Positions 1 to 64,000 of a DNA stretch of 64,000 bases are shown here, piece by piece. Positions within the stretch are counted from its first letter, which is position 1; each line of letters begins with the position of its first letter. The notes beneath the pieces are model-generated. The model was not told the origin of the DNA. It was given only the letters and a program-made list of their open reading frames with translations, and ran no database searches. Made by a program: the position numbers and the translations under genes. Origin of the DNA: a virus; IMG/VR virus record IMGVR_UViG_3300045988_131485, one strand, 5' to 3'.

Positions 1-34
1 GAGCAGATGCTGGTGGTATAAAAATTTTCAGGGC

Positions 35-70
35 GGTTAGCAAATCGCCGTTTCTGTCTGTAATTATATC
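35..70 (+). promoter_or_regulatory. early-type promoter repeat, copy 1
   Basis: GGTTAGCAAA-N13-CTGTAATTATATC; same fixed 36-nt architecture as the other copies; directly upstream of first ORF. Confidence 0.6.
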
Positions 71-94
71 AGAAAACGAATGGAGGTTCTAACC

Positions 95-430
95 GTGACA
101 AAATATTATATTTCTTTGGAGGCTGACGGAAATTTTCATATTATCGAGTACGATACTGGCGAGGGCGTAAGAGTGCTGCGGGACGCTGGCGGACGGGAAA
201 CGAGTGTTGTAATTTATCACAATAGCTTGATTATTTCCGCTTTGTATGACACTGTGGAGGCTGCTATAAAGCACCTGGGCGGAAGTCGCCGGGAAACGAT
301 CTTGCCTGATGGTCGAGTGGTAATCCCGGAGTCCGTGAATTATCCTGAGTTAGTCATCCGCAACATATTTGTGCCGTTTAGCGCTGTGCGTGCTGAAGTC
401 TGGCCTGGGGAGCCTGGATGGGGAAAATAA
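95..430 (+). CDS. hypothetical protein
   Basis: ORF 80..430. GTG at 95 follows GGAGG by 8 nt, while ATG at 80 is only about 10 nt after promoter copy 1. Confidence 0.6.
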   Translation: MTKYYISLEADGNFHIIEYDTGEGVRVLRDAGGRETSVVIYHNSLIISALYDTVEAAIKHLGGSRRETILPDGRVVIPESVNYPELVIRNIFVPFSAVRAEVWPGEPGWGK

Positions 431-441
431 TTTCCCGATTA

Positions 442-477
442 GGTTAGCAAATACGAATTTCATTCTGTAATTATAGT
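442..477 (+). promoter_or_regulatory. early-type promoter repeat, copy 2
   Basis: GGTTAGCAAA-N13-CTGTAATTATAGT. Confidence 0.65.
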
Positions 478-519
478 AGATACCTGGAAATCAAATGAAA
501 ATAACGGAGGCTGACAAAC

Positions 520-1011
520 ATGAAGTGGTTCAATAATCCTGAGACGCTGGAAGACCTGAAAAAGCAATACAAGAAGCTGGCTTTTCAAAATCATCCTGAC
601 CGGGGCGGCAAAACTTCGGATATGCAGGAGATTAACGCTGAGTATGAAGCGCTGTTCTCCCGGCTGAAGGATACCCACAAAAACGCAGAGGGCGAGTTTT
701 ACACGGCACGGACGGCCACGACCGAGACGGCCACGGAGTTCATGGACATCATCGAAAAGCTGATTCACATGGAGGGCATCGAGATCGAGGTTTGCGGCTC
801 CTGGGTGTGGGTCACTGGCGACACCAGGCCGCACAAGGAAGAGCTGAAAGCCCTGTCTTTCCGGTGGAGCAGCAACAAATCCGCGTGGTATTTCCACCGC
901 GACGGATACAAGAAGCGGAGCAAGAAGTCTCTGACACTGGACGAGATCAGGGGCTACTACGGCAGCGAAAAGATTGAAAAAGAGGGCGGCGGGAAAATCG
1001 CGGTTGCATAA
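520..1011 (+). CDS. J-domain (DnaJ-like) protein
   Basis: LEDLKKQYKKLAFQNHPDRGG with HPD motif; GGAGG SD. Confidence 0.85.
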   Translation: MKWFNNPETLEDLKKQYKKLAFQNHPDRGGKTSDMQEINAEYEALFSRLKDTHKNAEGEFYTARTATTETATEFMDIIEKLIHMEGIEIEVCGSWVWVTGDTRPHKEELKALSFRWSSNKSAWYFHRDGYKKRSKKSLTLDEIRGYYGSEKIEKEGGGKIAVA

Positions 1012-1017
1012 CAGATT

Positions 1018-1053
1018 GGCGGGCTGGGAAAACCTGGCCCGCCTTTTCTTTTT
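1018..1053 (+). terminator. intrinsic terminator
   Basis: GGCGGGC...GCCCGCC hairpin followed by TTTTCTTTTT. Confidence 0.7.
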
Positions 1054-1071
1054 CGGAAAATTTTACTGAAT

Positions 1072-1107
1072 GGTTAGCAAATGATCGGAACAGTCTGTAA
1101 TTATAGT
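1072..1107 (+). promoter_or_regulatory. early-type promoter repeat, copy 3
   Basis: GGTTAGCAAA-N13-CTGTAATTATAGT, preceded by terminator hairpin. Confidence 0.65.
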
Positions 1108-1125
1108 GGGAGGTGGTCAAGTCCA

Positions 1126-1266
1126 TTGAAGTGCTACTACCTGGGCGATAAGAAAATCACCGAAGCGGAGGCCAAAGAGATCGAGGCCAAAAACCGCGAG
1201 ATTTTAAGAGATGGAACGGTTGAAGAGCTTTTGCAAATTCGGCACGTTATTTGTCGGGAGGAATGA
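1126..1266 (+). CDS. hypothetical small protein
   Basis: ORF 1081..1266 begins inside promoter copy 3. TTG at 1126 follows GGGAGG by about 10 nt. The start is uncertain. Confidence 0.45.
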   Translation: MKCYYLGDKKITEAEAKEIEAKNREILRDGTVEELLQIRHVICREE

Positions 1267-1269
1267 AAG

Positions 1270-1671
1270 ATGGAACACACATTTAAGATCGAAAAGGAAT
1301 TGAAGATCACAACGGAGAACATCGTGGACTGTGTACTGTCCTGCGAGGCCGGTGGCTTTGACTACTGGGGCGAGTTGTGCAGCGATGAGAAGGACTACGA
1401 GGCGGCGCGGCAGCGGCTGGCAGAGAGAGAAAAGGCCGATATGAAGCCCTGCTATGAGGACGTGCTGGCCGAGATTCTGGAGAGCGGCGGCAAGCTGACC
1501 GTGTACGACCGTGAGGATGACAAAGACCACGAGCTGACGCTGGAAAAACTTCTGAACGGCTGGAAAAAGTACGTGGAAGATCATAACGCGGATGACTTCG
1601 ACGAGTACGACGGAATTTCTGCTGACTGCATTATGCAGTATGCGATTTTCGGCGACGTGATTTACGGCTGA
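1270..1671 (+). CDS. hypothetical protein
   Basis: ORF with GGGAGG SD 8 nt upstream; acidic, no domain recognised. Confidence 0.7.
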   Translation: MEHTFKIEKELKITTENIVDCVLSCEAGGFDYWGELCSDEKDYEAARQRLAEREKADMKPCYEDVLAEILESGGKLTVYDREDDKDHELTLEKLLNGWKKYVEDHNADDFDEYDGISADCIMQYAIFGDVIYG

Positions 1672-1676
1672 TAAAA

Positions 1677-1712
1677 ACGGGCTGGCCTGGTGGCTGGCCC
1701 GTTATTTTTTTT
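1677..1712 (+). terminator. intrinsic terminator
   Basis: ACGGGC...GCCCGT hairpin followed by a T-run (TATTTTTTTT). Confidence 0.7.
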
Positions 1713-1720
1713 GCCGGTCA

Positions 1721-1756
1721 GATTAGCAAGATTGAAAAACCGTCTGTAAATATAGT
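1721..1756 (+). promoter_or_regulatory. early-type promoter repeat, copy 4
   Basis: GATTAGCAAG-N13-CTGTAAATATAGT, preceded by terminator. Confidence 0.55.
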
Positions 1757-1773
1757 GTAAGGGGCAATGCTCC

Positions 1774-1792
1774 AAGCAGCAAAGTAAATTAA
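1774..1792 (+). repeat. leader motif copy (AGCA[A/G]CAAAGTAAAT family)
   Basis: aAGCAGCAAAGTAAATTAA, then cGGAGG. Confidence 0.5.
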
Positions 1793-1806
1793 CGGAGGTT
1801 GAAAGA

Positions 1807-2010
1807 ATGAAACGCTATGCAGTTTGTATCACTGATGATGACGGCGGCACGGGCGAAGCGGTTTTTACCGTGAAGAATAAAACAGAGGCACGGGCCAGAG
1901 GTCGCCTTTATATCCGTCAGTGGCAACTCCCCAACGGGAAGATCGAGTATATCCGGGAGTTAGCAGAGGGTGAAGAGGCCGTTAAGTTTGGTCGCGCCGC
2001 TGGTTATTGA
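1807..2010 (+). CDS. hypothetical protein
   Basis: ORF with GGAGG SD; leader motif AGCAGCAAAGTAAATTAAC lies upstream. Confidence 0.65.
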   Translation: MKRYAVCITDDDGGTGEAVFTVKNKTEARARGRLYIRQWQLPNGKIEYIRELAEGEEAVKFGRAAGY

Positions 2011-2025
2011 TAGGAGGAGATCATC

Positions 2026-2457
2026 ATGTATGATGTCGAAAAGTTGGTTTCCATCGTCTGCGATTATCTGGACGCTGAAGCGGACTATATGAAATACAGT
2101 CTGGACGCAAGAAAAGAGCTGGGGCTGGCTCCCGACTCTACCCTGTGGATTCCTTCCCTGAATGGCTCCAAGGCATACCGTCTGGGTGAGCTGTTCGAAA
2201 AGTCAGGAGCGACCGGCAGCATTTTGGCCGACATCTGCGCCATGCTGGACATCAATCAGGAATTGTTGGTGGCCGCTGTCAAATCCATGCAACGCAAGGA
2301 ACGCCATAACGGACGCTGGGACAATCCGAATTATACCTGCTGGATGAACGAGGACGACAAAAAGCGGCTGGCCCGGTTCCTTTCCAATGAGCGCGGAGAG
2401 TCCGGCGTTTATCCCTGGTTCAGCAGTACCGGACGGAAAAAGCCATGGTGTGAATAA
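2026..2457 (+). CDS. hypothetical protein
   Basis: ORF with AGGAGG SD. Confidence 0.7.
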   Translation: MYDVEKLVSIVCDYLDAEADYMKYSLDARKELGLAPDSTLWIPSLNGSKAYRLGELFEKSGATGSILADICAMLDINQELLVAAVKSMQRKERHNGRWDNPNYTCWMNEDDKKRLARFLSNERGESGVYPWFSSTGRKKPWCE

Positions 2458-2472
2458 GGTATAGCTAAACCG

Positions 2473-2510
2473 AAGAGGAAGGGCAAAAAGTCCTTCCTCT
2501 TTTTTTATTT
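2473..2510 (+). terminator. intrinsic terminator
   Basis: AAGAGGAAGG/CCTTCCTCTT 10-bp stem followed by TTTTTTATTT. Confidence 0.8.
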
Positions 2511-2513
2511 CAT

Positions 2514-2549
2514 GGTTAGCAAATTTGCCTTTCTTTCTGTAATTAAAGT
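2514..2549 (+). promoter_or_regulatory. early-type promoter repeat, copy 5
   Basis: GGTTAGCAAA-N13-CTGTAATTAAAGT, preceded by terminator. Confidence 0.6.
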
Positions 2550-2578
2550 AGAAAGTCAAAATAATGGAGGAATGACAC

Positions 2579-2905
2579 ATGACAACGAAAACTGATTTTC
2601 ACGCCATCCAGGAGCTGAGGGAGAAATACGCCCCGAAAGTGCGGGGTATCGTCTCCGGCGAGGAGGCCAAGACCATCTACGAAGTGCTGGAAATTGATAA
2701 GCGCAACAACATCGAGCTTCAGAATATCCGGGATATGGTGGTCATGATTTACGGCCAGTGGTTTGATAAATCACGTGACCAGTATCTGGAGGATAAGAAG
2801 AAGGGCGCGCAGGCGGTTGATAAGTCTGCGGAGTATCTGGACGCAATGAGCGCCATCATCTGCGTCATCGACTATGAGAAATTCAAGAGAGGACTGGGAG
2901 TATAA
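2579..2905 (+). CDS. hypothetical protein
   Basis: ORF with GGAGG SD. Confidence 0.7.
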   Translation: MTTKTDFHAIQELREKYAPKVRGIVSGEEAKTIYEVLEIDKRNNIELQNIRDMVVMIYGQWFDKSRDQYLEDKKKGAQAVDKSAEYLDAMSAIICVIDYEKFKRGLGV

Positions 2906-2920
2906 AAATTTGGGGAGGGC

Positions 2921-2956
2921 GGTTAGCAAATCGTTCTCCCCTTCTGTAATTATACC
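2921..2956 (+). promoter_or_regulatory. early-type promoter repeat, copy 6
   Basis: GGTTAGCAAA-N13-CTGTAATTATACC; the GGTTAGCAAA box lies in the loop of hairpin GGGGAG(2912-2917)/CTCCCC(2936-2941). Confidence 0.6.
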
Positions 2957-2969
2957 AGGAGGTGCAGTG

Positions 2970-3143
2970 ATGGAAAACAAATACGTTTCCTTCGAGGTTT
3001 ACCGTCCCGTAAAGTCTCCCACGGAGAAAGGGGAATACATGGGAAAGACACCAAACCTGGAGCAGGCACGGCGGGCCGCTGATGCTGTTGGCGGTGCCTT
3101 GTACGGGATAACATCTGACGGACGCAAAGTCCTGTTGCTGTAA
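2970..3143 (+). CDS. hypothetical small protein
   Basis: ATG 2970 after AGGAGG, downstream of promoter copy 6; the longer ORF 2874 start overlaps the previous gene. Confidence 0.6.
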   Translation: MENKYVSFEVYRPVKSPTEKGEYMGKTPNLEQARRAADAVGGALYGITSDGRKVLLL

Positions 3144-3170
3144 TTGAGATCAAGTATTAAGGAGAAGATT

Positions 3171-3344
3171 ATGAAATTTTTAATCTGTATGCCCACCGGC
3201 AAGGATGGTATCCAAGATGATGCGGTTATCCGTGACGCCCTGTTGACGGCAGTAAACCGTATTACGCTGATGGATGAGAAGAGCGGCGAGTTTGAGGCTG
3301 GCGACGGCAACCAGAATATGGTTACGTTTGAAGTGTCCGAATGA
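3171..3344 (+). CDS. hypothetical small protein
   Basis: ATG 3171 after AAGGAG. Confidence 0.6.
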   Translation: MKFLICMPTGKDGIQDDAVIRDALLTAVNRITLMDEKSGEFEAGDGNQNMVTFEVSE

Positions 3345-3362
3345 ATAAAGGAGGAAGACAAA

Positions 3363-3794
3363 ATGGCACAATGTACGAGAGAGCAGGTTAATCGCTGGAA
3401 CGCAAAACTGAGCAACGGGTTCCGGCTTGATCTGGAGCGCTTCATCGTATGGAATGACAAGGTGGCTACGCGCTCCATCGAATTGCCGGACGGCAAAGTG
3501 CTGAAGGCTGACATCGGATGGACTGAGGTGCGCGAGGAGCCGAGATTGGGTTGTTTCTATCAGAAGACTATTGGCATGATGCCGCGCCTTTCCCTTTCCC
3601 TGTGGACTCCGAGCAGCACGCCGGGTATGTGGTGTAGCCGTGGCCTGGGTGCCGTGGTAAAGATCACCGACAACATCTACCAGAAACGCAACTGGAACGA
3701 GCTGGCAAAGTTCACCGCTGAATGGGACGAAAAGCGCCTGCTGGAAGAGGCTAAAAAGCATATGGCCGAGCTTCAGAATGATGTGGTAGCCTAA
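3363..3794 (+). CDS. hypothetical protein
   Basis: ORF with AAGGAGG SD. Confidence 0.7.
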   Translation: MAQCTREQVNRWNAKLSNGFRLDLERFIVWNDKVATRSIELPDGKVLKADIGWTEVREEPRLGCFYQKTIGMMPRLSLSLWTPSSTPGMWCSRGLGAVVKITDNIYQKRNWNELAKFTAEWDEKRLLEEAKKHMAELQNDVVA

Positions 3795-3796
3795 AA

Positions 3797-3835
3797 AGAG
3801 GCGGAGGGATTTTTCTCTCCGTCTTTTTTCTTTCT
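3797..3835 (+). terminator. intrinsic terminator
   Basis: GGCGGAG.../...CTCCGTC imperfect hairpin followed by TTTTTTCTTTCTTTT. Confidence 0.6.
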
Positions 3836-3838
3836 TTT

Positions 3839-3874
3839 GGTTAGCAACAAAGTAAATCATTCTGTAAATATAAT
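3839..3874 (+). promoter_or_regulatory. early-type promoter repeat, copy 7 (hybrid with leader motif)
   Basis: GGTTAGCAAC-N13-CTGTAAATATAAT; the spacer contains CAAAGTAAAT of the second motif family. Confidence 0.6.
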
Positions 3875-3890
3875 AGGAGGCGATAAAAAA

Positions 3891-4109
3891 ATGAGACAAG
3901 CACAAATGACAAGAAATGAACGGCGGTATTACCGCAAGAAGATAATCGAGCAGCGGCTGATGGGGCTGGGAGTTCTGGCCTGCTGTGCTCTGGTGCTGTG
4001 GATGTGCTCCACCGGCGTAACCGTAGAAGATCGAGACGGCACGGCGGTTGTACTGCTGGCTCCGCTGGGGCTGTGGTTGCTGTTCTCTAAGCAGATTCTG
4101 ATTTACTGA
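3891..4109 (+). CDS. small membrane protein (two hydrophobic helices)
   Basis: ATG 3891 after AGGAGG; LGVLACCALVLWMC and AVVLLAPLGLWLLF segments. Confidence 0.6.
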   Translation: MRQAQMTRNERRYYRKKIIEQRLMGLGVLACCALVLWMCSTGVTVEDRDGTAVVLLAPLGLWLLFSKQILIY

Positions 4110-4121
4110 GGAGATGCCAAG

Positions 4122-4406
4122 ATGAGCGAGAGAATTTTCAATGTTTCCCGGTCTACGAAGACCGGTAAGACAGTCAATGTTGGCGACTTCCCTACGGTTG
4201 AGCAGGCGCAGGCCGCTATGCTGAGTCACTACAAGGTGACACCTAAGCGTGGGGACTTCCGGTATCGTATCTTTGAGGAGGAGCTGGAAGAGATCAATGG
4301 AGTTACGTTCCGCAAATTCTGTCTGGTTCTCAGCGGCGGAAATAAACCATACAGCAAGAGCTATACACCGGCTGAATTGAAAGCCCTGGTAGAAAGTGAG
4401 GCATAA
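4122..4406 (+). CDS. hypothetical protein
   Basis: ORF with GAGGAG SD. Confidence 0.65.
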   Translation: MSERIFNVSRSTKTGKTVNVGDFPTVEQAQAAMLSHYKVTPKRGDFRYRIFEEELEEINGVTFRKFCLVLSGGNKPYSKSYTPAELKALVESEA

Positions 4407-4409
4407 TAT

Positions 4410-4652
4410 ATGGAACGGACGGATAAGCTAAATCAACTCAGGCAATTCAATAGACCGTGGGAATATGATTGCTGTGACATAGCGGAAAAGCTGGTTGAGC
4501 TGTCAAATCTGCCGGATGACGGGCAGTTGAAAAACGAGCTGACCGATGCTCTATACTATCTCAAAGCTGTGGCGGAGAATCCTTATAACAGCGACTATCA
4601 TCGTGTGCTATTCAATGTGTTGCTGGTCATCACGGGGTTTGAGTGTTTCTAA
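4410..4652 (+). CDS. hypothetical protein
   Basis: ORF with GTGAGG SD. Confidence 0.6.
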   Translation: MERTDKLNQLRQFNRPWEYDCCDIAEKLVELSNLPDDGQLKNELTDALYYLKAVAENPYNSDYHRVLFNVLLVITGFECF

Positions 4653-4656
4653 ATCA

Positions 4657-4690
4657 GGGAGAGGGGCAATCCTCTCCTTTTTTTATTTTT
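4657..4690 (+). terminator. intrinsic terminator
   Basis: GGAGAGG/CCTCTCC hairpin followed by TTTTTTTATTTTT. Confidence 0.75.
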
Positions 4691-4692
4691 AT

Positions 4693-4728
4693 GGTTAGCA
4701 ATTTTTCAAAACGGTCTGTAAATATAGT
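4693..4728 (+). promoter_or_regulatory. early-type promoter repeat, copy 8
   Basis: GGTTAGCAAT-N13-CTGTAAATATAGT, preceded by terminator. Confidence 0.65.
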
Positions 4729-4741
4729 GGAGGTGCTGAAT

Positions 4742-5194
4742 ATGAAAACCTGCAAAATCTGCGGATGTTCTTTCGATGAAGAAAATTTTGAAGGTGTTGT
4801 TGTCAATGAGGGCATAGACAATGAATACCATGTTTGTTGCGATTGTGTCCCGTCCGAGTGTAACAACGGACATATTATTTCCTGTGAAGCCTGCGGTTCA
4901 TATTTTTCGGCGGATAAACTGCACGACGAAGAGATCGAGGGGCATTCCTTTACCGCGTGTCCGGCCTGCGGGAAAGATGTGGTAGAGGGGTTGAGCCGTG
5001 CAGAATTTGAAGATGAATACTTTCGCCCGCGATATTCTGTTGTCGTTCGTCAATTCAGCGGTTCAGTTCGTGGATATATCGTGAGCGCAAATAGTCGCCA
5101 CGAGGTCATGAAGCGGCTGCTGGAAAAGCTGGACTTCAACTATGTCGCAGAGGTATCCATTGGGGAAATCCTTGTGAAGGAGGACGAGTTTTAA
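4742..5194 (+). CDS. zinc-ribbon protein, function unknown
   Basis: ATG 4742 after GGAGGTG; several CxxC pairs (CKICGC, CCDC, CEACG, CPACG). Confidence 0.65.
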   Translation: MKTCKICGCSFDEENFEGVVVNEGIDNEYHVCCDCVPSECNNGHIISCEACGSYFSADKLHDEEIEGHSFTACPACGKDVVEGLSRAEFEDEYFRPRYSVVVRQFSGSVRGYIVSANSRHEVMKRLLEKLDFNYVAEVSIGEILVKEDEF

Positions 5195-5436
5195 TGTACA
5201 TGAGCAAAAAGAAGTTCGATGAGATCAAGGCCAAGCATAGCACCACCATTGTGGTGGATGCTGATGTGGGCGAGGCTCTGGCTTTTGTCCAGGACTTGCT
5301 GGAGGCTGAGGCGGACGCAATCAAAAACCGCGAGCCGCACGCAACTGCATCTATCGGACGCCTGAATGAAGCCGCCTATGAAGTGTTCTCCATCTCCAAC
5401 GAGATCGACGCCGGGGAGTTTGATGACGGCAAATAA
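5194..5436 (+). CDS. hypothetical protein
   Basis: TAATG stop-start overlap with the previous gene; acidic. Confidence 0.6.
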   Translation: MYMSKKKFDEIKAKHSTTIVVDADVGEALAFVQDLLEAEADAIKNREPHATASIGRLNEAAYEVFSISNEIDAGEFDDGK

Positions 5437-5452
5437 AAAAAAGTAGCCTCCC

Positions 5453-5488
5453 GGTTAGCAAAACTGGGAGGCTATCTGTAATTATAGT
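5453..5488 (+). promoter_or_regulatory. early-type promoter repeat, copy 9
   Basis: GGTTAGCAAA-N13-CTGTAATTATAGT; the box lies in the loop of 9-bp hairpin TAGCCTCCC(5444-5452)/GGGAGGCTA(5466-5474). Confidence 0.65.
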
Positions 5489-5525
5489 ACAAGCACAAGC
5501 AACCAACTTTAAGGAGGATGACAAA

Positions 5526-6065
5526 ATGAGCGCTGCTAATTTCTGTACCATGAGGGACTTCCCTTTGTTCGCCAAGGACTACTATGAGGACGCCAAGCGC
5601 TGCCCGGAATGCGGCGCAATCCTGAGCGCAGACGATACGGAATGTGAGTTCTGCGAGTGTAACGAGCTGGAAGACTACCAGTATTATGATGAGTGCGCGG
5701 CCTACGACGAGCGCCAGGAGATCGAGGACAAACTGCTGGACTTCAATCGTGGCCTGCTGTTCCATGAAGTTAAGCTCCAAAGCGGATACTATTCTGGTGT
5801 CCAATTCTATGTGGAAATCAATCACGATCTGACCGAAGATCAGGATTATTCCAACGATGACTGCCATTACTATTTTGACTGTTGTCGGAGTGTAGCCTAT
5901 CGGAAGTATGCGTCGGAAGTTCGGAAGATCAACCGGAAGCTGGCCGAGTTTGCCAAGGCATATGGATTCCAGGAATATGTGTGTACTGCCAGATTTTCAA
6001 ATGGTGAGGCGTGGTATCAGCTTGCCTCTAATCCCCGTGCCCGCTTGAAATCTGTCGTGGCCTAA
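5526..6065 (+). CDS. hypothetical protein with N-terminal zinc ribbon
   Basis: AAGGAGG SD; CPECG...CEFCEC. Confidence 0.65.
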   Translation: MSAANFCTMRDFPLFAKDYYEDAKRCPECGAILSADDTECEFCECNELEDYQYYDECAAYDERQEIEDKLLDFNRGLLFHEVKLQSGYYSGVQFYVEINHDLTEDQDYSNDDCHYYFDCCRSVAYRKYASEVRKINRKLAEFAKAYGFQEYVCTARFSNGEAWYQLASNPRARLKSVVA

Positions 6066-6071
6066 TAGATT

Positions 6072-6104
6072 GCCCGCCGTAAAAACGGCGGGCTTTTTAT
6101 TTTA
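6072..6104 (+). terminator. intrinsic terminator
   Basis: GCCCGCCG/CGGCGGGC 8-bp stem followed by TTTTTATTTT. Confidence 0.85.
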
Positions 6105-6106
6105 GA

Positions 6107-6142
6107 GGTTAGCAAAACTCGCCCTGGCTCTGTAATTATAGT
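6107..6142 (+). promoter_or_regulatory. early-type promoter repeat, copy 10
   Basis: GGTTAGCAAA-N13-CTGTAATTATAGT, preceded by terminator. Confidence 0.65.
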
Positions 6143-6181
6143 GAAGCAATTCTAAACAACTTTTTGAAAGGACTTGAAGAG

Positions 6182-6391
6182 ATGAACAACGCCAACGAGC
6201 AGAAGACCTATGTATGCAAGCGGGCCAGAATGTGCAGTTTCTTGATTGAGAAGGGTTTCACCCCTTACAAGGTAGCTCCCGACCGGGACAATCCCATGTA
6301 CGATGTCTTTCTTTTCACCGCGTCGCCTGAGCTGTACCAAGCTGTGATGGAATATATCAACACCAGTTCTGAGAGGAGAGATTTGAAATGA
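6182..6391 (+). CDS. hypothetical small protein
   Basis: ATG 6182 after AAGGA; the ORF track starts at TTG 6164. Confidence 0.55.
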   Translation: MNNANEQKTYVCKRARMCSFLIEKGFTPYKVAPDRDNPMYDVFLFTASPELYQAVMEYINTSSERRDLK

Positions 6392-6759
6392 AAATTGATT
6401 TGACTGATGCTCAGGTTTCCTTGATCATCGACGGGCTACGTGCTTTGCAGGAAAATGCTGCATATGAAAACAAATGTACCAGCGACTCGGAAATCCACGA
6501 TAGCAACAACCAAATGGCCGATGAGGTAGACGACCTGTGCGAGTATCTTAACTGTTGCGAAGAGGTTACACCGGAGGTAGCTATCTGTGTCAAGGGCGGT
6601 TTGGTGAGTTCAGTTTATGCCAATGCCAATATGGATGTCGATGTATATGATCTGGATGTTTCCGACTTCCCGGACGAAGGGGAACAGGAAGCGGCAGACC
6701 AGAAAGAGGCCGAGCTGGATGAGCTGGTCAAGTCTCCCGGCTGGCGTGCTGTTTGGTAA
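6388..6759 (+). CDS. hypothetical acidic protein
   Basis: ATGA overlap with the previous gene; GAGGAG SD. Confidence 0.65.
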   Translation: MKIDLTDAQVSLIIDGLRALQENAAYENKCTSDSEIHDSNNQMADEVDDLCEYLNCCEEVTPEVAICVKGGLVSSVYANANMDVDVYDLDVSDFPDEGEQEAADQKEAELDELVKSPGWRAVW

Positions 6760-6786
6760 GAAACCATTTTTTATAAGGAGGAACAT

Positions 6787-6975
6787 ATGAGCATTACTTA
6801 TGATGTGTCCAAGCAGAAGGGCAGTTCCCGCTGGTACCCCCACAAGATCGAGACTCCCAAGGTGCCTGCTGGCCCGTTGGGAGATAAGAAGCAGGCGCTT
6901 CATGCCGCCGCCGAGTTGATGGGGGTGAGTTACCCCGAGTACATGGAGTTGAGGAGGAAGAAAGGATGCGCGTAA
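6787..6975 (+). CDS. hypothetical small protein
   Basis: AAGGAGG SD. Confidence 0.6.
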   Translation: MSITYDVSKQKGSSRWYPHKIETPKVPAGPLGDKKQALHAAAELMGVSYPEYMELRRKKGCA

Positions 6976-7316
6976 ACTACACCCCTGAAGAGATCGCAGA
7001 GATGCACGATCGTAACGAAAACTTCAACGGAACACGTGCTAACTTTTCCAAGATCAAGCTCTACCAGGCCGTCAAAAGCGACCTGGTGGAGTTTATGAAT
7101 ATGTGCGATGACGTGCGGATGATCGACGGGTATGACCCGAACATGAAAGAGAAGCACGCCATTCTCTGGCTGGACTTCTCCCCTGCCGCTACTCTGAACA
7201 AGGAAGAAACAGCGGCTCTCACGGCCATCATGAACAAGGCCGACGGCACGGTGATTTCTGCCGTTGATGGGCACGTCCGCATTTCCTTTGATATCAACGA
7301 TATCTGGGATAATTAA
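6966..7316 (+). CDS. hypothetical protein
   Basis: GAGGAGG SD; 10-nt overlap with the previous gene. Confidence 0.65.
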   Translation: MRVNYTPEEIAEMHDRNENFNGTRANFSKIKLYQAVKSDLVEFMNMCDDVRMIDGYDPNMKEKHAILWLDFSPAATLNKEETAALTAIMNKADGTVISAVDGHVRISFDINDIWDN

Positions 7317-7322
7317 ACAGAC

Positions 7323-7358
7323 GGTTAGCAAAACGCAGTTCTTTTCTGTAAGTATAGT
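7323..7358 (+). promoter_or_regulatory. early-type promoter repeat, copy 11
   Basis: GGTTAGCAAA-N13-CTGTAAGTATAGT. Confidence 0.6.
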
Positions 7359-7405
7359 GACCGGAGAAAAAACAAACGAGAACAAAATTTAGGAGGTACG
7401 TAAAA

Positions 7406-8350
7406 ATGTCTGCGAATGTTGAGAGTATGTTCTATGCTGGACGCGAGAAACCCTGGCATGGCCTGGGTACTCAGGTTGAGGAAGCGCCGACCAGTGCCGA
7501 TGCACTTCGGCTGGCTGGTCTGGACTGGACTGTGCAGCGCAAGCCCATTCAGGTTTGCGGCGGGCGCAAGGTGGATAACTTCTTCGCTAATGTGCGGAGC
7601 AGCGACGGTGCGGTGCTGGGCGTGGTCAGTGACCGGTATCAGGTGGTGCAGAATGCGGAGGCATTTGCGTTCACCGACGCTCTGATTGGCGGAGAGGGTC
7701 AGGTTCACTATGAGACGGCGGGAAGCCTTATGGGTGGTCGGAAGATTTGGCTGCTGGCAAAACTGCCCGATACGGAGATCGTCGGCGATAAGACCGAGCC
7801 GTATCTGTGCTTCTCCAACACCCACGACGGCAGCGGCGCTATCCGCGTGTGTATGACGCCTATCCGGGTGGTTTGCAACAACACTCTGAACATCGCACTG
7901 AATGGCGCAAAGCGTGCGTGGTCTGTCCGGCATACCGGCGACATTCAGGCCAAGCTCCAGGAGGCGCGGATGTGTCTGGACATGGCGAATAAGTACATGG
8001 ACAAGCTGGCTGTGTACGCCGACCAGATGGCGAACAAGACCGTCACCGATGAGCAGATCGCCAAAATTCTGGACGAGATGTTCCCGGCCACGGAGGATAT
8101 GAGCGAGCGTGAAAAGCGGAACGCGACGAAAGCCCGTGAAGAGTACATGATCTGCTACTTCGCGCCGGACATTCTCAAGTTCAAGGGGACTGCCTGGGGC
8201 GCACTGAACGCAATGAGCGACATGGTTGGACATACCGCTCCCCGCCGCATGACCTCCAACTACCAGGAGAACAACTGGGGCCGGATCATGGACGGCCATG
8301 CCATGATGGACAAGATGGCCTCTCTGCTGGCAGGCGTTGGCGCACGATAA
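7406..8350 (+). CDS. DUF932-type phage/plasmid protein
   Basis: N-terminus MSANVESMFYAGREKPWHGLGT and overall length are typical of the DUF932 / TIGR03299 family (recognised from memory). Confidence 0.75.
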   Translation: MSANVESMFYAGREKPWHGLGTQVEEAPTSADALRLAGLDWTVQRKPIQVCGGRKVDNFFANVRSSDGAVLGVVSDRYQVVQNAEAFAFTDALIGGEGQVHYETAGSLMGGRKIWLLAKLPDTEIVGDKTEPYLCFSNTHDGSGAIRVCMTPIRVVCNNTLNIALNGAKRAWSVRHTGDIQAKLQEARMCLDMANKYMDKLAVYADQMANKTVTDEQIAKILDEMFPATEDMSEREKRNATKAREEYMICYFAPDILKFKGTAWGALNAMSDMVGHTAPRRMTSNYQENNWGRIMDGHAMMDKMASLLAGVGAR

Positions 8351-8359
8351 GAACAGAAC

Positions 8360-8396
8360 GAGACGGGATGGAGAAATTTATCCCGTCTCTTTTTTT
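8360..8396 (+). terminator. intrinsic terminator
   Basis: GAGACGGGAT/ATCCCGTCTC 10-bp stem followed by TTTTTTT. Confidence 0.85.
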
Positions 8397-8432
8397 GGTT
8401 AGCAAAATTACAGAACGATTTGTAAATACAGT
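8397..8432 (+). promoter_or_regulatory. early-type promoter repeat, copy 12
   Basis: GGTTAGCAAA-N13-TTGTAAATACAGT, preceded by terminator. Confidence 0.55.
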
Positions 8433-8446
8433 GTGGAGGTGAGTAT

Positions 8447-8743
8447 ATGAAACGCATAAGCCAAAAGCGACGGCTGATGGTCGTTAAATATCAGAACCAG
8501 AGAGATGTTGACCGGCTGGATACTTGTTTGAAAATGTGCTGTCTCCCTCATGTAATTTTCAAAGAGTATGAATTTGTCGGTGGCGGCGCTCTTTGGAAAA
8601 TCTACATTGATCGTGGGAGCCTCACTTGGGAGCAGGTTATGGCCGAGGTCAATAGAGTCCATGCTACCAAATTCGAGTTCATTAACGATGGCTCATATAT
8701 TCAAGACGGGAGGCTCTATACTCCCTTAGTTATTCAAAAGTGA
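8447..8743 (+). CDS. hypothetical protein
   Basis: GGAGGTG SD. Confidence 0.65.
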   Translation: MKRISQKRRLMVVKYQNQRDVDRLDTCLKMCCLPHVIFKEYEFVGGGALWKIYIDRGSLTWEQVMAEVNRVHATKFEFINDGSYIQDGRLYTPLVIQK

Positions 8744-8752
8744 GGTGTGTTT

Positions 8753-9046
8753 ATGTTACGGCCTGGACGTTACAAATCCGAGCATGATGGCAATGTCTTT
8801 CAAGCCTATCGGTATGTCATGGAAGTCAAGGAAACCACGAAGTCCTATATCTTCAAGCTGCTGGAAGTTGAGAACCGATACGCCGACGATCATATCGAAA
8901 TCATGTTTGGCGGCAAGAAGCGGATTGTTCTTCCCAAGGATAAGCCTTGCCGTCATGCAATGCGAGTGTGGAGTGACCACGACTTTACGATTTACCCCTT
9001 CCAAGCCGGCGTCCCGTTCTATTTCGAGAAGGAGGATGTGGCATGA
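8753..9046 (+). CDS. hypothetical protein
   Basis: ATG 8753 after GAGGTG; the alternative frame ORF 8745..9068 was rejected. Confidence 0.6.
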   Translation: MLRPGRYKSEHDGNVFQAYRYVMEVKETTKSYIFKLLEVENRYADDHIEIMFGGKKRIVLPKDKPCRHAMRVWSDHDFTIYPFQAGVPFYFEKEDVA

Positions 9047-9396
9047 AAATCCCCAAGTATGTTTATGAGCTGGTGGAGCTGGGGCGGTTACGTCCCGCTC
9101 CTTTGGACGAGCAGGCCAATTCGAGTATTGCAGGCCAGGGTGAATATGGATATATGTTCCGAGTCTATCGGAAGAGTAACAGTCAATCCGGCGGAGTGTT
9201 TGTTGCCGAGGTGGAACGTATAACAGCCTGGGCACGACGGGAGTACGCGGAATCCAACATTCATACATACCGCTGGTACACTGATAAAGAGCACCGTAAA
9301 CCTTACTACAAACGGGATTATGCACTGGTGACGATCACTGATCCAGTTGCACAGCAGCTGGAAAAGTTGATTGCTTTGGTTAGCAAGAAACACTAA
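9043..9396 (+). CDS. hypothetical protein
   Basis: ATGA overlap with the previous gene; AAGGAGG SD. Confidence 0.65.
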   Translation: MKIPKYVYELVELGRLRPAPLDEQANSSIAGQGEYGYMFRVYRKSNSQSGGVFVAEVERITAWARREYAESNIHTYRWYTDKEHRKPYYKRDYALVTITDPVAQQLEKLIALVSKKH

Positions 9397-9413
9397 CGGT
9401 CTGTAAATATAGT
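9378..9413 (+). promoter_or_regulatory. early-type promoter repeat, copy 13
   Basis: GGTTAGCAAG-N13-CTGTAAATATAGT; overlaps the 3-prime end of the preceding CDS. Confidence 0.6.
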
Positions 9414-9428
9414 GAGGAGGTGGTCAAT

Positions 9429-9782
9429 GTGTTTCGAGTTATCATCGCCGGAGGGCGAGACTTTGATGACTACCAGCTTTTGAAAGCGACCATGGATAAA
9501 CTGCTTTGCAATATTACGGATGAGATCATCGTTGTTTGTGGACAGGCTAAGGGCGCTGATACGCTGGGTGAACAGTATGCCATGGAAAAGGGATACACCA
9601 TTGACTACTACCCCGCCCAGTGGAAGCTATACGGCAAGCGAGCTGGATACCTACGCAATGAGCAGATGGCACAGAACGCCGACGCTCTGGCCGCATTCTG
9701 GAACGGTGAAAGTCGTGGCACCAAGCACATGATCGAGCTTGCCAAGAGATACGGTTTGAAAGTGCGGGTCAAGCGATATTAA
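9429..9782 (+). CDS. SLOG-fold protein (DUF2493-like)
   Basis: IIAGGRDF...VVCGQAKGADTLGEQYA...RNEQMAQNADALAAFWNGESRGTKHMI. GTG 9429 lies 8 nt after GAGGAGG (the ORF track starts at 9420). Confidence 0.7.
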   Translation: MFRVIIAGGRDFDDYQLLKATMDKLLCNITDEIIVVCGQAKGADTLGEQYAMEKGYTIDYYPAQWKLYGKRAGYLRNEQMAQNADALAAFWNGESRGTKHMIELAKRYGLKVRVKRY

Positions 9783-9794
9783 GGAGACAGAGAT

Positions 9795-10025
9795 ATGTTA
9801 GTCATTAAGAAAATATGCGATTACACAATTCCGATATTTGGGAACAAGAGAGTTCTCCCCTATGCAAAGCTACTTGTTTCTGATGGTATTACAGAAAAGT
9901 TAAGGCCGATCATAGATGATGGCGGAAGACAGTACATCACGTTCAACCGAAAGAGATACTACATCAAGAATGCTGGGAGCCTCTATTCTCCCCACTATGT
10001 TTTTGCCGATGAACGGAACCCCTGA
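9795..10025 (+). CDS. hypothetical small protein
   Basis: AAGGAG SD. Confidence 0.6.
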   Translation: MLVIKKICDYTIPIFGNKRVLPYAKLLVSDGITEKLRPIIDDGGRQYITFNRKRYYIKNAGSLYSPHYVFADERNP

Positions 10026-10040
10026 AAGGAGCACCTGGGA

Positions 10041-10241
10041 ATGACAAGAATCGGAAAAGAAACAATCATTCGTGCTCTGGAACAGCACGCGAAATCCCAA
10101 TCTGATATCGAACAGAATGCAAGGGAGCGCGGGGAACCAGACTTTGCTATTAAGGCAGGCCGTGAGAAGAATGTGGCTGTCGGTCTGGTGAGTGTGTTCC
10201 AAGGTATTTTGGATAGCCCGAGTGGAACCGTTAAGATTTAA
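10041..10241 (+). CDS. hypothetical small protein
   Basis: AAGGAG SD. Confidence 0.55.
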   Translation: MTRIGKETIIRALEQHAKSQSDIEQNARERGEPDFAIKAGREKNVAVGLVSVFQGILDSPSGTVKI

Positions 10242-10259
10242 GTATAAGGAGGTAGCAGT

Positions 10260-10829
10260 GTGAAGATTACGGTTGCTGTCATAACCCCACAGGATTACGA
10301 AAAATTCAATGCTGTCGGAATGAACGCCGAGGCGTGTCTGGCAGACCGTGTAAAGCTGATATGCCAAGATGACGCCGGACACGTGGCAGAGTCCTTCATG
10401 AAACAGGATGAGTTCGACCGGCTGGGGCTGGCCTATATCGAACAGCACGCAAAGCTGGAACACTCTGAGGTCTGCGACGAGTGGTTTATGAAGTGTTCTC
10501 AAAATTCCTGGTACAACGATCTGGAACGCAATCCTGAGAAAGTCATCAAAGTTATGTTCGTCGGCATCGAAGACGGAACAGGCCGAGAGGTTTACCGAGG
10601 TGTTGAGACACAGCGTTATTATCTGCGTGAGGTACACGCCCACCAGCTTTTTGCCAAGTGGTATTTGTGCGGAGAGCGCCGGGTGCCGGAGGATGGTAGA
10701 GAGCCAAGACCTAACCTGGTTTTCCAACTGGGAGATCAGACGGAGAAGGTTGTGTATGACGACTGGAACGGCGTTGCTGCCTACAAGGATCAGTTCAACA
10801 AAAACTTCCGAGAAAAGGTTAGCAAATAG
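10260..10829 (+). CDS. hypothetical protein
   Basis: GTG start 7 nt after AAGGAGG. Confidence 0.65.
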   Translation: MKITVAVITPQDYEKFNAVGMNAEACLADRVKLICQDDAGHVAESFMKQDEFDRLGLAYIEQHAKLEHSEVCDEWFMKCSQNSWYNDLERNPEKVIKVMFVGIEDGTGREVYRGVETQRYYLREVHAHQLFAKWYLCGERRVPEDGREPRPNLVFQLGDQTEKVVYDDWNGVAAYKDQFNKNFREKVSK

Positions 10830-10852
10830 TAGTTTCATCCTGAAAATGTAGT
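10817..10852 (+). promoter_or_regulatory. early-type promoter repeat, copy 14 (degenerate)
   Basis: GGTTAGCAAA-N13-CTGAAAATGTAGT. Confidence 0.45.
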
Positions 10853-10905
10853 GGTCTGGGAGGCTCCACTATAAAAAGCCTCACCCCATAAAGTGAGGTG
10901 GCGAT

Positions 10906-11040
10906 ATGGAAATCCTCTTTGGGCTTGTCATCGTGGCCGTGAAGCTGATTTTGGAACACGTGGCCGTGAGGCACGCCAACAAATACTCCGATACCGTTGT
11001 TCGTAGATACAACAAAAATGAAAGTGAGGAAGAAAGATGA
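10906..11040 (+). CDS. 44-aa hydrophobic peptide (below the ORF-track cutoff)
   Basis: ATG 10906 after GTGAGGTGG; MEILFGLVIVAVKLILEHVAV...; its stop overlaps the next start (ATGA). Confidence 0.45.
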   Translation: MEILFGLVIVAVKLILEHVAVRHANKYSDTVVRRYNKNESEEER

Positions 11041-12008
11041 GTTTGATGGAGAAGTTCTCCGCCGTCGAGATCAAGGCGGACAACAGAATTTCCGAGGATG
11101 ACAAGGCGTTTTGTCTCCGCCAGCAGGAAGCCTTTGATAAGGCTGGGCCGGCGCTCCAGAAGGTTGCTGAGGCGATGTCCGCAGCCAAGGCAGAGCAGGC
11201 TGGAATCCTGACCGCAGACGAAGACTTTATCGACCGGTATGTGGGCGATGATTGCGACGTAGATGGTGTTTACGACACCATGAAGAAGAGGAACCGCACA
11301 TTCATTTCAGCTGTCGTCAATTATTTCAGCCGCAAGTACAGTGTTGAGCTGGACAAGCACGAGATTGAGGAGCATCTTATTCCCACCGGCCCGAAGGAGC
11401 CGAATTTGCCCTGGGGTGGATACAGAAGCATGAGCGAGGACGAGATTGCCTCTTATCAGCAGGAGCTGGACGCCTATAAGGTCGAAAAGGATAAGTTTGA
11501 ACAGTCCTTGCGTACTCTCCCTCTCCGGTATGAACAGGTTGTGGATGAGATCTTTGTACAGCTGGGCGGATTCTCATTCCAGGAGCGAGCCATGAATGAG
11601 TTTCTCCGGTTGTGTTGGGACGCATCTCATCACAGAAATTGGAGTTCCGATCAGTATGTGGAAGAGTTCGAGATCAAGAACGATGTGCTCCGCCTGACCG
11701 GATCGTGGGTATATTGTGATGAAAACAAATGGATGAGCAGTCCTGTCCCTGAGTATAAGCCCAGTGAGTCCCTGAAAACCATTCTGAATGCGCTGGCACA
11801 CTATGAGACTGGGAAGTTCAAGGACGGCGCAAATTGGTTCCCGGAGCTTTTCAAGTACGATACCAAGGAAAACCAGTTTGAGATCGCGTACATGAGCAAG
11901 GTCAAAAATATCAAGCTGTTCAAAAATGGCCGTGTGGATATCAAGTTCCGCAGTGCCGCTTTTGTCCAGGAGTTTGTGGGACAGTATTTGAGGAGGAACC
12001 CGGCATGA
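11037..12008 (+). CDS. hypothetical protein
   Basis: 323-aa ORF with GTGAGGAAG SD. Confidence 0.7.
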   Translation: MSLMEKFSAVEIKADNRISEDDKAFCLRQQEAFDKAGPALQKVAEAMSAAKAEQAGILTADEDFIDRYVGDDCDVDGVYDTMKKRNRTFISAVVNYFSRKYSVELDKHEIEEHLIPTGPKEPNLPWGGYRSMSEDEIASYQQELDAYKVEKDKFEQSLRTLPLRYEQVVDEIFVQLGGFSFQERAMNEFLRLCWDASHHRNWSSDQYVEEFEIKNDVLRLTGSWVYCDENKWMSSPVPEYKPSESLKTILNALAHYETGKFKDGANWFPELFKYDTKENQFEIAYMSKVKNIKLFKNGRVDIKFRSAAFVQEFVGQYLRRNPA

Positions 12009-12562
12009 AACTGACAAAGAAGCAGCTCTCCGCCCTACAACGGATTGTAGGGCGGGAGCAGACCCGATATGACGAAACCCAGTCGGAGGCTCTGGCTGGT
12101 GTTCATCCCAGCGAGAAGCATTTTGCCATAACAGATGGAACTATGGTGGTGCTGTTTGCGGAACAGCCCGAGGGAATCCCCGTAGGTGATCGGACGGAAA
12201 CGTATGATAAATACGTTCAGGACTATCTCAAGGACGCGAACGCTTCGTTGGTTGTTTCGCCGCCCACTGTGGATGATTGCAAAAAGATCATCCGTGAGTG
12301 GAGAGGTATGAAGCCTCTTTTCCCGAAGATTACCGTTACCACCGAGGATGAGAACGGCGCTCCTATGACGAGCTATTTCGACGCTTATCGCTATCTGGAT
12401 ATCTTGGAGGCTGTCGGGCCGTATCGTAACATCTATATGGGGAGCAGCGACACAATACGGACGCCGTACCCGTGCCTACTGGTGTATAAGCGGTGTGGAC
12501 GTGACGAGCGAGATAGTGTCAACTGGGACGAGCCGGCATTTCTGCTGCCGTGCCGTCCTTGA
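12005..12562 (+). CDS. hypothetical protein
   Basis: ATGA overlap with the previous gene; GAGGAGG SD. Confidence 0.7.
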   Translation: MKLTKKQLSALQRIVGREQTRYDETQSEALAGVHPSEKHFAITDGTMVVLFAEQPEGIPVGDRTETYDKYVQDYLKDANASLVVSPPTVDDCKKIIREWRGMKPLFPKITVTTEDENGAPMTSYFDAYRYLDILEAVGPYRNIYMGSSDTIRTPYPCLLVYKRCGRDERDSVNWDEPAFLLPCRP

Positions 12563-12577
12563 CAGGAGGAGGATGTT

Positions 12578-12802
12578 ATGAGTTTTGAAGACGCGCTTGA
12601 AAAGCTCTTGTCTCTGGGCATCTATAAATGTCTCGCAGAACGAGTTTTGAGAACTGTTTGCAAAACAGGAAGAAGCATGGACGTTATGGTAGGGAACGAG
12701 ATTTATTGTATCAATGCGGTATATTCGGGTGAGAGACGCGAGGATACGAAATTCTGGGGACTTGCTACAAGCAACTATACTTTCGATGTGGGGAGAGTTT
12801 GA
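12578..12802 (+). CDS. hypothetical small protein
   Basis: AGGAGGAGG SD. Confidence 0.6.
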   Translation: MSFEDALEKLLSLGIYKCLAERVLRTVCKTGRSMDVMVGNEIYCINAVYSGERREDTKFWGLATSNYTFDVGRV

Positions 12803-12803
12803 C

Positions 12804-13538
12804 ATGACCAGACGGAAAGTGATTTTCTGGAACGATCTGAATGACAGCTATATCGTTTCCGAGGAATATAACGGCGACAAGGCTGAAATGGAACGCTTCG
12901 GCCTTGGAGCCTGCGACCATACTTGGCCTGAGTTTATGGAGGCTATGAGCAGCGTGAGCAACATGGCGGACTTCCTCAAGGTGATCTCCTACATCACTGC
13001 CAGTTACCATGCTACTGTCAATGGCGTGCCTCTCCCGGAGCAGGCCAATAACCTGCCTGGGTCACGGCTGAATGTCGCCCATAGCCATAAGGAGCTGTAT
13101 AACTTAGTTGGCGACATGGATGAGGTGTGGGAGGTCAAGCGGAATATCTCTGGCGCTCATCTGCTGGACGTGTCCACCATCGCTCCCAAGCCCAAGCAGG
13201 TCTGGGACGGAAAGGAAGTCATAGATGAGGATGACTTCGACTACGCCACCGCAAAGCCCGGTGACTTTGTGACTCAGGCCGTAGTGGACAATGCAATGGA
13301 TTGTCTGCCACCTGTTTGTATGAGTGCCCGGTGCTCTCAGATGGGCGAGCCGTACTCCAGCAAGCTGGATGAAAAGACCGGCGAATGGCGGAGCATCTAT
13401 GCCACCTTCCGTAAGGTCGGTGGAGAGTGGCCGAATGGTATTTGGGAATACTGCGGTCACTGCTTCCGGGGTGAAACAGTGGAACGGGGCAAAGAAATGG
13501 CTCATATCCAAAATTTTCTCGCTACTATTGAGAGATGA
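12804..13538 (+). CDS. hypothetical protein
   Basis: ATG 12804 right after the previous stop; the longer ORF start at 12714 overlaps that gene. Confidence 0.65.
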   Translation: MTRRKVIFWNDLNDSYIVSEEYNGDKAEMERFGLGACDHTWPEFMEAMSSVSNMADFLKVISYITASYHATVNGVPLPEQANNLPGSRLNVAHSHKELYNLVGDMDEVWEVKRNISGAHLLDVSTIAPKPKQVWDGKEVIDEDDFDYATAKPGDFVTQAVVDNAMDCLPPVCMSARCSQMGEPYSSKLDEKTGEWRSIYATFRKVGGEWPNGIWEYCGHCFRGETVERGKEMAHIQNFLATIER

Positions 13539-13574
13539 GGTTAGCATCCGTCGTCTCCCGCCTTAATTACAGAC
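13539..13574 (+). promoter_or_regulatory. early-type promoter repeat, copy 15 (degenerate)
   Basis: GGTTAGCATC-N13-CTTAATTACAGAC; the downstream box lies in the loop of hairpin CGTCTCCCG/CGGGAGACG. Confidence 0.35.
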
Positions 13575-13603
13575 GGGAGACGAAAATTTTGGAGGTGTTA
13601 ATT

Positions 13604-14422
13604 TTGAAACGGTTTAAGGTGCAAACCGCAGACGGCCACACTTTGCTGCTCTACTATCCCACCCAAGAGAAAGCCCAGGAGAGCTACCCGGACGCCACAA
13701 TTACGGAACATACCGACCAATCTCATGTAGAGTACATTGAGCGGATGCTTGCTGCCGCCAACGATTGTAAAACGGCGGAACGCAAAGGTTCTACCGTTTA
13801 TCTTCTCAGGTTTAATACGTCGGCGGGCATCTGTTTGGCGATGCTTTCCCGAGATATCAGCGACGGAATGTGGTACGACTTGTGCCAGTATCAATTCTGG
13901 AAATCCGGGGCACTGGTCGCTCCAATCACTAAGACCCTATCTAATCCGGCTGCGTTTTGTAAACAGTTTCTTTTCCCGAAGTCGGAATACCAAGTGCTTT
14001 GCGCTGGCGGCAAGCTCCCAAAGCCGGAAGAAATCAGAGGCGTTAGGAAATTCGCTTCTGTCCCTTTTGAGGGAATATGTCAGTGCCAGCTATTCCTAAA
14101 AGGTGACGACTTATATATCAAGCATAACGACTACTTTTCAGAAACGCACTCCACCGGAAAGATTGATCCGCGCACCAACATGGAGGAACGGGTGCTATAT
14201 ATTTGCCACGCATGGCTGAGGATTACCAATTTTGTACCATTGGTAAAACTCCTGAACAACGTGGAAATTTCTGCCACAGTTTGGCCTATGCTTCGGGACT
14301 TCCACCAATGGCCGGCAGGTGAATATAATATGGAGTGGAACCGCTTTTTGGAGGGTGTAGCGAGGGCTACAAGAAACTATCTGAGCAAAAAGGAGGTAGG
14401 TTATGGAACAGAGAACTTGTAA
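13604..14422 (+). CDS. hypothetical protein
   Basis: TTG 13604 lies 8 nt after GGAGG, downstream of repeat copy 15; the start is uncertain. Confidence 0.55.
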   Translation: MKRFKVQTADGHTLLLYYPTQEKAQESYPDATITEHTDQSHVEYIERMLAAANDCKTAERKGSTVYLLRFNTSAGICLAMLSRDISDGMWYDLCQYQFWKSGALVAPITKTLSNPAAFCKQFLFPKSEYQVLCAGGKLPKPEEIRGVRKFASVPFEGICQCQLFLKGDDLYIKHNDYFSETHSTGKIDPRTNMEERVLYICHAWLRITNFVPLVKLLNNVEISATVWPMLRDFHQWPAGEYNMEWNRFLEGVARATRNYLSKKEVGYGTENL

Positions 14423-14891
14423 TATCATCATGTGCTGCAAGGGGCATTGCAAACTCGCGGGCGAAAATGCTCCGCCGTTGGAGGCCATCGCTGCATACAT
14501 GAGCGCTGAGTGCGCTTGTCCGAAGGAAGACTACACCGGAAAGCTGATGGAAATGATTTTGAGAGAGGCGCTGTTTGATTATATGGCGGGCGCGGACAAG
14601 CCCGGATATGAGCTGCGCCAGCTTCTTCAGCAATATGCCACACGTGACCCCAATCTTTCGGAGCGTATCTACACCTTATTCCAGTTAGCCCAAGTGAGAG
14701 ATGATAACAGGTATGTCAATGGGTTTACGGATAAATTGCTCCGGCAAAGTGAGATTGATCTTGGAGCCTCCAGAGACAGTATGCCCTGTCTTTTGGATGA
14801 AAAGAAGATCGTCAATTATCCTTGTTCTCGCGCCTGCCCGCTTTTTGGAGACTGCGTTACAAAGTGGTATCAGGTAAGAAAAAGAGCTTGA
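14403..14891 (+). CDS. cysteine-rich hypothetical protein
   Basis: AAGGAGG SD; clustered Cys residues (CNIIMCCKGHC ... CSRACPLFGDC). Confidence 0.65.
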   Translation: MEQRTCNIIMCCKGHCKLAGENAPPLEAIAAYMSAECACPKEDYTGKLMEMILREALFDYMAGADKPGYELRQLLQQYATRDPNLSERIYTLFQLAQVRDDNRYVNGFTDKLLRQSEIDLGASRDSMPCLLDEKKIVNYPCSRACPLFGDCVTKWYQVRKRA

Positions 14892-14893
14892 CC

Positions 14894-14929
14894 GGTTAGC
14901 AATCCCCCTTTTCTTTCTGTAATAGAAGT
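14894..14929 (+). promoter_or_regulatory. early-type promoter repeat, copy 16
   Basis: GGTTAGCAAT-N13-CTGTAATAGAAGT; upstream of the methylase-helicase gene. Confidence 0.55.
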
Positions 14930-15002
14930 GAGGGGCGCGGTTCTGAGAGGACTCCGCATAAAAGCCTCTCTCCAGAAAAAGAAAGATAGAGCAGGTGAAA
15001 GA

Positions 15003-18000
15003 ATGAAGTATCAATACCTTAATGAACCGATTCCCCAGGAAGCCCGACATGAGTTGAACGACAAGATCCTCTATTTGGTAGACCAGGATTTGGCCGAACA
15101 GTCTGGGATCTCCCGTGAGGATATCTATAATGCCTATACCGGAGACGGTGGATTGCATGGCCTGAAACGCTCTGACTTTGCCAACTATCATGAGTATGCG
15201 GAGGCTAAGAAGGAGATCGAGAACGGTCAGTTCTTTACACCTCCCGCTCTTTGCCAGTTTATCATGGAGGCGCTGTCCCCTGCTATGGACGAAACGGTAG
15301 CAGACCTCACCTCTGGCATCGCCAACTTCTGTAACTTCATGCCGCTGGAGGCAAACTTCTACGGCTGTGAGTTGGACATCAAGTCCCACAAAGTAGCGCA
15401 CTATCTTTACCCCGCCGCTAATCTGGAACACCGTGATATCCGTTTCTATCAGCCGAATATGCGGTTTGACTATGTAGTGGGCAACCCTCCGTTCAATCTG
15501 AAATGGGAGACGGAGGGTGGCGAGATCATCTCTCAGATGTACTACTGCCTGAAAGCGGCGAAGCTGCTGAAGCCTCTGGGCATTATGGCGATTGTGGTGC
15601 CGGCGTCTTTCCTGGCCGACGAATATTTGGACGGTGCGAAAATTTCCGAACTGGCAAAAGATTTCTCTTTCCTGGGTCAGGTCTCCATTCAGAAGGATGC
15701 GTTCAAATCTCTTGGCGTGGATAGCTACGCTACCAAGATACTCTTTTGGCAGAAGAAGCTGGACGTTGCCGACAAGGGAGAACCTTATGCTCTGAACAGT
15801 GCCAACTGGTTCAATCTGACCGACATGAATAACGCGGCAGAGCTGCTTGAGATCGTCCGTAAGGAAGTCGTTGCCCCGGCCAGAGAGCGGATGCGGAGCA
15901 ACAGTGCCCGCGTTAAGCTGGTGTCGATGGGTGGGAGCGACAATGCGTTCGAGTATGAAGTGCGGAAGCTGATGTTCCATATCAAGTCCAACCCCAAACT
16001 GATAGACAAATATGCCAAGTGTCAGGAATATCTCTACAAGTTCCGCCATCAGGAACAGCCCAAGGATATGAAGTATGAGGAATGGGCAAAAATCCGTATT
16101 ACGGAAGCTAAGGTATTGGCCTATCTTCGTCGTGTTATCAAGTCTCAGCATAAGAAGCCCAGCCAGGATGTGGTACGACTGGTCAAGCAGGATGGAGGGC
16201 TGATTTACAAAGGGTACAGCAAAAAGGCACAGAACAGCATGAGCGACGGCATGAAACAGCTCGTTCCCTTCTATGCCCTTGCCTCTGGACAAGCGGATGA
16301 TACAGGTCTTGAGCAGTATGCCCGCCTTATTCGTCGTAAGCAGCGCGACTATGAGCGAGAGACAAAACCTTTTACCGAGATGGAACAGGACGCCGAGATC
16401 GCTCAGTTCCTGGATGACTTTACCGTTTATGACAATGAGAACGAGGAGTGGATTCACCTCAATAACACCCAGAAGCACGACCTGAACCTCGTTCTTCAGA
16501 AGCATTATCATCTGTTACAGTGGGAACAGGGTGGTGGCAAGACGCTGGCCGGCATCTCCACAGGCCGGTATCGGATGGAGCGTCAGGGCGCTCGTAACGT
16601 GTGGGTGGTATCCACTGCTATCTCCATCAAGAACAACTGGGATCTGGTGTTCAAAAACTATGGCATGACCAACTACCGGATGATAAAGTGCCTCGCCGAC
16701 CTCGACAAAGTACAGGATGGGGAGTTCGTTATCATCACCCTGAATATGCTTACCAAGTACCGTAAGCAGATCAAGCGCCATATCAAAATGCGGGACCAGA
16801 ACGTGTGCTTGGTGTTCGATGAGTCCGACGAGATGACCAACCCGGATAGCAAGCGCACAAAGGCTGTGTTGGATTGTTTTCGGAGAGTACGGTTTAAGCT
16901 GGAAATGACTGGCACTGTCACCCGGAACAACATCTCGGAATGTGCGCCTCAGCTTGAGCTGCTTTATAACAACTCTTACAATATGCTCTCCTGGGCAGAA
17001 GATCTATATTGCTATGAGAAGGATGACTGTGAGGAATATCTGAACTGTTCAAGTAATCCTTACTACGGCCAGCCCTTCCCTGCTTATAAAGCTGGATACA
17101 ATCTGTTCGCTGAATCCCATCTGCCTGAGCGGATCACCGTTTTCGGAGTGGGTAAGAAAACCCAAGACATTTACAATGCGGATGTCCTGAACAAGCTCCT
17201 CTCCTACTCGGTCATCACCCGGACTTTCGCGGAGATCACCGGCAAAGAGATACGTAGACTTCATCAAACCCCAGTTTCATTCGCTCCTGCAGAGCGTGAA
17301 GTCTATCAAAAGGCCATGGAAGAGTTTTTCTCCATGCGCCAGCGGTACTTCGCCCTTACCGGGAATAGCCGCAAGGATAGCATGATGGCGCTGATCCAGC
17401 AGATTACTTTGTTGCTCCGTATCTCTGCTGCACCCAACACTGTGGAGGAATACGACAGCCCGAATACGCCGGTCAAAATTCGGAAGGTTTGTGACATGGT
17501 GGGCGAATGGAAGGATGAGATTGTAGTTATTGGTGTCCGCCATAAGAACGTGGTGGAAGCATACGCTAATGAAATCCGCAGGAGATTCCCGGATCGGAAG
17601 CTGTTTGTCGTGACCGGCTCTACCACCACTCTGGCCGGACGTCGGAAGCTGAAAAATACTCTGAAAGAAAGCGGAAACGGCATTCTCCTTTGTACCCAGC
17701 AGTGCCTCCCCTCCTCTGTCAACTTTGAGTTCGTCAACAAAGTTATCATCCCGGAGCTGCATTACAACAATGCGCGGATGAGCCAGTTCTATATGCGGTT
17801 TGTTCGCTTTACCTCTACGGACTGGAAAGACATCTACTTTGTTACTTACTCTGGAAGCATTGAGTCCAACCAGATGCAAATGGTGCTCGCCAAAGAGAAA
17901 CTGAACCTTTTCATGAAGGGGCAGGACGTAGATCTGGATGAGGTGTATGACCGCTTTGGCGTGGATTATGACCTGATGAGCCTGTTGATGTCTCGTGAGG

Positions 18001-22984: not shown

Positions 22985-24322
22985 TATGCTCGTGATGTCC
23001 GTGGTGGCCTGGGCGAGCGCCGGCTGTTCCGCGCCTGTATGGTGCCTCTGGCGAAGGAGTTTTCCGAGTACGTCGCCCCTGTGGTGGCACTGGTACCTGA
23101 GTACGGTCGCTGGGACGATCTGTGGTGCCTGCTGGATACGCCCGTGTGTGACTGTGTGACCGGGCTGGTCAAAGAGCAGCTTTATGACGACGCCCAAAAT
23201 GCGGCAGAGGGCAAACCCATTTCTCTTTTGGCAAAGTGGATGCCCCGCTGCAAGACTTCTTCCAAGCAAACTCGGCATTATGCCCAGATTTTGCGGAAGG
23301 CTGTCGGCATGACTGAGCGCCAGTATCAGCACACCCTCGCCAATCTCTCCCGTTATCTGCTCGTTGTGGAGCAGCAGATGACCGCCAAGCAGTGGGAGGA
23401 AATCGACTATCAGCGTGTCCCCTCTCGTGCCAACCTGCAGTACAACAGCGCTTTCCTCCGTCACGACGAGGATCGCCGACGTGCATTCCTGGGTGCTGTG
23501 GAGAAAGGCGAGGCCAAGATCAACGCTTCTGTTCTCTTCCCGCATGACATCGTACATCGGTACGGTTATGCCGGCAGCACCGACGCCAATCTGGAAGTGC
23601 TGTGGAAGAACCTCCCCGATACGGTGCAGGGCTGTGGTAACACCATCGTGGTGGCCGACGGTTCTGGTAGTATGAGAGTGAGAGTCGGCAATACTGATGT
23701 GTCTGCGCTGGAAGTAGCAAACTCTCTGGCGATCTACTTCGCCGAGCGTTCTTCTGGTCAGTTCAAGGATCAGTACATCACCTTCTCTGAACATCCTCAG
23801 CTGGTCGATTTGAGCAGAGGCAAGAACCTTCGTGAGAAACTGCGGATCGCTGCTACCCATAACGAGGTTGCCAACACCAACATCGAGGCCGTATTCGACC
23901 TGATCCTCACTACGGCGATCAACAAGCACATGGATCAGAGCGATCTTCCCGCGAACATCCTTATCATCTCTGATATGGAGTTCGATGGTTGTGCAACCAC
24001 CGGCGCAATCTCCCATGATAGGTGGGGATATAGCAGACGGGTCGCACCTACTCCCCGCCTGTTTGAGGTAATCGCCCAGCGGTATGCGGAAGCCGGATAT
24101 CAGATTCCTCGTCTGGTATTCTGGAATGTCAACTCCCGTAGCGGCACCATTCCTGTTAAGGAGAACGATTTGGGTGTTGCGTTGGTCAGCGGTTTCTCTC
24201 CCAATATCGCCAAGATGGTAATGAGCGGCCAGACTGATCCTTATGACTGCCTGTTGGAGGCCATCAACGCAGAGCGGTATCAGCAGGTGGACGATGCCCT
24301 TCGTCCTATTATCTCCGCATAA
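22973..24322 (+). pseudogene. DUF2828/TROVE-vWA protein, main (C-terminal) fragment
   Basis: KWLFYARDVRGGLGERRLF...; vWA MIDAS-like VVADGSGSM. The upstream part of ORF 22862..24322 is antisense to tRNA-like gene A and has no SD. Confidence 0.7.
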
Positions 24323-24339
24323 GCAACAAAGTAAACCAT
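24321..24339 (+). repeat. leader motif copy
   Basis: aAGCAACAAAGTAAACCAT, then tAAGGAGG. Confidence 0.5.
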
Positions 24340-24343
24340 TAAG

Positions 24344-24398
24344 GAGGCTCAGAACGATAGAGTAGCAAGTAGCTGTCTACGCTCTGAGCCTCTTTTAT
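24344..24398 (+). terminator. long hairpin followed by a T-run after the DUF2828 gene
   Basis: GAGGCTCAGA/TCTGAGCCTC 10-bp stem with a 29-nt loop, then TTTTATC; the 5-prime arm sequesters an AAGGAGG. Confidence 0.5.
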
Positions 24399-24414
24399 CA
24401 AAGGAGTGAAATAC

Positions 24415-25572
24415 GTGGTATATCTCGACAATGCTGCCAACGCTCCGGTCTTCCCGGAGGTTCTGGAAGCTATGCTCCCCTGGCTCCGGCCCGATCATGT
24501 AGGCAATCCCGGAAGCCTCCATACCCAAGGGGTCAATGCTCGTGAAGCTGTTGAAAATGCCCGCCGCCAGGTAGCTAAAATGATTGGTGCCGATCCCTCA
24601 GAGGTGTTCTTTACCTCTGGTGGCACAGAGTCGAACAATGCGTGGTTGCAAAACTTTGGCGGCGATTTGATTTTAACAACTGCTCTGGAACACGATTCGG
24701 TTCTGGAACCTATGTCTGCACACTGTCATCGCCATTATATCAAAGTCCACAAAGATGGTAGCGTAGACCTAAATGATCTGGAGCGTTTTTTATCGGATGC
24801 CCATACTGCTGAGTCTAACTATTTACCTCGTGATGGACGTTCGACAGCTGTTTCTATCATGTGGGTAAATAATGAGCTGGGCACTGTCAATCCTATGAAA
24901 GAAATCGGAACCCTTTGCAAAAGGTATCATGCCGTATTCCATGCCGATGCTGTGCAGGCGGCAGGCCATGTGAATATGAACGTGAAGGACTGCGGAATTG
25001 ACTTCTGCTCTATGTCCGGTCATAAGTTCGGTGCTCCTCTGGGTGTTGGTGTGCTTTATATCAGCAATTCTATCCGTAAATCCCCGTGGATTATCGGTGG
25101 AGGCCAGGAAAACGGAATGCGTGGTGGTACCGAGAACGTTCCGGGAATTGTAGGAATCGGCAAAGCAGCAGAAATCGTTACTGAACGCCTCCAGAACTGG
25201 AAGCTACGGTGGGGATTGCTCAGAGATACATTCTTAACTGATTTGGGGCTAAGAATGCCTGGGGAGTTCTATATCAACGGTGATAGCGAGAACTATTCTT
25301 CTAACATCATCAGCCTGACCATCCCTGGCGTCAACAGCGAATCTCTGCTTCTTCTGTTGGATCAGTTGGATATCTACCTTTCTGCTGGTTCTGCGTGCAG
25401 CGCTGCCAGTGCTAAATCCTCTCACGTTTTGCGTGGTATTGGAATGTCTGATGAAGATGCGGCCTGTACTGTGCGTATTTCAATGGGGTTCAATACCACT
25501 GTTAATGAGATGCACGAAGCGGCAGAGGCTATCGTGACTGCCTCTCATAAGCTGAAATCCATGTATTCTTGA
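24415..25572 (+). CDS. cysteine desulfurase (class V aminotransferase, NifS/IscS-like)
   Basis: SMSGHKFGAP (PLP lysine), RGGTENV, SAGSACSA (active-site Cys). GTG 24415 lies 8 nt after AAGGAG (the ORF track starts at 24406). Confidence 0.9.
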   Translation: MVYLDNAANAPVFPEVLEAMLPWLRPDHVGNPGSLHTQGVNAREAVENARRQVAKMIGADPSEVFFTSGGTESNNAWLQNFGGDLILTTALEHDSVLEPMSAHCHRHYIKVHKDGSVDLNDLERFLSDAHTAESNYLPRDGRSTAVSIMWVNNELGTVNPMKEIGTLCKRYHAVFHADAVQAAGHVNMNVKDCGIDFCSMSGHKFGAPLGVGVLYISNSIRKSPWIIGGGQENGMRGGTENVPGIVGIGKAAEIVTERLQNWKLRWGLLRDTFLTDLGLRMPGEFYINGDSENYSSNIISLTIPGVNSESLLLLLDQLDIYLSAGSACSAASAKSSHVLRGIGMSDEDAACTVRISMGFNTTVNEMHEAAEAIVTASHKLKSMYS

Positions 25573-25573
25573 T

Positions 25574-25592
25574 TAGTGGCAAAGTAAATTAA
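25574..25592 (+). repeat. leader motif copy
   Basis: TAGTGGCAAAGTAAATTAA, then cAAGGAG. Confidence 0.45.
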
Positions 25593-25607
25593 CAAGGAGT
25601 GAATATA

Positions 25608-27007
25608 ATGTATTGTGCCTATGTTACCAGGATTCACAATCTGAGGAAGCATACCAATGCCGACCGGCTGCTCTGTGGCGAATGTTTCGGTAATACGGTG
25701 ATTGTGGATCTCGGCACCGACCCTGATCAGCTGGGCGTGTACTTCCCTACCGATGGCAAACTCGGTTTGGAGTTCGCACAGAAGAATGACTTGCTGCGGC
25801 GCAAGGATGAGAACGGCGCTCCGGCTGGCGGATACCTTGACCCGGAGAAGCGGAATATTAAGGCTCTCAAGCTCCGGGGCGAGAAGAGCGACGGTCTGTT
25901 CCTCCCTCTCTCCTGTTTAGCTTCTTTTACCGATATCAAGAAGCTCCAAGAGGGCGATACGATCTCTGTGTTGAACGGTATCACTATCTGCGAGAAGTAC
26001 GTACCCGCCGTCAAACGCGCCTCCGGTAGTGGGGGGGTGGCAATCATGTTCGTAAGCGTTCTGATCCTATCTCCCCGCTCTTCCAAGAACACGCTGACAC
26101 GGAGCAGTTGGCCTACAACCTCTCCGCATTCCATGCTGGGGATCTGGTAGAAGTTACCCTGAAAATGCACGGAACTTCTCAGCGTACCGGCTATCTGCCT
26201 GTGTTGCAGGGCTATAAATATCGGAACCGTATGGAAAAGCGGCTCTATGAGAGTCGTAAGACCCCGAATGTGATTCGTTCCAAAATCAAGCGGGCACCCA
26301 TCTATGATTGGGGCTATGTTACCGGAACCCGCCGCGTGGTTCTGGATACCTTCGATGAGGGAGGCTTCTACGGTAATAACGCTTTCCGCGAAAAACACGC
26401 CAACGTCTTTGAAGGAAAGCTCCACAAGGGAGAGACGGTCTACTACGAGGTTGTTGGCTTCACTGACGATGGTACGCCCATCATGAATCCCGGAAACAAC
26501 TCTAAGCTGAACGACAAGGAGTTTACTAAACAGTACGGTAAAACCACCACATTCAGCTATGGCTGCGCTCCCGATGGTAAGGAACATCCCAAGTCCGATC
26601 TTTTCGTTTACCGCATGACAATGACCAACGAAGACGGTGATGTGGTGGAGTATCCGCCCGACTTTATGCGCTATCGTTGCGAACAGATGGGCGTCAAATG
26701 CGTCCAAGTGTTCTGCCGCACTATCATCCCGGACTTCTACCAGCTCCCCGACGATGTTGGATCTCCGCAGGCAGTGAACGCCGGCGAGTATGTGAAGAAG
26801 CTGGCTGAGAATTTCTACGACGGCCCCGATCCTGTCGGCCATACCCATGTTCGGGAAGGTGTCGTGTGCCGTATTGTCAACCGTCCCAAGTTCGCCGCCT
26901 ATAAGCATAAAAACTTTGCGTTCAAGGCGCTGGAGGGACTGATCAAAGACACCGCCGCCGCGCCTGATATGGAAGAAGCTCAGGATGTTGGAGAACAGAA
27001 TGGATGA
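25608..27007 (+). CDS. ATP-dependent RNA ligase (N-terminal OB-like domain plus nucleotidyltransferase domain), reading frame broken at a G7 run
   Basis: Frame 1 runs 25608-26037 and frame 2 continues ..GGNHVRKRSDPISPLFQEHADTEQL...VTLKMHGTSQR (ligase motif I). One extra G in 26031-26037 joins the two frames. Confidence 0.7.
26031..26037 (+). repeat. G7 homopolymer at the RNA ligase frame break
   Basis: agtGGGGGGGtgg; a -1 shift or +1 nt restores the ORF. Confidence 0.9.
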
Positions 27008-27116
27008 AAAAGTCGTTTTTGGCTTTATCAACAACTTCAAAGCTGGGCAGATATGGAGCAGCTTGACTCAAGCCTATACCGGAGAATGATCCGGGATTGT
27101 ATCAAAAAGGAGCGAT

Positions 27117-27950
27117 ATGACGATGACGACTTTGATCCAGAATGAGCAGAAGCGCCAGAAGATTATGGCGCGGATGCGGGAACATCTGGTGCCCGTCTTG
27201 GAGCATTGCAGGGGAGGCTGGGTCGGCCTCTTCCTGCAAGGTTCTCAGAATTATAACCTTGACTATGAGGGTAGCGATATTGACACCAAGGCAATCATGT
27301 TGCCCAGCTTTTCCGATTTCGTGTTGAACGCCAAACCTCTCAGCACTACCCACATTATGGAGAATAACGAACACGTGGATTTCAAAGACATCCGCCTCAT
27401 GTTTGACTGTATCAAGAAGCAGAATGTCAACTTTGTTGAGATCCTGTTCACCCCTTACTCCATCATCAACCCGGAGTATGCCGATCTTTTCCAGCCTGTT
27501 CTGGACGCTCGTGAAGAGATTGCCCGATACAACAACTACGCCGGGATGAACTGCATTATGGGTATGGCTCTGGAAAAGCAAAAGGCAATGGAGCACCCCT
27601 ACCCTGCCACAATGGACAAGATTGAGGCATTTGGGTATGACCCGAAGCAGCTTCACCATGCTCTGCGGCTGCGGGAGTTTATGACCCGTTACGAAGCCGG
27701 CGAGCCTTACGCTGACTGTCTTATCAGTAACCAGTGTGATTATCTCAAAGAGGTGAAGCGCGGTTGCTACTCTTTGAAAGAAGCACGGGCACTGATGAGC
27801 ACTGCAATTCAATCTATGACCGAAGACAAAAAGCGCTATATGGATACGGTGTCTGTTTCGATCAACCAGCACGCCAATGAGGTACTGCAAAAGGCTACCG
27901 TTGAAATTCTCAAACGATCCTTCTTAAAGGAAATCCAAGGAGGAGAATGA
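27117..27950 (+). CDS. Pol-beta-superfamily nucleotidyltransferase (RlaP-like, RNA-ligase-associated)
   Basis: LQGSQNYNLDYEGSDIDTKAI (GS..D.D motif) plus a helical C-terminal region with KQLHHALRL; AAGGAG SD. Confidence 0.6.
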   Translation: MTMTTLIQNEQKRQKIMARMREHLVPVLEHCRGGWVGLFLQGSQNYNLDYEGSDIDTKAIMLPSFSDFVLNAKPLSTTHIMENNEHVDFKDIRLMFDCIKKQNVNFVEILFTPYSIINPEYADLFQPVLDAREEIARYNNYAGMNCIMGMALEKQKAMEHPYPATMDKIEAFGYDPKQLHHALRLREFMTRYEAGEPYADCLISNQCDYLKEVKRGCYSLKEARALMSTAIQSMTEDKKRYMDTVSVSINQHANEVLQKATVEILKRSFLKEIQGGE

Positions 27951-27951
27951 G

Positions 27952-28866
27952 ATGCCGATGTTTTACATGATGGTTGGCCTCCCTGGTAGCGGGAAGTCAT
28001 TCACTGCCGAAAGCATCCCTAACGCCGTCGTCCACTCCAGCGATGCGATCCGTGCCGAAGTTCTTGGTGACGAGAACGACCAAACCCAACAGGACTTGGT
28101 TTTCCAAACCCTTCACAAAAGGGTTTTGCAGGATCTGGTGGATGGCAAGGATGTGGTGTACGACGCAACCAATATCAACTACAAGCGCCGTATCGGATTC
28201 CTTGATCGTATCCGAGCGCTCCACAAACATGATTTGCGTACAGTATGTCTTTTCATGGCGACGCCCTATGAGGTGTGTTTGGAGCGCAACAATAATCGGG
28301 AACGTTCTGTCCCGGAGTCTGTAATCCAAAAGATGTACTTCAAATTCGATGTTCCTATGATGGCAGAGGGTTGGGATGAAATCAGGATCGTGGGTGACGA
28401 AGATCGCCACGACCAGATTGATACCCTTATGCTTCGTCTCTCCAAGCTGGAACATGATAACCCGCACCATGAGTACACGGTTGGTCAGCACTCTATGACG
28501 GCATGGCAGTATCTGATCAGCCACTATAAAGGTGCCGATGCTGCTCTGCTCCGCGCCACGCTGTTGCACGATATTGGCAAAGAAAAGACTAAAGTATTTC
28601 ATAACATCAAAGGCAACCCCACTGAGATCGCCCACTTCTATCATCATGAGCGTGTAGGAGCTTATGACAGCTTCTGCTATACCGGCGATCTCAGTCCTAA
28701 CCAGCGCCTTACTGTGGCGCTGCTGATCCGCTGGCATATGTGGCCGTATGCGGTTGAAAAGTCAGATAATCCGAGTAAGACGGTTAGCAAAATCAAACGT
28801 CTGCTTGGTAATGATATCTGGAACCAGGTCATGGTGTTGAACGCCTGTGACCGCAATGCACACTGA
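27952..28866 (+). CDS. P-loop (polynucleotide) kinase fused to an HD phosphohydrolase domain
   Basis: MVGLPGSGKSF Walker A; LLHDIGKE and HHERVG HD-type motifs. Confidence 0.7.
   Translation: MPMFYMMVGLPGSGKSFTAESIPNAVVHSSDAIRAEVLGDENDQTQQDLVFQTLHKRVLQDLVDGKDVVYDATNINYKRRIGFLDRIRALHKHDLRTVCLFMATPYEVCLERNNNRERSVPESVIQKMYFKFDVPMMAEGWDEIRIVGDEDRHDQIDTLMLRLSKLEHDNPHHEYTVGQHSMTAWQYLISHYKGADAALLRATLLHDIGKEKTKVFHNIKGNPTEIAHFYHHERVGAYDSFCYTGDLSPNQRLTVALLIRWHMWPYAVEKSDNPSKTVSKIKRLLGNDIWNQVMVLNACDRNAH
28782..28817 (+). promoter_or_regulatory. possible internal copy of early-type repeat
   Basis: GGTTAGCAAA-N13-TTGGTAATGATAT inside the 3-prime end of the kinase-HD CDS, 65 nt before the next start. Confidence 0.25.
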
Positions 28867-28882
28867 ATAGGAGGAAATAACT

Positions 28883-29341
28883 ATGATTCCCGACATGATC
28901 CACACTCCCTACATCGCTCCCCGCATCTCTGTTATGGCACCCCCCCCGGTAACTGCTGAACGGTTCGTTGATGAGCTTCTGAGCGGCCTGTGTATGCCGG
29001 ACGGCGGCTTTGTTGCCCATCTCGCTCCCAGCGGAGATCCTTTCTCCAACGGTTGGAATGCGGCAATGAAGCTCCAAGCCAGTCAGCCTACTTCTCGCTG
29101 TTTGCCGATGCCCGTCAATGTGATCTTTCACAACCCGGCCACCATCGTGTTCTGGGATGACGGTGATAAGACGGTTGTGAAGTGCCAGCCCGGTGATACA
29201 TTCAGCGCCGAAGCCGGCCTGACTGCTGCCATGCTGAAGAAGTACATGGGCAACGACAATACTTTCAACAAGGTCATCAACGAGTGGCTGGCTCGTGCCA
29301 GCTATGCCAGCGTCCCCGCTCTGCCGGAGGCCACAGAGTAA
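28883..29341 (+). CDS. hypothetical protein
   Basis: AGGAGG SD; contains an in-frame C8 run at 28940-28947. Confidence 0.6.
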   Translation: MIPDMIHTPYIAPRISVMAPPPVTAERFVDELLSGLCMPDGGFVAHLAPSGDPFSNGWNAAMKLQASQPTSRCLPMPVNVIFHNPATIVFWDDGDKTVVKCQPGDTFSAEAGLTAAMLKKYMGNDNTFNKVINEWLARASYASVPALPEATE

Positions 29342-29408
29342 CCAATGGACGGTATCATCCTACTGCTTTTGGCTCTGGTGCTGATTTATACGGTAGGATC
29401 GGGCGGCG

Positions 29409-30383
29409 ATGACGACAATCATTGGAACCGGGGAGGTGGGTGCTTTGCATAGCAGAGAAGAGTTGGAAGAGATGCAGCACCTGCCTCTCCAACGCAAAAT
29501 CCAGATCACTACTGCTCGTATCATCGAGTGGTATCAGCACTACGACGGGAAGGTCTATGTGGCATTTAGCGGTGGTAAGGATTCTACCGTACTACTCGAT
29601 ATTGTGCGGCGGATCTACCCCGATGTGCCTGCTGTTTTCTCTGATACCGGGCTTGAGTTCCCGGAAGTCAGAGAATTTGTTAAGAGCTGTGAAAACGTTA
29701 CGATTGTCCGGCCTGAGATGAACTTCCGTAAAGTTATTGAGGTGTACGGATATCCCGTTGTCTCGAAGCGTGTAGCTGACACTGTGGAATATGGGCATAA
29801 GCCTGGTTCTTTCAGATGGAAAGAGCTACATGGAGAGATCATGCGGAGCAACGGAACGCCGTCAGAGTTCAACTGTGAAAAATGGTGCTATCTATTGGAT
29901 GCCCCATTCAAGGTTTCTTCTCGGTGCTGTACAATCATGAAGAAGCAGCCTATGAAGAAATACTCCAAGGAAACTGGTCGAGTGCCTATTATTGCAACTA
30001 TGGCAAACGAGAGCAGATCTCGGCGTGCCACATGGTTACGTATGGGATGCAATGCTTTTTCCGGTAAGAAGCCCAGCTCCCAACCCATGTCTTTTTGGAC
30101 TGAGGAAGATGTGCTGGAATACCTCTATACCTATCAAGTCCCCTACGCTTCGGTTTATGGCGAGATCGTCAGAACTGATAGGGGGGGGTGGACGACGACA
30201 GGCGAAAAGCGTACTGGCTGTGTCTTTTGTGCCTTTGGCGCTCACCTTGAAAAAGCTCCAAACCGTTTCCAGCGTCTAAAAATCACGCACCCAAAGCTCT
30301 GGGATTACTGCATGAGGCCGTGGGAAGAACATGGTTTGGGTATGCGGCAAGTCCTTGAGTATATTGGTATTCCGGTAGAATAA
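29409..30383 (+). CDS. PAPS-reductase-family PP-loop ATP pyrophosphatase
   Basis: VAFSGGKDSTVLLDI; C-terminal RTGCVFCAFG; in-frame G8 run at 30181-30188; the start is uncertain (alternative ATG 29472). Confidence 0.8.
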   Translation: MTTIIGTGEVGALHSREELEEMQHLPLQRKIQITTARIIEWYQHYDGKVYVAFSGGKDSTVLLDIVRRIYPDVPAVFSDTGLEFPEVREFVKSCENVTIVRPEMNFRKVIEVYGYPVVSKRVADTVEYGHKPGSFRWKELHGEIMRSNGTPSEFNCEKWCYLLDAPFKVSSRCCTIMKKQPMKKYSKETGRVPIIATMANESRSRRATWLRMGCNAFSGKKPSSQPMSFWTEEDVLEYLYTYQVPYASVYGEIVRTDRGGWTTTGEKRTGCVFCAFGAHLEKAPNRFQRLKITHPKLWDYCMRPWEEHGLGMRQVLEYIGIPVE

Positions 30384-30406
30384 TACAAATAAAAAAGGAG
30401 CGCCTT

Positions 30407-31063
30407 ATGATTGATGTAATGGAAAACATCAAAAAACTCTCCGCCGCTTTGGATGCGGAAACTGCAAGCCTACATCCTTCCGGCAAGCTGCTTCTGCTTG
30501 GTTCTCAGGATAGCGTGTTCCTGAAAGCCATCAAGCGTAAGGCAGACCAGCTTGGTATCAACTGTGATCATACGTCCAACCCTCTCCCTCCCTATCGAGG
30601 GATTGTTGTGGATAGTGAAACAGTGTCGTTCAACTCTATTCTCGATCCTGATGTGGATATTGACCACTCTTATTCTCCCGGAATGTCGGCGGTCTCTCAA
30701 GCAGTCATGGATTTGCTAATTGAGTCTGGATTGGTATGGGAGAAGGATATTACCATCGTAGGCCGAGGGCACGCCGTTAAAGAACTGGCGAAGTATTTGG
30801 ACTTTAACAACGCGACGGTTACAGTAGCACATTCCAAAACAAAAAGCCTGTTGCAAGCTACGCAGAACCGGGATGTGGTGATTTACGCAACTCCGATTAT
30901 CACGCAGGATATTTCCTACAATACCCGCGATCTGGTTATTGATCTGGGAAACAGCGTCCCGCATCCTGACCGGCTTAATTGCCCCTATGTAAATCGGATC
31001 GGACAGCTTACCGTAAGTATATTGCTGAACCGTTTTGCAAAGAAGGAGTCGGTATGGATCTGA
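30407..31063 (+). CDS. FolD-like (methylene-THF dehydrogenase/cyclohydrolase-like) protein, divergent
   Basis: ITIVGRGHAVKELAKYLDFNNATVTVAHSKTKSL...DVVIYATP...VIDLG matches the FolD NAD(P)-binding half. Confidence 0.5.
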   Translation: MIDVMENIKKLSAALDAETASLHPSGKLLLLGSQDSVFLKAIKRKADQLGINCDHTSNPLPPYRGIVVDSETVSFNSILDPDVDIDHSYSPGMSAVSQAVMDLLIESGLVWEKDITIVGRGHAVKELAKYLDFNNATVTVAHSKTKSLLQATQNRDVVIYATPIITQDISYNTRDLVIDLGNSVPHPDRLNCPYVNRIGQLTVSILLNRFAKKESVWI

Positions 31064-31264
31064 AATTCAACACAGTATATTTTACCCAAAAACCTATTCC
31101 GCTGCCCCATGCGATTTTTAAGGGCGGCGAAAATAATTCAAATTTAGAAAGGAGCTAATACCAATCCCGGTAAACCGGGTTTCTACAAGATTGATAAGTG
31201 TAGAGTAAAGCCGTCTGTTACAGCGTGAAAGCCATCTGGCCGGTAGCAAGGGAGGATTAGACGG

Positions 31265-32107
31265 TTGACCTCAGCCGAGATGGTTGTGGTCGGTATGAAG
31301 CACATCGTTTGTTTTTCTGGCGGTCATTCCTCTGCGATTGCCGCCGTGGAAGTAGTTAGAAAGTTCGGAGCAGAGGACACGATCTTGCTCAATCATGATT
31401 TGTGTCCTCGAACCGAAGACGCTGATATCAAGCGTTTCAAAAAACAGGTTTCGGATTATCTGGGCGTTCCCATTACTTACGCCAATATGCCCGGATGGTA
31501 TGTTAAGGATCAGTTCGACGTGTGTATGGAAATCAAGGCGTTTAAGGCTGGCGCTCAGTCCACCGCCTTTTGCACCAACAGACTGAAAACCGAACCTTTT
31601 CATAAATGGCTGTCCGAGCACTATCCCGCAAATCCTCCCGAAGTAAGGGACGATATCTCATTAGTCTATGGCTTTGACGCCAATGAACAGCACCGTATTC
31701 GGCGCAGAGTTGGCATTATGGCCGCGATGGGGTACCAAACAGAGTACCCTTTGACATGGGAGGTACGTACTATCCATGACATCGAGGAGGTTGGGATTGA
31801 GCGTCCGAAGACCTACAGCATTTTCAATCATGCAAATTGTACCGGGTGTCTGAAAGCCGGCAAACAACATTGGTTTGTTGTTTATTGCCTCTATCCTAAA
31901 ATATGGGAAAAGGCGAAGCTGGCCGAAGACACAATCGGGTACAGTATTCTCAAACAAGGCTATCTTTCAGACTTTGAGGCGGAATTTGCCAAGCTCAAAG
32001 AAAAGGCGTTGCCGCCCACTGAAAAAGCCAAACCTCAAACATTTTGGGCCGCTGCACGAAAGCTCATCAAGGACGACGATGATCTACCGTGTGAGTGCTC
32101 ATTTTAA
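31265..32107 (+). CDS. second PP-loop ATPase (PAPS-reductase-like)
   Basis: IVCFSGGHSSAIAA; TTG start 8 nt after AGGGAGGA. Confidence 0.6.
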   Translation: MTSAEMVVVGMKHIVCFSGGHSSAIAAVEVVRKFGAEDTILLNHDLCPRTEDADIKRFKKQVSDYLGVPITYANMPGWYVKDQFDVCMEIKAFKAGAQSTAFCTNRLKTEPFHKWLSEHYPANPPEVRDDISLVYGFDANEQHRIRRRVGIMAAMGYQTEYPLTWEVRTIHDIEEVGIERPKTYSIFNHANCTGCLKAGKQHWFVVYCLYPKIWEKAKLAEDTIGYSILKQGYLSDFEAEFAKLKEKALPPTEKAKPQTFWAAARKLIKDDDDLPCECSF

Positions 32108-32120
32108 GGAGTTGTTTAAG

Positions 32121-32687
32121 ATGAAGATTCTTGTAATAGTGGATATGCAAAACGATTTCATCAATGGTGCGCTCGGAACCCCGGAGGCGCAGGCCGCTGT
32201 TGGAGATGTCGCCAAAAAGATTTCTGGCTTTGACGGAGACCTGATTTGCATTACCAAGGACACCCATCGTTCTGCCGACTACCTGAAAACCCAAGAAGGT
32301 CAGCTACTTCCTGTCGAGCACTGCATTGAGGGGACTCACGGCTGGCGGCTCGACGATATCATTGCCACGGCTGTTAGCCATGCGGCTATCGACGCGGAGA
32401 AAAGCGTATCCGTATTCCAGAAAGGTACGTTTGGCTCTGTGGAGTTGGGCGATTACCTGGTAGAGCTTTCCGCCAGAAGGAAGCAGCGCATTGAAGAGAT
32501 CGTTTTCGTTGGACTCTGCACCGACATCTGCGTTATCTCTAACGCACTGCTCGTCAAAGCGTTTCTACCTGAGACGAAAATCACCGTTGACGCTGCCTGC
32601 TGTGCCGGCGTTACCCCGGCAAGCCACAAAAATGCTCTGGCTGCTATGAAAGCGTGCCAGATCAATGTGGAGAACTGGGAGGTCTGA
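32121..32687 (+). CDS. isochorismatase-family hydrolase (nicotinamidase PncA-like)
   Basis: KILVIVDMQNDFINGALG...; conserved Cys in VGLCTDICV. Confidence 0.8.
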   Translation: MKILVIVDMQNDFINGALGTPEAQAAVGDVAKKISGFDGDLICITKDTHRSADYLKTQEGQLLPVEHCIEGTHGWRLDDIIATAVSHAAIDAEKSVSVFQKGTFGSVELGDYLVELSARRKQRIEEIVFVGLCTDICVISNALLVKAFLPETKITVDAACCAGVTPASHKNALAAMKACQINVENWEV

Positions 32688-32688
32688 A

Positions 32689-33501
32689 ATGATTTTTGTT
32701 GACGATAGAAGGATTGACTTCACCAGTTTCCCCGACGGTACATCTTCGATCCGTATTGCTCCCAAGCTGGATTTCACATTTTTCGCCATGGGTAAATCCG
32801 CTTACTTCATCCGGTGGATGTACGACAATGATGCCGAGTGTATGCAACTCTGGTATTTGGTGAAGCACCTCAAGAGCGCCGGCAACCCGCTCCTCTATCT
32901 GGAGATGCCGTATATCCCCAACGCCCGTATGGACAGGGTGAAGAACCGCGACGAGGTATTCACGCTCAAGTGGTTCGCCGAGTTTATCAATTCGCTCGGG
33001 TTCGAGTCTGTCAAAGTTCTCGACCCCCACTCTAATGTGGCTATGGCGCTGATTAACCGGGCTGAGACCATGGATGTGAAGCACTACATCGACTATGCAA
33101 TCCAGTGGATGGTCAGTCAGGGTATGAATCCTCTGCTGTGTTACCCGGATGAAGGTGCCGCCAAACGATACTCTGAGCTTCTTCCTATGGAGTATGTTTT
33201 TTGCATTAAACATCGTGACTGGCGCACCGGCAAGATTGAGCGGCTGGAGCTGACAGAGCCTGAGAAAGTCAACGGCAGAAATATTCTGATTGTGGACGAT
33301 ATCTGCTCTCGCGGTGGGACATTCACCCATACTGCCAAAGCTCTGAAAGAGGCCGGCGCGGAGGAAGTTATGCTCTATGTTACCCACTGTGAGAACACGA
33401 TCCTGAAAGGCACTGTGTTGACAGATGGTCTTATCTCTCGTGTATTCGCCACTGATAGCATCCTCCGTATTGATCACGAGAAGATTTCCATTTGCAGATG
33501 A
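32689..33501 (+). CDS. ribose-phosphate pyrophosphokinase-like enzyme (candidate ADPR-pyrophosphate synthetase of NARP1)
   Basis: FPDGTSSIRI, MPYIPNARMDR, YPDEGAAKRY, ILIVDDICSRGGTF (PRPP-synthetase motifs); directly upstream of the NAMPT-like gene. Confidence 0.75.
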   Translation: MIFVDDRRIDFTSFPDGTSSIRIAPKLDFTFFAMGKSAYFIRWMYDNDAECMQLWYLVKHLKSAGNPLLYLEMPYIPNARMDRVKNRDEVFTLKWFAEFINSLGFESVKVLDPHSNVAMALINRAETMDVKHYIDYAIQWMVSQGMNPLLCYPDEGAAKRYSELLPMEYVFCIKHRDWRTGKIERLELTEPEKVNGRNILIVDDICSRGGTFTHTAKALKEAGAEEVMLYVTHCENTILKGTVLTDGLISRVFATDSILRIDHEKISICR

Positions 33502-33522
33502 TTATGAAAAGAGGGTAAAACA

Positions 33523-35016
33523 ATGATTTCATACAGTCCTTTGCTCTGTTTGGACTTCTACAAGACTGCCCATGCAGAGCAGTACCCCGCAGCACTGACC
33601 AAGATGGTGTCTTATTACACCCCGCGCATGACACGGCTGGCTGATACCAAGAAGGTCACAATGTTCGGTCTTCAGGCATTTATCCAGGAGTATTTGATTG
33701 AGGCGTTCAATACTCACTTCTTTGATCGCTCATTGGATGAGGTGCTTGCCGAATACAAGCGGGTGCTGAATAACACCATCGGCACGGACGGCGTTGGTGT
33801 GGAGCGTTTGACGGCGCTTCATAAGTTGGGGTATCTGCCTCTGGAAATCCGGGCCGTGCCGGAAGGAACCCGTACCAGTATTCATGTTCCGCAAATTGAG
33901 ATCTCGAATACCAACCCCAACTTTGTGTGGTTGGTCAACTCTATCGAAACAATGCTGTCATGTACCATGTGGCATACTCAGATTTCAGCGGAAGTTGGAT
34001 ATCGTTACCGGCAGATCGTCAATAAGTACGCTGCCCTTACCTGTGACGATGATGTGGTACGGGCCAAGCTGCTGGGCGACTTTTCCATGCGTGGTCAGGA
34101 AAGCGTGGAGAGCGCCACCAAGAGTTCTGCTGCGTTCTGCCTGAGCTTCCTTAATACCGCTACAGTGCCGGCTATTCTTTGGCTGGAACACAACTACGCC
34201 TGCCGGGTGGAGAATGACGCAGTAGCTTATGGTGCTCTTTCTACTGAGCACAGTGTTATGTGCTCCAACTATGCGGTTGACGGCGATGAGATTACGCACG
34301 TGCGGCGTCTGCTGAAAGAAATCTATCCGTACCAAAACTTCTCTATGGTCAGTGACAGCTATGACTATTGGAACCTGGTCAATAATATTCTCCCCGCAAT
34401 TAAAGAGGATGTGATGGAGCACCATGGATGTCTTGCTATTCGCGGCGACAGCGGCAACCCCGTGGAGATTGTAACCGAGACGGTGTTCAAACTGTGGGAA
34501 ATTTTTGGTGGTACCGTGAATAGCAAGGGTTACAAAGTTCTTGATCCACACGTCAAGGCATTGTATGGCGATAGCATTACCCCGCAGCGGTGCGAGGCAG
34601 TGTATAAGATCCTGATGGAGCATGGCTTCGCTATCAACAATGTTTCTCTGGGTGTCGGTTCTTTCTCTATGCAGTGTCTGGAGACGATGGACGGCGGTGA
34701 AAAGACTTATGCGCCGTATACCCGTGATACATTTGGTATCGCAGTCAAAGCGACCTATGCAGAAGATGCTGACGGAAAGCCCATCATGATTTTTAAGAAC
34801 CCCAAGACAGATAGCGGACATTTCAAGAAGTCTCAGCGCGGCTGCTGTAAGGTTGTATATGACTATACGTACCACAACTTCTTCTGTCAGGACGGTTTGA
34901 CTTGGGAGGTGTCGCAGGCTGGGAACTGGCTTCAGCCAGTTTTCAAGGATGGAAAGCTCCTGAGAATTTATACCCTGGATGAGGTTCGCAAGAATCTTCA
35001 TGAGGGAAACTTTTGA
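33523..35016 (+). CDS. nicotinamide phosphoribosyltransferase-family enzyme (candidate Namat of NARP1)
   Basis: LCLDFYKTAHAEQYP N-terminus and about 500 aa length are typical of the NAMPT/NadV family. Confidence 0.8.
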   Translation: MISYSPLLCLDFYKTAHAEQYPAALTKMVSYYTPRMTRLADTKKVTMFGLQAFIQEYLIEAFNTHFFDRSLDEVLAEYKRVLNNTIGTDGVGVERLTALHKLGYLPLEIRAVPEGTRTSIHVPQIEISNTNPNFVWLVNSIETMLSCTMWHTQISAEVGYRYRQIVNKYAALTCDDDVVRAKLLGDFSMRGQESVESATKSSAAFCLSFLNTATVPAILWLEHNYACRVENDAVAYGALSTEHSVMCSNYAVDGDEITHVRRLLKEIYPYQNFSMVSDSYDYWNLVNNILPAIKEDVMEHHGCLAIRGDSGNPVEIVTETVFKLWEIFGGTVNSKGYKVLDPHVKALYGDSITPQRCEAVYKILMEHGFAINNVSLGVGSFSMQCLETMDGGEKTYAPYTRDTFGIAVKATYAEDADGKPIMIFKNPKTDSGHFKKSQRGCCKVVYDYTYHNFFCQDGLTWEVSQAGNWLQPVFKDGKLLRIYTLDEVRKNLHEGNF

Positions 35017-35032
35017 GAAAAGAGGTGCCACA

Positions 35033-35776
35033 ATGTTAGCTAACCCAAAGCGTACTAAGGATGAGATTGTCCAGTGGATTCGTTCCTACTTTGAAAGTAA
35101 CGGCCCTGGCTGCGATGCGGTGGTCGGTATTTCTGGTGGTAAAGATTCCAGCGTTGTCGCCGCTCTTTGCGTAGAGGCACTGGGCAAAGAGCGTGTAGTG
35201 GGTGTTATGATGCCGAATGGAGAACAGCCCGATCTGGACGATAGCAAGCAGCTGATCGAATTTCTGGGTATCAGATACGCCTATACCGATATCTCCAAAG
35301 CAGTGTCTGCGGTAAGTGATCAAGTAGCGCTCAATATGAACGTCAGCGATCAGACGAGGATAAACCTCCCTCCCCGTATCCGTATGGCGACCCTCTATGC
35401 TATTTCTCAGTCGTTGCCTCACGGCGGACGTGTTGCTAATACCTGCAACCGCTCTGAAGACTATGTGGGATACTCTACCAAGTTTGGCGATAGCGCCGGC
35501 GATTTTAGCCCGCTCGCTAATCTGATGGTGCATGAAGTCATCCAGATTGGGTACGAGCTTCTTCTGCCTATCAACCTGATAAGCAAGACCCCTTCCGATG
35601 GGCTGTGTGGAAAAACTGATGAGGATAATCTTGGATTTACCTATGCTCACCTGGATGCTTACATCATGTATGGCACCAGTGGAATTGAGGAAATCGACAA
35701 GAAGATTGCCTCTATGCACGATCACAACCTTCACAAGCTCAATTCTATGCCTGCCTACGGAACGACAATTTTTTAA
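35033..35776 (+). CDS. nadE: NH3-dependent NAD+ synthetase
   Basis: VVGISGGKDSSVVAAL PP-loop; ATG 35033 after AGAGGTG (the ORF track starts at 34979, inside the previous gene). Confidence 0.85.
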   Translation: MLANPKRTKDEIVQWIRSYFESNGPGCDAVVGISGGKDSSVVAALCVEALGKERVVGVMMPNGEQPDLDDSKQLIEFLGIRYAYTDISKAVSAVSDQVALNMNVSDQTRINLPPRIRMATLYAISQSLPHGGRVANTCNRSEDYVGYSTKFGDSAGDFSPLANLMVHEVIQIGYELLLPINLISKTPSDGLCGKTDEDNLGFTYAHLDAYIMYGTSGIEEIDKKIASMHDHNLHKLNSMPAYGTTIF

Positions 35777-35790
35777 TAGGCGGTGAGAAA

Positions 35791-36396
35791 ATGGAAGAGC
35801 GTACTTATTTGAGCGGCACCAGTTTGGCCGGTATGTCCCCTACCCGCTCTCGTGTGGAGAACGACTACTATGCTACTCCGTTCGAGGCGACAGAAGCCAT
35901 CCTTAGCCGAGAAGAGCTGCACGGCTCCATTTTGGAGCCTGCGGCTGGTGAAGGGCATATCAGTAAGGTGCTTCGGGAACATTATCCCAACAGTCAAATT
36001 ATCTCTACTGATATGGTTCAGAGAGATGATAGGTTCGGATGTGGTATTGTTGGCGGGGTGGATTTCCTCACTGAGAACTATCCCGAAAAATTCAACAACG
36101 TCATCACGAACCCTCCGTTCTCTTTGGCGAAAGAGTTCGCTGAGAAAGCTCTGGAGGTATCCACTGGCAAGGTGATCCTGTTCGCCAAGATCCAGTTTCT
36201 CGAAGGACGGCAACGTAAGGATTTCTTTGCCACCCACCCTCCGAAAGCCGTGTATGTATTTTCAAAACGTGTCAATCCTTTGAGAAACGGATTGGAAGTT
36301 GACGAAAATGGTAAGCCCTGGTCAAGTACCATGTGCTTCGCTTGGTTCGTATGGGAACATGGCTATACCGGCGAACCTTGCATTCGTTGGATTTAA
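35791..36396 (+). CDS. DNA N6-adenine methyltransferase (small phage type)
   Basis: DYYATP, EPAAGEGHI, VITNPPFS. Confidence 0.8.
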   Translation: MEERTYLSGTSLAGMSPTRSRVENDYYATPFEATEAILSREELHGSILEPAAGEGHISKVLREHYPNSQIISTDMVQRDDRFGCGIVGGVDFLTENYPEKFNNVITNPPFSLAKEFAEKALEVSTGKVILFAKIQFLEGRQRKDFFATHPPKAVYVFSKRVNPLRNGLEVDENGKPWSSTMCFAWFVWEHGYTGEPCIRWI

Positions 36397-36397
36397 T

Positions 36398-36416
36398 TTG
36401 CAACAAAGTAAATCAA
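36398..36416 (+). repeat. leader motif copy
   Basis: TTGCAACAAAGTAAATCAA, then GAGG. Confidence 0.5.
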
Positions 36417-36427
36417 GAGGTGCAGCT

Positions 36428-36954
36428 ATGAAGATGGATAAGGTTGCCGGCAGTGGCAACGACGAGTTCTATACACCGGAGTATGCGATTGCCCCGTTGT
36501 ACAAGTATCTTCCACCCCCCCCGTGACAATTTGGTGTCCGTTTGACACTGAGGATAGTCTGTTTGTAAAGCTCTTTCGGCAACGCGGCTATACCGTTATC
36601 GCAACACATATTGCAAACGGTCAGGATTTTTTCGCTATTGACCCACCGAAGTGTGACTACATCATCAGTAATCCTCCGTATTCCCTCAAAGGCGAAGTGT
36701 TTGAGCGACTATTCCAGTTGAATATACCCTTTGCTATGTTGGTAGGGGTCGTCGGACTTTTCGAGAGTCAGAAACGCTTTAAGATGTTCCGTGAGCATGA
36801 TTTTGAAATCATGTATCTCAATCGGCGTGTATCTTACTTTAAGAACTACGCCGACCAAAAGCCGTCTCTAAACCCGCCTTTCAGTAGTGTCTATGTATGC
36901 AAAGGAATGTTACCAAAGCAGATTATCTTTGAAGAAATTCAAAAAACCTCATAA
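36428..36954 (+). CDS. second DNA N6-adenine methyltransferase, frame broken at a C8 run
   Basis: MKMDKVAGSGNDEFYTPEYAIAPLYKYLPPPP then stop. The -1 frame continues TIWCPFDTEDS...IISNPPYS. One extra C in 36515-36522 joins them. Confidence 0.75.
36515..36522 (+). repeat. C8 homopolymer at the methyltransferase frame break
   Basis: ccaCCCCCCCCgtg. Confidence 0.9.
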
Positions 36955-36973
36955 TAGCAACAAAGAAAATTAT
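36955..36973 (+). repeat. leader motif copy
   Basis: TAGCAACAAAGAAAATTAT. Confidence 0.5.
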
Positions 36974-37001
36974 TGACTTTATGGAGACAGTATGATAGAA
37001 T
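36973..37001 (+). promoter_or_regulatory. sigma-A-type promoter
   Basis: TTGACT - 17 nt - TAGAAT with TG at the extended -10 position; lies between two leader-motif copies. Confidence 0.65.
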
Positions 37002-37044
37002 AAAAGCAGTTCGAGGGAGATTGTAAATCCCTCAACCTTCCGTT

Positions 37045-37063
37045 TAGCAACAAAGAAAACCAA
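37045..37063 (+). repeat. leader motif copy
   Basis: TAGCAACAAAGAAAACCAA, then caAAGGAGG. Confidence 0.5.
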
Positions 37064-37079
37064 CAAAGGAGGAACTAAT

Positions 37080-37957
37080 TTGGATTACCAAACTGCCCTT
37101 TTCTGCGAGTTCGATCGTTACGCCGCAGAAAGCTATTGCGCCGTTCATGGTGTTGATCCCACCCTTAACATCGGAGATATTACCAAAGCCGATGAGAAGG
37201 CTGTGCCGGATTTCAATGTCATGTTCGGTGGAAGTCCGTGTCAGGATTTCAGCATAGCAGGCAAACAGGGGGGGGCTGCATGGACTTGTAAGCATTGCGG
37301 CCACGTATATAATCCCCTGGAAGCTCACTATGATCAACGCGACCATTGCCCTAAGTGCGGATCAACTGAAATCGAGAAGACTCGCTCTTCCTTACTGGTC
37401 GAATGGCTGCGTTTCCTAAGAGAAAAGAAGCCTCGCTTCGCTATCTACGAGAACGTTAAAAATATTACCGGTTCTCGCTTCTATGCCACTTTTAACCTCT
37501 TTGTCAAAGAGCTGGAAGACTACGGTTACAACGTCTACTGGCAGGTTCTGAATGCAAAACACTACGGAATCCCCCAGAATCGTGAGCGTGTTTACTGTGT
37601 CATCATTCGTAAGGATTTAGATAATGGGAAGTTTAAGTTCCCGTCTCCTATCCCTTTGAAAAAAGCGCTGGTAGATATGCTGGAGGATAAGGTTGACGAG
37701 CGATACTACCTGCCTGATGACAAGGTAGCTGCCATGATAACCCCCCCCGTTCAGACAAATCAGTAACACCGTCCGCACCAGCGGAAGAGGTTCCACAGAC
37801 CACCACTGCTGGGACTTGCTCACTTGCCGGTGTGAAGCTGAGTAAGAAAGGCACCCAGTTTGAAGGATACTGTGAGACGGCCTTGACTTTGCTGGCCCGT
37901 GACTATAAGGGCTTTGGAAATCAGCAAATGACAGGAGTTATGGAGCATAATGAGTAA
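37080..37957 (+). CDS. C5-cytosine DNA methyltransferase, part A (motifs IV-VIII, lacks motif I), frame broken at a C8 run
   Basis: TTG start 8 nt after AAAGGAGGAA; GGSPCQDFSIAG, YENV, QNRERV. After 37741-37748 the -1 frame continues ...ETALTLLARDYKGFGNQQMTGV to the stop at 37957. Confidence 0.8.
37741..37748 (+). repeat. C8 homopolymer at a C5-methyltransferase frame break
   Basis: ataaCCCCCCCCgtt. Confidence 0.9.
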
Positions 37958-38869
37958 GCGATATATTATCCCCGCTGCAATTCGTGGAAGATATGCGGGG
38001 GGGGTAAGATAATACAGCGTTTGGAAGTTCGCCCTAATATGTGTACCAACACTTTGACGGGTGTTCAAAAAGACAATGTATTGATTGAGATAGATGAAAG
38101 CGAGGAAGCTAATGTGAAAATCGTATGTGAGCGTCGATGCGATGAAGGTGTGCGTTTTTTCAAAGATAATGTCTGCGGCACTATTCGCACCATTGATGGG
38201 GGGGGGGACAAGAGAGTGATTGAAAGAAGTCCTACGTCAGAAGATAAAATCACAATGATTGGCGGCTTACAAAAGCACCAGACTCCAAGAAACGATGGTA
38301 TTTGCCCATGCATAAATAGTGCCGCTGGTATGGGCGGCGGACAAACACCTATCGCAATACGCCCGAGTTTTCGTGTCCGTAAACTTACGCAAAAAGAGTG
38401 TTGGCGTTTAATGGGTTTCCAAGATCAGGACTTTGAACGTGCCAAATCCGCCATGAACGAAAATATCTATGGTGGAGCAGATAGGAGCGGGTCACAGCTT
38501 TACAAGCAGGCTGGAAACTCTATCGTGGTAGACGTTCTCTGTGCCATTTTGGATGAACTTCACAGTGCTATGCCGTATCTCTTTGAAGATATGACTGTTG
38601 GTTCTTTCTTTTCCGGTATCGGAGCATTTGAAAAAGCACTGTCTACTTTTGATATTACCGATGTTAGCGACAAAGTAAATTATTCTGATAAGAATGATGA
38701 ACTGAAGCAGCTCGGATATATCAATGATTACAATGGAGACGCCAATCGTGTATATGATGGCGAAACCATTGCACGTGCTTTGAAAGCCGAAGCGGGAGGG
38801 GGCGGAGCCAAGACTGGATGGTATGCTCTGAGAAGCCCGGAGGTTGACCATGGAGAAAGTCAGAATTAA
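37950..38869 (+). CDS. C5-cytosine DNA methyltransferase, part B (target-recognition region, motifs IX-X, then an out-of-order motif I), frame broken at a G8 run
   Basis: ATG 37950 overlaps the part A stop; MSKRYIIPAAIRGRYAGG, then the -1 frame gives KIIQRLEVRPNMCTNTLTGVQKDN...RKLTQKECWRLMGF...YKQAGNSIVVDV...MTVGSFFSGIGAFEKAL. Confidence 0.75.
37997..38004 (+). repeat. G8 homopolymer at a C5-methyltransferase frame break
   Basis: tgcGGGGGGGGtaa. Confidence 0.9.
38665..38683 (+). repeat. leader motif copy inside the C5-methyltransferase part B reading frame
   Basis: TAGCGACAAAGTAAATTAT, exactly where similarity to a methyltransferase N-terminus stops. Confidence 0.5.
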
Positions 38870-39065
38870 GCAGGCCACCCAAAAAGGTTATATCGAGTGT
38901 GCTGTGGGGGGGGTAGCGGATTTATCTTACCCGTCCAGTAAAACTCGAAGAGGTCGAGTCCAGGAAGGTGGTTGGATTTGTCCAACTATCACTGCAACAG
39001 AAACCGGCATTTGTCGGATAGAAAGAGGTGATTCATATGAGCATTGCGTTGAGAAACCGCCGTGA
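38844..39065 (+). pseudogene. C5-methyltransferase target-recognition-domain-like fragment
   Basis: IKQATQKGYIECAVGGVADLSYPSSKTRRGRV resembles methyltransferase TRD segments; no catalytic motifs; in-frame G8 at 38906-38913. Confidence 0.45.
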
Positions 39066-39324
39066 AGCATATGACCAGATCGAACCGAAGCGTCCTAATC
39101 GTAAGGCTATGATTTTGGATATTCTGACCAGCGGTGATCCTGGCGGTATGACTGCTGATGAGATTGGCGAGAAGCTGGTCTCTGAGGGCAAAATCCCCAC
39201 CAACAGTCCGAACTTCACACGGCCTCGTCTGACAGAGATGAAAGCCGAGGGCAAGGTTGTGATCGTCGGCAGACGTCTTGGCAAGTCTGGGTGCAATACG
39301 GCAGTCTGGAAGGTGAAGCGCTGA
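39037..39324 (+). CDS. winged-helix DNA-binding protein
   Basis: ATG 39037 after AAGAGG; AMILDILTSGDPGGMTADEIGEKL...RPRLTEMKAEGKVV. Confidence 0.6.
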   Translation: MSIALRNRREAYDQIEPKRPNRKAMILDILTSGDPGGMTADEIGEKLVSEGKIPTNSPNFTRPRLTEMKAEGKVVIVGRRLGKSGCNTAVWKVKR

Positions 39325-39584
39325 TGTATGGTGAATACACCTGTCTGGACTGTGGCAAAACCTTTGACGATCCGAAGCGATGGGAAGAACGCCATGGGTT
39401 AGATTCTCCGCCCTATGAGGATTTCAGCGGTTGTCCTTACTGTGGCGGAGCCTATGCCCGTACTATCCTTTGCGATGCCTGCGGAGAACCGATAGTCGGC
39501 GATTATGTCAAAATCCAAACAACTGGCGACTGCTATTGTGATGAATGCTTCATGATGAAATCGCTGGGCGAAGATGATCCATGA
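39324..39584 (+). CDS. zinc-ribbon protein
   Basis: Stop-start overlap TGATG; CLDCG...CPYCGG...CDACG...CYCDEC. Confidence 0.6.
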   Translation: MYGEYTCLDCGKTFDDPKRWEERHGLDSPPYEDFSGCPYCGGAYARTILCDACGEPIVGDYVKIQTTGDCYCDECFMMKSLGEDDP

Positions 39585-40378
39585 GAAGAGGTCGTGAAAT
39601 GAAAACTTCAGTCAAACGGCGTGCGAAAAACTGCATACGGGGAGCGGTTTTATTGGCCTGTTTCATTGCCGTCTGGTATGTGGCCTCGTGCTTCACCCAA
39701 CCGCTGTTTATCCCCGCCCCTGCTACCGTCTGGGAAGCAATCGTCGGGTTGGCAGAGACAGGCCAGTTGCAAAAAGGACTTGCCTACTCTTTCCTGCGGA
39801 TTACTGGTGCGTCTGCTCTTTCTATGCTGGTAGCAATTCCCCTCTCCCTTCTGATTTATGGCGTGAAGCCTATCAAGGAAACTATCATGCCGGTTGTTTC
39901 CTTCCTGCGGTATGTTCCCGTAACCGCATTTTCTCCGCTCCTGATCCTATGGTTTGGGATTGGGGAGCAGATGAAAATTTCGTTCCTATTTATTGCAACG
40001 TTTGTCTACTTGCTGCCGTCGATCCTGCTTTGCTTTAACGACGTACCGCAAGATCTGATGGATACGGGCAAGACAATCGGAATGACCAGTTGGGAGACAA
40101 TCAAAGAAATCCTGCTCCCCGCATCGCTCCCTTCAATATTCAGTACGTTCCTTATGATGTATGGCATTGGCTGGACATACTGCGCCGTGGTAGAGGCAAC
40201 CAACGCTAAGTACGGCTTGGGCTTCATCATCAATGTAAGCTCCGCCAGAGGCCGTACCGCCGTGGTGTTCGGGGCAATCATCGTAATCATGTTGTTCAGC
40301 TTCGTTTTTGACAAGCTGGGGAACTTGCTGATCCGAAAGATATTCCAGTGGAGGTACTGCGATGATCAAGTTGAATGA
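39581..40378 (+). CDS. ABC transporter permease (NitT/TauT-type)
   Basis: Six hydrophobic segments; EAA-loop-like region ...DTGKTIGMTSWETIKEILLPASLPSIFST. Confidence 0.85.
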   Translation: MRRGREMKTSVKRRAKNCIRGAVLLACFIAVWYVASCFTQPLFIPAPATVWEAIVGLAETGQLQKGLAYSFLRITGASALSMLVAIPLSLLIYGVKPIKETIMPVVSFLRYVPVTAFSPLLILWFGIGEQMKISFLFIATFVYLLPSILLCFNDVPQDLMDTGKTIGMTSWETIKEILLPASLPSIFSTFLMMYGIGWTYCAVVEATNAKYGLGFIINVSSARGRTAVVFGAIIVIMLFSFVFDKLGNLLIRKIFQWRYCDDQVE

Positions 40379-41003
40379 TCTGGCTATTGGGTACAACGGC
40401 GAAGCAATTCTGGAGCACATCGACCAGGAATTTGACGACGGTTTGATTTACGGTATTTTGGCGAAGTCTGGTGCCGGTAAGACGACTCTCCTCAAAACCA
40501 TCTCTGGCCTTCTTCACCCTGTTCATGGTGAGGTTATCATTGATGGCACTACCTATCGGAACGCCGACAAGAACCCTGTGTACATGATGCATCAGCGCTA
40601 TTCCAACTTCGGATGGCTTTCCTGCACGGAGAATGTGCTGATTGCCCAACGGGACAAAAAACTCCGTAGCCGCGATGACGCTATCAAGGTACTTGCAGCG
40701 GTTGGGTTAGAGCAGTATGCAGATAAATGGCCGTCTCAGCTATCAGGTGGTATGCAACAGCGCCTTGCGTTGGCGAGAACACTGTATGTCAAGCCGAAAT
40801 ACCTACTTATGGATGAACCGTTATCCGCTTTGGACGACAAAACCCGTAGCAAAATGCAGCGTTTGATTTTGGATGTCCATGCTGAGACAGGCAACACAAT
40901 CATTATGGTAACGCACAGCCAGGACGAGGCGTTCAAAATGTGCGATAAAATAATCAAATTTGAAACGAGAGGAGCTGTAACAAACCATGGCAGGTTTATT
41001 TGA
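40362..41003 (+). CDS. ABC transporter ATP-binding protein
   Basis: LAKSGAGKTTLL (Walker A), LSGGMQQRLALAR (signature), LLMDEPLSALD (Walker B). Confidence 0.9.
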   Translation: MIKLNDLAIGYNGEAILEHIDQEFDDGLIYGILAKSGAGKTTLLKTISGLLHPVHGEVIIDGTTYRNADKNPVYMMHQRYSNFGWLSCTENVLIAQRDKKLRSRDDAIKVLAAVGLEQYADKWPSQLSGGMQQRLALARTLYVKPKYLLMDEPLSALDDKTRSKMQRLILDVHAETGNTIIMVTHSQDEAFKMCDKIIKFETRGAVTNHGRFI

Positions 41004-41547
41004 ACGCATGGGACTGGTTCGTACCGAATACGAAGGTATGCCTGAAATCCCTATGCAACCCGTATTCGAGCCTATGTACGCGCCTGAGACGCCGGTAATT
41101 GACGCTACTCAGGTGTCCTATGATGATGTGATCGCATCCATCTATCAGCAGGGCGATATCGACGACGAGAACTCGATCTTCAAGATCAAAGCGTATATCG
41201 ACATTCTGCCCCAGGATATGACTAAGGCCAAGAAACAGGCGTCCATCGCCGGCATTCTCAGCGTCAACGGGATCAATGTGGATGATCTCATTGAGGACGG
41301 TCTGAAGCGTGGTCGCGCCTTGGACGCTGCCGAGGATAGTATTAGGGCGGAAAACGATGCGCTGATCGCTGAGACCGAGGCGGATATCGAACATCTGAAG
41401 TCCCTGATCGAGCAGGCGGAAGCCAGAATTGAGGACTCCAAACAAAAGACCTCTGATTCCAGCGCCGCCATCCAGAAGGAAAAAGAAGCTATCAGTCAAC
41501 TCTTGGAGTTTGCGAACGGCGTTGCCGGTAAGGAAGGAGCACAGTAA
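40987..41547 (+). CDS. hypothetical coiled-coil protein
   Basis: Overlaps the previous gene by 17 nt; C-terminal heptad-rich acidic region. Confidence 0.6.
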   Translation: MAGLFERMGLVRTEYEGMPEIPMQPVFEPMYAPETPVIDATQVSYDDVIASIYQQGDIDDENSIFKIKAYIDILPQDMTKAKKQASIAGILSVNGINVDDLIEDGLKRGRALDAAEDSIRAENDALIAETEADIEHLKSLIEQAEARIEDSKQKTSDSSAAIQKEKEAISQLLEFANGVAGKEGAQ

Positions 41548-42362
41548 TGGGCATTGTGATTGGAGCGGTAGCGGTTGTATTTATGCTCGCCCTGATCATC
41601 TTCCCCGGTGTCCGGGGTAAGCTGAAAGTCCTCGTTGGAGGGTTCCTCAACATCTTCGTGGAGGATATCGCCAAGACACCCGAGGGTGCAAAGGCTGTTT
41701 TCCAGCAAGCCATTGAGGAAGTGCAGGAGCGTTACAACAAGGCTGGTGACACCCTGAATCGGTTTGTGGGCGAGCAATCCTCCGTCCAGAAGAACCTCAA
41801 CAAGCTATATGGAGAACTGAAGGACGTTGAATCAAAGTGTGAGTCTCTGGTCAGATCTGGCAATATGGCCGATGCTGCCATTTTTTCAACCAGGCGTGAG
41901 GAAATCCTGTTTGAAATCTCCCAGAAAGAGGGATACCTGCGAGAGATTGAACCTATGGTAAAAGAGGCTCAGACCGTTTATGAAGCGTACGACAAGAAGC
42001 TCCGCGAGCTGAAAAAGCAGAGCCGTATGACTGTCGAGGAAATGAAACTCCGTGGCAACATGAAGGATCTCTTGGGCGATCTGGACGAGCTGCGCCGGGA
42101 CTCTGCTACTGATAAGCTCTTGGGCAGTGTCCGGGACGGAGCGGAGGATCTTCGCAAAGAGGTTGATGGTGCGATTGTCGTTCATGCAAGCCGTACCACC
42201 ACCAAAATGTCAATGGCTGAGAAAAATGCGGCGAAAGCTCAGTCGGATGCTTATCTGCAGTCTCTCGCCACAAAGTATAACGGGAAGCCGGCTATTCAGG
42301 CTTCACGGTCTGGCGTCACCTTCGACGCTCCTAAATCCAAAGTGAAAGAGGAAAGGAAGTAA
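41547..42362 (+). CDS. PspA/IM30-like coiled-coil protein with an N-terminal transmembrane helix
   Basis: MGIVIGAVAVVFMLALIIF, then a long helical region resembling the PspA/Vipp1 family (recognised by eye, uncertain). Confidence 0.5.
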   Translation: MGIVIGAVAVVFMLALIIFPGVRGKLKVLVGGFLNIFVEDIAKTPEGAKAVFQQAIEEVQERYNKAGDTLNRFVGEQSSVQKNLNKLYGELKDVESKCESLVRSGNMADAAIFSTRREEILFEISQKEGYLREIEPMVKEAQTVYEAYDKKLRELKKQSRMTVEEMKLRGNMKDLLGDLDELRRDSATDKLLGSVRDGAEDLRKEVDGAIVVHASRTTTKMSMAEKNAAKAQSDAYLQSLATKYNGKPAIQASRSGVTFDAPKSKVKEERK

Positions 42363-42368
42363 CTTACC

Positions 42369-43943
42369 ATGAAGAGAATGAAACTCACTACCGCTGGCCG
42401 TGTGGTGATCTTCGTCATCGTGCTGGCGCTCCTCGCTGGTATCGGCGGCTTCGGCTACAACTACTACAAGAACAACATCGCAGACGACAAACTCATCAGT
42501 TCGGGTACCCAGTCTGGCAGCACGTCCCAGAAGCCCACGACAAAGCCCTCTGCCGGCAAGACGGACACTTCTGATCCCGTGATTAACCTGTCTCTGGATG
42601 AGTGGGTGGGCTGGAAGCCTATTATCGACGCTAACCAGGGCTTGACCACGCAACCCGGTTCAATTTTCGACCAGTTGGGCATTAAGGTTAACATCAATAT
42701 CATCAATGACGCAACTGCCAGCAGCAATGCTTTGATTACTGGGGAGCTGAATGCTGCGGGTTATACCACCAACCGTGCCGCGTTCCTATCTGGTAAGTTC
42801 CAGGAGGCCGGATTGGATGTGGTAATGCCGGTATTCACCAACTACTCCGCTGGTGGCGACGGCATTATTGCTAAGTCCGGTATCAACACCGTAAATGATC
42901 TGCTGGGTAAGAAGATCGGCGTTCCCAGATTCAGCGAAGCCCAGACGCTTGTGGCATGGTTTGTTAATAAGAGTGACCTGTCCGATGCTGACAAGCAGTC
43001 TATCATTGATAATATGATCCTCTTTGACGATGCGTCTGAGACGGGCGAGGCGTTCTTCGCCGGCCAGCTGGACGTGGCAGCGACTTGGCAGCCTTACCTG
43101 TCCTATGCAACCGAAAACAGCGATGCGCACATCATGTTCTCTACCACAGCCTCTAAGAGCCTGATTATGGACGGTATCGTATTCCGTTCCGACTTTGCCC
43201 AGGCACACCCCGACGTTGTGACCGCCTTTATTGATGGTATCTTCCAGGCCAACGCAATGTATACCACTGAGTTTGACTACATCCGTTCTGTTATGCCTAT
43301 GTTCGCCGGCGTTTCCGACGAGGAGATTAAGGCTCAGTGCGGCGATGCCGAAATGATGGGCTACGCCGAGAATAAGGAAGTGCTGGACTCCACTGCTCCT
43401 TCTGTCTACTTCGATATGTGTGATATCTGGGAGTCTTTGGGTGAGACGGTCAATCGCAAGGTGGCTATGACACTCTTTGATAACCAGTATCTGCTCCCTC
43501 TGGCAAGCAAGTATTCTTCTACCTCTGCCTCTACCAGCAAGCCCGTTGAGCTGACCGAGGAGCAGAAGCAGGAAATCGTCAATTATGAGGCGCTGCTGAC
43601 CAAATCCATGACCGTTGAGTTTGTGGCTGATACCGCTCAGTTCAAGAACCCCGAAGAGGCATACGCCATCATGGATGAGTTCGTTTCTATCGCCAATACT
43701 CTGGATGGCGCGATTATCCAGGTGGAGGGCAATATCAATGCCCGCAACTACTCCGACTCTGGACAGGCGCTGTCTGCTGAACGTGCAAAGGCTGTCGCCA
43801 AGTATTTCATCGCTTGCGGTATTGATCCGAACCGTCTGATTACAGTCGGCAATGGCAACACGAAGATGGTTGCAGATCCCGGTTCTGCCGATGCCTACCT
43901 GAACCGTAGAACCGACGTGTTCTTCAAAATCATCGAAGAGTAA
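42369..43943 (+). CDS. membrane-anchored NMT1/ThiY-type substrate-binding protein fused to an OmpA-like domain
   Basis: N-terminal TM helix; periplasmic-binding-protein-like core; C-terminal ...ALSAERAKAVAKYFIACGIDPNRLITVGNGNTK...NRRTDVFF. Confidence 0.6.
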   Translation: MKRMKLTTAGRVVIFVIVLALLAGIGGFGYNYYKNNIADDKLISSGTQSGSTSQKPTTKPSAGKTDTSDPVINLSLDEWVGWKPIIDANQGLTTQPGSIFDQLGIKVNINIINDATASSNALITGELNAAGYTTNRAAFLSGKFQEAGLDVVMPVFTNYSAGGDGIIAKSGINTVNDLLGKKIGVPRFSEAQTLVAWFVNKSDLSDADKQSIIDNMILFDDASETGEAFFAGQLDVAATWQPYLSYATENSDAHIMFSTTASKSLIMDGIVFRSDFAQAHPDVVTAFIDGIFQANAMYTTEFDYIRSVMPMFAGVSDEEIKAQCGDAEMMGYAENKEVLDSTAPSVYFDMCDIWESLGETVNRKVAMTLFDNQYLLPLASKYSSTSASTSKPVELTEEQKQEIVNYEALLTKSMTVEFVADTAQFKNPEEAYAIMDEFVSIANTLDGAIIQVEGNINARNYSDSGQALSAERAKAVAKYFIACGIDPNRLITVGNGNTKMVADPGSADAYLNRRTDVFFKIIEE

Positions 43944-43955
43944 TCCTGCGCCTTA

Positions 43956-43981
43956 CGAGGAGGGGCATTGTCCCCTCCTCG
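43956..43981 (+). terminator. GC-rich hairpin after the ABC operon (no T-run)
   Basis: CGAGGAGGGG-CATTGT-CCCCTCCTCG. Confidence 0.4.
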
Positions 43982-44011
43982 GGGCACCAACATAATAAAG
44001 GAGTGGTCAAT

Positions 44012-44623
44012 ATGGATGTAGTGAATGTAGAAATCGCAAATTTGGACGATCTGAAAAAACGGTTCGTTGAAATTTGCGCTACTATCAATCGTCCGGGTAT
44101 GGAAGACCTGATGGCGTGGTTGGAACGTTCTGACTTCTATACTGCGCCGGCAAGCACGCGCTTCCACGGCAACTATACTGGCGGGCTGCTGGAGCATAGC
44201 CTCAATGTGTATGACAAGCTCTCTGGGTTTGTGGCTCGCTATCCTGAACTGGAGATCTCACCGGAGACGGTGGCGGTCACTGCATTGTTCCACGATCTGA
44301 CGAAGGTGAACTACTACACCGTCAGCTCTCGGAACGTCAAGGATGATGTTACGGGCGCATGGCATAAGGAGCCGTTCTACAAAACGGAAGATCGTCTCCC
44401 GCTTGGTCATGGCGAGAAATCTGTCATCATCCTGCAGAGCTTCATCAAGCTCACACGTGACGAAATTGTTGCAATCCGCTGGCATATGGGCAGCTTTGAT
44501 TGTGCAGTCAAAGGCGGGGATTACGGTATGGGCAATGCTTTTGAAACTTACCCGCTGGCAGTCATGACGCATTTGGCTGATATGGAGGCTACCTATCTTG
44601 TCGAGGGTTTAGCAGCAAAGTAA
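44012..44623 (+). CDS. HD-domain phosphohydrolase (YhaM-like)
   Basis: STRFHGNYTGGLLEHSLNV, ALFHDLTK, LGHGEKS; ATG 44012 lies 8 nt after AAGGAG. Confidence 0.7.
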   Translation: MDVVNVEIANLDDLKKRFVEICATINRPGMEDLMAWLERSDFYTAPASTRFHGNYTGGLLEHSLNVYDKLSGFVARYPELEISPETVAVTALFHDLTKVNYYTVSSRNVKDDVTGAWHKEPFYKTEDRLPLGHGEKSVIILQSFIKLTRDEIVAIRWHMGSFDCAVKGGDYGMGNAFETYPLAVMTHLADMEATYLVEGLAAK

Positions 44624-44628
44624 ATCAA
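44610..44628 (+). repeat. leader motif copy
   Basis: TAGCAGCAAAGTAAATCAA, then cGGAGG; overlaps the HD gene stop codon. Confidence 0.5.
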
Positions 44629-44639
44629 CGGAGGCTAAC

Positions 44640-45245
44640 ATGGAAAAAAGCGTTTTTCAAATTCTGAACGAGTACGACATCACGGAACACCTCAAGAAGA
44701 AGGATAAGATCGTCTACCTGCCTTGGTCTAAGGCATGGATGATCGTGAAATCCCTCTTCCCCAGTGCCAAGTTTACCATCAACAAGGCCGCTGACGGCTG
44801 CATTTACCATACGGACGGAAAGACCGCCTGGGTAGAGGTATCTATCACCATCAACGACCAGACTGAAACGGAGTCTCTGGCTGTTATGGATTTCCGTAAC
44901 AAGTCTATTCCCATCGACACGATCACCTCTGCCGATGCAGAGAAGTCTATCAAGCGCTGCTTGGTCAAGTGTGCTGCTCTGCACGGCCTGGGTCTGTCTC
45001 TTTGGACGGGTGAGGAGCTGTCCAGCGCCGCCCGCAAAAAGAAGGAAGACGATCTGGACGATGTGAAACAGGAGATCCTGAGCGTTGTTGCCGGGAAGTT
45101 GGAAGCCGGTGTGTCCAAAGACACCATCTACAAGGCTATCGAAAGTGTTGCCGGTGTGAAGAACCCCAACGCTATCAAGGATATCGCAACGGCTCAGAAA
45201 GTCGTTGAGCAGATCAAGAAACTGGAGGTAAAGCACAATGCTTAA
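44640..45245 (+). CDS. Rad52-like single-strand annealing protein (Sak/DUF1071 type)
   Basis: YLPWSKAWMIVKSLFP...; located next to ssb and the nuclease; family call from memory. Confidence 0.55.
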   Translation: MEKSVFQILNEYDITEHLKKKDKIVYLPWSKAWMIVKSLFPSAKFTINKAADGCIYHTDGKTAWVEVSITINDQTETESLAVMDFRNKSIPIDTITSADAEKSIKRCLVKCAALHGLGLSLWTGEELSSAARKKKEDDLDDVKQEILSVVAGKLEAGVSKDTIYKAIESVAGVKNPNAIKDIATAQKVVEQIKKLEVKHNA

Positions 45246-45675
45246 TAAGGTAATCATCATGGGTCGTCTTACCCGCGATCCTGAGATCAAGAAGGTAAAC
45301 AATGACATCTCCGTGTGCAGCTTTTCTATCGCCTGCGACCGCGACATCGTGAACAAGCAGAACAATGAGCGCGAGACGGACTTCTTCGATGTGACTGCGT
45401 GGCGCTCTACGGCGGATTTCGTTGGCAAGTATTTTGGCAAGGGGCGCATGATTGTTGTTGTCGGTCGGCTGCAGAAGCGCAACTACACCGATAAGGACGG
45501 CAACAAGCGTTCTGCCGTAGACATCATTGCCGAGAACGTCTATTTCGGCGATTCCAAGAAGGACGGCGAGACTTCTGACAACGCCTCTGCCCCCACCACC
45601 GGATATGCTACCGCTCCTTCTCAGAACAGCGACTTCGCAAATGTCGGTGAGGAAGATGGAGAGCTGCCCTTCTGA
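45238..45675 (+). CDS. ssb: single-stranded DNA-binding protein
   Basis: MLNKVIIMGRLTRDPE OB-fold N-terminus; acidic tail DGELPF. Confidence 0.9.
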   Translation: MLNKVIIMGRLTRDPEIKKVNNDISVCSFSIACDRDIVNKQNNERETDFFDVTAWRSTADFVGKYFGKGRMIVVVGRLQKRNYTDKDGNKRSAVDIIAENVYFGDSKKDGETSDNASAPTTGYATAPSQNSDFANVGEEDGELPF

Positions 45676-46442
45676 TGGATAATTCTTTTCTCCTGGACGC
45701 TATGGACTGGTCATACTCCCGCGTTAGCAGTTTTGATCAGTGTCCGCGTATGTTTGACCTTACTTACCTCCAGTGCATGGATCGCGTGGACAACGCTTTT
45801 GCTCAATGGGGTTCACTGGCGCACTCGCTTTTAGAGCGATATTTTCGTCAGCAGGTCGAGCTGTGGGATTTATCCGGCCTCTATGAGAAGGAATACGCAA
45901 GAGCAGTTACAGAACAGTTTCCATTTCCCCGACTGGAAGGTAGCTACTATGAGCGCGGTATGGAATACTTCGATAATTTCGGTGGACAACTGGGAGACGA
46001 AGAAAAAGTGCTTGCGGTCGAAGATCGGTATACCTCTACACTGGGCGGCAGACCAGTGGTAGGTATTATAGATCTGGTGCTTCGTAATAGGTCTGGGCTG
46101 ATTGTTTGCGATCACAAAAGCCGGGGCAAATGGAAATCCAGAGAGGAACGCCGCAAATATCTCCGCCAACTGAACTTGTATGCAGTACGGGTCAAAGAGG
46201 TCTACGGTGAGTGGCCGCATGAACTTTGGTTCAATAAGTTCCGTGAAGGTATCTTGGACAGAGATCCATTCAACATCGTAACTGCTCAGGAGGACATAGA
46301 CTGGTTCCTGCGTTCCATTGACGACATCTATAAGGCAAGGAGCTTTCCTGCCAAACCTGACCGTTTCTTTTGTGACTACCTGTGTTCTGTGCGCGAGCAT
46401 TGCGAGCATTCCAGCCAATATATTACGGAGGAATATGAGTGA
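45675..46442 (+). CDS. PD-(D/E)XK nuclease, Cas4/RecB-like with a C-terminal Cys cluster
   Basis: GIIDLV...VCDHKS...QLNLYA and FFCDYLCSVREHCEHS. Confidence 0.75.
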   Translation: MDNSFLLDAMDWSYSRVSSFDQCPRMFDLTYLQCMDRVDNAFAQWGSLAHSLLERYFRQQVELWDLSGLYEKEYARAVTEQFPFPRLEGSYYERGMEYFDNFGGQLGDEEKVLAVEDRYTSTLGGRPVVGIIDLVLRNRSGLIVCDHKSRGKWKSREERRKYLRQLNLYAVRVKEVYGEWPHELWFNKFREGILDRDPFNIVTAQEDIDWFLRSIDDIYKARSFPAKPDRFFCDYLCSVREHCEHSSQYITEEYE

Positions 46443-46900
46443 TGGGAAAGATCAAAGTAATTTTCCTCGACGTTGACGGTGTGCTCAACAGTGATCGTAC
46501 AGCCCGCAGAACCCAAAGCGGCTATACGTTTGTTGACAACAGGCAAATGAAGAACCTGAAGCACATCATTAACATGACAGGAGCTAAGGTCGTTCTTTCC
46601 AGTGATTGGAGATACGACCGAGATGACCCGAGATACAACGGAGACTATCTGGAACTGGAAGCAGAGCTGTTGAAATACGGGGTTCGTCTTTATGGCTTTA
46701 CGCCGGAGCTGCCATCCTGTCACAGAGGTGTGGAAATTGACTGCTGGTTAAAAGAACATAGCGAGGTCGGAGACTTCGTAATTCTGGACGACCGGACAGA
46801 TATCGAGCCGAACAAAGATCACTGGGTTCAGACAGTAATGCGTCGGGGACTCGGTGTTGAGGAGGCCGAGAGTGCTATCCGCATCTTGAACGGCAAATGA
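46439..46900 (+). CDS. HAD-superfamily phosphatase-like protein
   Basis: VIFLDVDGVLNS (DxDG motif). Confidence 0.55.
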   Translation: MMGKIKVIFLDVDGVLNSDRTARRTQSGYTFVDNRQMKNLKHIINMTGAKVVLSSDWRYDRDDPRYNGDYLELEAELLKYGVRLYGFTPELPSCHRGVEIDCWLKEHSEVGDFVILDDRTDIEPNKDHWVQTVMRRGLGVEEAESAIRILNGK

Positions 46901-46976
46901 AAGACGGATTTTATTCGGATAAGACCCGTCCACATGAAGTGGGCGGGCTTACCGAAGAACTGAGGTGATTTTACCC

Positions 46977-48932
46977 ATGCAGATTGATAGAGAAGCAATT
47001 TTGCAGGCCAAAGAAAAGCTCGGAGATCGTAACGCTCAGATTATCGTCGAAGAGCTGGGGATTACCGATTTCGATGAGAAAAACATGAAGTGTTGCTGTC
47101 CCTTCCATCAGGAGGATCACGCTTCCTTCATTTACAACAAGAAAGCATTCAACTTTCGTTGTTTCGGTAGTTGTGGCCGTAGCTACGACATTCTGGACGT
47201 TTTCATGTATAAAGGCGCGACTTATGCCGAAGCCTGTAAGAAACTTTTCGAGCTTGCCGAAATGCCCTACTCTTTCGGAGAGCTGGGCGTAAAAACCAAA
47301 CGGCATTATAGATATCCCCACGAGGTTCCCTGCACTGATAAATCCAAAGTGTACGCATATTTTGAGCAGCGCAAGATCAGTCGTGAGACGCTGGATGCTC
47401 TTGATGTGCGGCAGGACTCCGAGGGAAACGCGGTATTCAATTACTACGACACGAACGATGTGTTGACGATGGTGAAATACAAACCGTCGCATAAAGTCCA
47501 GCATGGTCAAGCAAAGTGCTGGTGCCAGCAAAACTCTGATACGGCTCCGTTGCTGTTCAACATGAACCGCATCAACGTTAATTCTCCCCTTCTGATCTGT
47601 GAGGGCGAGCCGGATTGCCTTAGTGCGATTGAGGCAGGATTCAAAAATGCTGTTTCCGTTCCTCTGGGCAGTTCAAATCTCCACTGGATCGACGAAAACC
47701 TGGAATGGCTCGATCAGTTTGAGAGCATTATCATTTGCGCCGACAACGATGACGCCGGCGTGAAAATGCAGAAAGAGTGCGTTCCCCGGCTGGGTAGCTG
47801 GCGAACAAAGGTCGTAGACATCCCAGCAATCCCCATTGGAAATACTGGACGGGTAACAAAAGACCTGAATGAGATCCTTTACGTTTGCGGCAAAGACAAA
47901 GTGTTGGAGCTGATCTTGGATGCTAAAGACTCCCCTGTTCCTTCCGTAGCCGACCTTTCTGATGTCGAGCCGACCGAGTATGAGGATGTTGACGGTGTGA
48001 CTACCGGGCTGAAGGCCATTGATGATGAGCTGATGCGGCTCTTTTTCGGAACGCTTACTATTGTGAGTGGTCAGCCCGGATCTGGTAAGAGTAGTCTTCT
48101 TACTCAGCTCGCGTGCAATTCTCTCGATAATGACATCGGTACGTGGCTTTTCAGCGGCGAACTTCCCAACGGTGTAGAAAAGTCCTGGTTCAACTACATT
48201 TTCGCCGGCCCCCGCAATATCACGGATGCTATCTCTCGTCGGGGCAATCCTTACAAGAAGATTTCCACGACGACGCTTGCCGAGATCAACAAGACCTATA
48301 AAGGGCGTTGGCATATCTATCGTGATGACTACGACAACGTACTGGATAAGCTCATCGCCTCTATGACGGATACCGTTCGGAAGTACGGTGCCCGTTGTCT
48401 GATCCTCGACAATTTCATGTGTATTGACACTGAAACCAGCGAAGAGGAACTGCGCTCTCAGACAGATACGATTAAAAAGCTCATTGAGTTTGCTAAGAAG
48501 TATCAAGTGGCTGTAATCCTTGTTTGCCACCCTCGAAAGATGGACGCCGGAACCAATGTAGGCATCTATGATATCGCTGGTACCAGCAACATCGTGAACC
48601 TGGCACATCGGACTATTGGCCTGCGGCGAGTAACGGACGCAGAACGTGAGAATGCTGCGAAGTATTCTGAGAAGCGTCGCCAGTTGCTCAAGTACGATGT
48701 GATCGTAACTATCGTCAAAGACCGTATGTTTGGCCGGCAGAATATCGACGTTGGCCTCTATTACGATCCCGCTTCCCGCCGTTTCTTCGGCGATATGGAC
48801 GAGTACGACCGTCGTTTTTCTTGGGACAAGAAGGAGTACAAAGAGCCTCTGCCTCTTCCTCCTCAGCTGCTTGCTGAAGAGCGTGCCTCCGAAGACGAAG
48901 CATTTGGAGCAGTGAACGACAGAGAGGGCTAA
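46977..48932 (+). CDS. bifunctional DNA primase / replicative helicase
   Basis: Zinc finger CCPFHQEDHASF, Toprim LICEGEPDCLSA...CADNDDAG, P-loop SGQPGSGKSS. Confidence 0.85.
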   Translation: MQIDREAILQAKEKLGDRNAQIIVEELGITDFDEKNMKCCCPFHQEDHASFIYNKKAFNFRCFGSCGRSYDILDVFMYKGATYAEACKKLFELAEMPYSFGELGVKTKRHYRYPHEVPCTDKSKVYAYFEQRKISRETLDALDVRQDSEGNAVFNYYDTNDVLTMVKYKPSHKVQHGQAKCWCQQNSDTAPLLFNMNRINVNSPLLICEGEPDCLSAIEAGFKNAVSVPLGSSNLHWIDENLEWLDQFESIIICADNDDAGVKMQKECVPRLGSWRTKVVDIPAIPIGNTGRVTKDLNEILYVCGKDKVLELILDAKDSPVPSVADLSDVEPTEYEDVDGVTTGLKAIDDELMRLFFGTLTIVSGQPGSGKSSLLTQLACNSLDNDIGTWLFSGELPNGVEKSWFNYIFAGPRNITDAISRRGNPYKKISTTTLAEINKTYKGRWHIYRDDYDNVLDKLIASMTDTVRKYGARCLILDNFMCIDTETSEEELRSQTDTIKKLIEFAKKYQVAVILVCHPRKMDAGTNVGIYDIAGTSNIVNLAHRTIGLRRVTDAERENAAKYSEKRRQLLKYDVIVTIVKDRMFGRQNIDVGLYYDPASRRFFGDMDEYDRRFSWDKKEYKEPLPLPPQLLAEERASEDEAFGAVNDREG

Positions 48933-48934
48933 CT

Positions 48935-49135
48935 ATGGTGAATTTCGGAGTATGTGACTGTGGCGGTAGCCTTATCCCTGTTTGGTTCACAGAAGAAGAG
49001 ACGAAGGTTGCCAACGGCACTATGTATAAGACAGGCCGAGTTCGTAGGGCGTGTTCTCACCTTGTATGTGAAGCCTGTCTGAAAAACTTTTGCGTTGACG
49101 ATACCTTTGACGGGCCGTGGCACAATCGGAGGTGA
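48935..49135 (+). CDS. small zinc-ribbon protein
   Basis: CDCGG...CEAC; GAGGG SD. Confidence 0.55.
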   Translation: MVNFGVCDCGGSLIPVWFTEEETKVANGTMYKTGRVRRACSHLVCEACLKNFCVDDTFDGPWHNRR

Positions 49136-49140
49136 TTTTA

Positions 49141-52100
49141 TTGAGCGGTAACTATACGGCATACCATGTCCATACTGAATTGTCGCTGTTAGACAGCGCG
49201 ACGAAGTTTGAGGACTATATCGCTAAGGCTGTCGAGTTGGGGCAGACTGCCATTGCTTTTACGGAGCATGGTAACATCTATCAGTGGGTCGCCAAAAAGA
49301 TGGCCTGTGATAAGGCCGGATTGAAATATCTGCATGGCTGTGAAGTCTATTTGACTGAAAAGCTATTGCTTACCGATCCACGCACCGGAGAGCAGAATAA
49401 GGTACGCGATAACTACCACACCATCCTGATTGCCAAGAACTACGCTGGTCTTCAGGAGATGAACGAGCTAATCAGCCGATCGAATCAGGGCGACCACTTT
49501 TACTACAAACCCCGTATCACGTTTGATGAGTTCCTTGGTATTTCCAGTAACGTCATCAAGATCAGTGCCTGCCTTGCTTCCCCGTTAAATCGCATGAGCA
49601 TTACTCATCCTATGTATGAGCGACTGCTGAAGCACTACGACTATCTGGAAATCCAAGCGCACGACCACCCAGAGCAGGTTGCCTACAATCGCCACCTGGC
49701 GGAAATGTCTCAGAAATACGGCATCCCGCTCATTGCAGGCACCGATACCCATAGCCTCAACAAATACAAGGCTGAGTGCCGAACGATCTTGCAGTTGAGT
49801 AAACACATCGAGTTTGCCGACGAAGATACGTTTGACCTTACCTATAAATCCTATGACGAGTTAGTAGCAATGTTCGCAACGCAGGACGCCTTACCGGAAG
49901 CGATGTATTTGGAGGCCATTGAGAACACCAACCGTATGGCCGACTCTGTAGAGCCGTTTGAGCTGGATATCTCGTTCAAGTATCCCATTCTCTATGGTGA
50001 ACGCGATCGAGAGGTGCTTCATCAAGTTCTTGATGATAACCTACAAGCAAAGATCAAAGAGGGTGCTATCACTCCAGAGCAGATCGAGCCGTTCAAAGCG
50101 GCCATTGCTGAGGAATGCCGGGTCTTTGACAAAATTGAGATGTCAGGCTTCATGCTTTTCATGAGTGAATTGGTGACATGGTGTAAATCTCATGGTATCC
50201 CCATTGGTTTCAATCGTGGTTCCTGTGGTGGATCTCGTGTAGCTTATGTCACCAATACAACAGACCTCAATCCTGAGACATGGCATACAGTGTTCAGCCG
50301 CTTCTGTAACGAAGATCGTAAGGAGATTGGCGATATTGATATCGACGTGTCACCCTCCCAGCGCGATCTGGTTTATGACTACATCATCAACCGTTTTGGT
50401 CAGGAAAAGACCGCATTTATTCTGGCAATCGGCACTATCAAATCCAAAGGCTGTATTGATGAGATCTGCCGTGCTTTGGCACTGCGTTGGAATCGTGAAC
50501 ACCAACGGGACGAGAAAGAGTTCCGTAGAGTGATGGCGCAGCTCAAAGATGAGAACGCGAAGATCGTTTTTGGAGATGCGCGAGACGGATTTAGCCTGTA
50601 TTTCTTTGATGAGGCTGGCAATCTTCTTTTGCCCAGCCGCATGAAGGACATTCCCCGTGCCGAGCTGATCAAGCAGTTTTCCAAAGAGTACACAAAACTC
50701 AAAGAGGAAAACGAAAGGATCTTTGCTAAGAACCCCTGGGCTGGTAAGGCAAGTGCCAATATCAAAAAGGAGTTTGAGGCAGACGAGGCAGCGGCTCGGG
50801 AAAAGTATCCCGAAGTATTCTACTACTACGACGGGCTTCTTGACGTGGCGATCTCTCAGTCTATGCACCCTGCCGGTATTGTGGCAAGCCCTATTACCCT
50901 CCGAGATAACTACGGTACGTTCATCTCTGACGGTAAGGAAATCCTGCAGATTGACATGGAGTGTGTGCATGAGGTCAGTTTGGTCAAGTATGACATTCTC
51001 GGATTGAAAAACATCGAGATTATCAAAGACGCTTATGAGCTGCTGGGTAAGCCCTACCCGAAGTCTCACGAAATCAACTGGAATGATGAGGCTGTCTGGA
51101 AGGATATGCTGAGATCTCCCATTGGTATCTTCCAGTTTGAAGGAGAGTTCGCGTTCCAGATGCTTAGGCAGTACGAGCCGCACAGCATTTTCGACATGAG
51201 CCTTGTTACAGCGGCGCTTCGTCCTTCGGGCGCGTCGTACCGTGACGACCTTATGCAGCACAAGCCTCACAAGAACCCCTCTCCTATCATCGACGAACTT
51301 TTGGCAGATAACAACGGCTATCTTATTTACCAAGAGGACGTTATCAAGTTCCTACAGCAAATCTGCGGCTTCTCTGGGTCAGATGCAGATAACACTCGCC
51401 GCGCTATCGGACGAAAAGACGAAGAACGGTTGAAAAAAGCTCTTCCACAAATTCTTGAGGGATATTGTGAAAAGTCACCGCAGTCCCGTGAAGTTGCAGA
51501 GCAGGAGGCAAAGGAGTTCTTGCAGATCATCCAAGACGCTTCCAGCTATATGTTTGGTTATAACCATTCAGTCGGGTACTGCATGATTGGCTATCTGTGC
51601 GCTTATCTGCGGTACTACCATCCGTATGAGTTCATCACAGCCTACCTTAACAATGCCAACGGCGAGGAGGATGTGAAGAACGGGAACGAGCTGGCAACGC
51701 TTTACGGTATCAGAATTGTCCCGCCGCGTTTTGGCCTTTCCAAGGATAAATATTTGCTGAATACCGAAGAGAAGGTTATCGCCAAGGGTATTTCTTCTGT
51801 AAAGTACATGAATGCCGATGTTGCCAACGAACTCTATGAGCTGGCAAAGGCCGGCAAGCCTGAGTCTTTCATGGACTTGCTTATGCAGCTGGACGAGAAA
51901 ACACACTTGGATACACGGCAGCGGGATATTTTGGTGAAGATCGACTACTTTGCTGAGTATGGCAATTCCAAAGAGTTGTTGCGTATGGTGAACTTCTTTT
52001 CTTTCTTCAAGAGCGGAACGATGAAGAAGATCTCCAAGGACAAGGTAACGGCTGAATTGGAACCCATAATCGCCCAGTATGCAACTGATAAGTCCAAAAG

Positions 52101-52509
52101 CGGCCAGCCAGCTAAAAGCTATACCTTTACCGATTTGCCCGGATTACTTCGGTATTTGGAAGTGATGGTCAGGGATATGCACATTCAGGATTTCGACCTG
52201 AAAAGCAAAATGCAAATCCAGTTGGAAAATCTGGGCTATATCGACCTAACCACCAATAAAAAAGAAGATCAGCGAAAACTGGTTATTCTGGATATCTACC
52301 CCTTGCGGAGCAAGAAAACCAAAGAGATTTGGGCTTACGCCTTGCAGGTGCGGTCGATTGGCACGGGAAAAACAAATCGGTGGACAATCTACTCAGAACT
52401 CTACGATCGCAAACCGCTTCAACGCTACGATACCATTTATGTTCCTATGAATGGATGGGGCGAGCGGCGTGGGTATCTGTATTTGTACAACTACGACTAT
52501 GTAATTTAG
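49141..52509 (+). CDS. dnaE: DNA polymerase III alpha subunit (PHP domain plus polymerase core)
   Basis: YHVHTELSLLDS, FTEHGN, GTDTH PHP motifs; IGDIDIDV; about 1120 aa; TTG 49141 after GGAGGTG (the ORF track starts at 49117). Confidence 0.9.
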   Translation: MSGNYTAYHVHTELSLLDSATKFEDYIAKAVELGQTAIAFTEHGNIYQWVAKKMACDKAGLKYLHGCEVYLTEKLLLTDPRTGEQNKVRDNYHTILIAKNYAGLQEMNELISRSNQGDHFYYKPRITFDEFLGISSNVIKISACLASPLNRMSITHPMYERLLKHYDYLEIQAHDHPEQVAYNRHLAEMSQKYGIPLIAGTDTHSLNKYKAECRTILQLSKHIEFADEDTFDLTYKSYDELVAMFATQDALPEAMYLEAIENTNRMADSVEPFELDISFKYPILYGERDREVLHQVLDDNLQAKIKEGAITPEQIEPFKAAIAEECRVFDKIEMSGFMLFMSELVTWCKSHGIPIGFNRGSCGGSRVAYVTNTTDLNPETWHTVFSRFCNEDRKEIGDIDIDVSPSQRDLVYDYIINRFGQEKTAFILAIGTIKSKGCIDEICRALALRWNREHQRDEKEFRRVMAQLKDENAKIVFGDARDGFSLYFFDEAGNLLLPSRMKDIPRAELIKQFSKEYTKLKEENERIFAKNPWAGKASANIKKEFEADEAAAREKYPEVFYYYDGLLDVAISQSMHPAGIVASPITLRDNYGTFISDGKEILQIDMECVHEVSLVKYDILGLKNIEIIKDAYELLGKPYPKSHEINWNDEAVWKDMLRSPIGIFQFEGEFAFQMLRQYEPHSIFDMSLVTAALRPSGASYRDDLMQHKPHKNPSPIIDELLADNNGYLIYQEDVIKFLQQICGFSGSDADNTRRAIGRKDEERLKKALPQILEGYCEKSPQSREVAEQEAKEFLQIIQDASSYMFGYNHSVGYCMIGYLCAYLRYYHPYEFITAYLNNANGEEDVKNGNELATLYGIRIVPPRFGLSKDKYLLNTEEKVIAKGISSVKYMNADVANELYELAKAGKPESFMDLLMQLDEKTHLDTRQRDILVKIDYFAEYGNSKELLRMVNFFSFFKSGTMKKISKDKVTAELEPIIAQYATDKSKSGQPAKSYTFTDLPGLLRYLEVMVRDMHIQDFDLKSKMQIQLENLGYIDLTTNKKEDQRKLVILDIYPLRSKKTKEIWAYALQVRSIGTGKTNRWTIYSELYDRKPLQRYDTIYVPMNGWGERRGYLYLYNYDYVI

Positions 52510-52521
52510 GAGGCATTTTCA

Positions 52522-53109
52522 ATGTACGAGACGAAATCGAAATGGTTCAAGAAAGTTCTCAGGGCGACGCTGTGTTTCTTGGTAGTCTGCGGATCTCTGA
52601 GTGCAATGCTGTTCGTCCCGAACAAAGAGGAGGAAACACCACAAGTCCCCATCGAAAAGGAACTTTGTGTTTACTCTGCGCCGCTTCAAGTGTCGCCTAC
52701 ACCTACGCCTATTTCTATTGAGGAAGAACCGGCAGAACCCGAGGCAGACCTTAACCCATATGCAGAACTGTCACCCACGGATACCGAAAAAGAGCTGCTG
52801 GCGTGTATGGCCTACAGCGAGGCAGGAAACCAGAGCTTTGATGGTCAGGTTGCCGTGGTGCAGGTAGCGCTTAACCGCTATATGCACGAAGCGTATTCCG
52901 GCAGCATCAGTGATATTCTCTTCTCACCTTGTCAGTTTGTGGTAGGAGATTACTATGGGTCTGTGCAGATGGAAGCAGTAGATGCTGCTCTTGCCGGCCA
53001 TCCAGCGTTGGATTTGAATACCGACGTAGTGTACTTCTCTACTGGATCTTTGACCTATGGTAGCTATTATAAGACGATCGGCGATCACGTCTTTCGCACT
53101 TATATTTGA
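52522..53109 (+). CDS. SleB-type cell wall hydrolase with an N-terminal membrane anchor
   Basis: LLACMAYSEAGNQSFDGQVAVVQVALNR...PCQF. Confidence 0.7.
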   Translation: MYETKSKWFKKVLRATLCFLVVCGSLSAMLFVPNKEEETPQVPIEKELCVYSAPLQVSPTPTPISIEEEPAEPEADLNPYAELSPTDTEKELLACMAYSEAGNQSFDGQVAVVQVALNRYMHEAYSGSISDILFSPCQFVVGDYYGSVQMEAVDAALAGHPALDLNTDVVYFSTGSLTYGSYYKTIGDHVFRTYI

Positions 53110-53128
53110 TAGCAGCAAAGTAAATTAA
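53110..53128 (+). repeat. leader motif copy
   Basis: TAGCAGCAAAGTAAATTAA, then acAAGGAGG. Confidence 0.5.
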
Positions 53129-53143
53129 ACAAGGAGGATCAAC

Positions 53144-53824
53144 ATGGGAACAGTTACAATTCAGCGATTCACCTATAAGAATCCTATTTCCATGATCGGT
53201 GAGGAAGCTGGTGTCTGCTGGGGTGCAGATACCAGCGACCCCGAAAAAAACTACAAACGCGGCTTGGATTGCTTGGAAAACGAGCACGGCAGAACGTTTG
53301 AGTTCCCGGATGTCTATATGATCCTGGACGGCTATTCTGCCAGAGTGATCCGTGAGTGGTATACCCACATCGGCGGCGCTCCCACCAGACTACAGGCCAG
53401 TACCAGATACATCGACTATGAAAGCGGTTTCGATTATGTAACACCGCCCAGCATTGCGGGTAACTCCGCCGCCGTCAAAGTCTACGACTGGATTATGAAG
53501 TGTATCCAGACTGGCTTGAAGATGTTGGAAGGGTTTGGTATCCCCAGAGAGGATTCTGCGCTTGGGCTTCCTCTGGGCATGGGCACCAAGATTGTGTGCA
53601 AGCATAATCTCCGCAACCTAATTGATATGTCGCATCAGCGGGAATGCAGCAGAGCTTATCACGAGTACCGTGGCCTGTTCGCTGATGTTGGCAACGCTCT
53701 GAGAGAGTATTCCGACGAGTGGGCATATCTGGTCGATCACTACTTTATGCCGAAGTGTGAATACTTCGGGTTCTGCCGGGAGAAGAAGTCCTGCGGCAGA
53801 AAAGGAAGGAGAGCTGCGGAATGA
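53144..53824 (+). CDS. thyX: ThyX-like flavin-dependent thymidylate synthase (divergent)
   Basis: HGRTFEF...SARVIREWYTHIGG...ASTRYI in place of the RHR..S..S.RY signature; later HQRECSRAYHEYR. Confidence 0.65.
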   Translation: MGTVTIQRFTYKNPISMIGEEAGVCWGADTSDPEKNYKRGLDCLENEHGRTFEFPDVYMILDGYSARVIREWYTHIGGAPTRLQASTRYIDYESGFDYVTPPSIAGNSAAVKVYDWIMKCIQTGLKMLEGFGIPREDSALGLPLGMGTKIVCKHNLRNLIDMSHQRECSRAYHEYRGLFADVGNALREYSDEWAYLVDHYFMPKCEYFGFCREKKSCGRKGRRAAE

Positions 53825-54384
53825 AAATCGTTTGCATTTCGGGTAAAGCCCAGCACGGTAAAGACACTACCGCCAAACTTTTGGAGGAGATTTTGGAAGC
53901 CCAAGGCAACCGTGTTTTGATTGCCCACTACGGCGATCTGGTCAAGTACGTATGTAAGACCTTCTTTGGCTGGGACGGCAAGAAGGATGAAAAGGGACGC
54001 ACGCTTCTCCAGCGTGTCGGTACTGACAAAATCCGCGCTGTCTCTCCTGATTATTGGGTAGATTTCATCGTCAGTATCCTCGACATCTTCTGCGACGAAT
54101 GGGATTACGTGCTTATCCCTGATACTCGTTTCCCCAACGAGTATGAGATCTACGAGACCTACGGCATGGACGCTATTTTGTTGCGGGTAGTTCGCCCCAA
54201 CTTCGTGTCTCCGTTGACCGAAGAGCAGCAGAAGCACGCTTCGGAGACTGCATTGGACGATTACCAGTACGACGCTACGATCGTCAACAGCGGCAGTTTG
54301 GAAGATCTCAAAGAGGCCGTAAACAACTTTGTGAACAACGCTCTCAAAGGAGAACTCCATGAAGAAACTGACAATTCTGTTTGA
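53821..54384 (+). CDS. deoxynucleoside monophosphate kinase-like P-loop protein
   Basis: VCISGKAQHGKDT Walker A; lies in a nucleotide-metabolism context. Confidence 0.55.
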   Translation: MKIVCISGKAQHGKDTTAKLLEEILEAQGNRVLIAHYGDLVKYVCKTFFGWDGKKDEKGRTLLQRVGTDKIRAVSPDYWVDFIVSILDIFCDEWDYVLIPDTRFPNEYEIYETYGMDAILLRVVRPNFVSPLTEEQQKHASETALDDYQYDATIVNSGSLEDLKEAVNNFVNNALKGELHEETDNSV

Positions 54385-54910
54385 TGCCGACGATACCGTA
54401 GAAAACCTGAGTGATTGCTGGATTGCAATGTTGAACGAGCGTTATGGTACCTCCGTAACGCCGGAAGATGTTCACGGCTGGGATATCTCCCTTGCTTTCC
54501 CCACGCTGACGAAAGAGCAGGTATTCGGTGTACTCCATGATGACGAGCTTTGGCGGCGTATCACTCCGATCCCCGGCTCTGTTGAGGTACTCCAAAAGCT
54601 CTATGACGAGGGGCACCAGCTCTATATGGTGACTGCATCCAGCTATCACACCTGCAAAACGAAGGTGGAGCGGCTTTTAGAGCTGTTCCCCTTCCTGGAC
54701 TGGGAGCACATCATTTTTGCCTGCAACAAGCAAATGGTGCGTGGTGACGTTTTGATTGACGATGCCCCACACAACTTGGTTGGGGGCGAATACGCCAAAA
54801 TTCTTTTTGACCGTCCCCATAATCGTAGCTTTGACCATGTAGCTCATGATGCACTCCGGGTAAACACGTGGGAAGAAATTGACCAAGTTATCCACAGCTA
54901 TCTTTTGTAA
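54359..54910 (+). CDS. 5-prime(3-prime)-deoxyribonucleotidase (HAD, NT5C-like)
   Basis: ILFDADDTVENL (DxDxT/V). Confidence 0.6.
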   Translation: MKKLTILFDADDTVENLSDCWIAMLNERYGTSVTPEDVHGWDISLAFPTLTKEQVFGVLHDDELWRRITPIPGSVEVLQKLYDEGHQLYMVTASSYHTCKTKVERLLELFPFLDWEHIIFACNKQMVRGDVLIDDAPHNLVGGEYAKILFDRPHNRSFDHVAHDALRVNTWEEIDQVIHSYLL

Positions 54911-54922
54911 GGAGGAATTTTT

Positions 54923-57217
54923 ATGGTTGTCATTAAACGTGATGGCCGTGAAGCCGACTTTGACAAAGGCAAAATTGCCAACGCCATTCTCAAGGCATTC
55001 ACGGAGGTTGAAAAGCTCAGTGCGGTAGGAGATAAGAACGAGGTGCCCAAGAAAATCTCCACCCGTTTGTATAACCGCTATCAGCGGCGCAACCGTGCGA
55101 TTTCTGTTGAGGAAATCCAGGACGACGTTGAAACTGAGCTGATGAAAGAGGGCGAGTTCGTAGTCGCCAAAGCGTACATCAAGTATCGCTATGAACATGA
55201 GCTTCTGCGGAACGCTTCTTCTCTGGACGGCAAAATCCTCTCTATTGCGGATAACGTCAATGAAACAGTCATCCAGGAGAACAGCAACAAAAATCCCACA
55301 ATCCTCTCTACTCAGAGAGACTACATCGCCGGCGAGGTAAGCCGCGATATTACTGACCGTCTGCTTATGCCGGATGACATTAAGCAGGCGCACGAAGAGG
55401 GTGTTATCCACTTCCATGACAGTGACTACTTTGTGCAGCACATGATGAACTGCTGTCTGATCAATCTGGAAGATATGCTCCAGAACGGCACAGTTATTTC
55501 CGGTACCTTGATTGAAAAGCCTCACTCCTTCTCAACTGCCTGCAACGTCGCTACCCAGATCATTGCTCAGGTAGCCAGCAATCAGTATGGCGGTCAGTCT
55601 ATCTCCCTGTCCCACCTTGCCCCCTTTGTTGAGGTGAGCCGGCAAAAGATTCGCAAGCAGGTAGAGGCTGAGTTCCTGAAAATTTCTTCCCCGGACAACT
55701 TTGCAGACCCTGAGAAAGTGATCTCTGATCTGGTCGAAGAGCGTGTCCGTGAAGAAGTAAAGAAGGGCGTTCAGACTATCCAGTATCAAGTGATTACTCT
55801 CATGACCACCAACGGTCAGGCTCCGTTCATTACTGTCTTTATGTATCTGAACGAGGTCAGCGATCCTCAAACCAAGAAAGACCTCGCTATGATTATCGAA
55901 GAAGTCGTGCGGCAGCGGTATCAAGGCGTCAAAAATGAGAAGGGCGTTTGGACAACCCCGGCGTTCCCCAAGCTGATCTATGTGCTGGAAGAGGATAACA
56001 TCACCGAGGATTCTCCCTACTGGTATTTGACCCAGCTGTGTGCCAAGTGCTCTGCCAAACGGCTGGTGCCCGACTACATCTCCGAAAAGAAGATGCGCGA
56101 GTACAAGCTGTCAAAGGGCGAAACCGAAGGTAACGGCGATTGCTATACCTGTATGGGATGCCGTAGCTTCTTGACACCCGACCGCTCCGGTAACGGCTGG
56201 GACAATGTTGCCAATGCCGGCAATTACCAGCCCGATAAGCCCAAGTATTACGGGCGTTTCAACCAGGGAGTCGTCACCATCAACCTCCCCGATGTTGCTC
56301 TGAGCGCTCTGAAAGTTTGGGAGGCAACCGGCGACCATAACGACATCCAGAATTTGTATGACACCTTCTGGGAGATTTTCGATGAGCGGCTGGAGCTGTG
56401 TCATAAGGCGCTGCAAATCCGTCACGAGCGTTTGAGTGGTACTCTGTCCGATGCTTCTCCTATCCACTGGCAGTACGGCGCTTTGGCCCGCCTGAAAAAG
56501 GGCGAAACCATCGACAAGCTGCTTCACGGCGGCTACTCCACCATCTCTTTGGGTTATGCCGGCCTATACGAATGTGTTATGGCGATGACTGGCAAGAGCC
56601 ATACCGACCCGGACGGAGAGCCTTTTGCACTCAAGGTTATGCAGTACATGAACGACAAGTGCGCTGCATGGAAAGCCGCTGAGGATATCGACTACTCTCT
56701 CTACGGTACTCCTATTGAGAGTACCACCTATAAATTTGCTAAGTGTCTGCAAAAGCGCTTTGGTGTGATTGAGGGCATCACCGATAAGGGCTACATCACC
56801 AACTCCTATCACGTTCACGTCACAGAGCATATCAATGCTTTTGATAAGCTGAGATTTGAGTCTCAGTTCCAGAAGCTCTCTCCGGGCGGAGCAATCAGCT
56901 ACATCGAAGTGGCAAACCTCTCTGACAACATCCCCGCCGTACTGACGGTGTTGAAGTACATCTACGACAACATCATGTATGCGGAGCTGAACACGAAATC
57001 CGACTACTGCCAGGTGTGCGGCTGGGATAAGGAAATCGAGATTGTGGACGACGATCGCGGCAAGCTGATTTGGAAGTGCCCCAACTGCGGGAATACCGAT
57101 AAGAGCAAGATGAACATTGCGCGGCGTACCTGCGGCTACATCGGCCTGAATGACTGGAATCAGGGTAGAACGCAAGAAATCAAAGAACGTTATGTCCACC
57201 TGGGTGGCGACGAATGA
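54923..57217 (+). CDS. nrdD: anaerobic ribonucleoside-triphosphate reductase
   Basis: N-terminal ATP-cone (VIKRDGREADFDKGKI); C-terminal zinc site CQVCG..CPNCG; glycyl-radical motif RRTCGYIG. Confidence 0.95.
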   Translation: MVVIKRDGREADFDKGKIANAILKAFTEVEKLSAVGDKNEVPKKISTRLYNRYQRRNRAISVEEIQDDVETELMKEGEFVVAKAYIKYRYEHELLRNASSLDGKILSIADNVNETVIQENSNKNPTILSTQRDYIAGEVSRDITDRLLMPDDIKQAHEEGVIHFHDSDYFVQHMMNCCLINLEDMLQNGTVISGTLIEKPHSFSTACNVATQIIAQVASNQYGGQSISLSHLAPFVEVSRQKIRKQVEAEFLKISSPDNFADPEKVISDLVEERVREEVKKGVQTIQYQVITLMTTNGQAPFITVFMYLNEVSDPQTKKDLAMIIEEVVRQRYQGVKNEKGVWTTPAFPKLIYVLEEDNITEDSPYWYLTQLCAKCSAKRLVPDYISEKKMREYKLSKGETEGNGDCYTCMGCRSFLTPDRSGNGWDNVANAGNYQPDKPKYYGRFNQGVVTINLPDVALSALKVWEATGDHNDIQNLYDTFWEIFDERLELCHKALQIRHERLSGTLSDASPIHWQYGALARLKKGETIDKLLHGGYSTISLGYAGLYECVMAMTGKSHTDPDGEPFALKVMQYMNDKCAAWKAAEDIDYSLYGTPIESTTYKFAKCLQKRFGVIEGITDKGYITNSYHVHVTEHINAFDKLRFESQFQKLSPGGAISYIEVANLSDNIPAVLTVLKYIYDNIMYAELNTKSDYCQVCGWDKEIEIVDDDRGKLIWKCPNCGNTDKSKMNIARRTCGYIGLNDWNQGRTQEIKERYVHLGGDE

Positions 57218-57762
57218 ACTACGCGAAGATCCGCAACTATGACATCGCAAACGGAGAGGGAGTCCGCACCTCCCTCTTCGTAAGCGGATGTACAAATCAC
57301 TGCCCCGGTTGCTTTAATCCAGAGGAGCAGGATTTTAACTGTGGTAGACCATTCACAAAGGAGACTATCGCAGAGATTCACAAAATGCTTGCCAACCCTG
57401 TTATCTCAGGGCTTTCTCTACTTGGCGGAGATCCGCTTTGTCAGGACTACGGTGGGATTCATGATCTCATTGATCTTTGTTTCTACACACATTCAATCGG
57501 TAAAACCGTGTGGCTATGGACTGGATTTATCTGGGAGAACTGTTATAACCCTCTTTTCCCGGATAAAGACGAGGATGATCACCAATTTGCACAAATGGTC
57601 TTGCTTACATCATGTGATGTTGTGATTGACGGCCCCTTCAAAATGGAGCTGTCTGACCGGATGTTGAAATGGCGTGGTTCTGCAAATCAGCGGGTCATCG
57701 ACGTACAGAAAACCTTGCGCCAAAAGAAAATTGTCCTATATGAAGGTGAGCACTATGAATGA
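57214..57762 (+). CDS. nrdG: anaerobic RNR activating radical-SAM protein
   Basis: VSGCTNHCPGCFN; ATGA overlap with nrdD. Confidence 0.9.
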   Translation: MNYAKIRNYDIANGEGVRTSLFVSGCTNHCPGCFNPEEQDFNCGRPFTKETIAEIHKMLANPVISGLSLLGGDPLCQDYGGIHDLIDLCFYTHSIGKTVWLWTGFIWENCYNPLFPDKDEDDHQFAQMVLLTSCDVVIDGPFKMELSDRMLKWRGSANQRVIDVQKTLRQKKIVLYEGEHYE

Positions 57763-58078
57763 AAAGATCGAATTTCGCTGTCCCAAATGCGGGAAGCTCC
57801 TGGACAGTATTACACTGGATTATCGGTTAAAGTGGCTATGTAGCAAATGTGCCGAGGATCAATCTGATGTTCTGCACTGTGAGCGTGGATGTAAGGTTAA
57901 AGCCGTGGATCTGGACGCCGGGTTGAGCTGTGATTCCAAACAGGCTCATGAGCTTTTGACAGAAGGTCAGGTTTACGAGGTTGAAAAGATTCATGTCGGT
58001 GGTTGGTGCTCCTCTATCCGGCTCAAAGAGTTTCCCGGTAAAGAGTTTAACACCGTACACTTCATTCGTTACGAATAG
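57755..58078 (+). CDS. zinc-ribbon protein
   Basis: ATG 57755 after GAAGGTGAG; CPKCG...CSKC. Confidence 0.55.
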   Translation: MNEKIEFRCPKCGKLLDSITLDYRLKWLCSKCAEDQSDVLHCERGCKVKAVDLDAGLSCDSKQAHELLTEGQVYEVEKIHVGGWCSSIRLKEFPGKEFNTVHFIRYE

Positions 58079-58086
58079 GAGGAAAT

Positions 58087-58593
58087 ATGGAGACTGTTGA
58101 AATTTTAGCAGGTGGCGAATTTGCCAATGCCGTAAAAAGTCTTGGCCTGACATCTGCCGTGTGTGCTTACCATTATCAGCCTCAGCCTACGCATTGGCGT
58201 GAAGAATACCAAGTTTGGCTGTTGTCCAAAGAGGATTTTGACAATATCTGTGCTATCGACAACGATGACTGGAAGGACGATTGGGGCTGGTGGCGTCACG
58301 CTTATGGTTCTAATCTGGGCACTGTTGACTGCGCCTATATTATCAATGGTGAAAAGCTGATGGCGTGGGATGGTCTTCAGCGTAAAGAGTGGTGTCAGGA
58401 TTGCAGTGATTGCGCTGGCACCGAAAAGGACAAGGACGAATGCTTTCACGACCATCAGTACCCCGACATTCTCATCTATCTTTGCGATGAAATTGGGGCT
58501 TCTACCGAGCGCAATGTTTGCGCTTGCACGATTGATCTGGCACGGCAAAACAACCTAACCCTTGCAGAGCTTTTCAAAAAGTATTTGGGATAG
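58087..58593 (+). CDS. hypothetical protein
   Basis: AGGAGG SD. Confidence 0.65.
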   Translation: METVEILAGGEFANAVKSLGLTSAVCAYHYQPQPTHWREEYQVWLLSKEDFDNICAIDNDDWKDDWGWWRHAYGSNLGTVDCAYIINGEKLMAWDGLQRKEWCQDCSDCAGTEKDKDECFHDHQYPDILIYLCDEIGASTERNVCACTIDLARQNNLTLAELFKKYLG

Positions 58594-58653
58594 GTCGTGT
58601 AAAAAACAGTATCATCCGCACAACAAAACTATCAAATTGGGAGGCAAACGAAA

Positions 58654-59679
58654 ATGCTCATCATTAACCTTTTTGGCGCTCCCGGTGCTGGTAAATCCAC
58701 CGGAGCTGCCTATGTCTTCTCTCAGCTGAAAGCTGCCGGCGTTAATGCCGAGCTTGTCACCGAGTTCGCCAAAGATAAGGTATGGGAAGGGACAAAGGCC
58801 GTTTTCGAGAATCAGGCATACATCTTTGGCAAGCAGTATTTCCGCATCAGCCGGCTTGAGGGCAAGGTCGATGTGGTGATTACCGATTCACCTATCCTGC
58901 TCTCTGCGTTCTATAACGACAACGACCACGTGCTGGGTGAAGAGTTCGACAAACTGGTTTTCAAAGTCTTCGATTACTATAACCGCATCGACGTGTTTGT
59001 TCATCGGGTGAAACCCTATAACGAAGCAGGACGCTTCCAGACCGAGGAAGAGAGCGATGCAATCAGCAAAGAAATGCTGCGTTTCTTGGACAAGTTCGGT
59101 GTTGACTGTCTGCACATCAACGGCGATTTCGCAGGATATGACAGCCTGGTTGATACCGTACTGGACGCTTTGGCAGCAGACGGCAAGCCTTTTGTCTGCC
59201 CGCATCCTTCTGATGTCTGCCCGCGCCCTTCTGATTCGGCAGAGGCGCTAACAATTAAGGTGCGCTATCTCAGCGATAAAATCCAACCATTGGAATATAT
59301 CGACGGCAAGTCTGACTGGGTTGACCTTCGGGCAGCTGAGGATGTTGAGCTGAAGGCTGGTGAGTTCAAGCTGATCCCCCTGGGAATTGCTATGCAGCTT
59401 CCCAAGGGTTATGAAGCAATCGTAGCCCCTCGCAGCTCAACCTATAAGAATTTCGGTATTCGTCAAACCAACAGCATCGGCGTAATCGACGAGACTTACT
59501 GTGGTGACAACGACCAGTGGTATTTCCCCGCCCGTGCAGACCGCCATACCGTTATTCATGTCGGCGATCGTATCTGTCAGTTTCGCATTGAGAAGCACCA
59601 GCCCCAGCTGTTTTTCGAGCCGGTCGATACGCTGGGCAACGCTGATCGAGGCGGTATCGGCTCTACGGGAAAGAGGTGA
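58654..59679 (+). CDS. P-loop kinase-like domain fused to dUTPase
   Basis: [11 protein letters not shown] Walker A; linker [13 protein letters not shown]; dUTPase motifs [25 protein letters not shown]. Confidence 0.8.
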
Positions 59680-59729
59680 GCGATGTGCCCCAGTCGAAGA
59701 TCATATGCTTCAATAAGGAGGGCTAAAGT

Positions 59730-59915
59730 GTGAATGAAACACCGATTTCACCCACATCTAAATGGTGTGACAATCAGTCCGTAGACGAGCTGGGCAAAGT
59801 AATCTGCTTGGCCCATCTCGCCGAGGCCAGAGTTCCAGACTGTCCATACAAAAGTAAGGAGGAGCGAGCGAGTGCCAAATATCCTTGCTCCGACTATGAA
59901 GAGGTGAGAACATGA
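59730..59915 (+). CDS. hypothetical small protein
   Basis: GTG start after AAGGAGGG. Confidence 0.5.
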   Translation: MNETPISPTSKWCDNQSVDELGKVICLAHLAEARVPDCPYKSKEERASAKYPCSDYEEVRT

Positions 59916-60220
59916 AAGGTCTATTCCGAAAACGCGGCGGCGGTAAAACGACCGCATTAGTTTACACATCGGCGATAACCGGATATCCGATTGTCGTACC
60001 AACTACCATCAACAAGCGTTACGTAAAAGACGTGGCACGGCGGGCAGGTGTATCTATCCCTGAACCGATTGTTATGTCTGAGGATACCAGAGGCCGTCGA
60101 ATTGGTGGTGTACTCATTGACAACGCCGAAGAAATTATCCGGGCGTATGCTGCAGAGCATTTCAATGCCCCGGTCATAGCCTATACCATAACGGTAGACG
60201 GGGATGGTGATAGCGCATGA
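59912..60220 (+). CDS. hypothetical protein
   Basis: ATGA overlaps at both ends. Confidence 0.6.
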   Translation: MKGLFRKRGGGKTTALVYTSAITGYPIVVPTTINKRYVKDVARRAGVSIPEPIVMSEDTRGRRIGGVLIDNAEEIIRAYAAEHFNAPVIAYTITVDGDGDSA

Positions 60221-61086
60221 GCCTCCTCCCTAATACGGTCATCAATGGCAACTGCTTGGAAGTCATGAAGGAAATTGATGATGCGAGCATTGACATGATC
60301 CTTTGTGATTTGCCTTATGGGGCGACTCAGAACTCATGGGACTCGGTTATCCCGCCTGCTCCGCTCTGGGAGCAGTATGAGCGGATTATCAAACCGAATG
60401 GTGCGATCCTACTATTCGGCCAGGATAAATTTACCGCTACCATGATGCTCTCTAACCCTAAGCTGCACCGCTACAATATCATCTGGGACAAGGTGCTAAA
60501 GAGCGGATTTCTCAACGCCAAGAAAATGCCGCTTAGAGAGCACGAGGATATCATGGTGTTCTACAAATCTCCGCCGCCATATCATCCGCAAATGACAGTT
60601 GGCGAGAAAAACCACACCAAGGGCAAGGCCGTAGGGAAACAGGCGGAAGACGTTCATTCTAACCGGAGCTACGGCAACTATACATTGGTAGAGTCGCCAG
60701 ACGGTAACATGAAGTACCCAGCGTCAATTTGGCGCTTCCCTAAACCCCACCCGTCCGTAGCGCTCCACGCCACTGAAAAACCTGTTGATCTGTTGCGCTA
60801 CGCAATCCGTACTTACACTGACAGGAATGCAATCGTCCTGGATAACTGTTGCGGCACCGGATCTACTCTCATTGCTGCCAAGCTGGAAGGACGCAGATAC
60901 ATTGGGATTGACAATGGTGTGTGTGATAAAAAGAAAAGCCCTTACTATGGAATGCCTTGGGCGCAAGTAGCTCAAATCAGATTGGAGGCGATCGACCATG
61001 AACCTGCCGATGAACCTGAACGACATCGACCTTTGGGAGAAGGAACTACTGAAGGGGTTTGCACTCCCTCTGGGGTTTCTGCCTGA
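60217..61086 (+). CDS. DNA methyltransferase (N4/N6, beta class)
   Basis: ILCDLPYGATQ (motif IV) precedes VLDNCCGTGSTLIAA (motif I). Confidence 0.85.
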   Translation: MSLLPNTVINGNCLEVMKEIDDASIDMILCDLPYGATQNSWDSVIPPAPLWEQYERIIKPNGAILLFGQDKFTATMMLSNPKLHRYNIIWDKVLKSGFLNAKKMPLREHEDIMVFYKSPPPYHPQMTVGEKNHTKGKAVGKQAEDVHSNRSYGNYTLVESPDGNMKYPASIWRFPKPHPSVALHATEKPVDLLRYAIRTYTDRNAIVLDNCCGTGSTLIAAKLEGRRYIGIDNGVCDKKKSPYYGMPWAQVAQIRLEAIDHEPADEPERHRPLGEGTTEGVCTPSGVSA

Positions 61087-61546
61087 AATCGGTGAAGTAG
61101 TGAACATTCTCGAACCGTTCAAAAGACTGACTATTTTTGAGCCGGTCGAAAAAGACGGAGAGACAACCGAAAAGAAAGTCACTGTAGGTATCATATACCG
61201 CTCCGATGGCTTATATGCTTGGGATAACAGCAGAGCTATACCCAACGAATATGACGAGGCTATCAAATGGAGTCCAGCCAGCCAGCTCCCGGAATATGCC
61301 ATTCGGCGTAAGGCTATTGTCACCAAGTTCGAGTACAAGCTGCTTCGATCCTTTACCGCTGATGACATCAAACTTCTTCGGTTGGACTATGCTTCACAAG
61401 ATGATCCCCAGCTTCTTATGGAGGAATATCTGCCCATCAAGAACTTTGAGTTGTTATATGGCTGGTGGAAGCAGCACTATAAAGCGACCCTGAAAGACTG
61501 CGACAATCCACAGGCCATTATCCTCCATCTTGCTTCAACAGACTGA
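60998..61546 (+). CDS. hypothetical protein
   Basis: 182-aa ORF that overlaps the methyltransferase 3-prime end by 89 nt; the true start may lie further downstream. Confidence 0.55.
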   Translation: MNLPMNLNDIDLWEKELLKGFALPLGFLPEIGEVVNILEPFKRLTIFEPVEKDGETTEKKVTVGIIYRSDGLYAWDNSRAIPNEYDEAIKWSPASQLPEYAIRRKAIVTKFEYKLLRSFTADDIKLLRLDYASQDDPQLLMEEYLPIKNFELLYGWWKQHYKATLKDCDNPQAIILHLASTD

Positions 61547-61559
61547 CAACAAACTTCAT

Positions 61560-61578
61560 TAGCAACAAAGAAAATCAC
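61560..61578 (+). repeat. leader motif copy
   Basis: TAGCAACAAAGAAAATCAC. Confidence 0.5.
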
Positions 61579-61588
61579 GGCTTCCCTC

Positions 61589-61617
61589 TTGACAAATTGG
61601 GAGGCCGTGATTATACT
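61589..61617 (+). promoter_or_regulatory. sigma-A-type promoter embedded in a 13-bp hairpin
   Basis: TTGACA - 17 nt - TATACT. The -35 sits in the loop of the hairpin and the spacer forms its 3-prime arm (ATCACGGCTTCCC 61574-61586 / GGGAGGCCGTGAT 61599-61611). Confidence 0.6.
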
Positions 61618-61624
61618 ATGTATA

Positions 61625-61643
61625 TAGCAACAAAGTAAATTAT
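61625..61643 (+). repeat. leader motif copy
   Basis: TAGCAACAAAGTAAATTAT, then tctaccattatAGGAGG. Confidence 0.5.
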
Positions 61644-61668
61644 TCTACCATTATAGGAGGACTGCCAA

Positions 61669-62121
61669 ATGAAAGTAGCTATGGTAAAGCATAAGCCCTA
61701 TGGCAAGGTGTTCTGGTTCGAGATCCCTGAGCACCTTGTAGGCAAACTTCAGCCCGGATTTCGTGTGGCCTGTAATACAGCGCGTGGTCGGCGGTATGGC
61801 ACCGTAGTGGCTGCGGATCTTGACGAGCAGGATGTGAAAGAGGTTATGTTGGCCTCCGGCGCTACCTTCCCGCTCTCCACAATCGAAGCCACCACCCAGG
61901 AGGTACTGATAAGCGCCATCAAGATTCCGGGATATATGGCCCGCACAAAGCCCAGCGATGAGAAGATCGCAAAGCGTTTTCTGGAGTTCTATCATACCGG
62001 CCAGTTCAATACCAATGTTGCCCTGGACGATAACGCCGTCTTGATTGACGGCTATTCCGCCTATCTGGTAGCGCAAAAAGTTGGCCTCGCGCTCCTCCCT
62101 GCAATCTACAAGGAGGTCTGA
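61669..62121 (+). CDS. hypothetical protein with a ParB-N-like C-terminal segment
   Basis: AGGAGG SD; ...NAVLIDGYSAYLVAQKVGL resembles the ParB/Srx DGhhR motif region (weak). Confidence 0.6.
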   Translation: MKVAMVKHKPYGKVFWFEIPEHLVGKLQPGFRVACNTARGRRYGTVVAADLDEQDVKEVMLASGATFPLSTIEATTQEVLISAIKIPGYMARTKPSDEKIAKRFLEFYHTGQFNTNVALDDNAVLIDGYSAYLVAQKVGLALLPAIYKEV

Positions 62122-62124
62122 GAT

Positions 62125-62865
62125 ATGCCCGGATTTGTAAAACCTACAAGAAAGGTTGTCAACATTGAAGATGCCTTTGGAGAGCTGATTGGGAAGAAAC
62201 TCATAAAGGATCTCCATGACAATGAGGAGATTTGCCCTGTTTGTCATGGTATCGGCCTCCGTATTGAAGATAATCCTTATGGGTTGTCTGACGACCCCGA
62301 TAAGAAAGCCGGCCAATTCCCCTACAAGCACCAGTCTATCCGGTTCTGCCCGAACTGTTATAACGGTGTTGTACGTTTTTGCCCCGACTGTGGAAAGCAG
62401 ATTCCGAGATGCCGAACACTTTGCGACTGCGATGCCGTTGTGCAGCGCCGCCAGCAGGAAGAAAACCGCAAAGAAAAAGAACGGCTCGAAAAAGCAGAAA
62501 AGCACGAGCCGAATGCGCTCGGATCGTTATTTACAATGGCACAAAGCGACTTTTACTCTCACAACGAAGGATATTTCAGCTGTTGGGAGGATTTCTTTGA
62601 TAGCTGGAATGAAGATCGTGAAGAGTTCACGGGAAAGCCACTGTACGTATGGGGAACCGAAGAGGTAGAGATGAGTTTCGATGCTTCAAGCATCGTATCC
62701 AATGCCTGTGAGGATATGTATGAAGATGCTTATGATGACATTGGAGCAGACGCTGTTGCTGAGATGCAGCGCTACCTCAACGAATGGAAAGAGAAATATG
62801 GGCGTACGTCCTATTTGCTGACTACCAAGCACGCTATCCGTATTCCTTGGGAGGAGATGAAATAA
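62125..62865 (+). CDS. zinc-finger protein, function unknown
   Basis: AGGAGG SD; CPVCHG...CPNC...CPDCG. Confidence 0.65.
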   Translation: MPGFVKPTRKVVNIEDAFGELIGKKLIKDLHDNEEICPVCHGIGLRIEDNPYGLSDDPDKKAGQFPYKHQSIRFCPNCYNGVVRFCPDCGKQIPRCRTLCDCDAVVQRRQQEENRKEKERLEKAEKHEPNALGSLFTMAQSDFYSHNEGYFSCWEDFFDSWNEDREEFTGKPLYVWGTEEVEMSFDASSIVSNACEDMYEDAYDDIGADAVAEMQRYLNEWKEKYGRTSYLLTTKHAIRIPWEEMK

Positions 62866-62867
62866 CA

Positions 62868-63722
62868 ATGGCAAAGAAAAACGACAATCTGGGCGACCGC
62901 ATGAAAGGCTATGAGGGTGTTTCTCGCAACTTCTTAACCCGCCGTGTGCCCGCAATCATCCGACTTGACGGCAAGGCGTTCCACACCTTCACGAAGGGCA
63001 TGGAAAAGCCTTTCGATCTCGTACTGACTCAGGCTATGCAGGAGACGATGAAGCATCTCTGTGAGAACATCCAGGGCTGTGTGCTTGGTTACACTCAGTC
63101 CGATGAGATCACTCTGGTGCTGACAGACTATGCTACTATCCAGACCGACGCCTGGTTTGGATATAACATTCAGAAAATGTGCAGCGTTTCGGCGTCGATG
63201 GCAACTATGGCATTTAACAGGGAGTTTGAACGTATCGCTGAGGATTGGTTTCACGACAATGGCCCGTATTGGAAATCTATCGGTGTCGATGTTGACGTCG
63301 ATCTTACCATATATAAACGGTACAATGCCTACCAGAAAAAGATGTTCACTGCCATGTTCGACTCCCGCGTTTTCTCTGTCCCAAAAGAAGAGGTCTGTAA
63401 CTGTCTGATCTGGCGGCAGCAGGACGCAACCCGAAACAGCATTGAGGCCGTAGGTCAGGCCAATTTTAGCCATCACGAGCTGCACAAAAAGACCTGCAAC
63501 ATGATTCAGGAAATGCTTTGGTCTCAGCGAGGCATTAACTGGAACGATTTCCTCACAGAGCTGAAGCGCGGTTCCTGTTGTATTAAACGGCAGTTTGAAG
63601 AAACCATCGACGATCCTCGCAACCCCGACCAGAAAATTACTGTGCGCCGTAACAGATGGATTATCGACCACGAAATTCCCATCTTCACTCAGGATCGGGA
63701 ATATATCGAAAGGTTGATTTAA
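62868..63722 (+). CDS. Thg1-like protein (tRNA-His guanylyltransferase family, 3-prime-to-5-prime polymerase)
   Basis: LGDRMKGYE...PAIIRLDGKAFHTFTKG...PFD...GYTQSDEITLVL; ATG 62868 after GGGAGGAG. Confidence 0.75.
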   Translation: MAKKNDNLGDRMKGYEGVSRNFLTRRVPAIIRLDGKAFHTFTKGMEKPFDLVLTQAMQETMKHLCENIQGCVLGYTQSDEITLVLTDYATIQTDAWFGYNIQKMCSVSASMATMAFNREFERIAEDWFHDNGPYWKSIGVDVDVDLTIYKRYNAYQKKMFTAMFDSRVFSVPKEEVCNCLIWRQQDATRNSIEAVGQANFSHHELHKKTCNMIQEMLWSQRGINWNDFLTELKRGSCCIKRQFEETIDDPRNPDQKITVRRNRWIIDHEIPIFTQDREYIERLI

Positions 63723-63735
63723 GGAGGCCATAAAA

Positions 63736-64000
63736 ATGTCCCATATTTATGAGAATGATACGAAGCCCATTCTGAGCGACCCTCCGTATCTGTTGCAATT
63801 CATTTTGTCCGTGGTGCTGTCTGTGCTCTGTGGAGCGACCATCATGTTCATGTGGAACTGGTTCGTTGTCCCGCTCGGGCTTCCCATGATTGGCCTGGTA
63901 CAAGCGCTGGGGCTTGATACGCTCATCACATTCATTGTGACCACCAGAGTCAATACCCCCCCCGATCCATTCTGGGATCGTTGGATCACTGCTATCACCT
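63736..64000 (+). CDS. membrane protein, 3-prime end beyond the window
   Basis: ATG 63736 after AAGGAGG; hydrophobic (LLQFILSVVLSVLCGATIMFMWNWFVVPLGLPMIGL); in-frame C8 at 63956-63963. Confidence 0.55.
   Translation, partial: MSHIYENDTKPILSDPPYLLQFILSVVLSVLCGATIMFMWNWFVVPLGLPMIGLVQALGLDTLITFIVTTRVNTPPDPFWDRWITAIT

Follow-up and report, generated by a model that had tools for sequence, protein, structure and literature searches.

We suggest that the long G and C homopolymers of this phage are conserved, selected and hypermutable contingency loci, a reading that comparison among relatives makes probable. The phage is a temperate phage of human-gut Oscillospiraceae with 50% GC. The window, meaning the whole 64,000-nt stretch analysed (IMG/VR record IMGVR_UViG_3300045988_131485), contains ten such tracts, at sites T1-T8, T10 and T11, and an eleventh, T9, which is interrupted here and uninterrupted among relatives. 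The genes that carry them encode an N6 methyltransferase, a C5 methyltransferase (six tracts), an RNA ligase, a PAPS-reductase-like protein, a 152-aa ORF and a small membrane protein, and the set looks like a bet-hedging switchboard for counter-defence genes.

Excess of long homopolymers

All ten runs lie exactly where the original prediction placed them (26031, 28940, 30181, 36515, 37268, 37741, 37997, 38198, 38906 and 63956). The four frame breaks that it described (26031, 36515, 37741 and 37997) are real, with the downstream frame at -1 each time, and the remaining six of the ten are in frame in the window. Its clustering also holds, six tracts falling in the methyltransferase block at 36.5-38.9 kb. 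Tract-bearing genes are confined to an accessory island (RNA repair, NAD salvage, methyltransferases); in the gene annotation of the phage, tracts are absent from the DnaE, primase-helicase, NrdD and helicase genes.

The window has nine G/C runs of at least 8 nt. Shuffled sequences hold 1.4 at order 0 (maximum 5 in 200), 0.25 at order 2 and 0.46 at order 3; the order-0 value agrees with the earlier guess of one or two by chance. The run-length distribution splits into two groups, with no run of length 6 and a single G7 (G4, 92; G5, 4; G6, 0; G7, 1; G8, 4; G10, 1; C4, 127; C5, 8; C6, 0; C7, 0; C8, 4). Permuting synonymous codons, so that the proteins and the codon usage stayed the same, gave 0.96 +/- 0.94 expected runs of at least 8 (maximum 5 in 2000 permutations), against 10 observed once the CDSs had been conceptually joined; about 12 runs of exactly 6-7 were expected and none observed, and A/T runs of at least 7 were depleted (3 against 9.8). 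GGG is the least-used Gly codon (12.4%), and GGG-GGG pairs occur six times against 1.5 expected. These counts show selection for the tracts at the codon level. Close relatives carry 1.12 G/C runs of at least 8 and 0.06 runs of 6-7 per 10 kb, and distant phages sharing these genes (1.78 Mb) carry 0.02 and 0.25; by sequence comparison, the tract excess is specific to the clade.

Tract-bearing genes

The tracts, their genes and the neighbouring signals are as follows.

25599-27007, + strand: RNA ligase gene, split at T1 in the window
26031-26037, +: T1, G7, out of frame (G8 = in frame)
28883-29341, +: 152-aa ORF, carrying T2 19 codons past its ATG
28940-28947, +: T2, C8, in frame
29409-30383, +: PAPS-reductase-like gene (PF01507, E 2.6e-20), carrying T3
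30181-30188, +: T3, G8, in frame
36428-36954, +: N6-adenine methyltransferase #2 (DEFYTP...NPPY), split at T4
36515-36522, +: T4, C8, out of frame (C9 = in frame)
36973-37001, +: promoter-like site TTGACT-17-TAGAAT with TG upstream, ahead of the C5 methyltransferase; a consensus match only
37080, +: TTG start of C5 alpha, preceded by the RBS AAGGAGGA, 3' of the promoter-like site
37080-37957, +: C5 methyltransferase alpha subunit; motifs II-VIII, zinc-ribbon insert, TRD1
37268-37275, +: T5, G8, in frame, directly 3' of the catalytic PCQ motif (GKQGG)
37741-37748, +: T6, C8, out of frame (C9 gives alpha its TRD1)
37950-38869, +: C5 methyltransferase beta subunit; TRD2-4, motifs IX and X, motif I (GSFFSGIGAFEKAL), TRD5
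37997-38004, +: T7, G8, out of frame (G9 links the beta start with its body)
38198-38207, +: T8, G10, in frame, within TRD3
38794-38802, +: T9, interrupted GGGAGGGGG, in frame (G8-G10 in relatives)
38844-39065, +: 73-aa ORF, TRD-like module TRD6
38906-38913, +: T10, G8, in frame
63736-64000, +: small membrane protein (104 aa in relatives), extending past the window end
63956-63963, +: T11, C8, in frame

The name RNA ligase holds at the level of PHROGs, the +1-corrected protein matching PHROG 968 (RNA ligase) over residues 5-447 and across the break (E 4e-61), but a Pfam search did not recognise it. The gene is intact (464-466 aa) in L207, L208, L210, L211, L213 and L214 and split in L206, L209 and L212; across assemblies T1 is G7 in six and G8 in eleven. 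The 152-aa ORF has no match in Pfam or PHROG, and its T2 is C7 in two assemblies, C8 in 13 and C9 in one. The PAPS-reductase-like gene is called at 230 to 324 aa among near-identical genomes, with T3 interval lengths of 6 (one), 7 (six), 8 (ten) and 9 (three). At the T11 site, seven relatives have CCAACCCC without a tract, three have C8 with 3 additional nt, and L093 has C9, its small membrane protein gene being frameshifted; sequence comparison thus marks T11 as a recent gain.

N6-adenine methyltransferase #2 has a weak PF05869 (Dam) match. Intact 175-aa homologs with in-frame T4 alleles, P0121 (122 members) and P0123 (248 members, 89% identity), carry LPPPPVTIW. T4 lengths across assemblies are C7 (1), C8 (23), C9 (3) and C10 (2), and the protein clusters hold 122 members of the C9 form, 563 of the C8 form and 232 of the C7 form.

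From its motif order, the C5 methyltransferase is a split (alpha, beta), circularly permuted, multi-TRD enzyme. Each +1 correction proposed for it does restore its own ORF, but the result is two subunits and no single ORF: the beta ATG overlaps the alpha stop at 37950-37957. The promoter-like site ahead of the pair is the region's best consensus match (10/12). Alpha matches PF00145 (E 1.7e-47) and aligns with M.HhaI; in the window it is truncated past T6 by a stop at 37766, and elsewhere it is called at 292 aa (C9 at T6) or 228 aa (C8). Beta matches PF00145 at E 7.7e-9, and its homologs (alignment A1) begin M..IPAAIRGRY and keep the order of motif X then motif I invariantly. At T7 these homologs read RGRYAGGGRI, RGRYAGEGKI or MRGGRIVQ, and past T9 they continue in three frames (AGGGGAKTGWY, AGGAEQRPDGT, AGGGRSQDWMV); the TRD6 ORF is fused in frame with beta in homolog P0112. 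Candidate internal starts are present: at G7 an ATG abutting T7 is in frame, a GTG at 38216, 3' of T8, is in the body frame of beta, and in most genomes ORFs of 204-217 aa with a PF00145 match are called from just 3' of T8. In L176 the complete C5 methyltransferase is in frame, and its ORFs are therefore maintained.

In the multispecific C5 methyltransferases of the Bacillus phages SPR, phi3T, rho11s and H2, motifs VIII and IX are separated by several TRD-like modules in tandem, as they are in this enzyme, and M.AquI is likewise two polypeptides, alpha and beta, split in the variable region. The present enzyme is additionally circularly permuted, with motif I after motif X and extra TRD-like modules past motif I, and most of its TRD boundaries have a homopolymer tract on or close to them; we know of no report of either feature in the Bacillus-phage enzymes.

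Length variation and conservation

Tract lengths vary between assemblies. They span 6 to 11 across about 40 independent assemblies, many of them SPAdes-style 'NODE' assemblies from human-gut samples and several of them ENA contigs at 1-5x coverage, where one miscalled read could fix the consensus. Every tract is polymorphic in length (up to 41 assemblies): T5 is G7 in 4, G8 in 30 and G9 in 4; T6 is C7 in 5, C8 in 15, C9 in 19 and C10 in 2; T7 is G7 in 2, G8 in 23, G9 in 11 and G10 in 2; T8 is G7 in 2, G8 in 8, G9 in 19, G10 in 5 and G11 in 1; and T10 is 7 nt in 3, 8 in 19, 9 in 6 and 10 in 1. The in-frame and out-of-frame states of T4-T8 form 14 distinct combinations in 25 genomes. Between the closest genomes, indels are nearly all at tracts: L207 and L208 differ by four tract changes, one substitution and no other indel over 21,490 nt, and L206 and L212 by three tract changes and four substitutions.

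Tract positions are conserved in relatives down to 71% nucleotide identity. At that distance L008 (43% GC) has tracts at the orthologous T3 (G9, in frame), T4, T5, T6 (C9, in frame), T9 and T10 (G9) sites, and additional tracts in adjoining accessory genes. Cultured lysogens exist, and the system is therefore testable.

Discussion

The original prediction had also entertained systematic homopolymer under-calling, and an artefact of sequencing or assembly, in which the true genes are all in frame and tract length does not vary biologically, would account for four window breaks that all need +1 nt; some platforms readily make errors in G/C homopolymers, and several comparison contigs have low coverage. 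However, lengths deviate both ways around the commonest, as at 37741, and the replicate-like, same-strain assembly pairs L002/L003, L006/L012 and L159/L182 are identical at all tracts, and because of this two-way variation and replicate agreement we do not accept under-calling as the explanation. Coding A6, T6 and A7 runs are invariant (e.g. 14/14), lengths differ also among the 28x contig L178 and the HMP contigs, and each N6 methyltransferase length state is backed by hundreds of database sequences (clusters of 122-563 members). Errors, moreover, neither create nor conserve tracts, and we consider an artefact highly improbable. The uniform +1 direction, with a chance probability of about 0.125, is neither significant nor general; what stands of the contingency proposal is that the tracts are, comparatively, conserved, codon-selected and hypervariable in length. 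Somewhat less far-fetched, but still improbable, is neutral decay, in which the tract genes are dispensable cargo becoming pseudogenes and the tracts, as mutational hot spots, serve no adaptation. Many alleles are indeed out of frame, recombinant or deleted methyltransferase variants occur (P0122, P0132), and the methyltransferase block is dispensable, because it is missing from L011 and L013. Such decay sits poorly with tracts that use the rarest Gly codon at 10-fold over-representation where runs of 6-7 nt are absent, whose positions survive at 71% identity, and past which the ORFs stay open and conserved even when out of frame; fully in-frame alleles are known (L176, P0121, P0112), and a new tract has been acquired at 63956.

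Several tracts are mostly out of frame (T4 in 26 of 29 genomes, T8 in 28 of 35, T7 in 27 of 38), and a pure ON/OFF switch would therefore fit only if conditions in the gut strongly favour OFF; alternatively, expression may proceed by RNA-level slippage or internal starts. It is conceivable, if unlikely, that the tracts are programmed recoding devices, with out-of-frame alleles rescued on the 8-10-nt runs by -1 ribosomal slippage or by stuttering of RNA polymerase, DNA length changes being tolerated and the N6 methyltransferase normally expressed in this way at C8. At T4, C8 with the same -1 offset is shared by 23 of 29 assemblies and by L008, where the downstream ORF is open and 72% identical and the junction lacks a start codon (GCA GTA where the window has GTG ACA), and C_CCC_CCG formally fits the X_XXY_YYZ pattern of a slippery heptamer. 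Yet the tracts have no consistent stable structure on their 3' side (z = 0.12 and -0.36 at T4; only T6 reaches about -2.5), in-frame T4 alleles are common in databases at the DNA level (P0121, P0123), and lengths vary, unlike those of a tuned recoding site. RNA polymerase slippage, too, is documented mainly for A/T runs. Recoding and DNA-level variation could nevertheless operate side by side.

Contingency loci have been described before in phages (Campylobacter phages, T-even phages); the form of them proposed here is new in acting on methyltransferase genes of the phage itself. Campylobacter phages have hypermutable polyG tracts in ORFs (Sorensen et al. 2021, Cell Rep 35:109214; cited in PMC12823448). 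Like this phage they carry length-varying G homopolymers, several per genome, and in them the variation gives phenotypically mixed populations. As described there, the tracts lie in receptor-binding or structural genes of AT-rich lytic phages and alter host range, whereas in this temperate 50% GC phage of Firmicutes they lie in DNA-modification, RNA-repair and other accessory genes, include C runs as well as G runs on the coding strand, and concentrate six or seven tracts in one methyltransferase locus. Slippage-prone mononucleotide repeats in ORFs also occur in T2/T4, whose poly-A contingency loci include the DNA-modification gene agt (Gomez, Barrick and Waters 2025, PMC12633550). Switching of agt trades sensitivity between two restriction systems, and we propose the same logic for these methyltransferases; but the T2/T4 tracts consist of 6-9 A residues, are about as dense as an AT-rich genome would lead one to expect, occur in all gene classes and have experimental evidence, whereas those considered here are G/C runs of 8-10 nt in 10-fold excess, with shorter runs purged and positions conserved and confined to accessory genes, on comparative evidence. 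Bacterial phasevarions likewise switch methylation ON/OFF through simple-sequence repeats in methyltransferase ORFs, namely the Type III mod and Type I hsd genes of Haemophilus, Neisseria, Helicobacter and Moraxella (PMC6902483, PMC3936762). The phasevarion genes belong to chromosomal R-M systems, their repeats are often tetra- or pentanucleotides, and their control of regulons has been demonstrated, in contrast to the phage-borne orphan Type II-like N6 and C5 enzymes here, for which protection of phage DNA is a more likely role than regulon control.

From this comparative evidence we infer slippage as the mutational mechanism, the effect of the tracts on methylation, the reversibility and rate of switching, and the selective trade-off. 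Slipped-strand mispairing while the DNA is replicated, whether by the DnaE-type polymerase of the phage or, in the lysogen, by the host replisome, would add or remove one G:C pair and shift the reading frame of the tract-bearing gene, toggling the N6 methyltransferase, the split C5 methyltransferase, the RNA ligase, the PAPS-reductase-like gene and two small ORFs. With the tracts in accessory genes, the phage population would therefore be a mix of many on/off combinations. The likely benefit would be bet-hedging: self-methylation may guard against classical restriction and yet leave the DNA open to attack by methylation-dependent (Type IV) systems, and RNA repair may be of use against only some defences.

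Results

Excess of long G/C runs

Each of the ten G or C homopolymers of the original prediction was found exactly at its position, and an eleventh, T9, was added to them; all eleven (T1-T11) are runs of 7-10 nt inside ORFs with mapped effects on the reading frame, and thus have the form of contingency-locus repeats. In the window, whose GC content is 49.6%, G/C run lengths are bimodal and fall into two separate groups: there are 92 G runs of 4 nt, 4 of 5, none of 6, 1 of 7, 4 of 8 and 1 of 10, and 127 C runs of 4 nt, 8 of 5, none of 6 or 7, 4 of 8 and none of 10. The anticipated excess over shuffled sequence holds, with 9 runs of at least 8 nt observed against 1.4, 0.25 and 0.46 expected at orders 0, 2 and 3; an order-5 Markov control (4.3 expected) is uninformative, because the model partly memorises the tracts. 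Under a stricter control, in which synonymous codons were permuted with every protein and the overall codon usage held fixed, the conceptually joined coding sequences contain 10 G/C runs of at least 8 nt against 0.96 +/- 0.94 expected (maximum 5 among 2000 permutations), none of exactly 6-7 nt against about 12, and 3 A/T runs of at least 7 nt against 9.8. GGG is the least used glycine codon (12.4%), and the GGG-GGG pairs that make tracts occur 6 times against 1.5 expected. These counts therefore indicate that the genome avoids accidental slippery runs and retains long ones at particular sites.

Selection rather than composition is indicated by the codon permutation together with the retention of tract positions at 71% identity: the relative L008, with 43% GC, has tracts where T3, T4, T5, T6, T9 and T10 would lie by orthology, and carries extra ones in its Pnkp-like gene and first N6 methyltransferase. 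T11 (63956) is a recent gain, most relatives reading VNTNPDPFW at the site. Close relatives have 1.12 G/C runs of at least 8 nt per 10 kb and only 0.06 of 6-7 nt; in 1.78 Mb of distant phages sharing these genes the densities are 0.02 and 0.25 per 10 kb, respectively.

Genomic setting and hosts

The tracts lie in an accessory island encoding a TROVE-like RNA-binding protein, an RNA ligase, a kinase with an HD domain (Pnkp-like), a PAPS-reductase-like enzyme, nicotinamidase-like and Prs-like proteins, NAMPT, NAD synthase and three DNA methyltransferases; in the window, none occurs in DnaE, the primase-helicase, NrdD or the large helicase. The cargo includes the following.

22862-28866: RNA-repair set of TROVE/DUF2828-like RNA-binding protein, aminotransferase class V gene, RNA ligase, and kinase plus HD phosphatase (Pnkp-like)
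31875-35776: nicotinamidase-like (isochorismatase family), PRPP-synthetase-like, NAMPT and NAD synthase genes in tandem
39581-41003: ABC-transporter permease (BPD_transp_1) and ATPase directly after the methyltransferase block, an unusual phage cargo
54923-57217: NrdD match, about 880 nt longer in three near-identical relatives, L093, L094 and L107 (3174 versus 2292 nt)
62784-63722: Thg1-like tRNA-His guanylyltransferase, downstream member of the RNA-repair set

The genes at 31875-35776 resemble a phage module for NAD+ salvage or reconstitution, and NAD+ reconstitution modules of phages have been reported to counter NAD-depleting defences. The extra NrdD length points to an inserted intron, intein or homing element absent from the window.

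The phage is present, at 99% DnaE identity, in the cultured Hominicoprocola fusiformis CLA-AA-H269 and Dysosmobacter segnis BX15 (L185, L186); the latter copy lies on a 388-kb contig and is therefore an integrated prophage. Other genomes of Oscillospiraceae and Clostridia harbor relatives with 71-89% identity. Among deposited phages, a megablast search with the methyltransferase block gave no match, and the closest reach about 40% identity in DnaE.

Length polymorphism

Relatives were collected from IMG/VR loci, from 26 ENA contigs of the human gut that matched a pattern built around the 37741 tract, and from nine contigs with an identical NAMPT protein, the exact-protein look-up having matched ENA and Logan contigs only. 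Tract lengths were extracted with flank anchors allowing substitutions only in as many as 41 independent assemblies, whose identity to the window is 93-99.7%. The variation in length that phase variation had led us to look for is present: tract positions are conserved, lengths vary, and every tract is polymorphic.

Tract lengths among assemblies (tract, position in the window, number of assemblies at each length)
T1, 26031: 7 nt in 6, 8 nt in 11
T2, 28940: 7 nt in 2, 8 nt in 13, 9 nt in 1
T3, 30181: 6 nt in 1, 7 nt in 6, 8 nt in 10, 9 nt in 3
T4, 36515: 7 nt in 1, 8 nt in 23, 9 nt in 3, 10 nt in 2
T5, 37268: 7 nt in 4, 8 nt in 30, 9 nt in 4
T6, 37741: 7 nt in 5, 8 nt in 15, 9 nt in 19, 10 nt in 2
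T7, 37997: 7 nt in 2, 8 nt in 23, 9 nt in 11, 10 nt in 2
T8, 38198: 7 nt in 2, 8 nt in 8, 9 nt in 19, 10 nt in 5, 11 nt in 1
T9, 38794-38802, GGGAGGGGG in the window and G8-G10 in relatives: 8 nt in 8, 9 nt in 21, 10 nt in 4
T10, 38906: 7 nt in 3, 8 nt in 19, 9 nt in 6, 10 nt in 1

The in-frame and out-of-frame states of T4-T8 form 14 distinct combinations among 25 genomes, and in one genome, L176, the C5 methyltransferase is in frame throughout. Indels among the closest genomes fall nearly all at tracts: over 21,490 nt, L207 and L208 differ by four tract lengths, one substitution and no other indel. L206 and L212 differ at three tracts and by four substitutions. In near-identical genomes, tract-length polymorphism is thus far above the background indel rate. 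Off homopolymers, a 23-nt indel near 31052 (31052-31078) and a 1-nt insertion at 32121, in the overlap of ORFs 31265-32107 and 31875-32687, distinguish several relatives from the window.

Frame breaks and their alternatives

As predicted, the reading frame moves to -1 at four tracts (26031, 36515, 37741 and 37997), and the remaining six listed then are in frame. For the RNA ligase, PHROG 968 is matched across the break by the +1-corrected product (residues 5-447), but Pfam finds nothing. The 36515 tract does interrupt an N6-adenine methyltransferase (DEFYTP…NPPY). The C5 methyltransferase had been considered one gene broken twice, and each +1 correction does restore its own ORF: at 37741, C9 adds the first target-recognising domain (TRD1) to alpha (37080..37957), and at 37997, G9 joins the start of beta (37950..38869) to its body. 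One joint ORF is not obtained, however; after +1/+1 repair the stretch from T6 to T7 still contains a stop (following …VMEHNE), and in homologs the alpha/beta split is genuine.

Between genomes, the N6 and C5 methyltransferases differ in frame state at the sequence level. Protein databases contain the N6 methyltransferase in its in-frame form (P0121, 122 members), in the C8 form (P0141, 563 members) and, at C7, as a fusion with the third frame (P0136, 232 members). Homologs 75-89% identical also carry the PPPP run in frame, and a Bacillus chromosomal homolog is without the proline run. P0122 and P0132, two further database proteins, combine N6 methyltransferases #1 and #2 in recombinant fusions. 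We rejected a reading of the gene as two coupled ORFs with a GTGA stop/start overlap at 36523: L008 has GCA GTA, and intact 175-aa homologs are common.

That the breaks reflect systematic homopolymer under-calling, as the original prediction allowed, is unsupported as a general explanation. Three pairs of contigs identical in their shared sequence (L002/L003, L006/L012 and L159/L182) are concordant at every tract. Coding A6, T6 and A7 runs, to which the A/T error control is confined, are invariant among relatives (e.g., 14/14); coding runs of A8 or T8, which would give a like-for-like control, are absent, all 7-8-nt A/T runs being intergenic or in doubtful small ORFs, and variable. Within 1705-8396, A/T runs of 6-8 nt with the same kinds of location, likely terminator or promoter tracts, differ in length by 1-4 nt between close relatives. 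Programmed frameshifting has in its favor that T4 contains C_CCC_CCG, an X_XXY_YYZ slippery heptamer in the zero frame. Folds downstream of T4 are no stabler than shuffles (z = 0.12, -0.36) and so give no sign of a stimulatory RNA structure, a search for -1 frameshift-stimulating structures downstream of nine tracts gave no consistent signal, and the slippery sequence is not invariant among relatives, T4 being C7, C8, C9 or C10 and the other tracts 7-11 nt long. Most genomes have T4, T7 and T8 out of frame, and L008 shares the C8 length of T4 and its offset; either the OFF state is usually favored, or product arises through RNA-level slippage or internal starts.

Architecture of the C5 methyltransferase

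A promoter-like site and an RBS of its own precede the TTG start (37080) of the C5 methyltransferase locus (37080-39065); a hairpin (GAGGGAgattgtaaaTCCCTC, 36997-37040) between promoter-like site and RBS may be a regulatory or leader element. PF00145 matches both alpha (E 1.7e-47) and beta (E 7.7e-9), and motifs I, IV (PCQ), VI (ENV), VIII (QxRxR), IX and X were all located, as befits a C5 methyltransferase. The protein begins at motif II and its motif order is permuted (II-VIII, TRDs, IX, X, I), with motif I (GSFFSGIGAFEKAL) after motif X, an order invariant in a family of >6000 database homologs. Moving the motif I segment conceptually before alpha yields a continuous alignment with M.HhaI residues 17-92, and the enzyme is therefore circularly permuted. 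The beta ATG overlaps the alpha stop (ATAATGAGTAA at 37950), and many beta homologs start at the same M..IPAAIRGRY; in homolog P0112 everything is fused in one frame, and beta homologs read three different frames after T9. The layout is that of a putative M.AquI-type enzyme, a type in which two ORFs divide the protein within its variable region and activity needs both. There is a zinc-ribbon insert, and recurring sequence signatures mark four TRD-like modules between motifs VIII and IX and two after motif I; module content differs among homologs. The enzyme is a candidate member of the multispecific phage C5 methyltransferases, in which tandem TRDs each confer a specificity of their own. The methyltransferase block (36399-36955 and 37070-39021) is missing or replaced in two close relatives, L011 and L013, with the short intergenic segment 36955-37070 retained, and the block therefore behaves like a cassette.

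Start codons adjoin two tracts. An ATG abutting T7 (37992-38004) is in frame at G7, and homologs P0004 and P0005 start MRGG and MWGG; an ATG overlapping the first G of T8 (38196-38218) shares the frame of the downstream body when the tract is G8 or G11. The T8 G run is followed, 8 nt on, by a GTG (38216), for which the run is possibly a Shine-Dalgarno-like element, and gene callers start a 204-217-aa PF00145 ORF there in most genomes. Tract state may thus select between protein isoforms rather than simply ON or OFF, and these start codons raise the possibility that what the tracts switch is single TRDs and not the enzyme as a whole. Taken further, the six or seven C5-locus tracts would form a combinatorial specificity switch, each adding or removing one TRD module of the split, permuted enzyme, a proposal that we consider rather unlikely. 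In it, T6 may add or remove TRD1 at the alpha C-terminus, T7 and T8 may do so for TRD2 and TRD3, expression of the catalytic core (TRD4, motifs IX, X and I) may continue from the in-frame GTG at 38216, and T9 and T10 may swap C-terminal modules. If it were true, a single prophage could give rise to dozens of different m5C methylomes, marking its own DNA and, in the lysogen, the host chromosome as well, and would constitute a mobile phage-borne phasevarion in gut commensals.

Discussion

We suggest that the tracts are best explained as slipped-strand contingency loci, which would give mixed on/off states of counter-defense and DNA-modification genes. Phase-variable methyltransferases are classic in bacteria, and the recognition of contingency loci in phages is only recent. 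Such loci are known in T-even phages, as poly-A runs (PMC12633550), and in receptor-binding genes of Campylobacter phages (Sorensen 2021, cited in PMC12823448). Targeted literature searches found no phage-encoded methyltransferase under homopolymer-tract control. What would be new here is the placing of contingency tracts in a phage's own methyltransferases, a proposal that appears comparatively well supported and is testable in cultured lysogens. We posit a trade-off in which methylation would guard against classical restriction, yet would attract methylation-dependent restriction; T2 agt offers a parallel (PMC12633550).

The same strategy would thereby extend to an abundant temperate phage of human-gut Oscillospiraceae, acting on its own DNA-methylation and RNA-repair genes, and with an unusually clear signature of selection, in which long G/C runs are kept and shorter ones purged. 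If phase variation of this kind is real, many methylation states would coexist in populations of one phage strain, with a bearing on phage escape from both classical and methylation-dependent restriction. "Frameshifted" phage genes in metagenomes would not necessarily be errors or pseudogenes, which would affect their annotation, and the behavior of methylation-based binning and host linkage would be affected as well, as possibly would epigenetic heterogeneity in lysogens.

Follow-up and report, generated by a model that had tools for sequence, protein, structure and literature searches.

A four-gene phage operon that probably rebuilds NAD+ through nicotinic acid, as a deamidated derivative of NAD+ reconstitution pathway 1

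The locus lies in a 64,000-nt stretch of viral DNA (the window), in which an open reading frame check places four abutting genes, all on the + strand, as a tight operon. These are the genes of the four-gene NAD cluster claimed in a preliminary description, with two start codons corrected. The first (32121..32687, 188 aa) encodes a PncA-like nicotinamidase with the isochorismatase-like hydrolase fold. The second (32689..33501, 270 aa) encodes an Adps-like PRPS homologue; its reading frame opens at 32665, and the SD sequence GGGAGG supports the ATG at 32689, one base past the stop of the first gene. The third (33523..35016, 497 aa) encodes a Namat-like ADPR-transferase homologue of the Ala/Ser type, a proposed nicotinate ADPR-transferase. 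The fourth encodes NadE, a single-domain NH3-dependent NAD+ synthetase (35033..35776, 247 aa); its frame begins at 34979, and translation probably starts at 35033, at an SD-supported ATG preceded by AAGAGGTG. The family matches of all four genes are far beyond chance, and the same set was found again in >200 related loci. The operon sits in the genome of a large phage of Oscillospiraceae (gut bacteria), and this genome also encodes an NrdD and further replication functions of its own. A Dysosmobacter segnis isolate has, inside a 388-kb contig, a region with 97.5% identity to the element, which is therefore probably a prophage.

The product of the first gene matches Pfam Isochorismatase (PF00857, E 4e-22) and phrog_19305 (E 1.6e-35). 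Its best sequence relative in the PDB is 5zn8/6a8l, deposited as 'Isochorismatase', followed by the nicotinamidases of yeast (Pnc1, 2h0r), P. horikoshii (1ilw), M. tuberculosis (PncA, 3pl1) and S. pneumoniae (3o90); nearly all of its best solved relatives are thus nicotinamidases. The catalytic residues Asp8, Lys101 and the Cys of GLCTDICV stand at the expected positions, and the metal-ligand positions are filled by Asp47, His49 and His67 (KDTH ... VEHC). The score against the NCBIfam PncA equivalog is 32 bits, under the cutoff of 174 bits, so the protein is a divergent member. The product of the fourth gene matches Pfam NAD_synthase (PF02540, E 9e-52) and scores 172 bits against TIGR00552 (cutoff 63.65). 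It carries the P-loop GISGGKDSS and lacks a glutaminase domain, and its best PDB matches are the NadE enzymes of P. horikoshii (2e18, E 7e-37) and Francisella (3fiu, E 5e-31).

The two central genes carry the motifs quoted in the preliminary description, FPDG, NARMDR and VDDICSRGGT in the Prs-like gene and DFYKTAH in the NAMPT-like gene. The Prs-like protein matches phrog_619 (E 6e-71) and scores below the cutoffs of all NCBIfam PRPS models, equivalogs included. It shares 33.5% identity across 92% of its length with the Adps of phage ICP1, which has been validated biochemically (PMC13586617), and keeps the ICP1 residues Phe18, Arg87, His121, Asp161, Lys185, Asp212, Asp213, Ile214, Cys215 and Phe221, among them the catalytic Lys and the DDIC PP-loop. 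Its C-terminus is ~30 residues shorter than that of E. coli PRPS.

The transferase matches phrog_448 (E 3e-155) and contains the Pfam domains NAPRTase and NAMPT_N. In a phmmer search of the PDB it matches the SPbetaL1 Namat structures 9w5x/9w5w at E 4e-114 (41% identity), compared with 1e-47 for the Xcc and 1e-42 for the human enzyme among true Nampts. Namat structures are also the top Foldseek matches (TM 0.90-0.93) of its AF2 model (pLDDT 93.7). The catalytic core is retained (Asp11, Tyr13, Phe187, Arg190, His243, Arg307, Asp309), as are the Namat-type SCL (TPRxxR, with the equivalent of Arg40) and the equivalent of Phe392. The alignments to Adps and Namat sequences and structures proposed in the preliminary description thus place the pair in the lineage of NARP1, which consists of Adps and Namat (Osterman et al. 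2024, bioRxiv 10.1101/2024.02.11.579819; structures PMC12774641, PMC13586617). The description of the pair as NARP1-like holds at this level. It does not extend to canonical NARP1, since both of the Namat-defining sequence features tested are missing; the pair is of NARP1 lineage, yet not a canonical member.

The nicotinamide pocket of the transferase differs from that of Namat at three positions, all on the + strand. Ala213 (codon 34159..34161) replaces Asp215 of SPbetaL1 Namat (Asp219 of human NAMPT), which hydrogen-bonds the nicotinamide amide; in the HMMER alignment to 9w5x, NTAT stands opposite GTDT. Asn211 (34153-34155) replaces Gly213, the neighbour of Asp215, and Ser240 (34240..34242) replaces Ala242, itself a nicotinamide-pocket residue of Namat (PMC12774641). 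Ala213 is invariant among the 120 closest homologues showing the motif. In human NAMPT, specificity for nicotinamide is determined by Asp219, and the D219S substitution switches the substrate affinity (PMC7096376, PMC4919578). The human D219A variant is listed as an activity loss, so Ala by itself may not suffice to admit nicotinate. Human NAMPT has, in turn, been crystallised with nicotinic acid and NaMN (6ta0, 6ta2), and the fold can therefore handle nicotinate. Since Asp215 has given way to Ala and Ala242 to Ser, the transferase is probably fed by the nicotinamidase, and the competition between the two for nicotinamide that was envisaged in the preliminary description seems not to arise.

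The selectivity-clamp helix region (34657..34728, + strand) is also remodelled. It reads GSFSMQC-LETMDGGEKTYAP-YTRD, in which 13 residues are inserted into the Namat consensus GSxxxxxxTRD; the AF2 model shows the insertion as a beta-hairpin (strands 385-390 and 393-398, block pLDDT ~89). Among the clamp aromatics, the Phe392 equivalent (Phe381) and the residue just before TRD are kept, and that at the Tyr396 position is lost. Because of this loss and the inserted hairpin, use of ADPR-PP by the transferase is not assured. The insertion varies in length within the clade (~9-25 residues) and is missing in basal members.

Viral loci grouped at 70% identity gave 74 clusters, 14 of the Ala/Ser type and 60 of the Asp/Glu type. 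The two classes are fully separated at the Asp215 position (Ala or Ser versus Asp or Glu), and the Ala242 position is Ser in 14/14 clusters of the former and Ala in 60/60 of the latter. NadE accompanies all 10 Ala-type clusters, PncA 9 and Adps 9; the corresponding numbers for the 4 Ser-type clusters are 4, 3 and 3. Adps adjoins every Asp-type (58/58) and Glu-type (2/2) cluster, and a custom HMM search found neither NadE nor PncA near any of these 60 (cluster-level Fisher p = 2e-15). The same HMMs strongly pick up archaeal and Francisella NadE and B. subtilis PncA, so the zero counts are not an artefact of sensitivity. This distribution lends strong comparative support to the suggestion that the flanking isochorismatase and NadE form a deamidated branch outside the two-gene system, both occurring only with Namat-like enzymes that lack the nicotinamide-binding Asp. 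A canonical NARP1 using nicotinamide, with PncA and NadE as independent accessory genes topping up the host Preiss-Handler route, appears highly improbable. NARP1 ancestry of the pair is clear, and extra genes are known to join NARP1 operons (bioRxiv 10.64898/2026.01.28.702374). However, every member carrying PncA and NadE has substitutions at both Asp215 and Ala242, unlike the Asp/Glu clusters without the two genes; the D215A mutation cripples Namat (~8-fold activity loss, PMC12774641); and a nicotinamidase would deplete Namat's substrate, consistent with none having been found in the Asp/Glu-type clusters.

The Ala/Ser enzymes form a single clade nested in Namat, not in Nampt or NAPRT, so the association with PncA and NadE has essentially one evolutionary origin; it has been kept through deep divergence rather than arising in many independent events. 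Gene order and spacing differ between Ala-class loci, and the four genes are also present in six divergent members without the clamp insertion (Phass-1, P0144, P0146, P0155, P0169 and P0151). All 80 loci from bacterial genomes and MAGs are of the Ala type, and 65 of them have all four genes. Some adequately flanked loci have no NadE or PncA; P0244 is an orphan, and P0167 has Adps only.

Taken from sequence and comparative evidence, the operon is probably a deamidated derivative of NARP1 in which NAD+ is rebuilt through nicotinic acid, since the transferase has lost the nicotinamide-recognising residue and is accompanied by PncA and NadE. The inputs would be ADP-ribose and nicotinamide, the two products of immune NADases. 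The PncA-like enzyme would convert nicotinamide to nicotinate and NH3, and the Adps-like enzyme would form ADPR-PP from ADP-ribose and ATP. The pocket-altered Namat-like enzyme would then join nicotinate and ADPR-PP directly into nicotinate adenine dinucleotide (NaAD), with neither a mononucleotide intermediate nor NadD, and NadE would convert NaAD, ATP and ammonia to NAD+. If the transferase makes NaAD, the set of four enzymes would close a route from ADPR and nicotinamide to NAD+. We infer these substrates, and with them a counter-defence role against NAD+ depletion. If correct, the condensation of nicotinate with ADPR-PP is a reaction not yet described, and no published description of this variant was found in the literature. 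The need for one extra ATP counts against this reading, as does the likeness of the fourth gene product to Francisella NadE, which almost equals its likeness to canonical NadE. The Francisella enzyme prefers NaMN.

The main rival is a booster of the Preiss-Handler route, in which the Prs-like enzyme makes PRPP, the NAMPT-like enzyme forms NaMN from nicotinate (supplied by PncA) and PRPP, host NadD converts NaMN to NaAD and phage NadE finishes, with no recycling of ADP-ribose. That route classically begins with PncA and ends with NadE (PMC2330246), and gene clusters for it exist in gut jumbo phages (PMC11662467). Canonical Namat keeps about half of the PRPP-dependent activity of human Nampt (PMC12774641), and the remodelled adenine clamp would also fit. 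The basal relative P0231 adjoins a NadM-like NMN adenylyltransferase, which points to a mononucleotide product in its lineage. This alternative is nevertheless unlikely. The phage Preiss-Handler clusters carry nadD (PMC11662467), whereas a motif scan of 123 Ala/Ser loci gave only one NadD-like match. The Prs-like protein, below every PRPS cutoff, is a member of the family that includes validated Adps; the transferase retains Phe392 and the SCL with Arg40, and its clade sits inside Namat. A Macro-domain gene resembling Adpp, the ADPR-1''P phosphatase of NARP1-AP (bioRxiv 10.64898/2026.01.28.702374), occurs in the searched flanks of 80/118 unique Ala-type viral loci; in 72/123 Ala/Ser-type loci it is interspersed among the four genes. 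Such a gene is sensible only with an ADPR substrate. None was found in the window.

Either chemistry could also serve a role other than counter-defence, as a general auxiliary metabolic module that boosts the NAD+ supply of a large phage or as a lysogenic-conversion trait helping a niacin-dependent gut host. The probable prophage state of the element would suit such a role, as would the bacterial-looking locus L333, where an NrtR-like regulator gene precedes Adps, PncA, Namat (Ala) and NadE in that order. There are also bacterial homologues of NARP1 with no assigned physiological role (PMC12774641), and NAD genes of gut phages have been interpreted as metabolic complementation (PMC11662467). 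This seems rather improbable, however, as an anti-defence function has been demonstrated for the parent pathway, ADPR recycling is useful mainly once NAD+ has been cleaved, and the Adpp-like Macro genes, which counter aRES defence, point to an arms race.

The deamidated route resembles several known systems in part. NARP2 (Nampt and Nmnat) and NARP3 (PnuC and a NadR-like protein; PMC13464706) are likewise phage-encoded and restore NAD+ after depletion, NARP2 with a NAMPT-fold enzyme. However, both pass through NMN and an adenylyltransferase without recycling ADPR, and NMNAT, NadR and PnuC genes were not found in the cluster or the scanned neighbouring genes. Bacterial nrtR-prs-nadV operons (Rodionov et al. 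2008, PMC2330246) and bacterial NARP1 (PMC12774641) share the Prs paralogue and NadV-like gene, and the ADPR-responsive NrtR of the former recalls L333. The described operons are two-gene and nicotinamide-using, whereas that of the window is phage-borne and has no regulator gene. Preiss-Handler salvage (PncA-PncB-NadD-NadE; pncB-nadD-nadE in gut jumbo phages, PMC11662467) has the same nicotinamidase entry, NadE exit and intermediates (nicotinate and NaAD). The window operon, in contrast, lacks a PncB-type NAPRT and NadD, has Adps and a NAMPT-fold transferase for the middle steps, and would derive the ribose-phosphate-adenosine moiety from ADPR instead of PRPP and ATP.

The closest systems are those of the NARP1 family. 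NARP1-AP (Adps, the Adpp Macro phosphatase and Namat; bioRxiv 10.64898/2026.01.28.702374) also extends the two-gene core by an extra enzyme, and most unique Ala-type viral relatives have a Macro gene in or near the cluster. The window itself has none, and its extension concerns the pyridine half (nicotinamide to nicotinate, and final re-amidation) rather than the ADPR half. With NARP1 the operon shares a phage-borne, adjacent Adps-like/Namat-like pair of the same families and folds (41% identity, TM 0.9), including the catalytic core, the Adps catalytic Lys and DDIC PP-loop, the SCL with Arg40, and Phe392. It differs in the pocket (Asp215 to Ala, Ala242 to Ser, Gly213 to Asn), in the 13-residue hairpin that interrupts the SCH consensus, and in its company, NadE being found with 14/14 and PncA with 12/14 Ala/Ser clusters and neither at Asp/Glu-type NARP1 loci. 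The predicted product of the transferase is NaAD instead of NAD+, so that two further enzymatic steps would be needed compared with NARP1.

The four-gene NAD cluster that the preliminary description had placed at 32121–35776 is present on the plus strand, with unambiguous family assignments and with the motifs quoted for it; the genes lie where they had been called, but two start codons needed adjusting. In order, the cluster encodes an isochorismatase-fold hydrolase (PncA-like, 32121–32687; PF00857, E 4e-22), a PRPS-like protein (Adps-like, 32689–33501), a NAMPT-fold protein (Namat-like, 33523–35016) and a single-domain NAD synthetase (NadE, 35033–35776; PF02540, 176 bits). The genes are separated by gaps of 1–21 nt, the Namat-like gene starting 21 nt after the end of the Adps-like gene, and a Shine-Dalgarno-like site precedes each. 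These short gaps and sites suggest an operon. A promoter and terminator scan of 31–37 kb returned nothing exceeding shuffled expectation.

The PncA-like protein carries its triad at the expected alignment positions, namely Asp8 (VDMQNDF), Lys101 (FQKG) and Cys136 (GLCTDICV), and its Asp47-Thr-His49 and His67 (VEHC) align with motifs of the B. subtilis and yeast nicotinamidases. We take this Asp-x-His...His arrangement to be the metal-binding site that is typical of nicotinamidases. The protein falls under the curated PncA equivalog threshold (NF008623, 32 bits versus a cutoff of 174), and appears to be a divergent nicotinamidase with nicotinamide as its likely substrate. NadE scores above its curated threshold (TIGR00552, 172 bits versus 63.65). 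It is 247 amino acids long, contains the PP-loop GISGGKDSS (SGGxDS) and has no glutaminase domain. Its best PDB matches are NH3-dependent NadE structures, and it scores similarly to canonical NadE (2e18, E 7e-37) and to Francisella NadE (3fiu, E 5e-31). Amidation of NaMN by this enzyme could in principle occur.

The Adps-like protein lies below the cutoff of all NCBIfam PRPS models and shares 33.5% identity with the Adps of ICP1, which has been characterised both biochemically and structurally (PMC13586617). The PDB sequence matches did not include the structure of ICP1 Adps, and the two proteins were therefore compared through an alignment to the ICP1 genome sequence. Residues F18, R87, H121, D161, K185, D212, D213, I214, C215 and F221 of ICP1 Adps are kept, so that the tested features of the family, the catalytic Lys185 and the acceptor residues Arg87, His121, Asp161, Asp212 and Asp213, are all present. 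The DDIC start of the PP loop is also kept; the remainder reads SRGGT, as opposed to DGAAS in ICP1 Adps, a variation that falls inside the range seen among Adps proteins adjoining Asp-type Namat (Namat with aspartate at position 215 in SPbetaL1 numbering). The protein is 270–278 amino acids long, compared with 280 in ICP1 Adps and 315–321 in PRPS. The C-terminal alpha11-alpha12 regulatory module is absent, and the alignment to E. coli PRPS stops at residue 278 of 316. We therefore assign the protein to the Adps family and predict that it pyrophosphorylates ADPR, although PRPS shares the residues binding the ADPR adenine, which there bind ATP, and sequence alone cannot discriminate between the substrates.

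A phmmer search of the PDB with the Namat-like protein places SPbetaL1 Namat (9w5w/9w5x, E 4e-114) far ahead of the Nampts (1e-42 to 1e-47). Its AlphaFold2 model (pLDDT 93.7) gives a similar result with Foldseek, where the best seven matches are all Namat chains (TM 0.90–0.93, 41% identity). The catalytic core is kept and is invariant in the clade alignment: Asp11, Tyr13, Phe187, Arg190, His243, Arg307 and Asp309 correspond to Asp13', Tyr15', Phe189, Arg192, the catalytic His, Arg306 and Asp308 of Namat. In Namat, the SCL loop bears a stacking Arg, Lys or Tyr, which is Arg40 in SPbetaL1 (PMC12774641). The loop is retained here without gaps (TPRMTR versus TPRTSR) and its Arg38, the equivalent of Arg40, is nearly invariant in the clade; the equivalent of Phe392 is retained as well. 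Taken together, the Namat best matches, the conserved Adps residues, the failed PRPS thresholds and the shortened C-terminus indicate that the pair descends from NARP1, which bears out its earlier description as NARP1-like.

The nicotinamide pocket is altered. Residues are numbered here after the Namat paper and were read from the alignment to 9w5x. Asp215 of Namat hydrogen-bonds the nicotinamide amide and Ala242 is a pocket residue (PMC12774641). The window protein has Ala213 in place of Asp215, Ser240 in place of Ala242 and Asn211 in place of Gly213, and so lacks the Asp215 and Ala242 combination of the Namat pocket. Exchange of Asp215 for alanine in Namat costs ~8-fold in activity (PMC12774641). 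In human NAMPT, specificity for nicotinamide is set by the corresponding Asp219; substrate affinity is switched in D219S, whereas D219A is catalogued among the mutants that lose activity (PMC7096376, PMC4919578). Among database homologues, the 120 closest (74% identity or more) invariably have the alanine wherever the motif is visible. Among the best 150 representatives of 50%-identity clusters, position 215 is Asp in 93, Ala in 34 and Ser in 18. Positions 215 and 242 together split the proteins completely into two classes, Ala/Ser with Ser and Asp/Glu with Ala.

The clamp of the window protein also departs from the Namat signature GS-x-Phi-x-Phi-x-Phi-TRD (PMC12774641). The motif is broken, reading GSFSMQC followed by LETMDGGEKTYAP and YTRD; the aromatic at position 3 is kept, and position 7 is occupied by Cys or by Pro, according to the placement of the gap. 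The 13-residue insertion is modelled by AlphaFold2 as a beta-hairpin. Basal members of the clade retain the short clamp consensus. Very large insertions exactly inside the GS...TRD motif occur in the representative proteins P0163, P0182 and P0195 and in many relatives of 560–900 amino acids, and their boundaries look intein-like (GSxC...SHNT). Many other Namat-like proteins carry an inserted segment near residue 320.

Residue type was compared with gene content in loci gathered from viral contigs (four scans with alignments and one with a single protein), from bacterial genomes (one scan) and by nine retrievals of individual proteins. The single-protein viral scan gave close relatives only, and the alignment-based scans were needed for diversity. 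Profiles were built up by iteration, starting from the four window proteins, and run against all six-frame ORFs of the loci; counts were made per transferase cluster (70% identity, viral loci, n=74 clusters). NadE was found in all 10 Ala-type clusters, with PncA in 9 and Adps in 9. The 4 Ser-type clusters gave NadE in 4 and PncA and Adps in 3 each. Neither PncA nor NadE was detected in any of the 58 Asp-type or 2 Glu-type clusters, all of which contain Adps (60/60, versus 12/14 Ala/Ser clusters); the absences in the Ala/Ser class are mostly at contig ends. Weak custom HMMs could have produced these zeros, an explanation ruled out by positive controls: the profiles give strong matches to NadE of archaea and of Francisella and to PncA of B. 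subtilis (yeast PncA fragments were also used), and the zero counts are therefore real. The association is significant at the cluster level (Fisher p = 2e-15), a value that overstates independence since the Ala/Ser clade is monophyletic. The Glu-type NARP1 loci, a small group (e.g. L148, L160, L169 and L219), have SRD in place of TRD and carry Adps downstream rather than upstream of the transferase, but are otherwise canonical.

In a neighbour-joining tree, all Ala/Ser sequences and one with Val group into one clade inside the Asp-type Namat radiation, and the short-clamp members are basal within that clade. Tree and gene content together indicate that loss of Asp215 and gain of PncA and NadE go together, and that the clamp insertion came later. 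The insertion was itself considered as the feature tied to PncA and NadE and was rejected, as six short-clamp Ala/Ser lineages have all four genes. Gene order varies from PncA-Adps-Namat-NadE, as in the window, to Adps...Namat...NadE-PncA, with 0.4–3 kb spacers, in a large sister group. In the code-15 gut phage phAss-1, whose nicotinamidase, Prs and NAMPT genes are annotated, a NadE gene missed by the annotation lies two genes downstream. The loci from bacterial genomes and MAGs (n=80) are without exception of the Ala type, and 65 of the 80 have all four genes. The data show one origin, followed by linkage retained down to ~40% identity and through rearrangements.

Two members of the Ala/Ser clade, P0244 and P0167, are without the full context. 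The basal bacterial Ala-type protein P0231 (locus L419, 3236–6418) keeps Gly213 and is preceded by a NadM-like NMN adenylyltransferase gene (GRFQTIHKGH) and then an Adps-like gene. The content of this locus is a hybrid of NARP1-like and NARP2-like features, and the contig ends just downstream. On a bacterial-looking contig (L333, 128–4614), the gene of an NrtR-type winged-helix regulator is followed in order by those of an Adps-like protein, PncA, Namat (Ala type with a short clamp) and NadE, adjoining a chemoreceptor gene. The set may represent a cellular form of the four-gene route under control by ADPR.

The deamidated branch that had been proposed beyond the two-gene system is thus supported and can be sharpened, with PncA and NadE at Ala/Ser loci and in 0/60 Asp/Glu clusters. 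The question of how a nicotinamidase and Namat could share nicotinamide is answered by the mutual exclusion of PncA and Asp-type Namat, as expected if the nicotinamidase would starve a nicotinamide-using enzyme. It is very probable that the operon is derived from NARP1 and functionally tied to the deamidated branch. In the route that we propose, the PncA-like enzyme would convert nicotinamide to nicotinate, the Adps-like enzyme would convert ADPR to ADPR-PP, the altered Namat would join nicotinate and ADPR-PP into nicotinate adenine dinucleotide (NaAD), and NadE would convert NaAD to NAD+. With substrates inferred, this four-step scheme is the simplest in which all four enzymes have a role and the altered pocket is accounted for, and we consider it reasonably likely. 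Its weak points are the remodelling of the adenine clamp in the window's lineage, the position of P0231 beside a NadM-like adenylyltransferase, the two members without the full context, the possible amidation of NaMN by NadE, the lack of a Macro gene in the window, and the alanine at position 215, which would have to admit nicotinate.

The alternative donor for the transferase would be PRPP. ADPR-PP is favoured, first because the Prs-like protein is an Adps family member. Second, described phage Preiss-Handler clusters include nadD, whereas a motif scan for NadD as a fifth conserved gene gave one match in 123 Ala/Ser loci. Third, a Macro gene, related to the Adpp Macro phosphatase of NARP1-AP that dephosphorylates ADPR-1''-phosphate (bioRxiv 10.64898/2026.01.28.702374), is present in or near most unique Ala-type viral loci. 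It occurs in the searched flanks of 80 of the 118 unique Ala-type viral loci; in 72 of the 123 Ala/Ser loci it is placed between the four genes. Other recurrent genes between the core genes encode a HAD-like DxDxT protein (~18 loci), an RtcB-like ligase (14 loci) and small unknown proteins; examples of loci with extra genes are L066 (7519–8187), L094 (1656–2414) and L302 (5449–6765). No Macro, HAD-like or RtcB-like gene lies within the window operon, and the window is without a Macro gene. The extra ATP spent by the nicotinate route might, speculatively, serve to trap charged nicotinate inside the cell, the pyridine base being otherwise diffusible, or might match hosts with their own deamidating salvage.

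The window belongs to a large phage genome with nearly all genes on the plus strand, among them a DNA polymerase (assigned at family level), a primase-helicase, an anaerobic ribonucleotide reductase and a helicase-methylase. Its sole tRNA is a plus-strand tRNA-Ser (GCT) at 21268–21358. Positions 26517–42135 were compared with NZ_JACOQI010000002.1 301525–317015 (locus L339), inside a 388-kb contig of the cultured gut isolate Dysosmobacter segnis BX15 (Oscillospiraceae), and the region 26.8–42.1 kb is 95.6–97.5% identical in DNA. This near-identity indicates that the element is a phage or a prophage from gut Clostridia, and that Dysosmobacter probably carries it stably or as an integrated prophage. 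Compared at the DNA level with GenBank phages, the region of the NAD cluster gave only short, weak matches. The element does not correspond to any described phage; the closest annotated one, phAss-1, emerged at the protein level only. Directly upstream of the NAD operon, all on the plus strand, lie genes for a class-V aminotransferase or cysteine-desulfurase-like protein (24406–25572), an AAA_33 kinase with an HD domain (27952–28866), two PAPS-reductase-like proteins (29409–30383 and 31265–32107) and a truncated FolD-like protein with the NAD(P)-binding domain only (30407–31063). The region 24406–32107 looks like a nucleic-acid modification module, perhaps of sulfur or deazapurine type. Directly downstream of NadE is a run of plus-strand DNA methyltransferase genes (35791–38869): MTS-like (35791–36396), Dam-like (36523–36954) and a C5-cytosine methylase split into two ORFs with a zinc-ribbon insert (37080–37766 and 38021–38869). 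A phage-borne ABC-transporter-like set follows on the same strand (39581–43943), consisting of a BPD_transp_1 permease (39581–40378), an ABC ATPase (40362–41003), an unknown protein (40987–41547), a PspA/IM30-like protein (41547–42362) and an NMT1/THI5-like solute-binding domain fused to a C-terminal OmpA-like domain (42369–43943).

Few antiphage strategies are as common as NAD+ depletion, and among the phage countermeasures NARP1 is the most abundant. Ala/Ser-type systems are abundant in phages and prophages of gut Clostridia, with protein clusters of thousands of member sequences and loci that include Oscillospiraceae, Lachnospiraceae and Ruminococcus. If the proposed route is correct, a large unrecognised branch of NARP1 works via nicotinate and deamido-NAD; this branch would comprise ~1/3 of the nearest Namat-like sequence clusters and be dominant in phages of human and animal gut Clostridia. 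The direct synthesis of deamido-NAD from nicotinate and ADPR-PP, a specific and testable prediction, would be an undescribed enzymatic reaction that bypasses both PncB and NadD. Anti-defence detection tools would at present lump two biochemically different systems, and phage 'NAMPT + Prs' pairs could be annotated by Asp/Glu versus Ala/Ser at position 215 and Ala versus Ser at 242. The route would also be relevant to the flux of niacin and NAD through the gut microbiome, for which the importance of bacterial PncA activity is already established.

In the accessible literature, no paper linking NARP1 to nicotinate, PncA or NadE was found, nor any mention of nicotinate, PncA, NadE or NaAD in the accessible NARP texts and supplements. 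NAD gene clusters of gut jumbo phages have been catalogued by KEGG annotation (PMC11662467), and bacterial nrtR-prs-nadV operons have long been known (PMC2330246). The described pathways are NARP1, NARP1-AP, NARP2 and NARP3 (bioRxiv 10.1101/2024.02.11.579819, 10.64898/2026.01.28.702374; PMC13464706). Beside these, we lean slightly towards regarding the Ala/Ser-type Namat homologues as nicotinate ADP-ribosyltransferases. Joined by PncA, Adps and NadE, they would make up a fourth type of phage NAD+ reconstitution pathway, distinct from the others.
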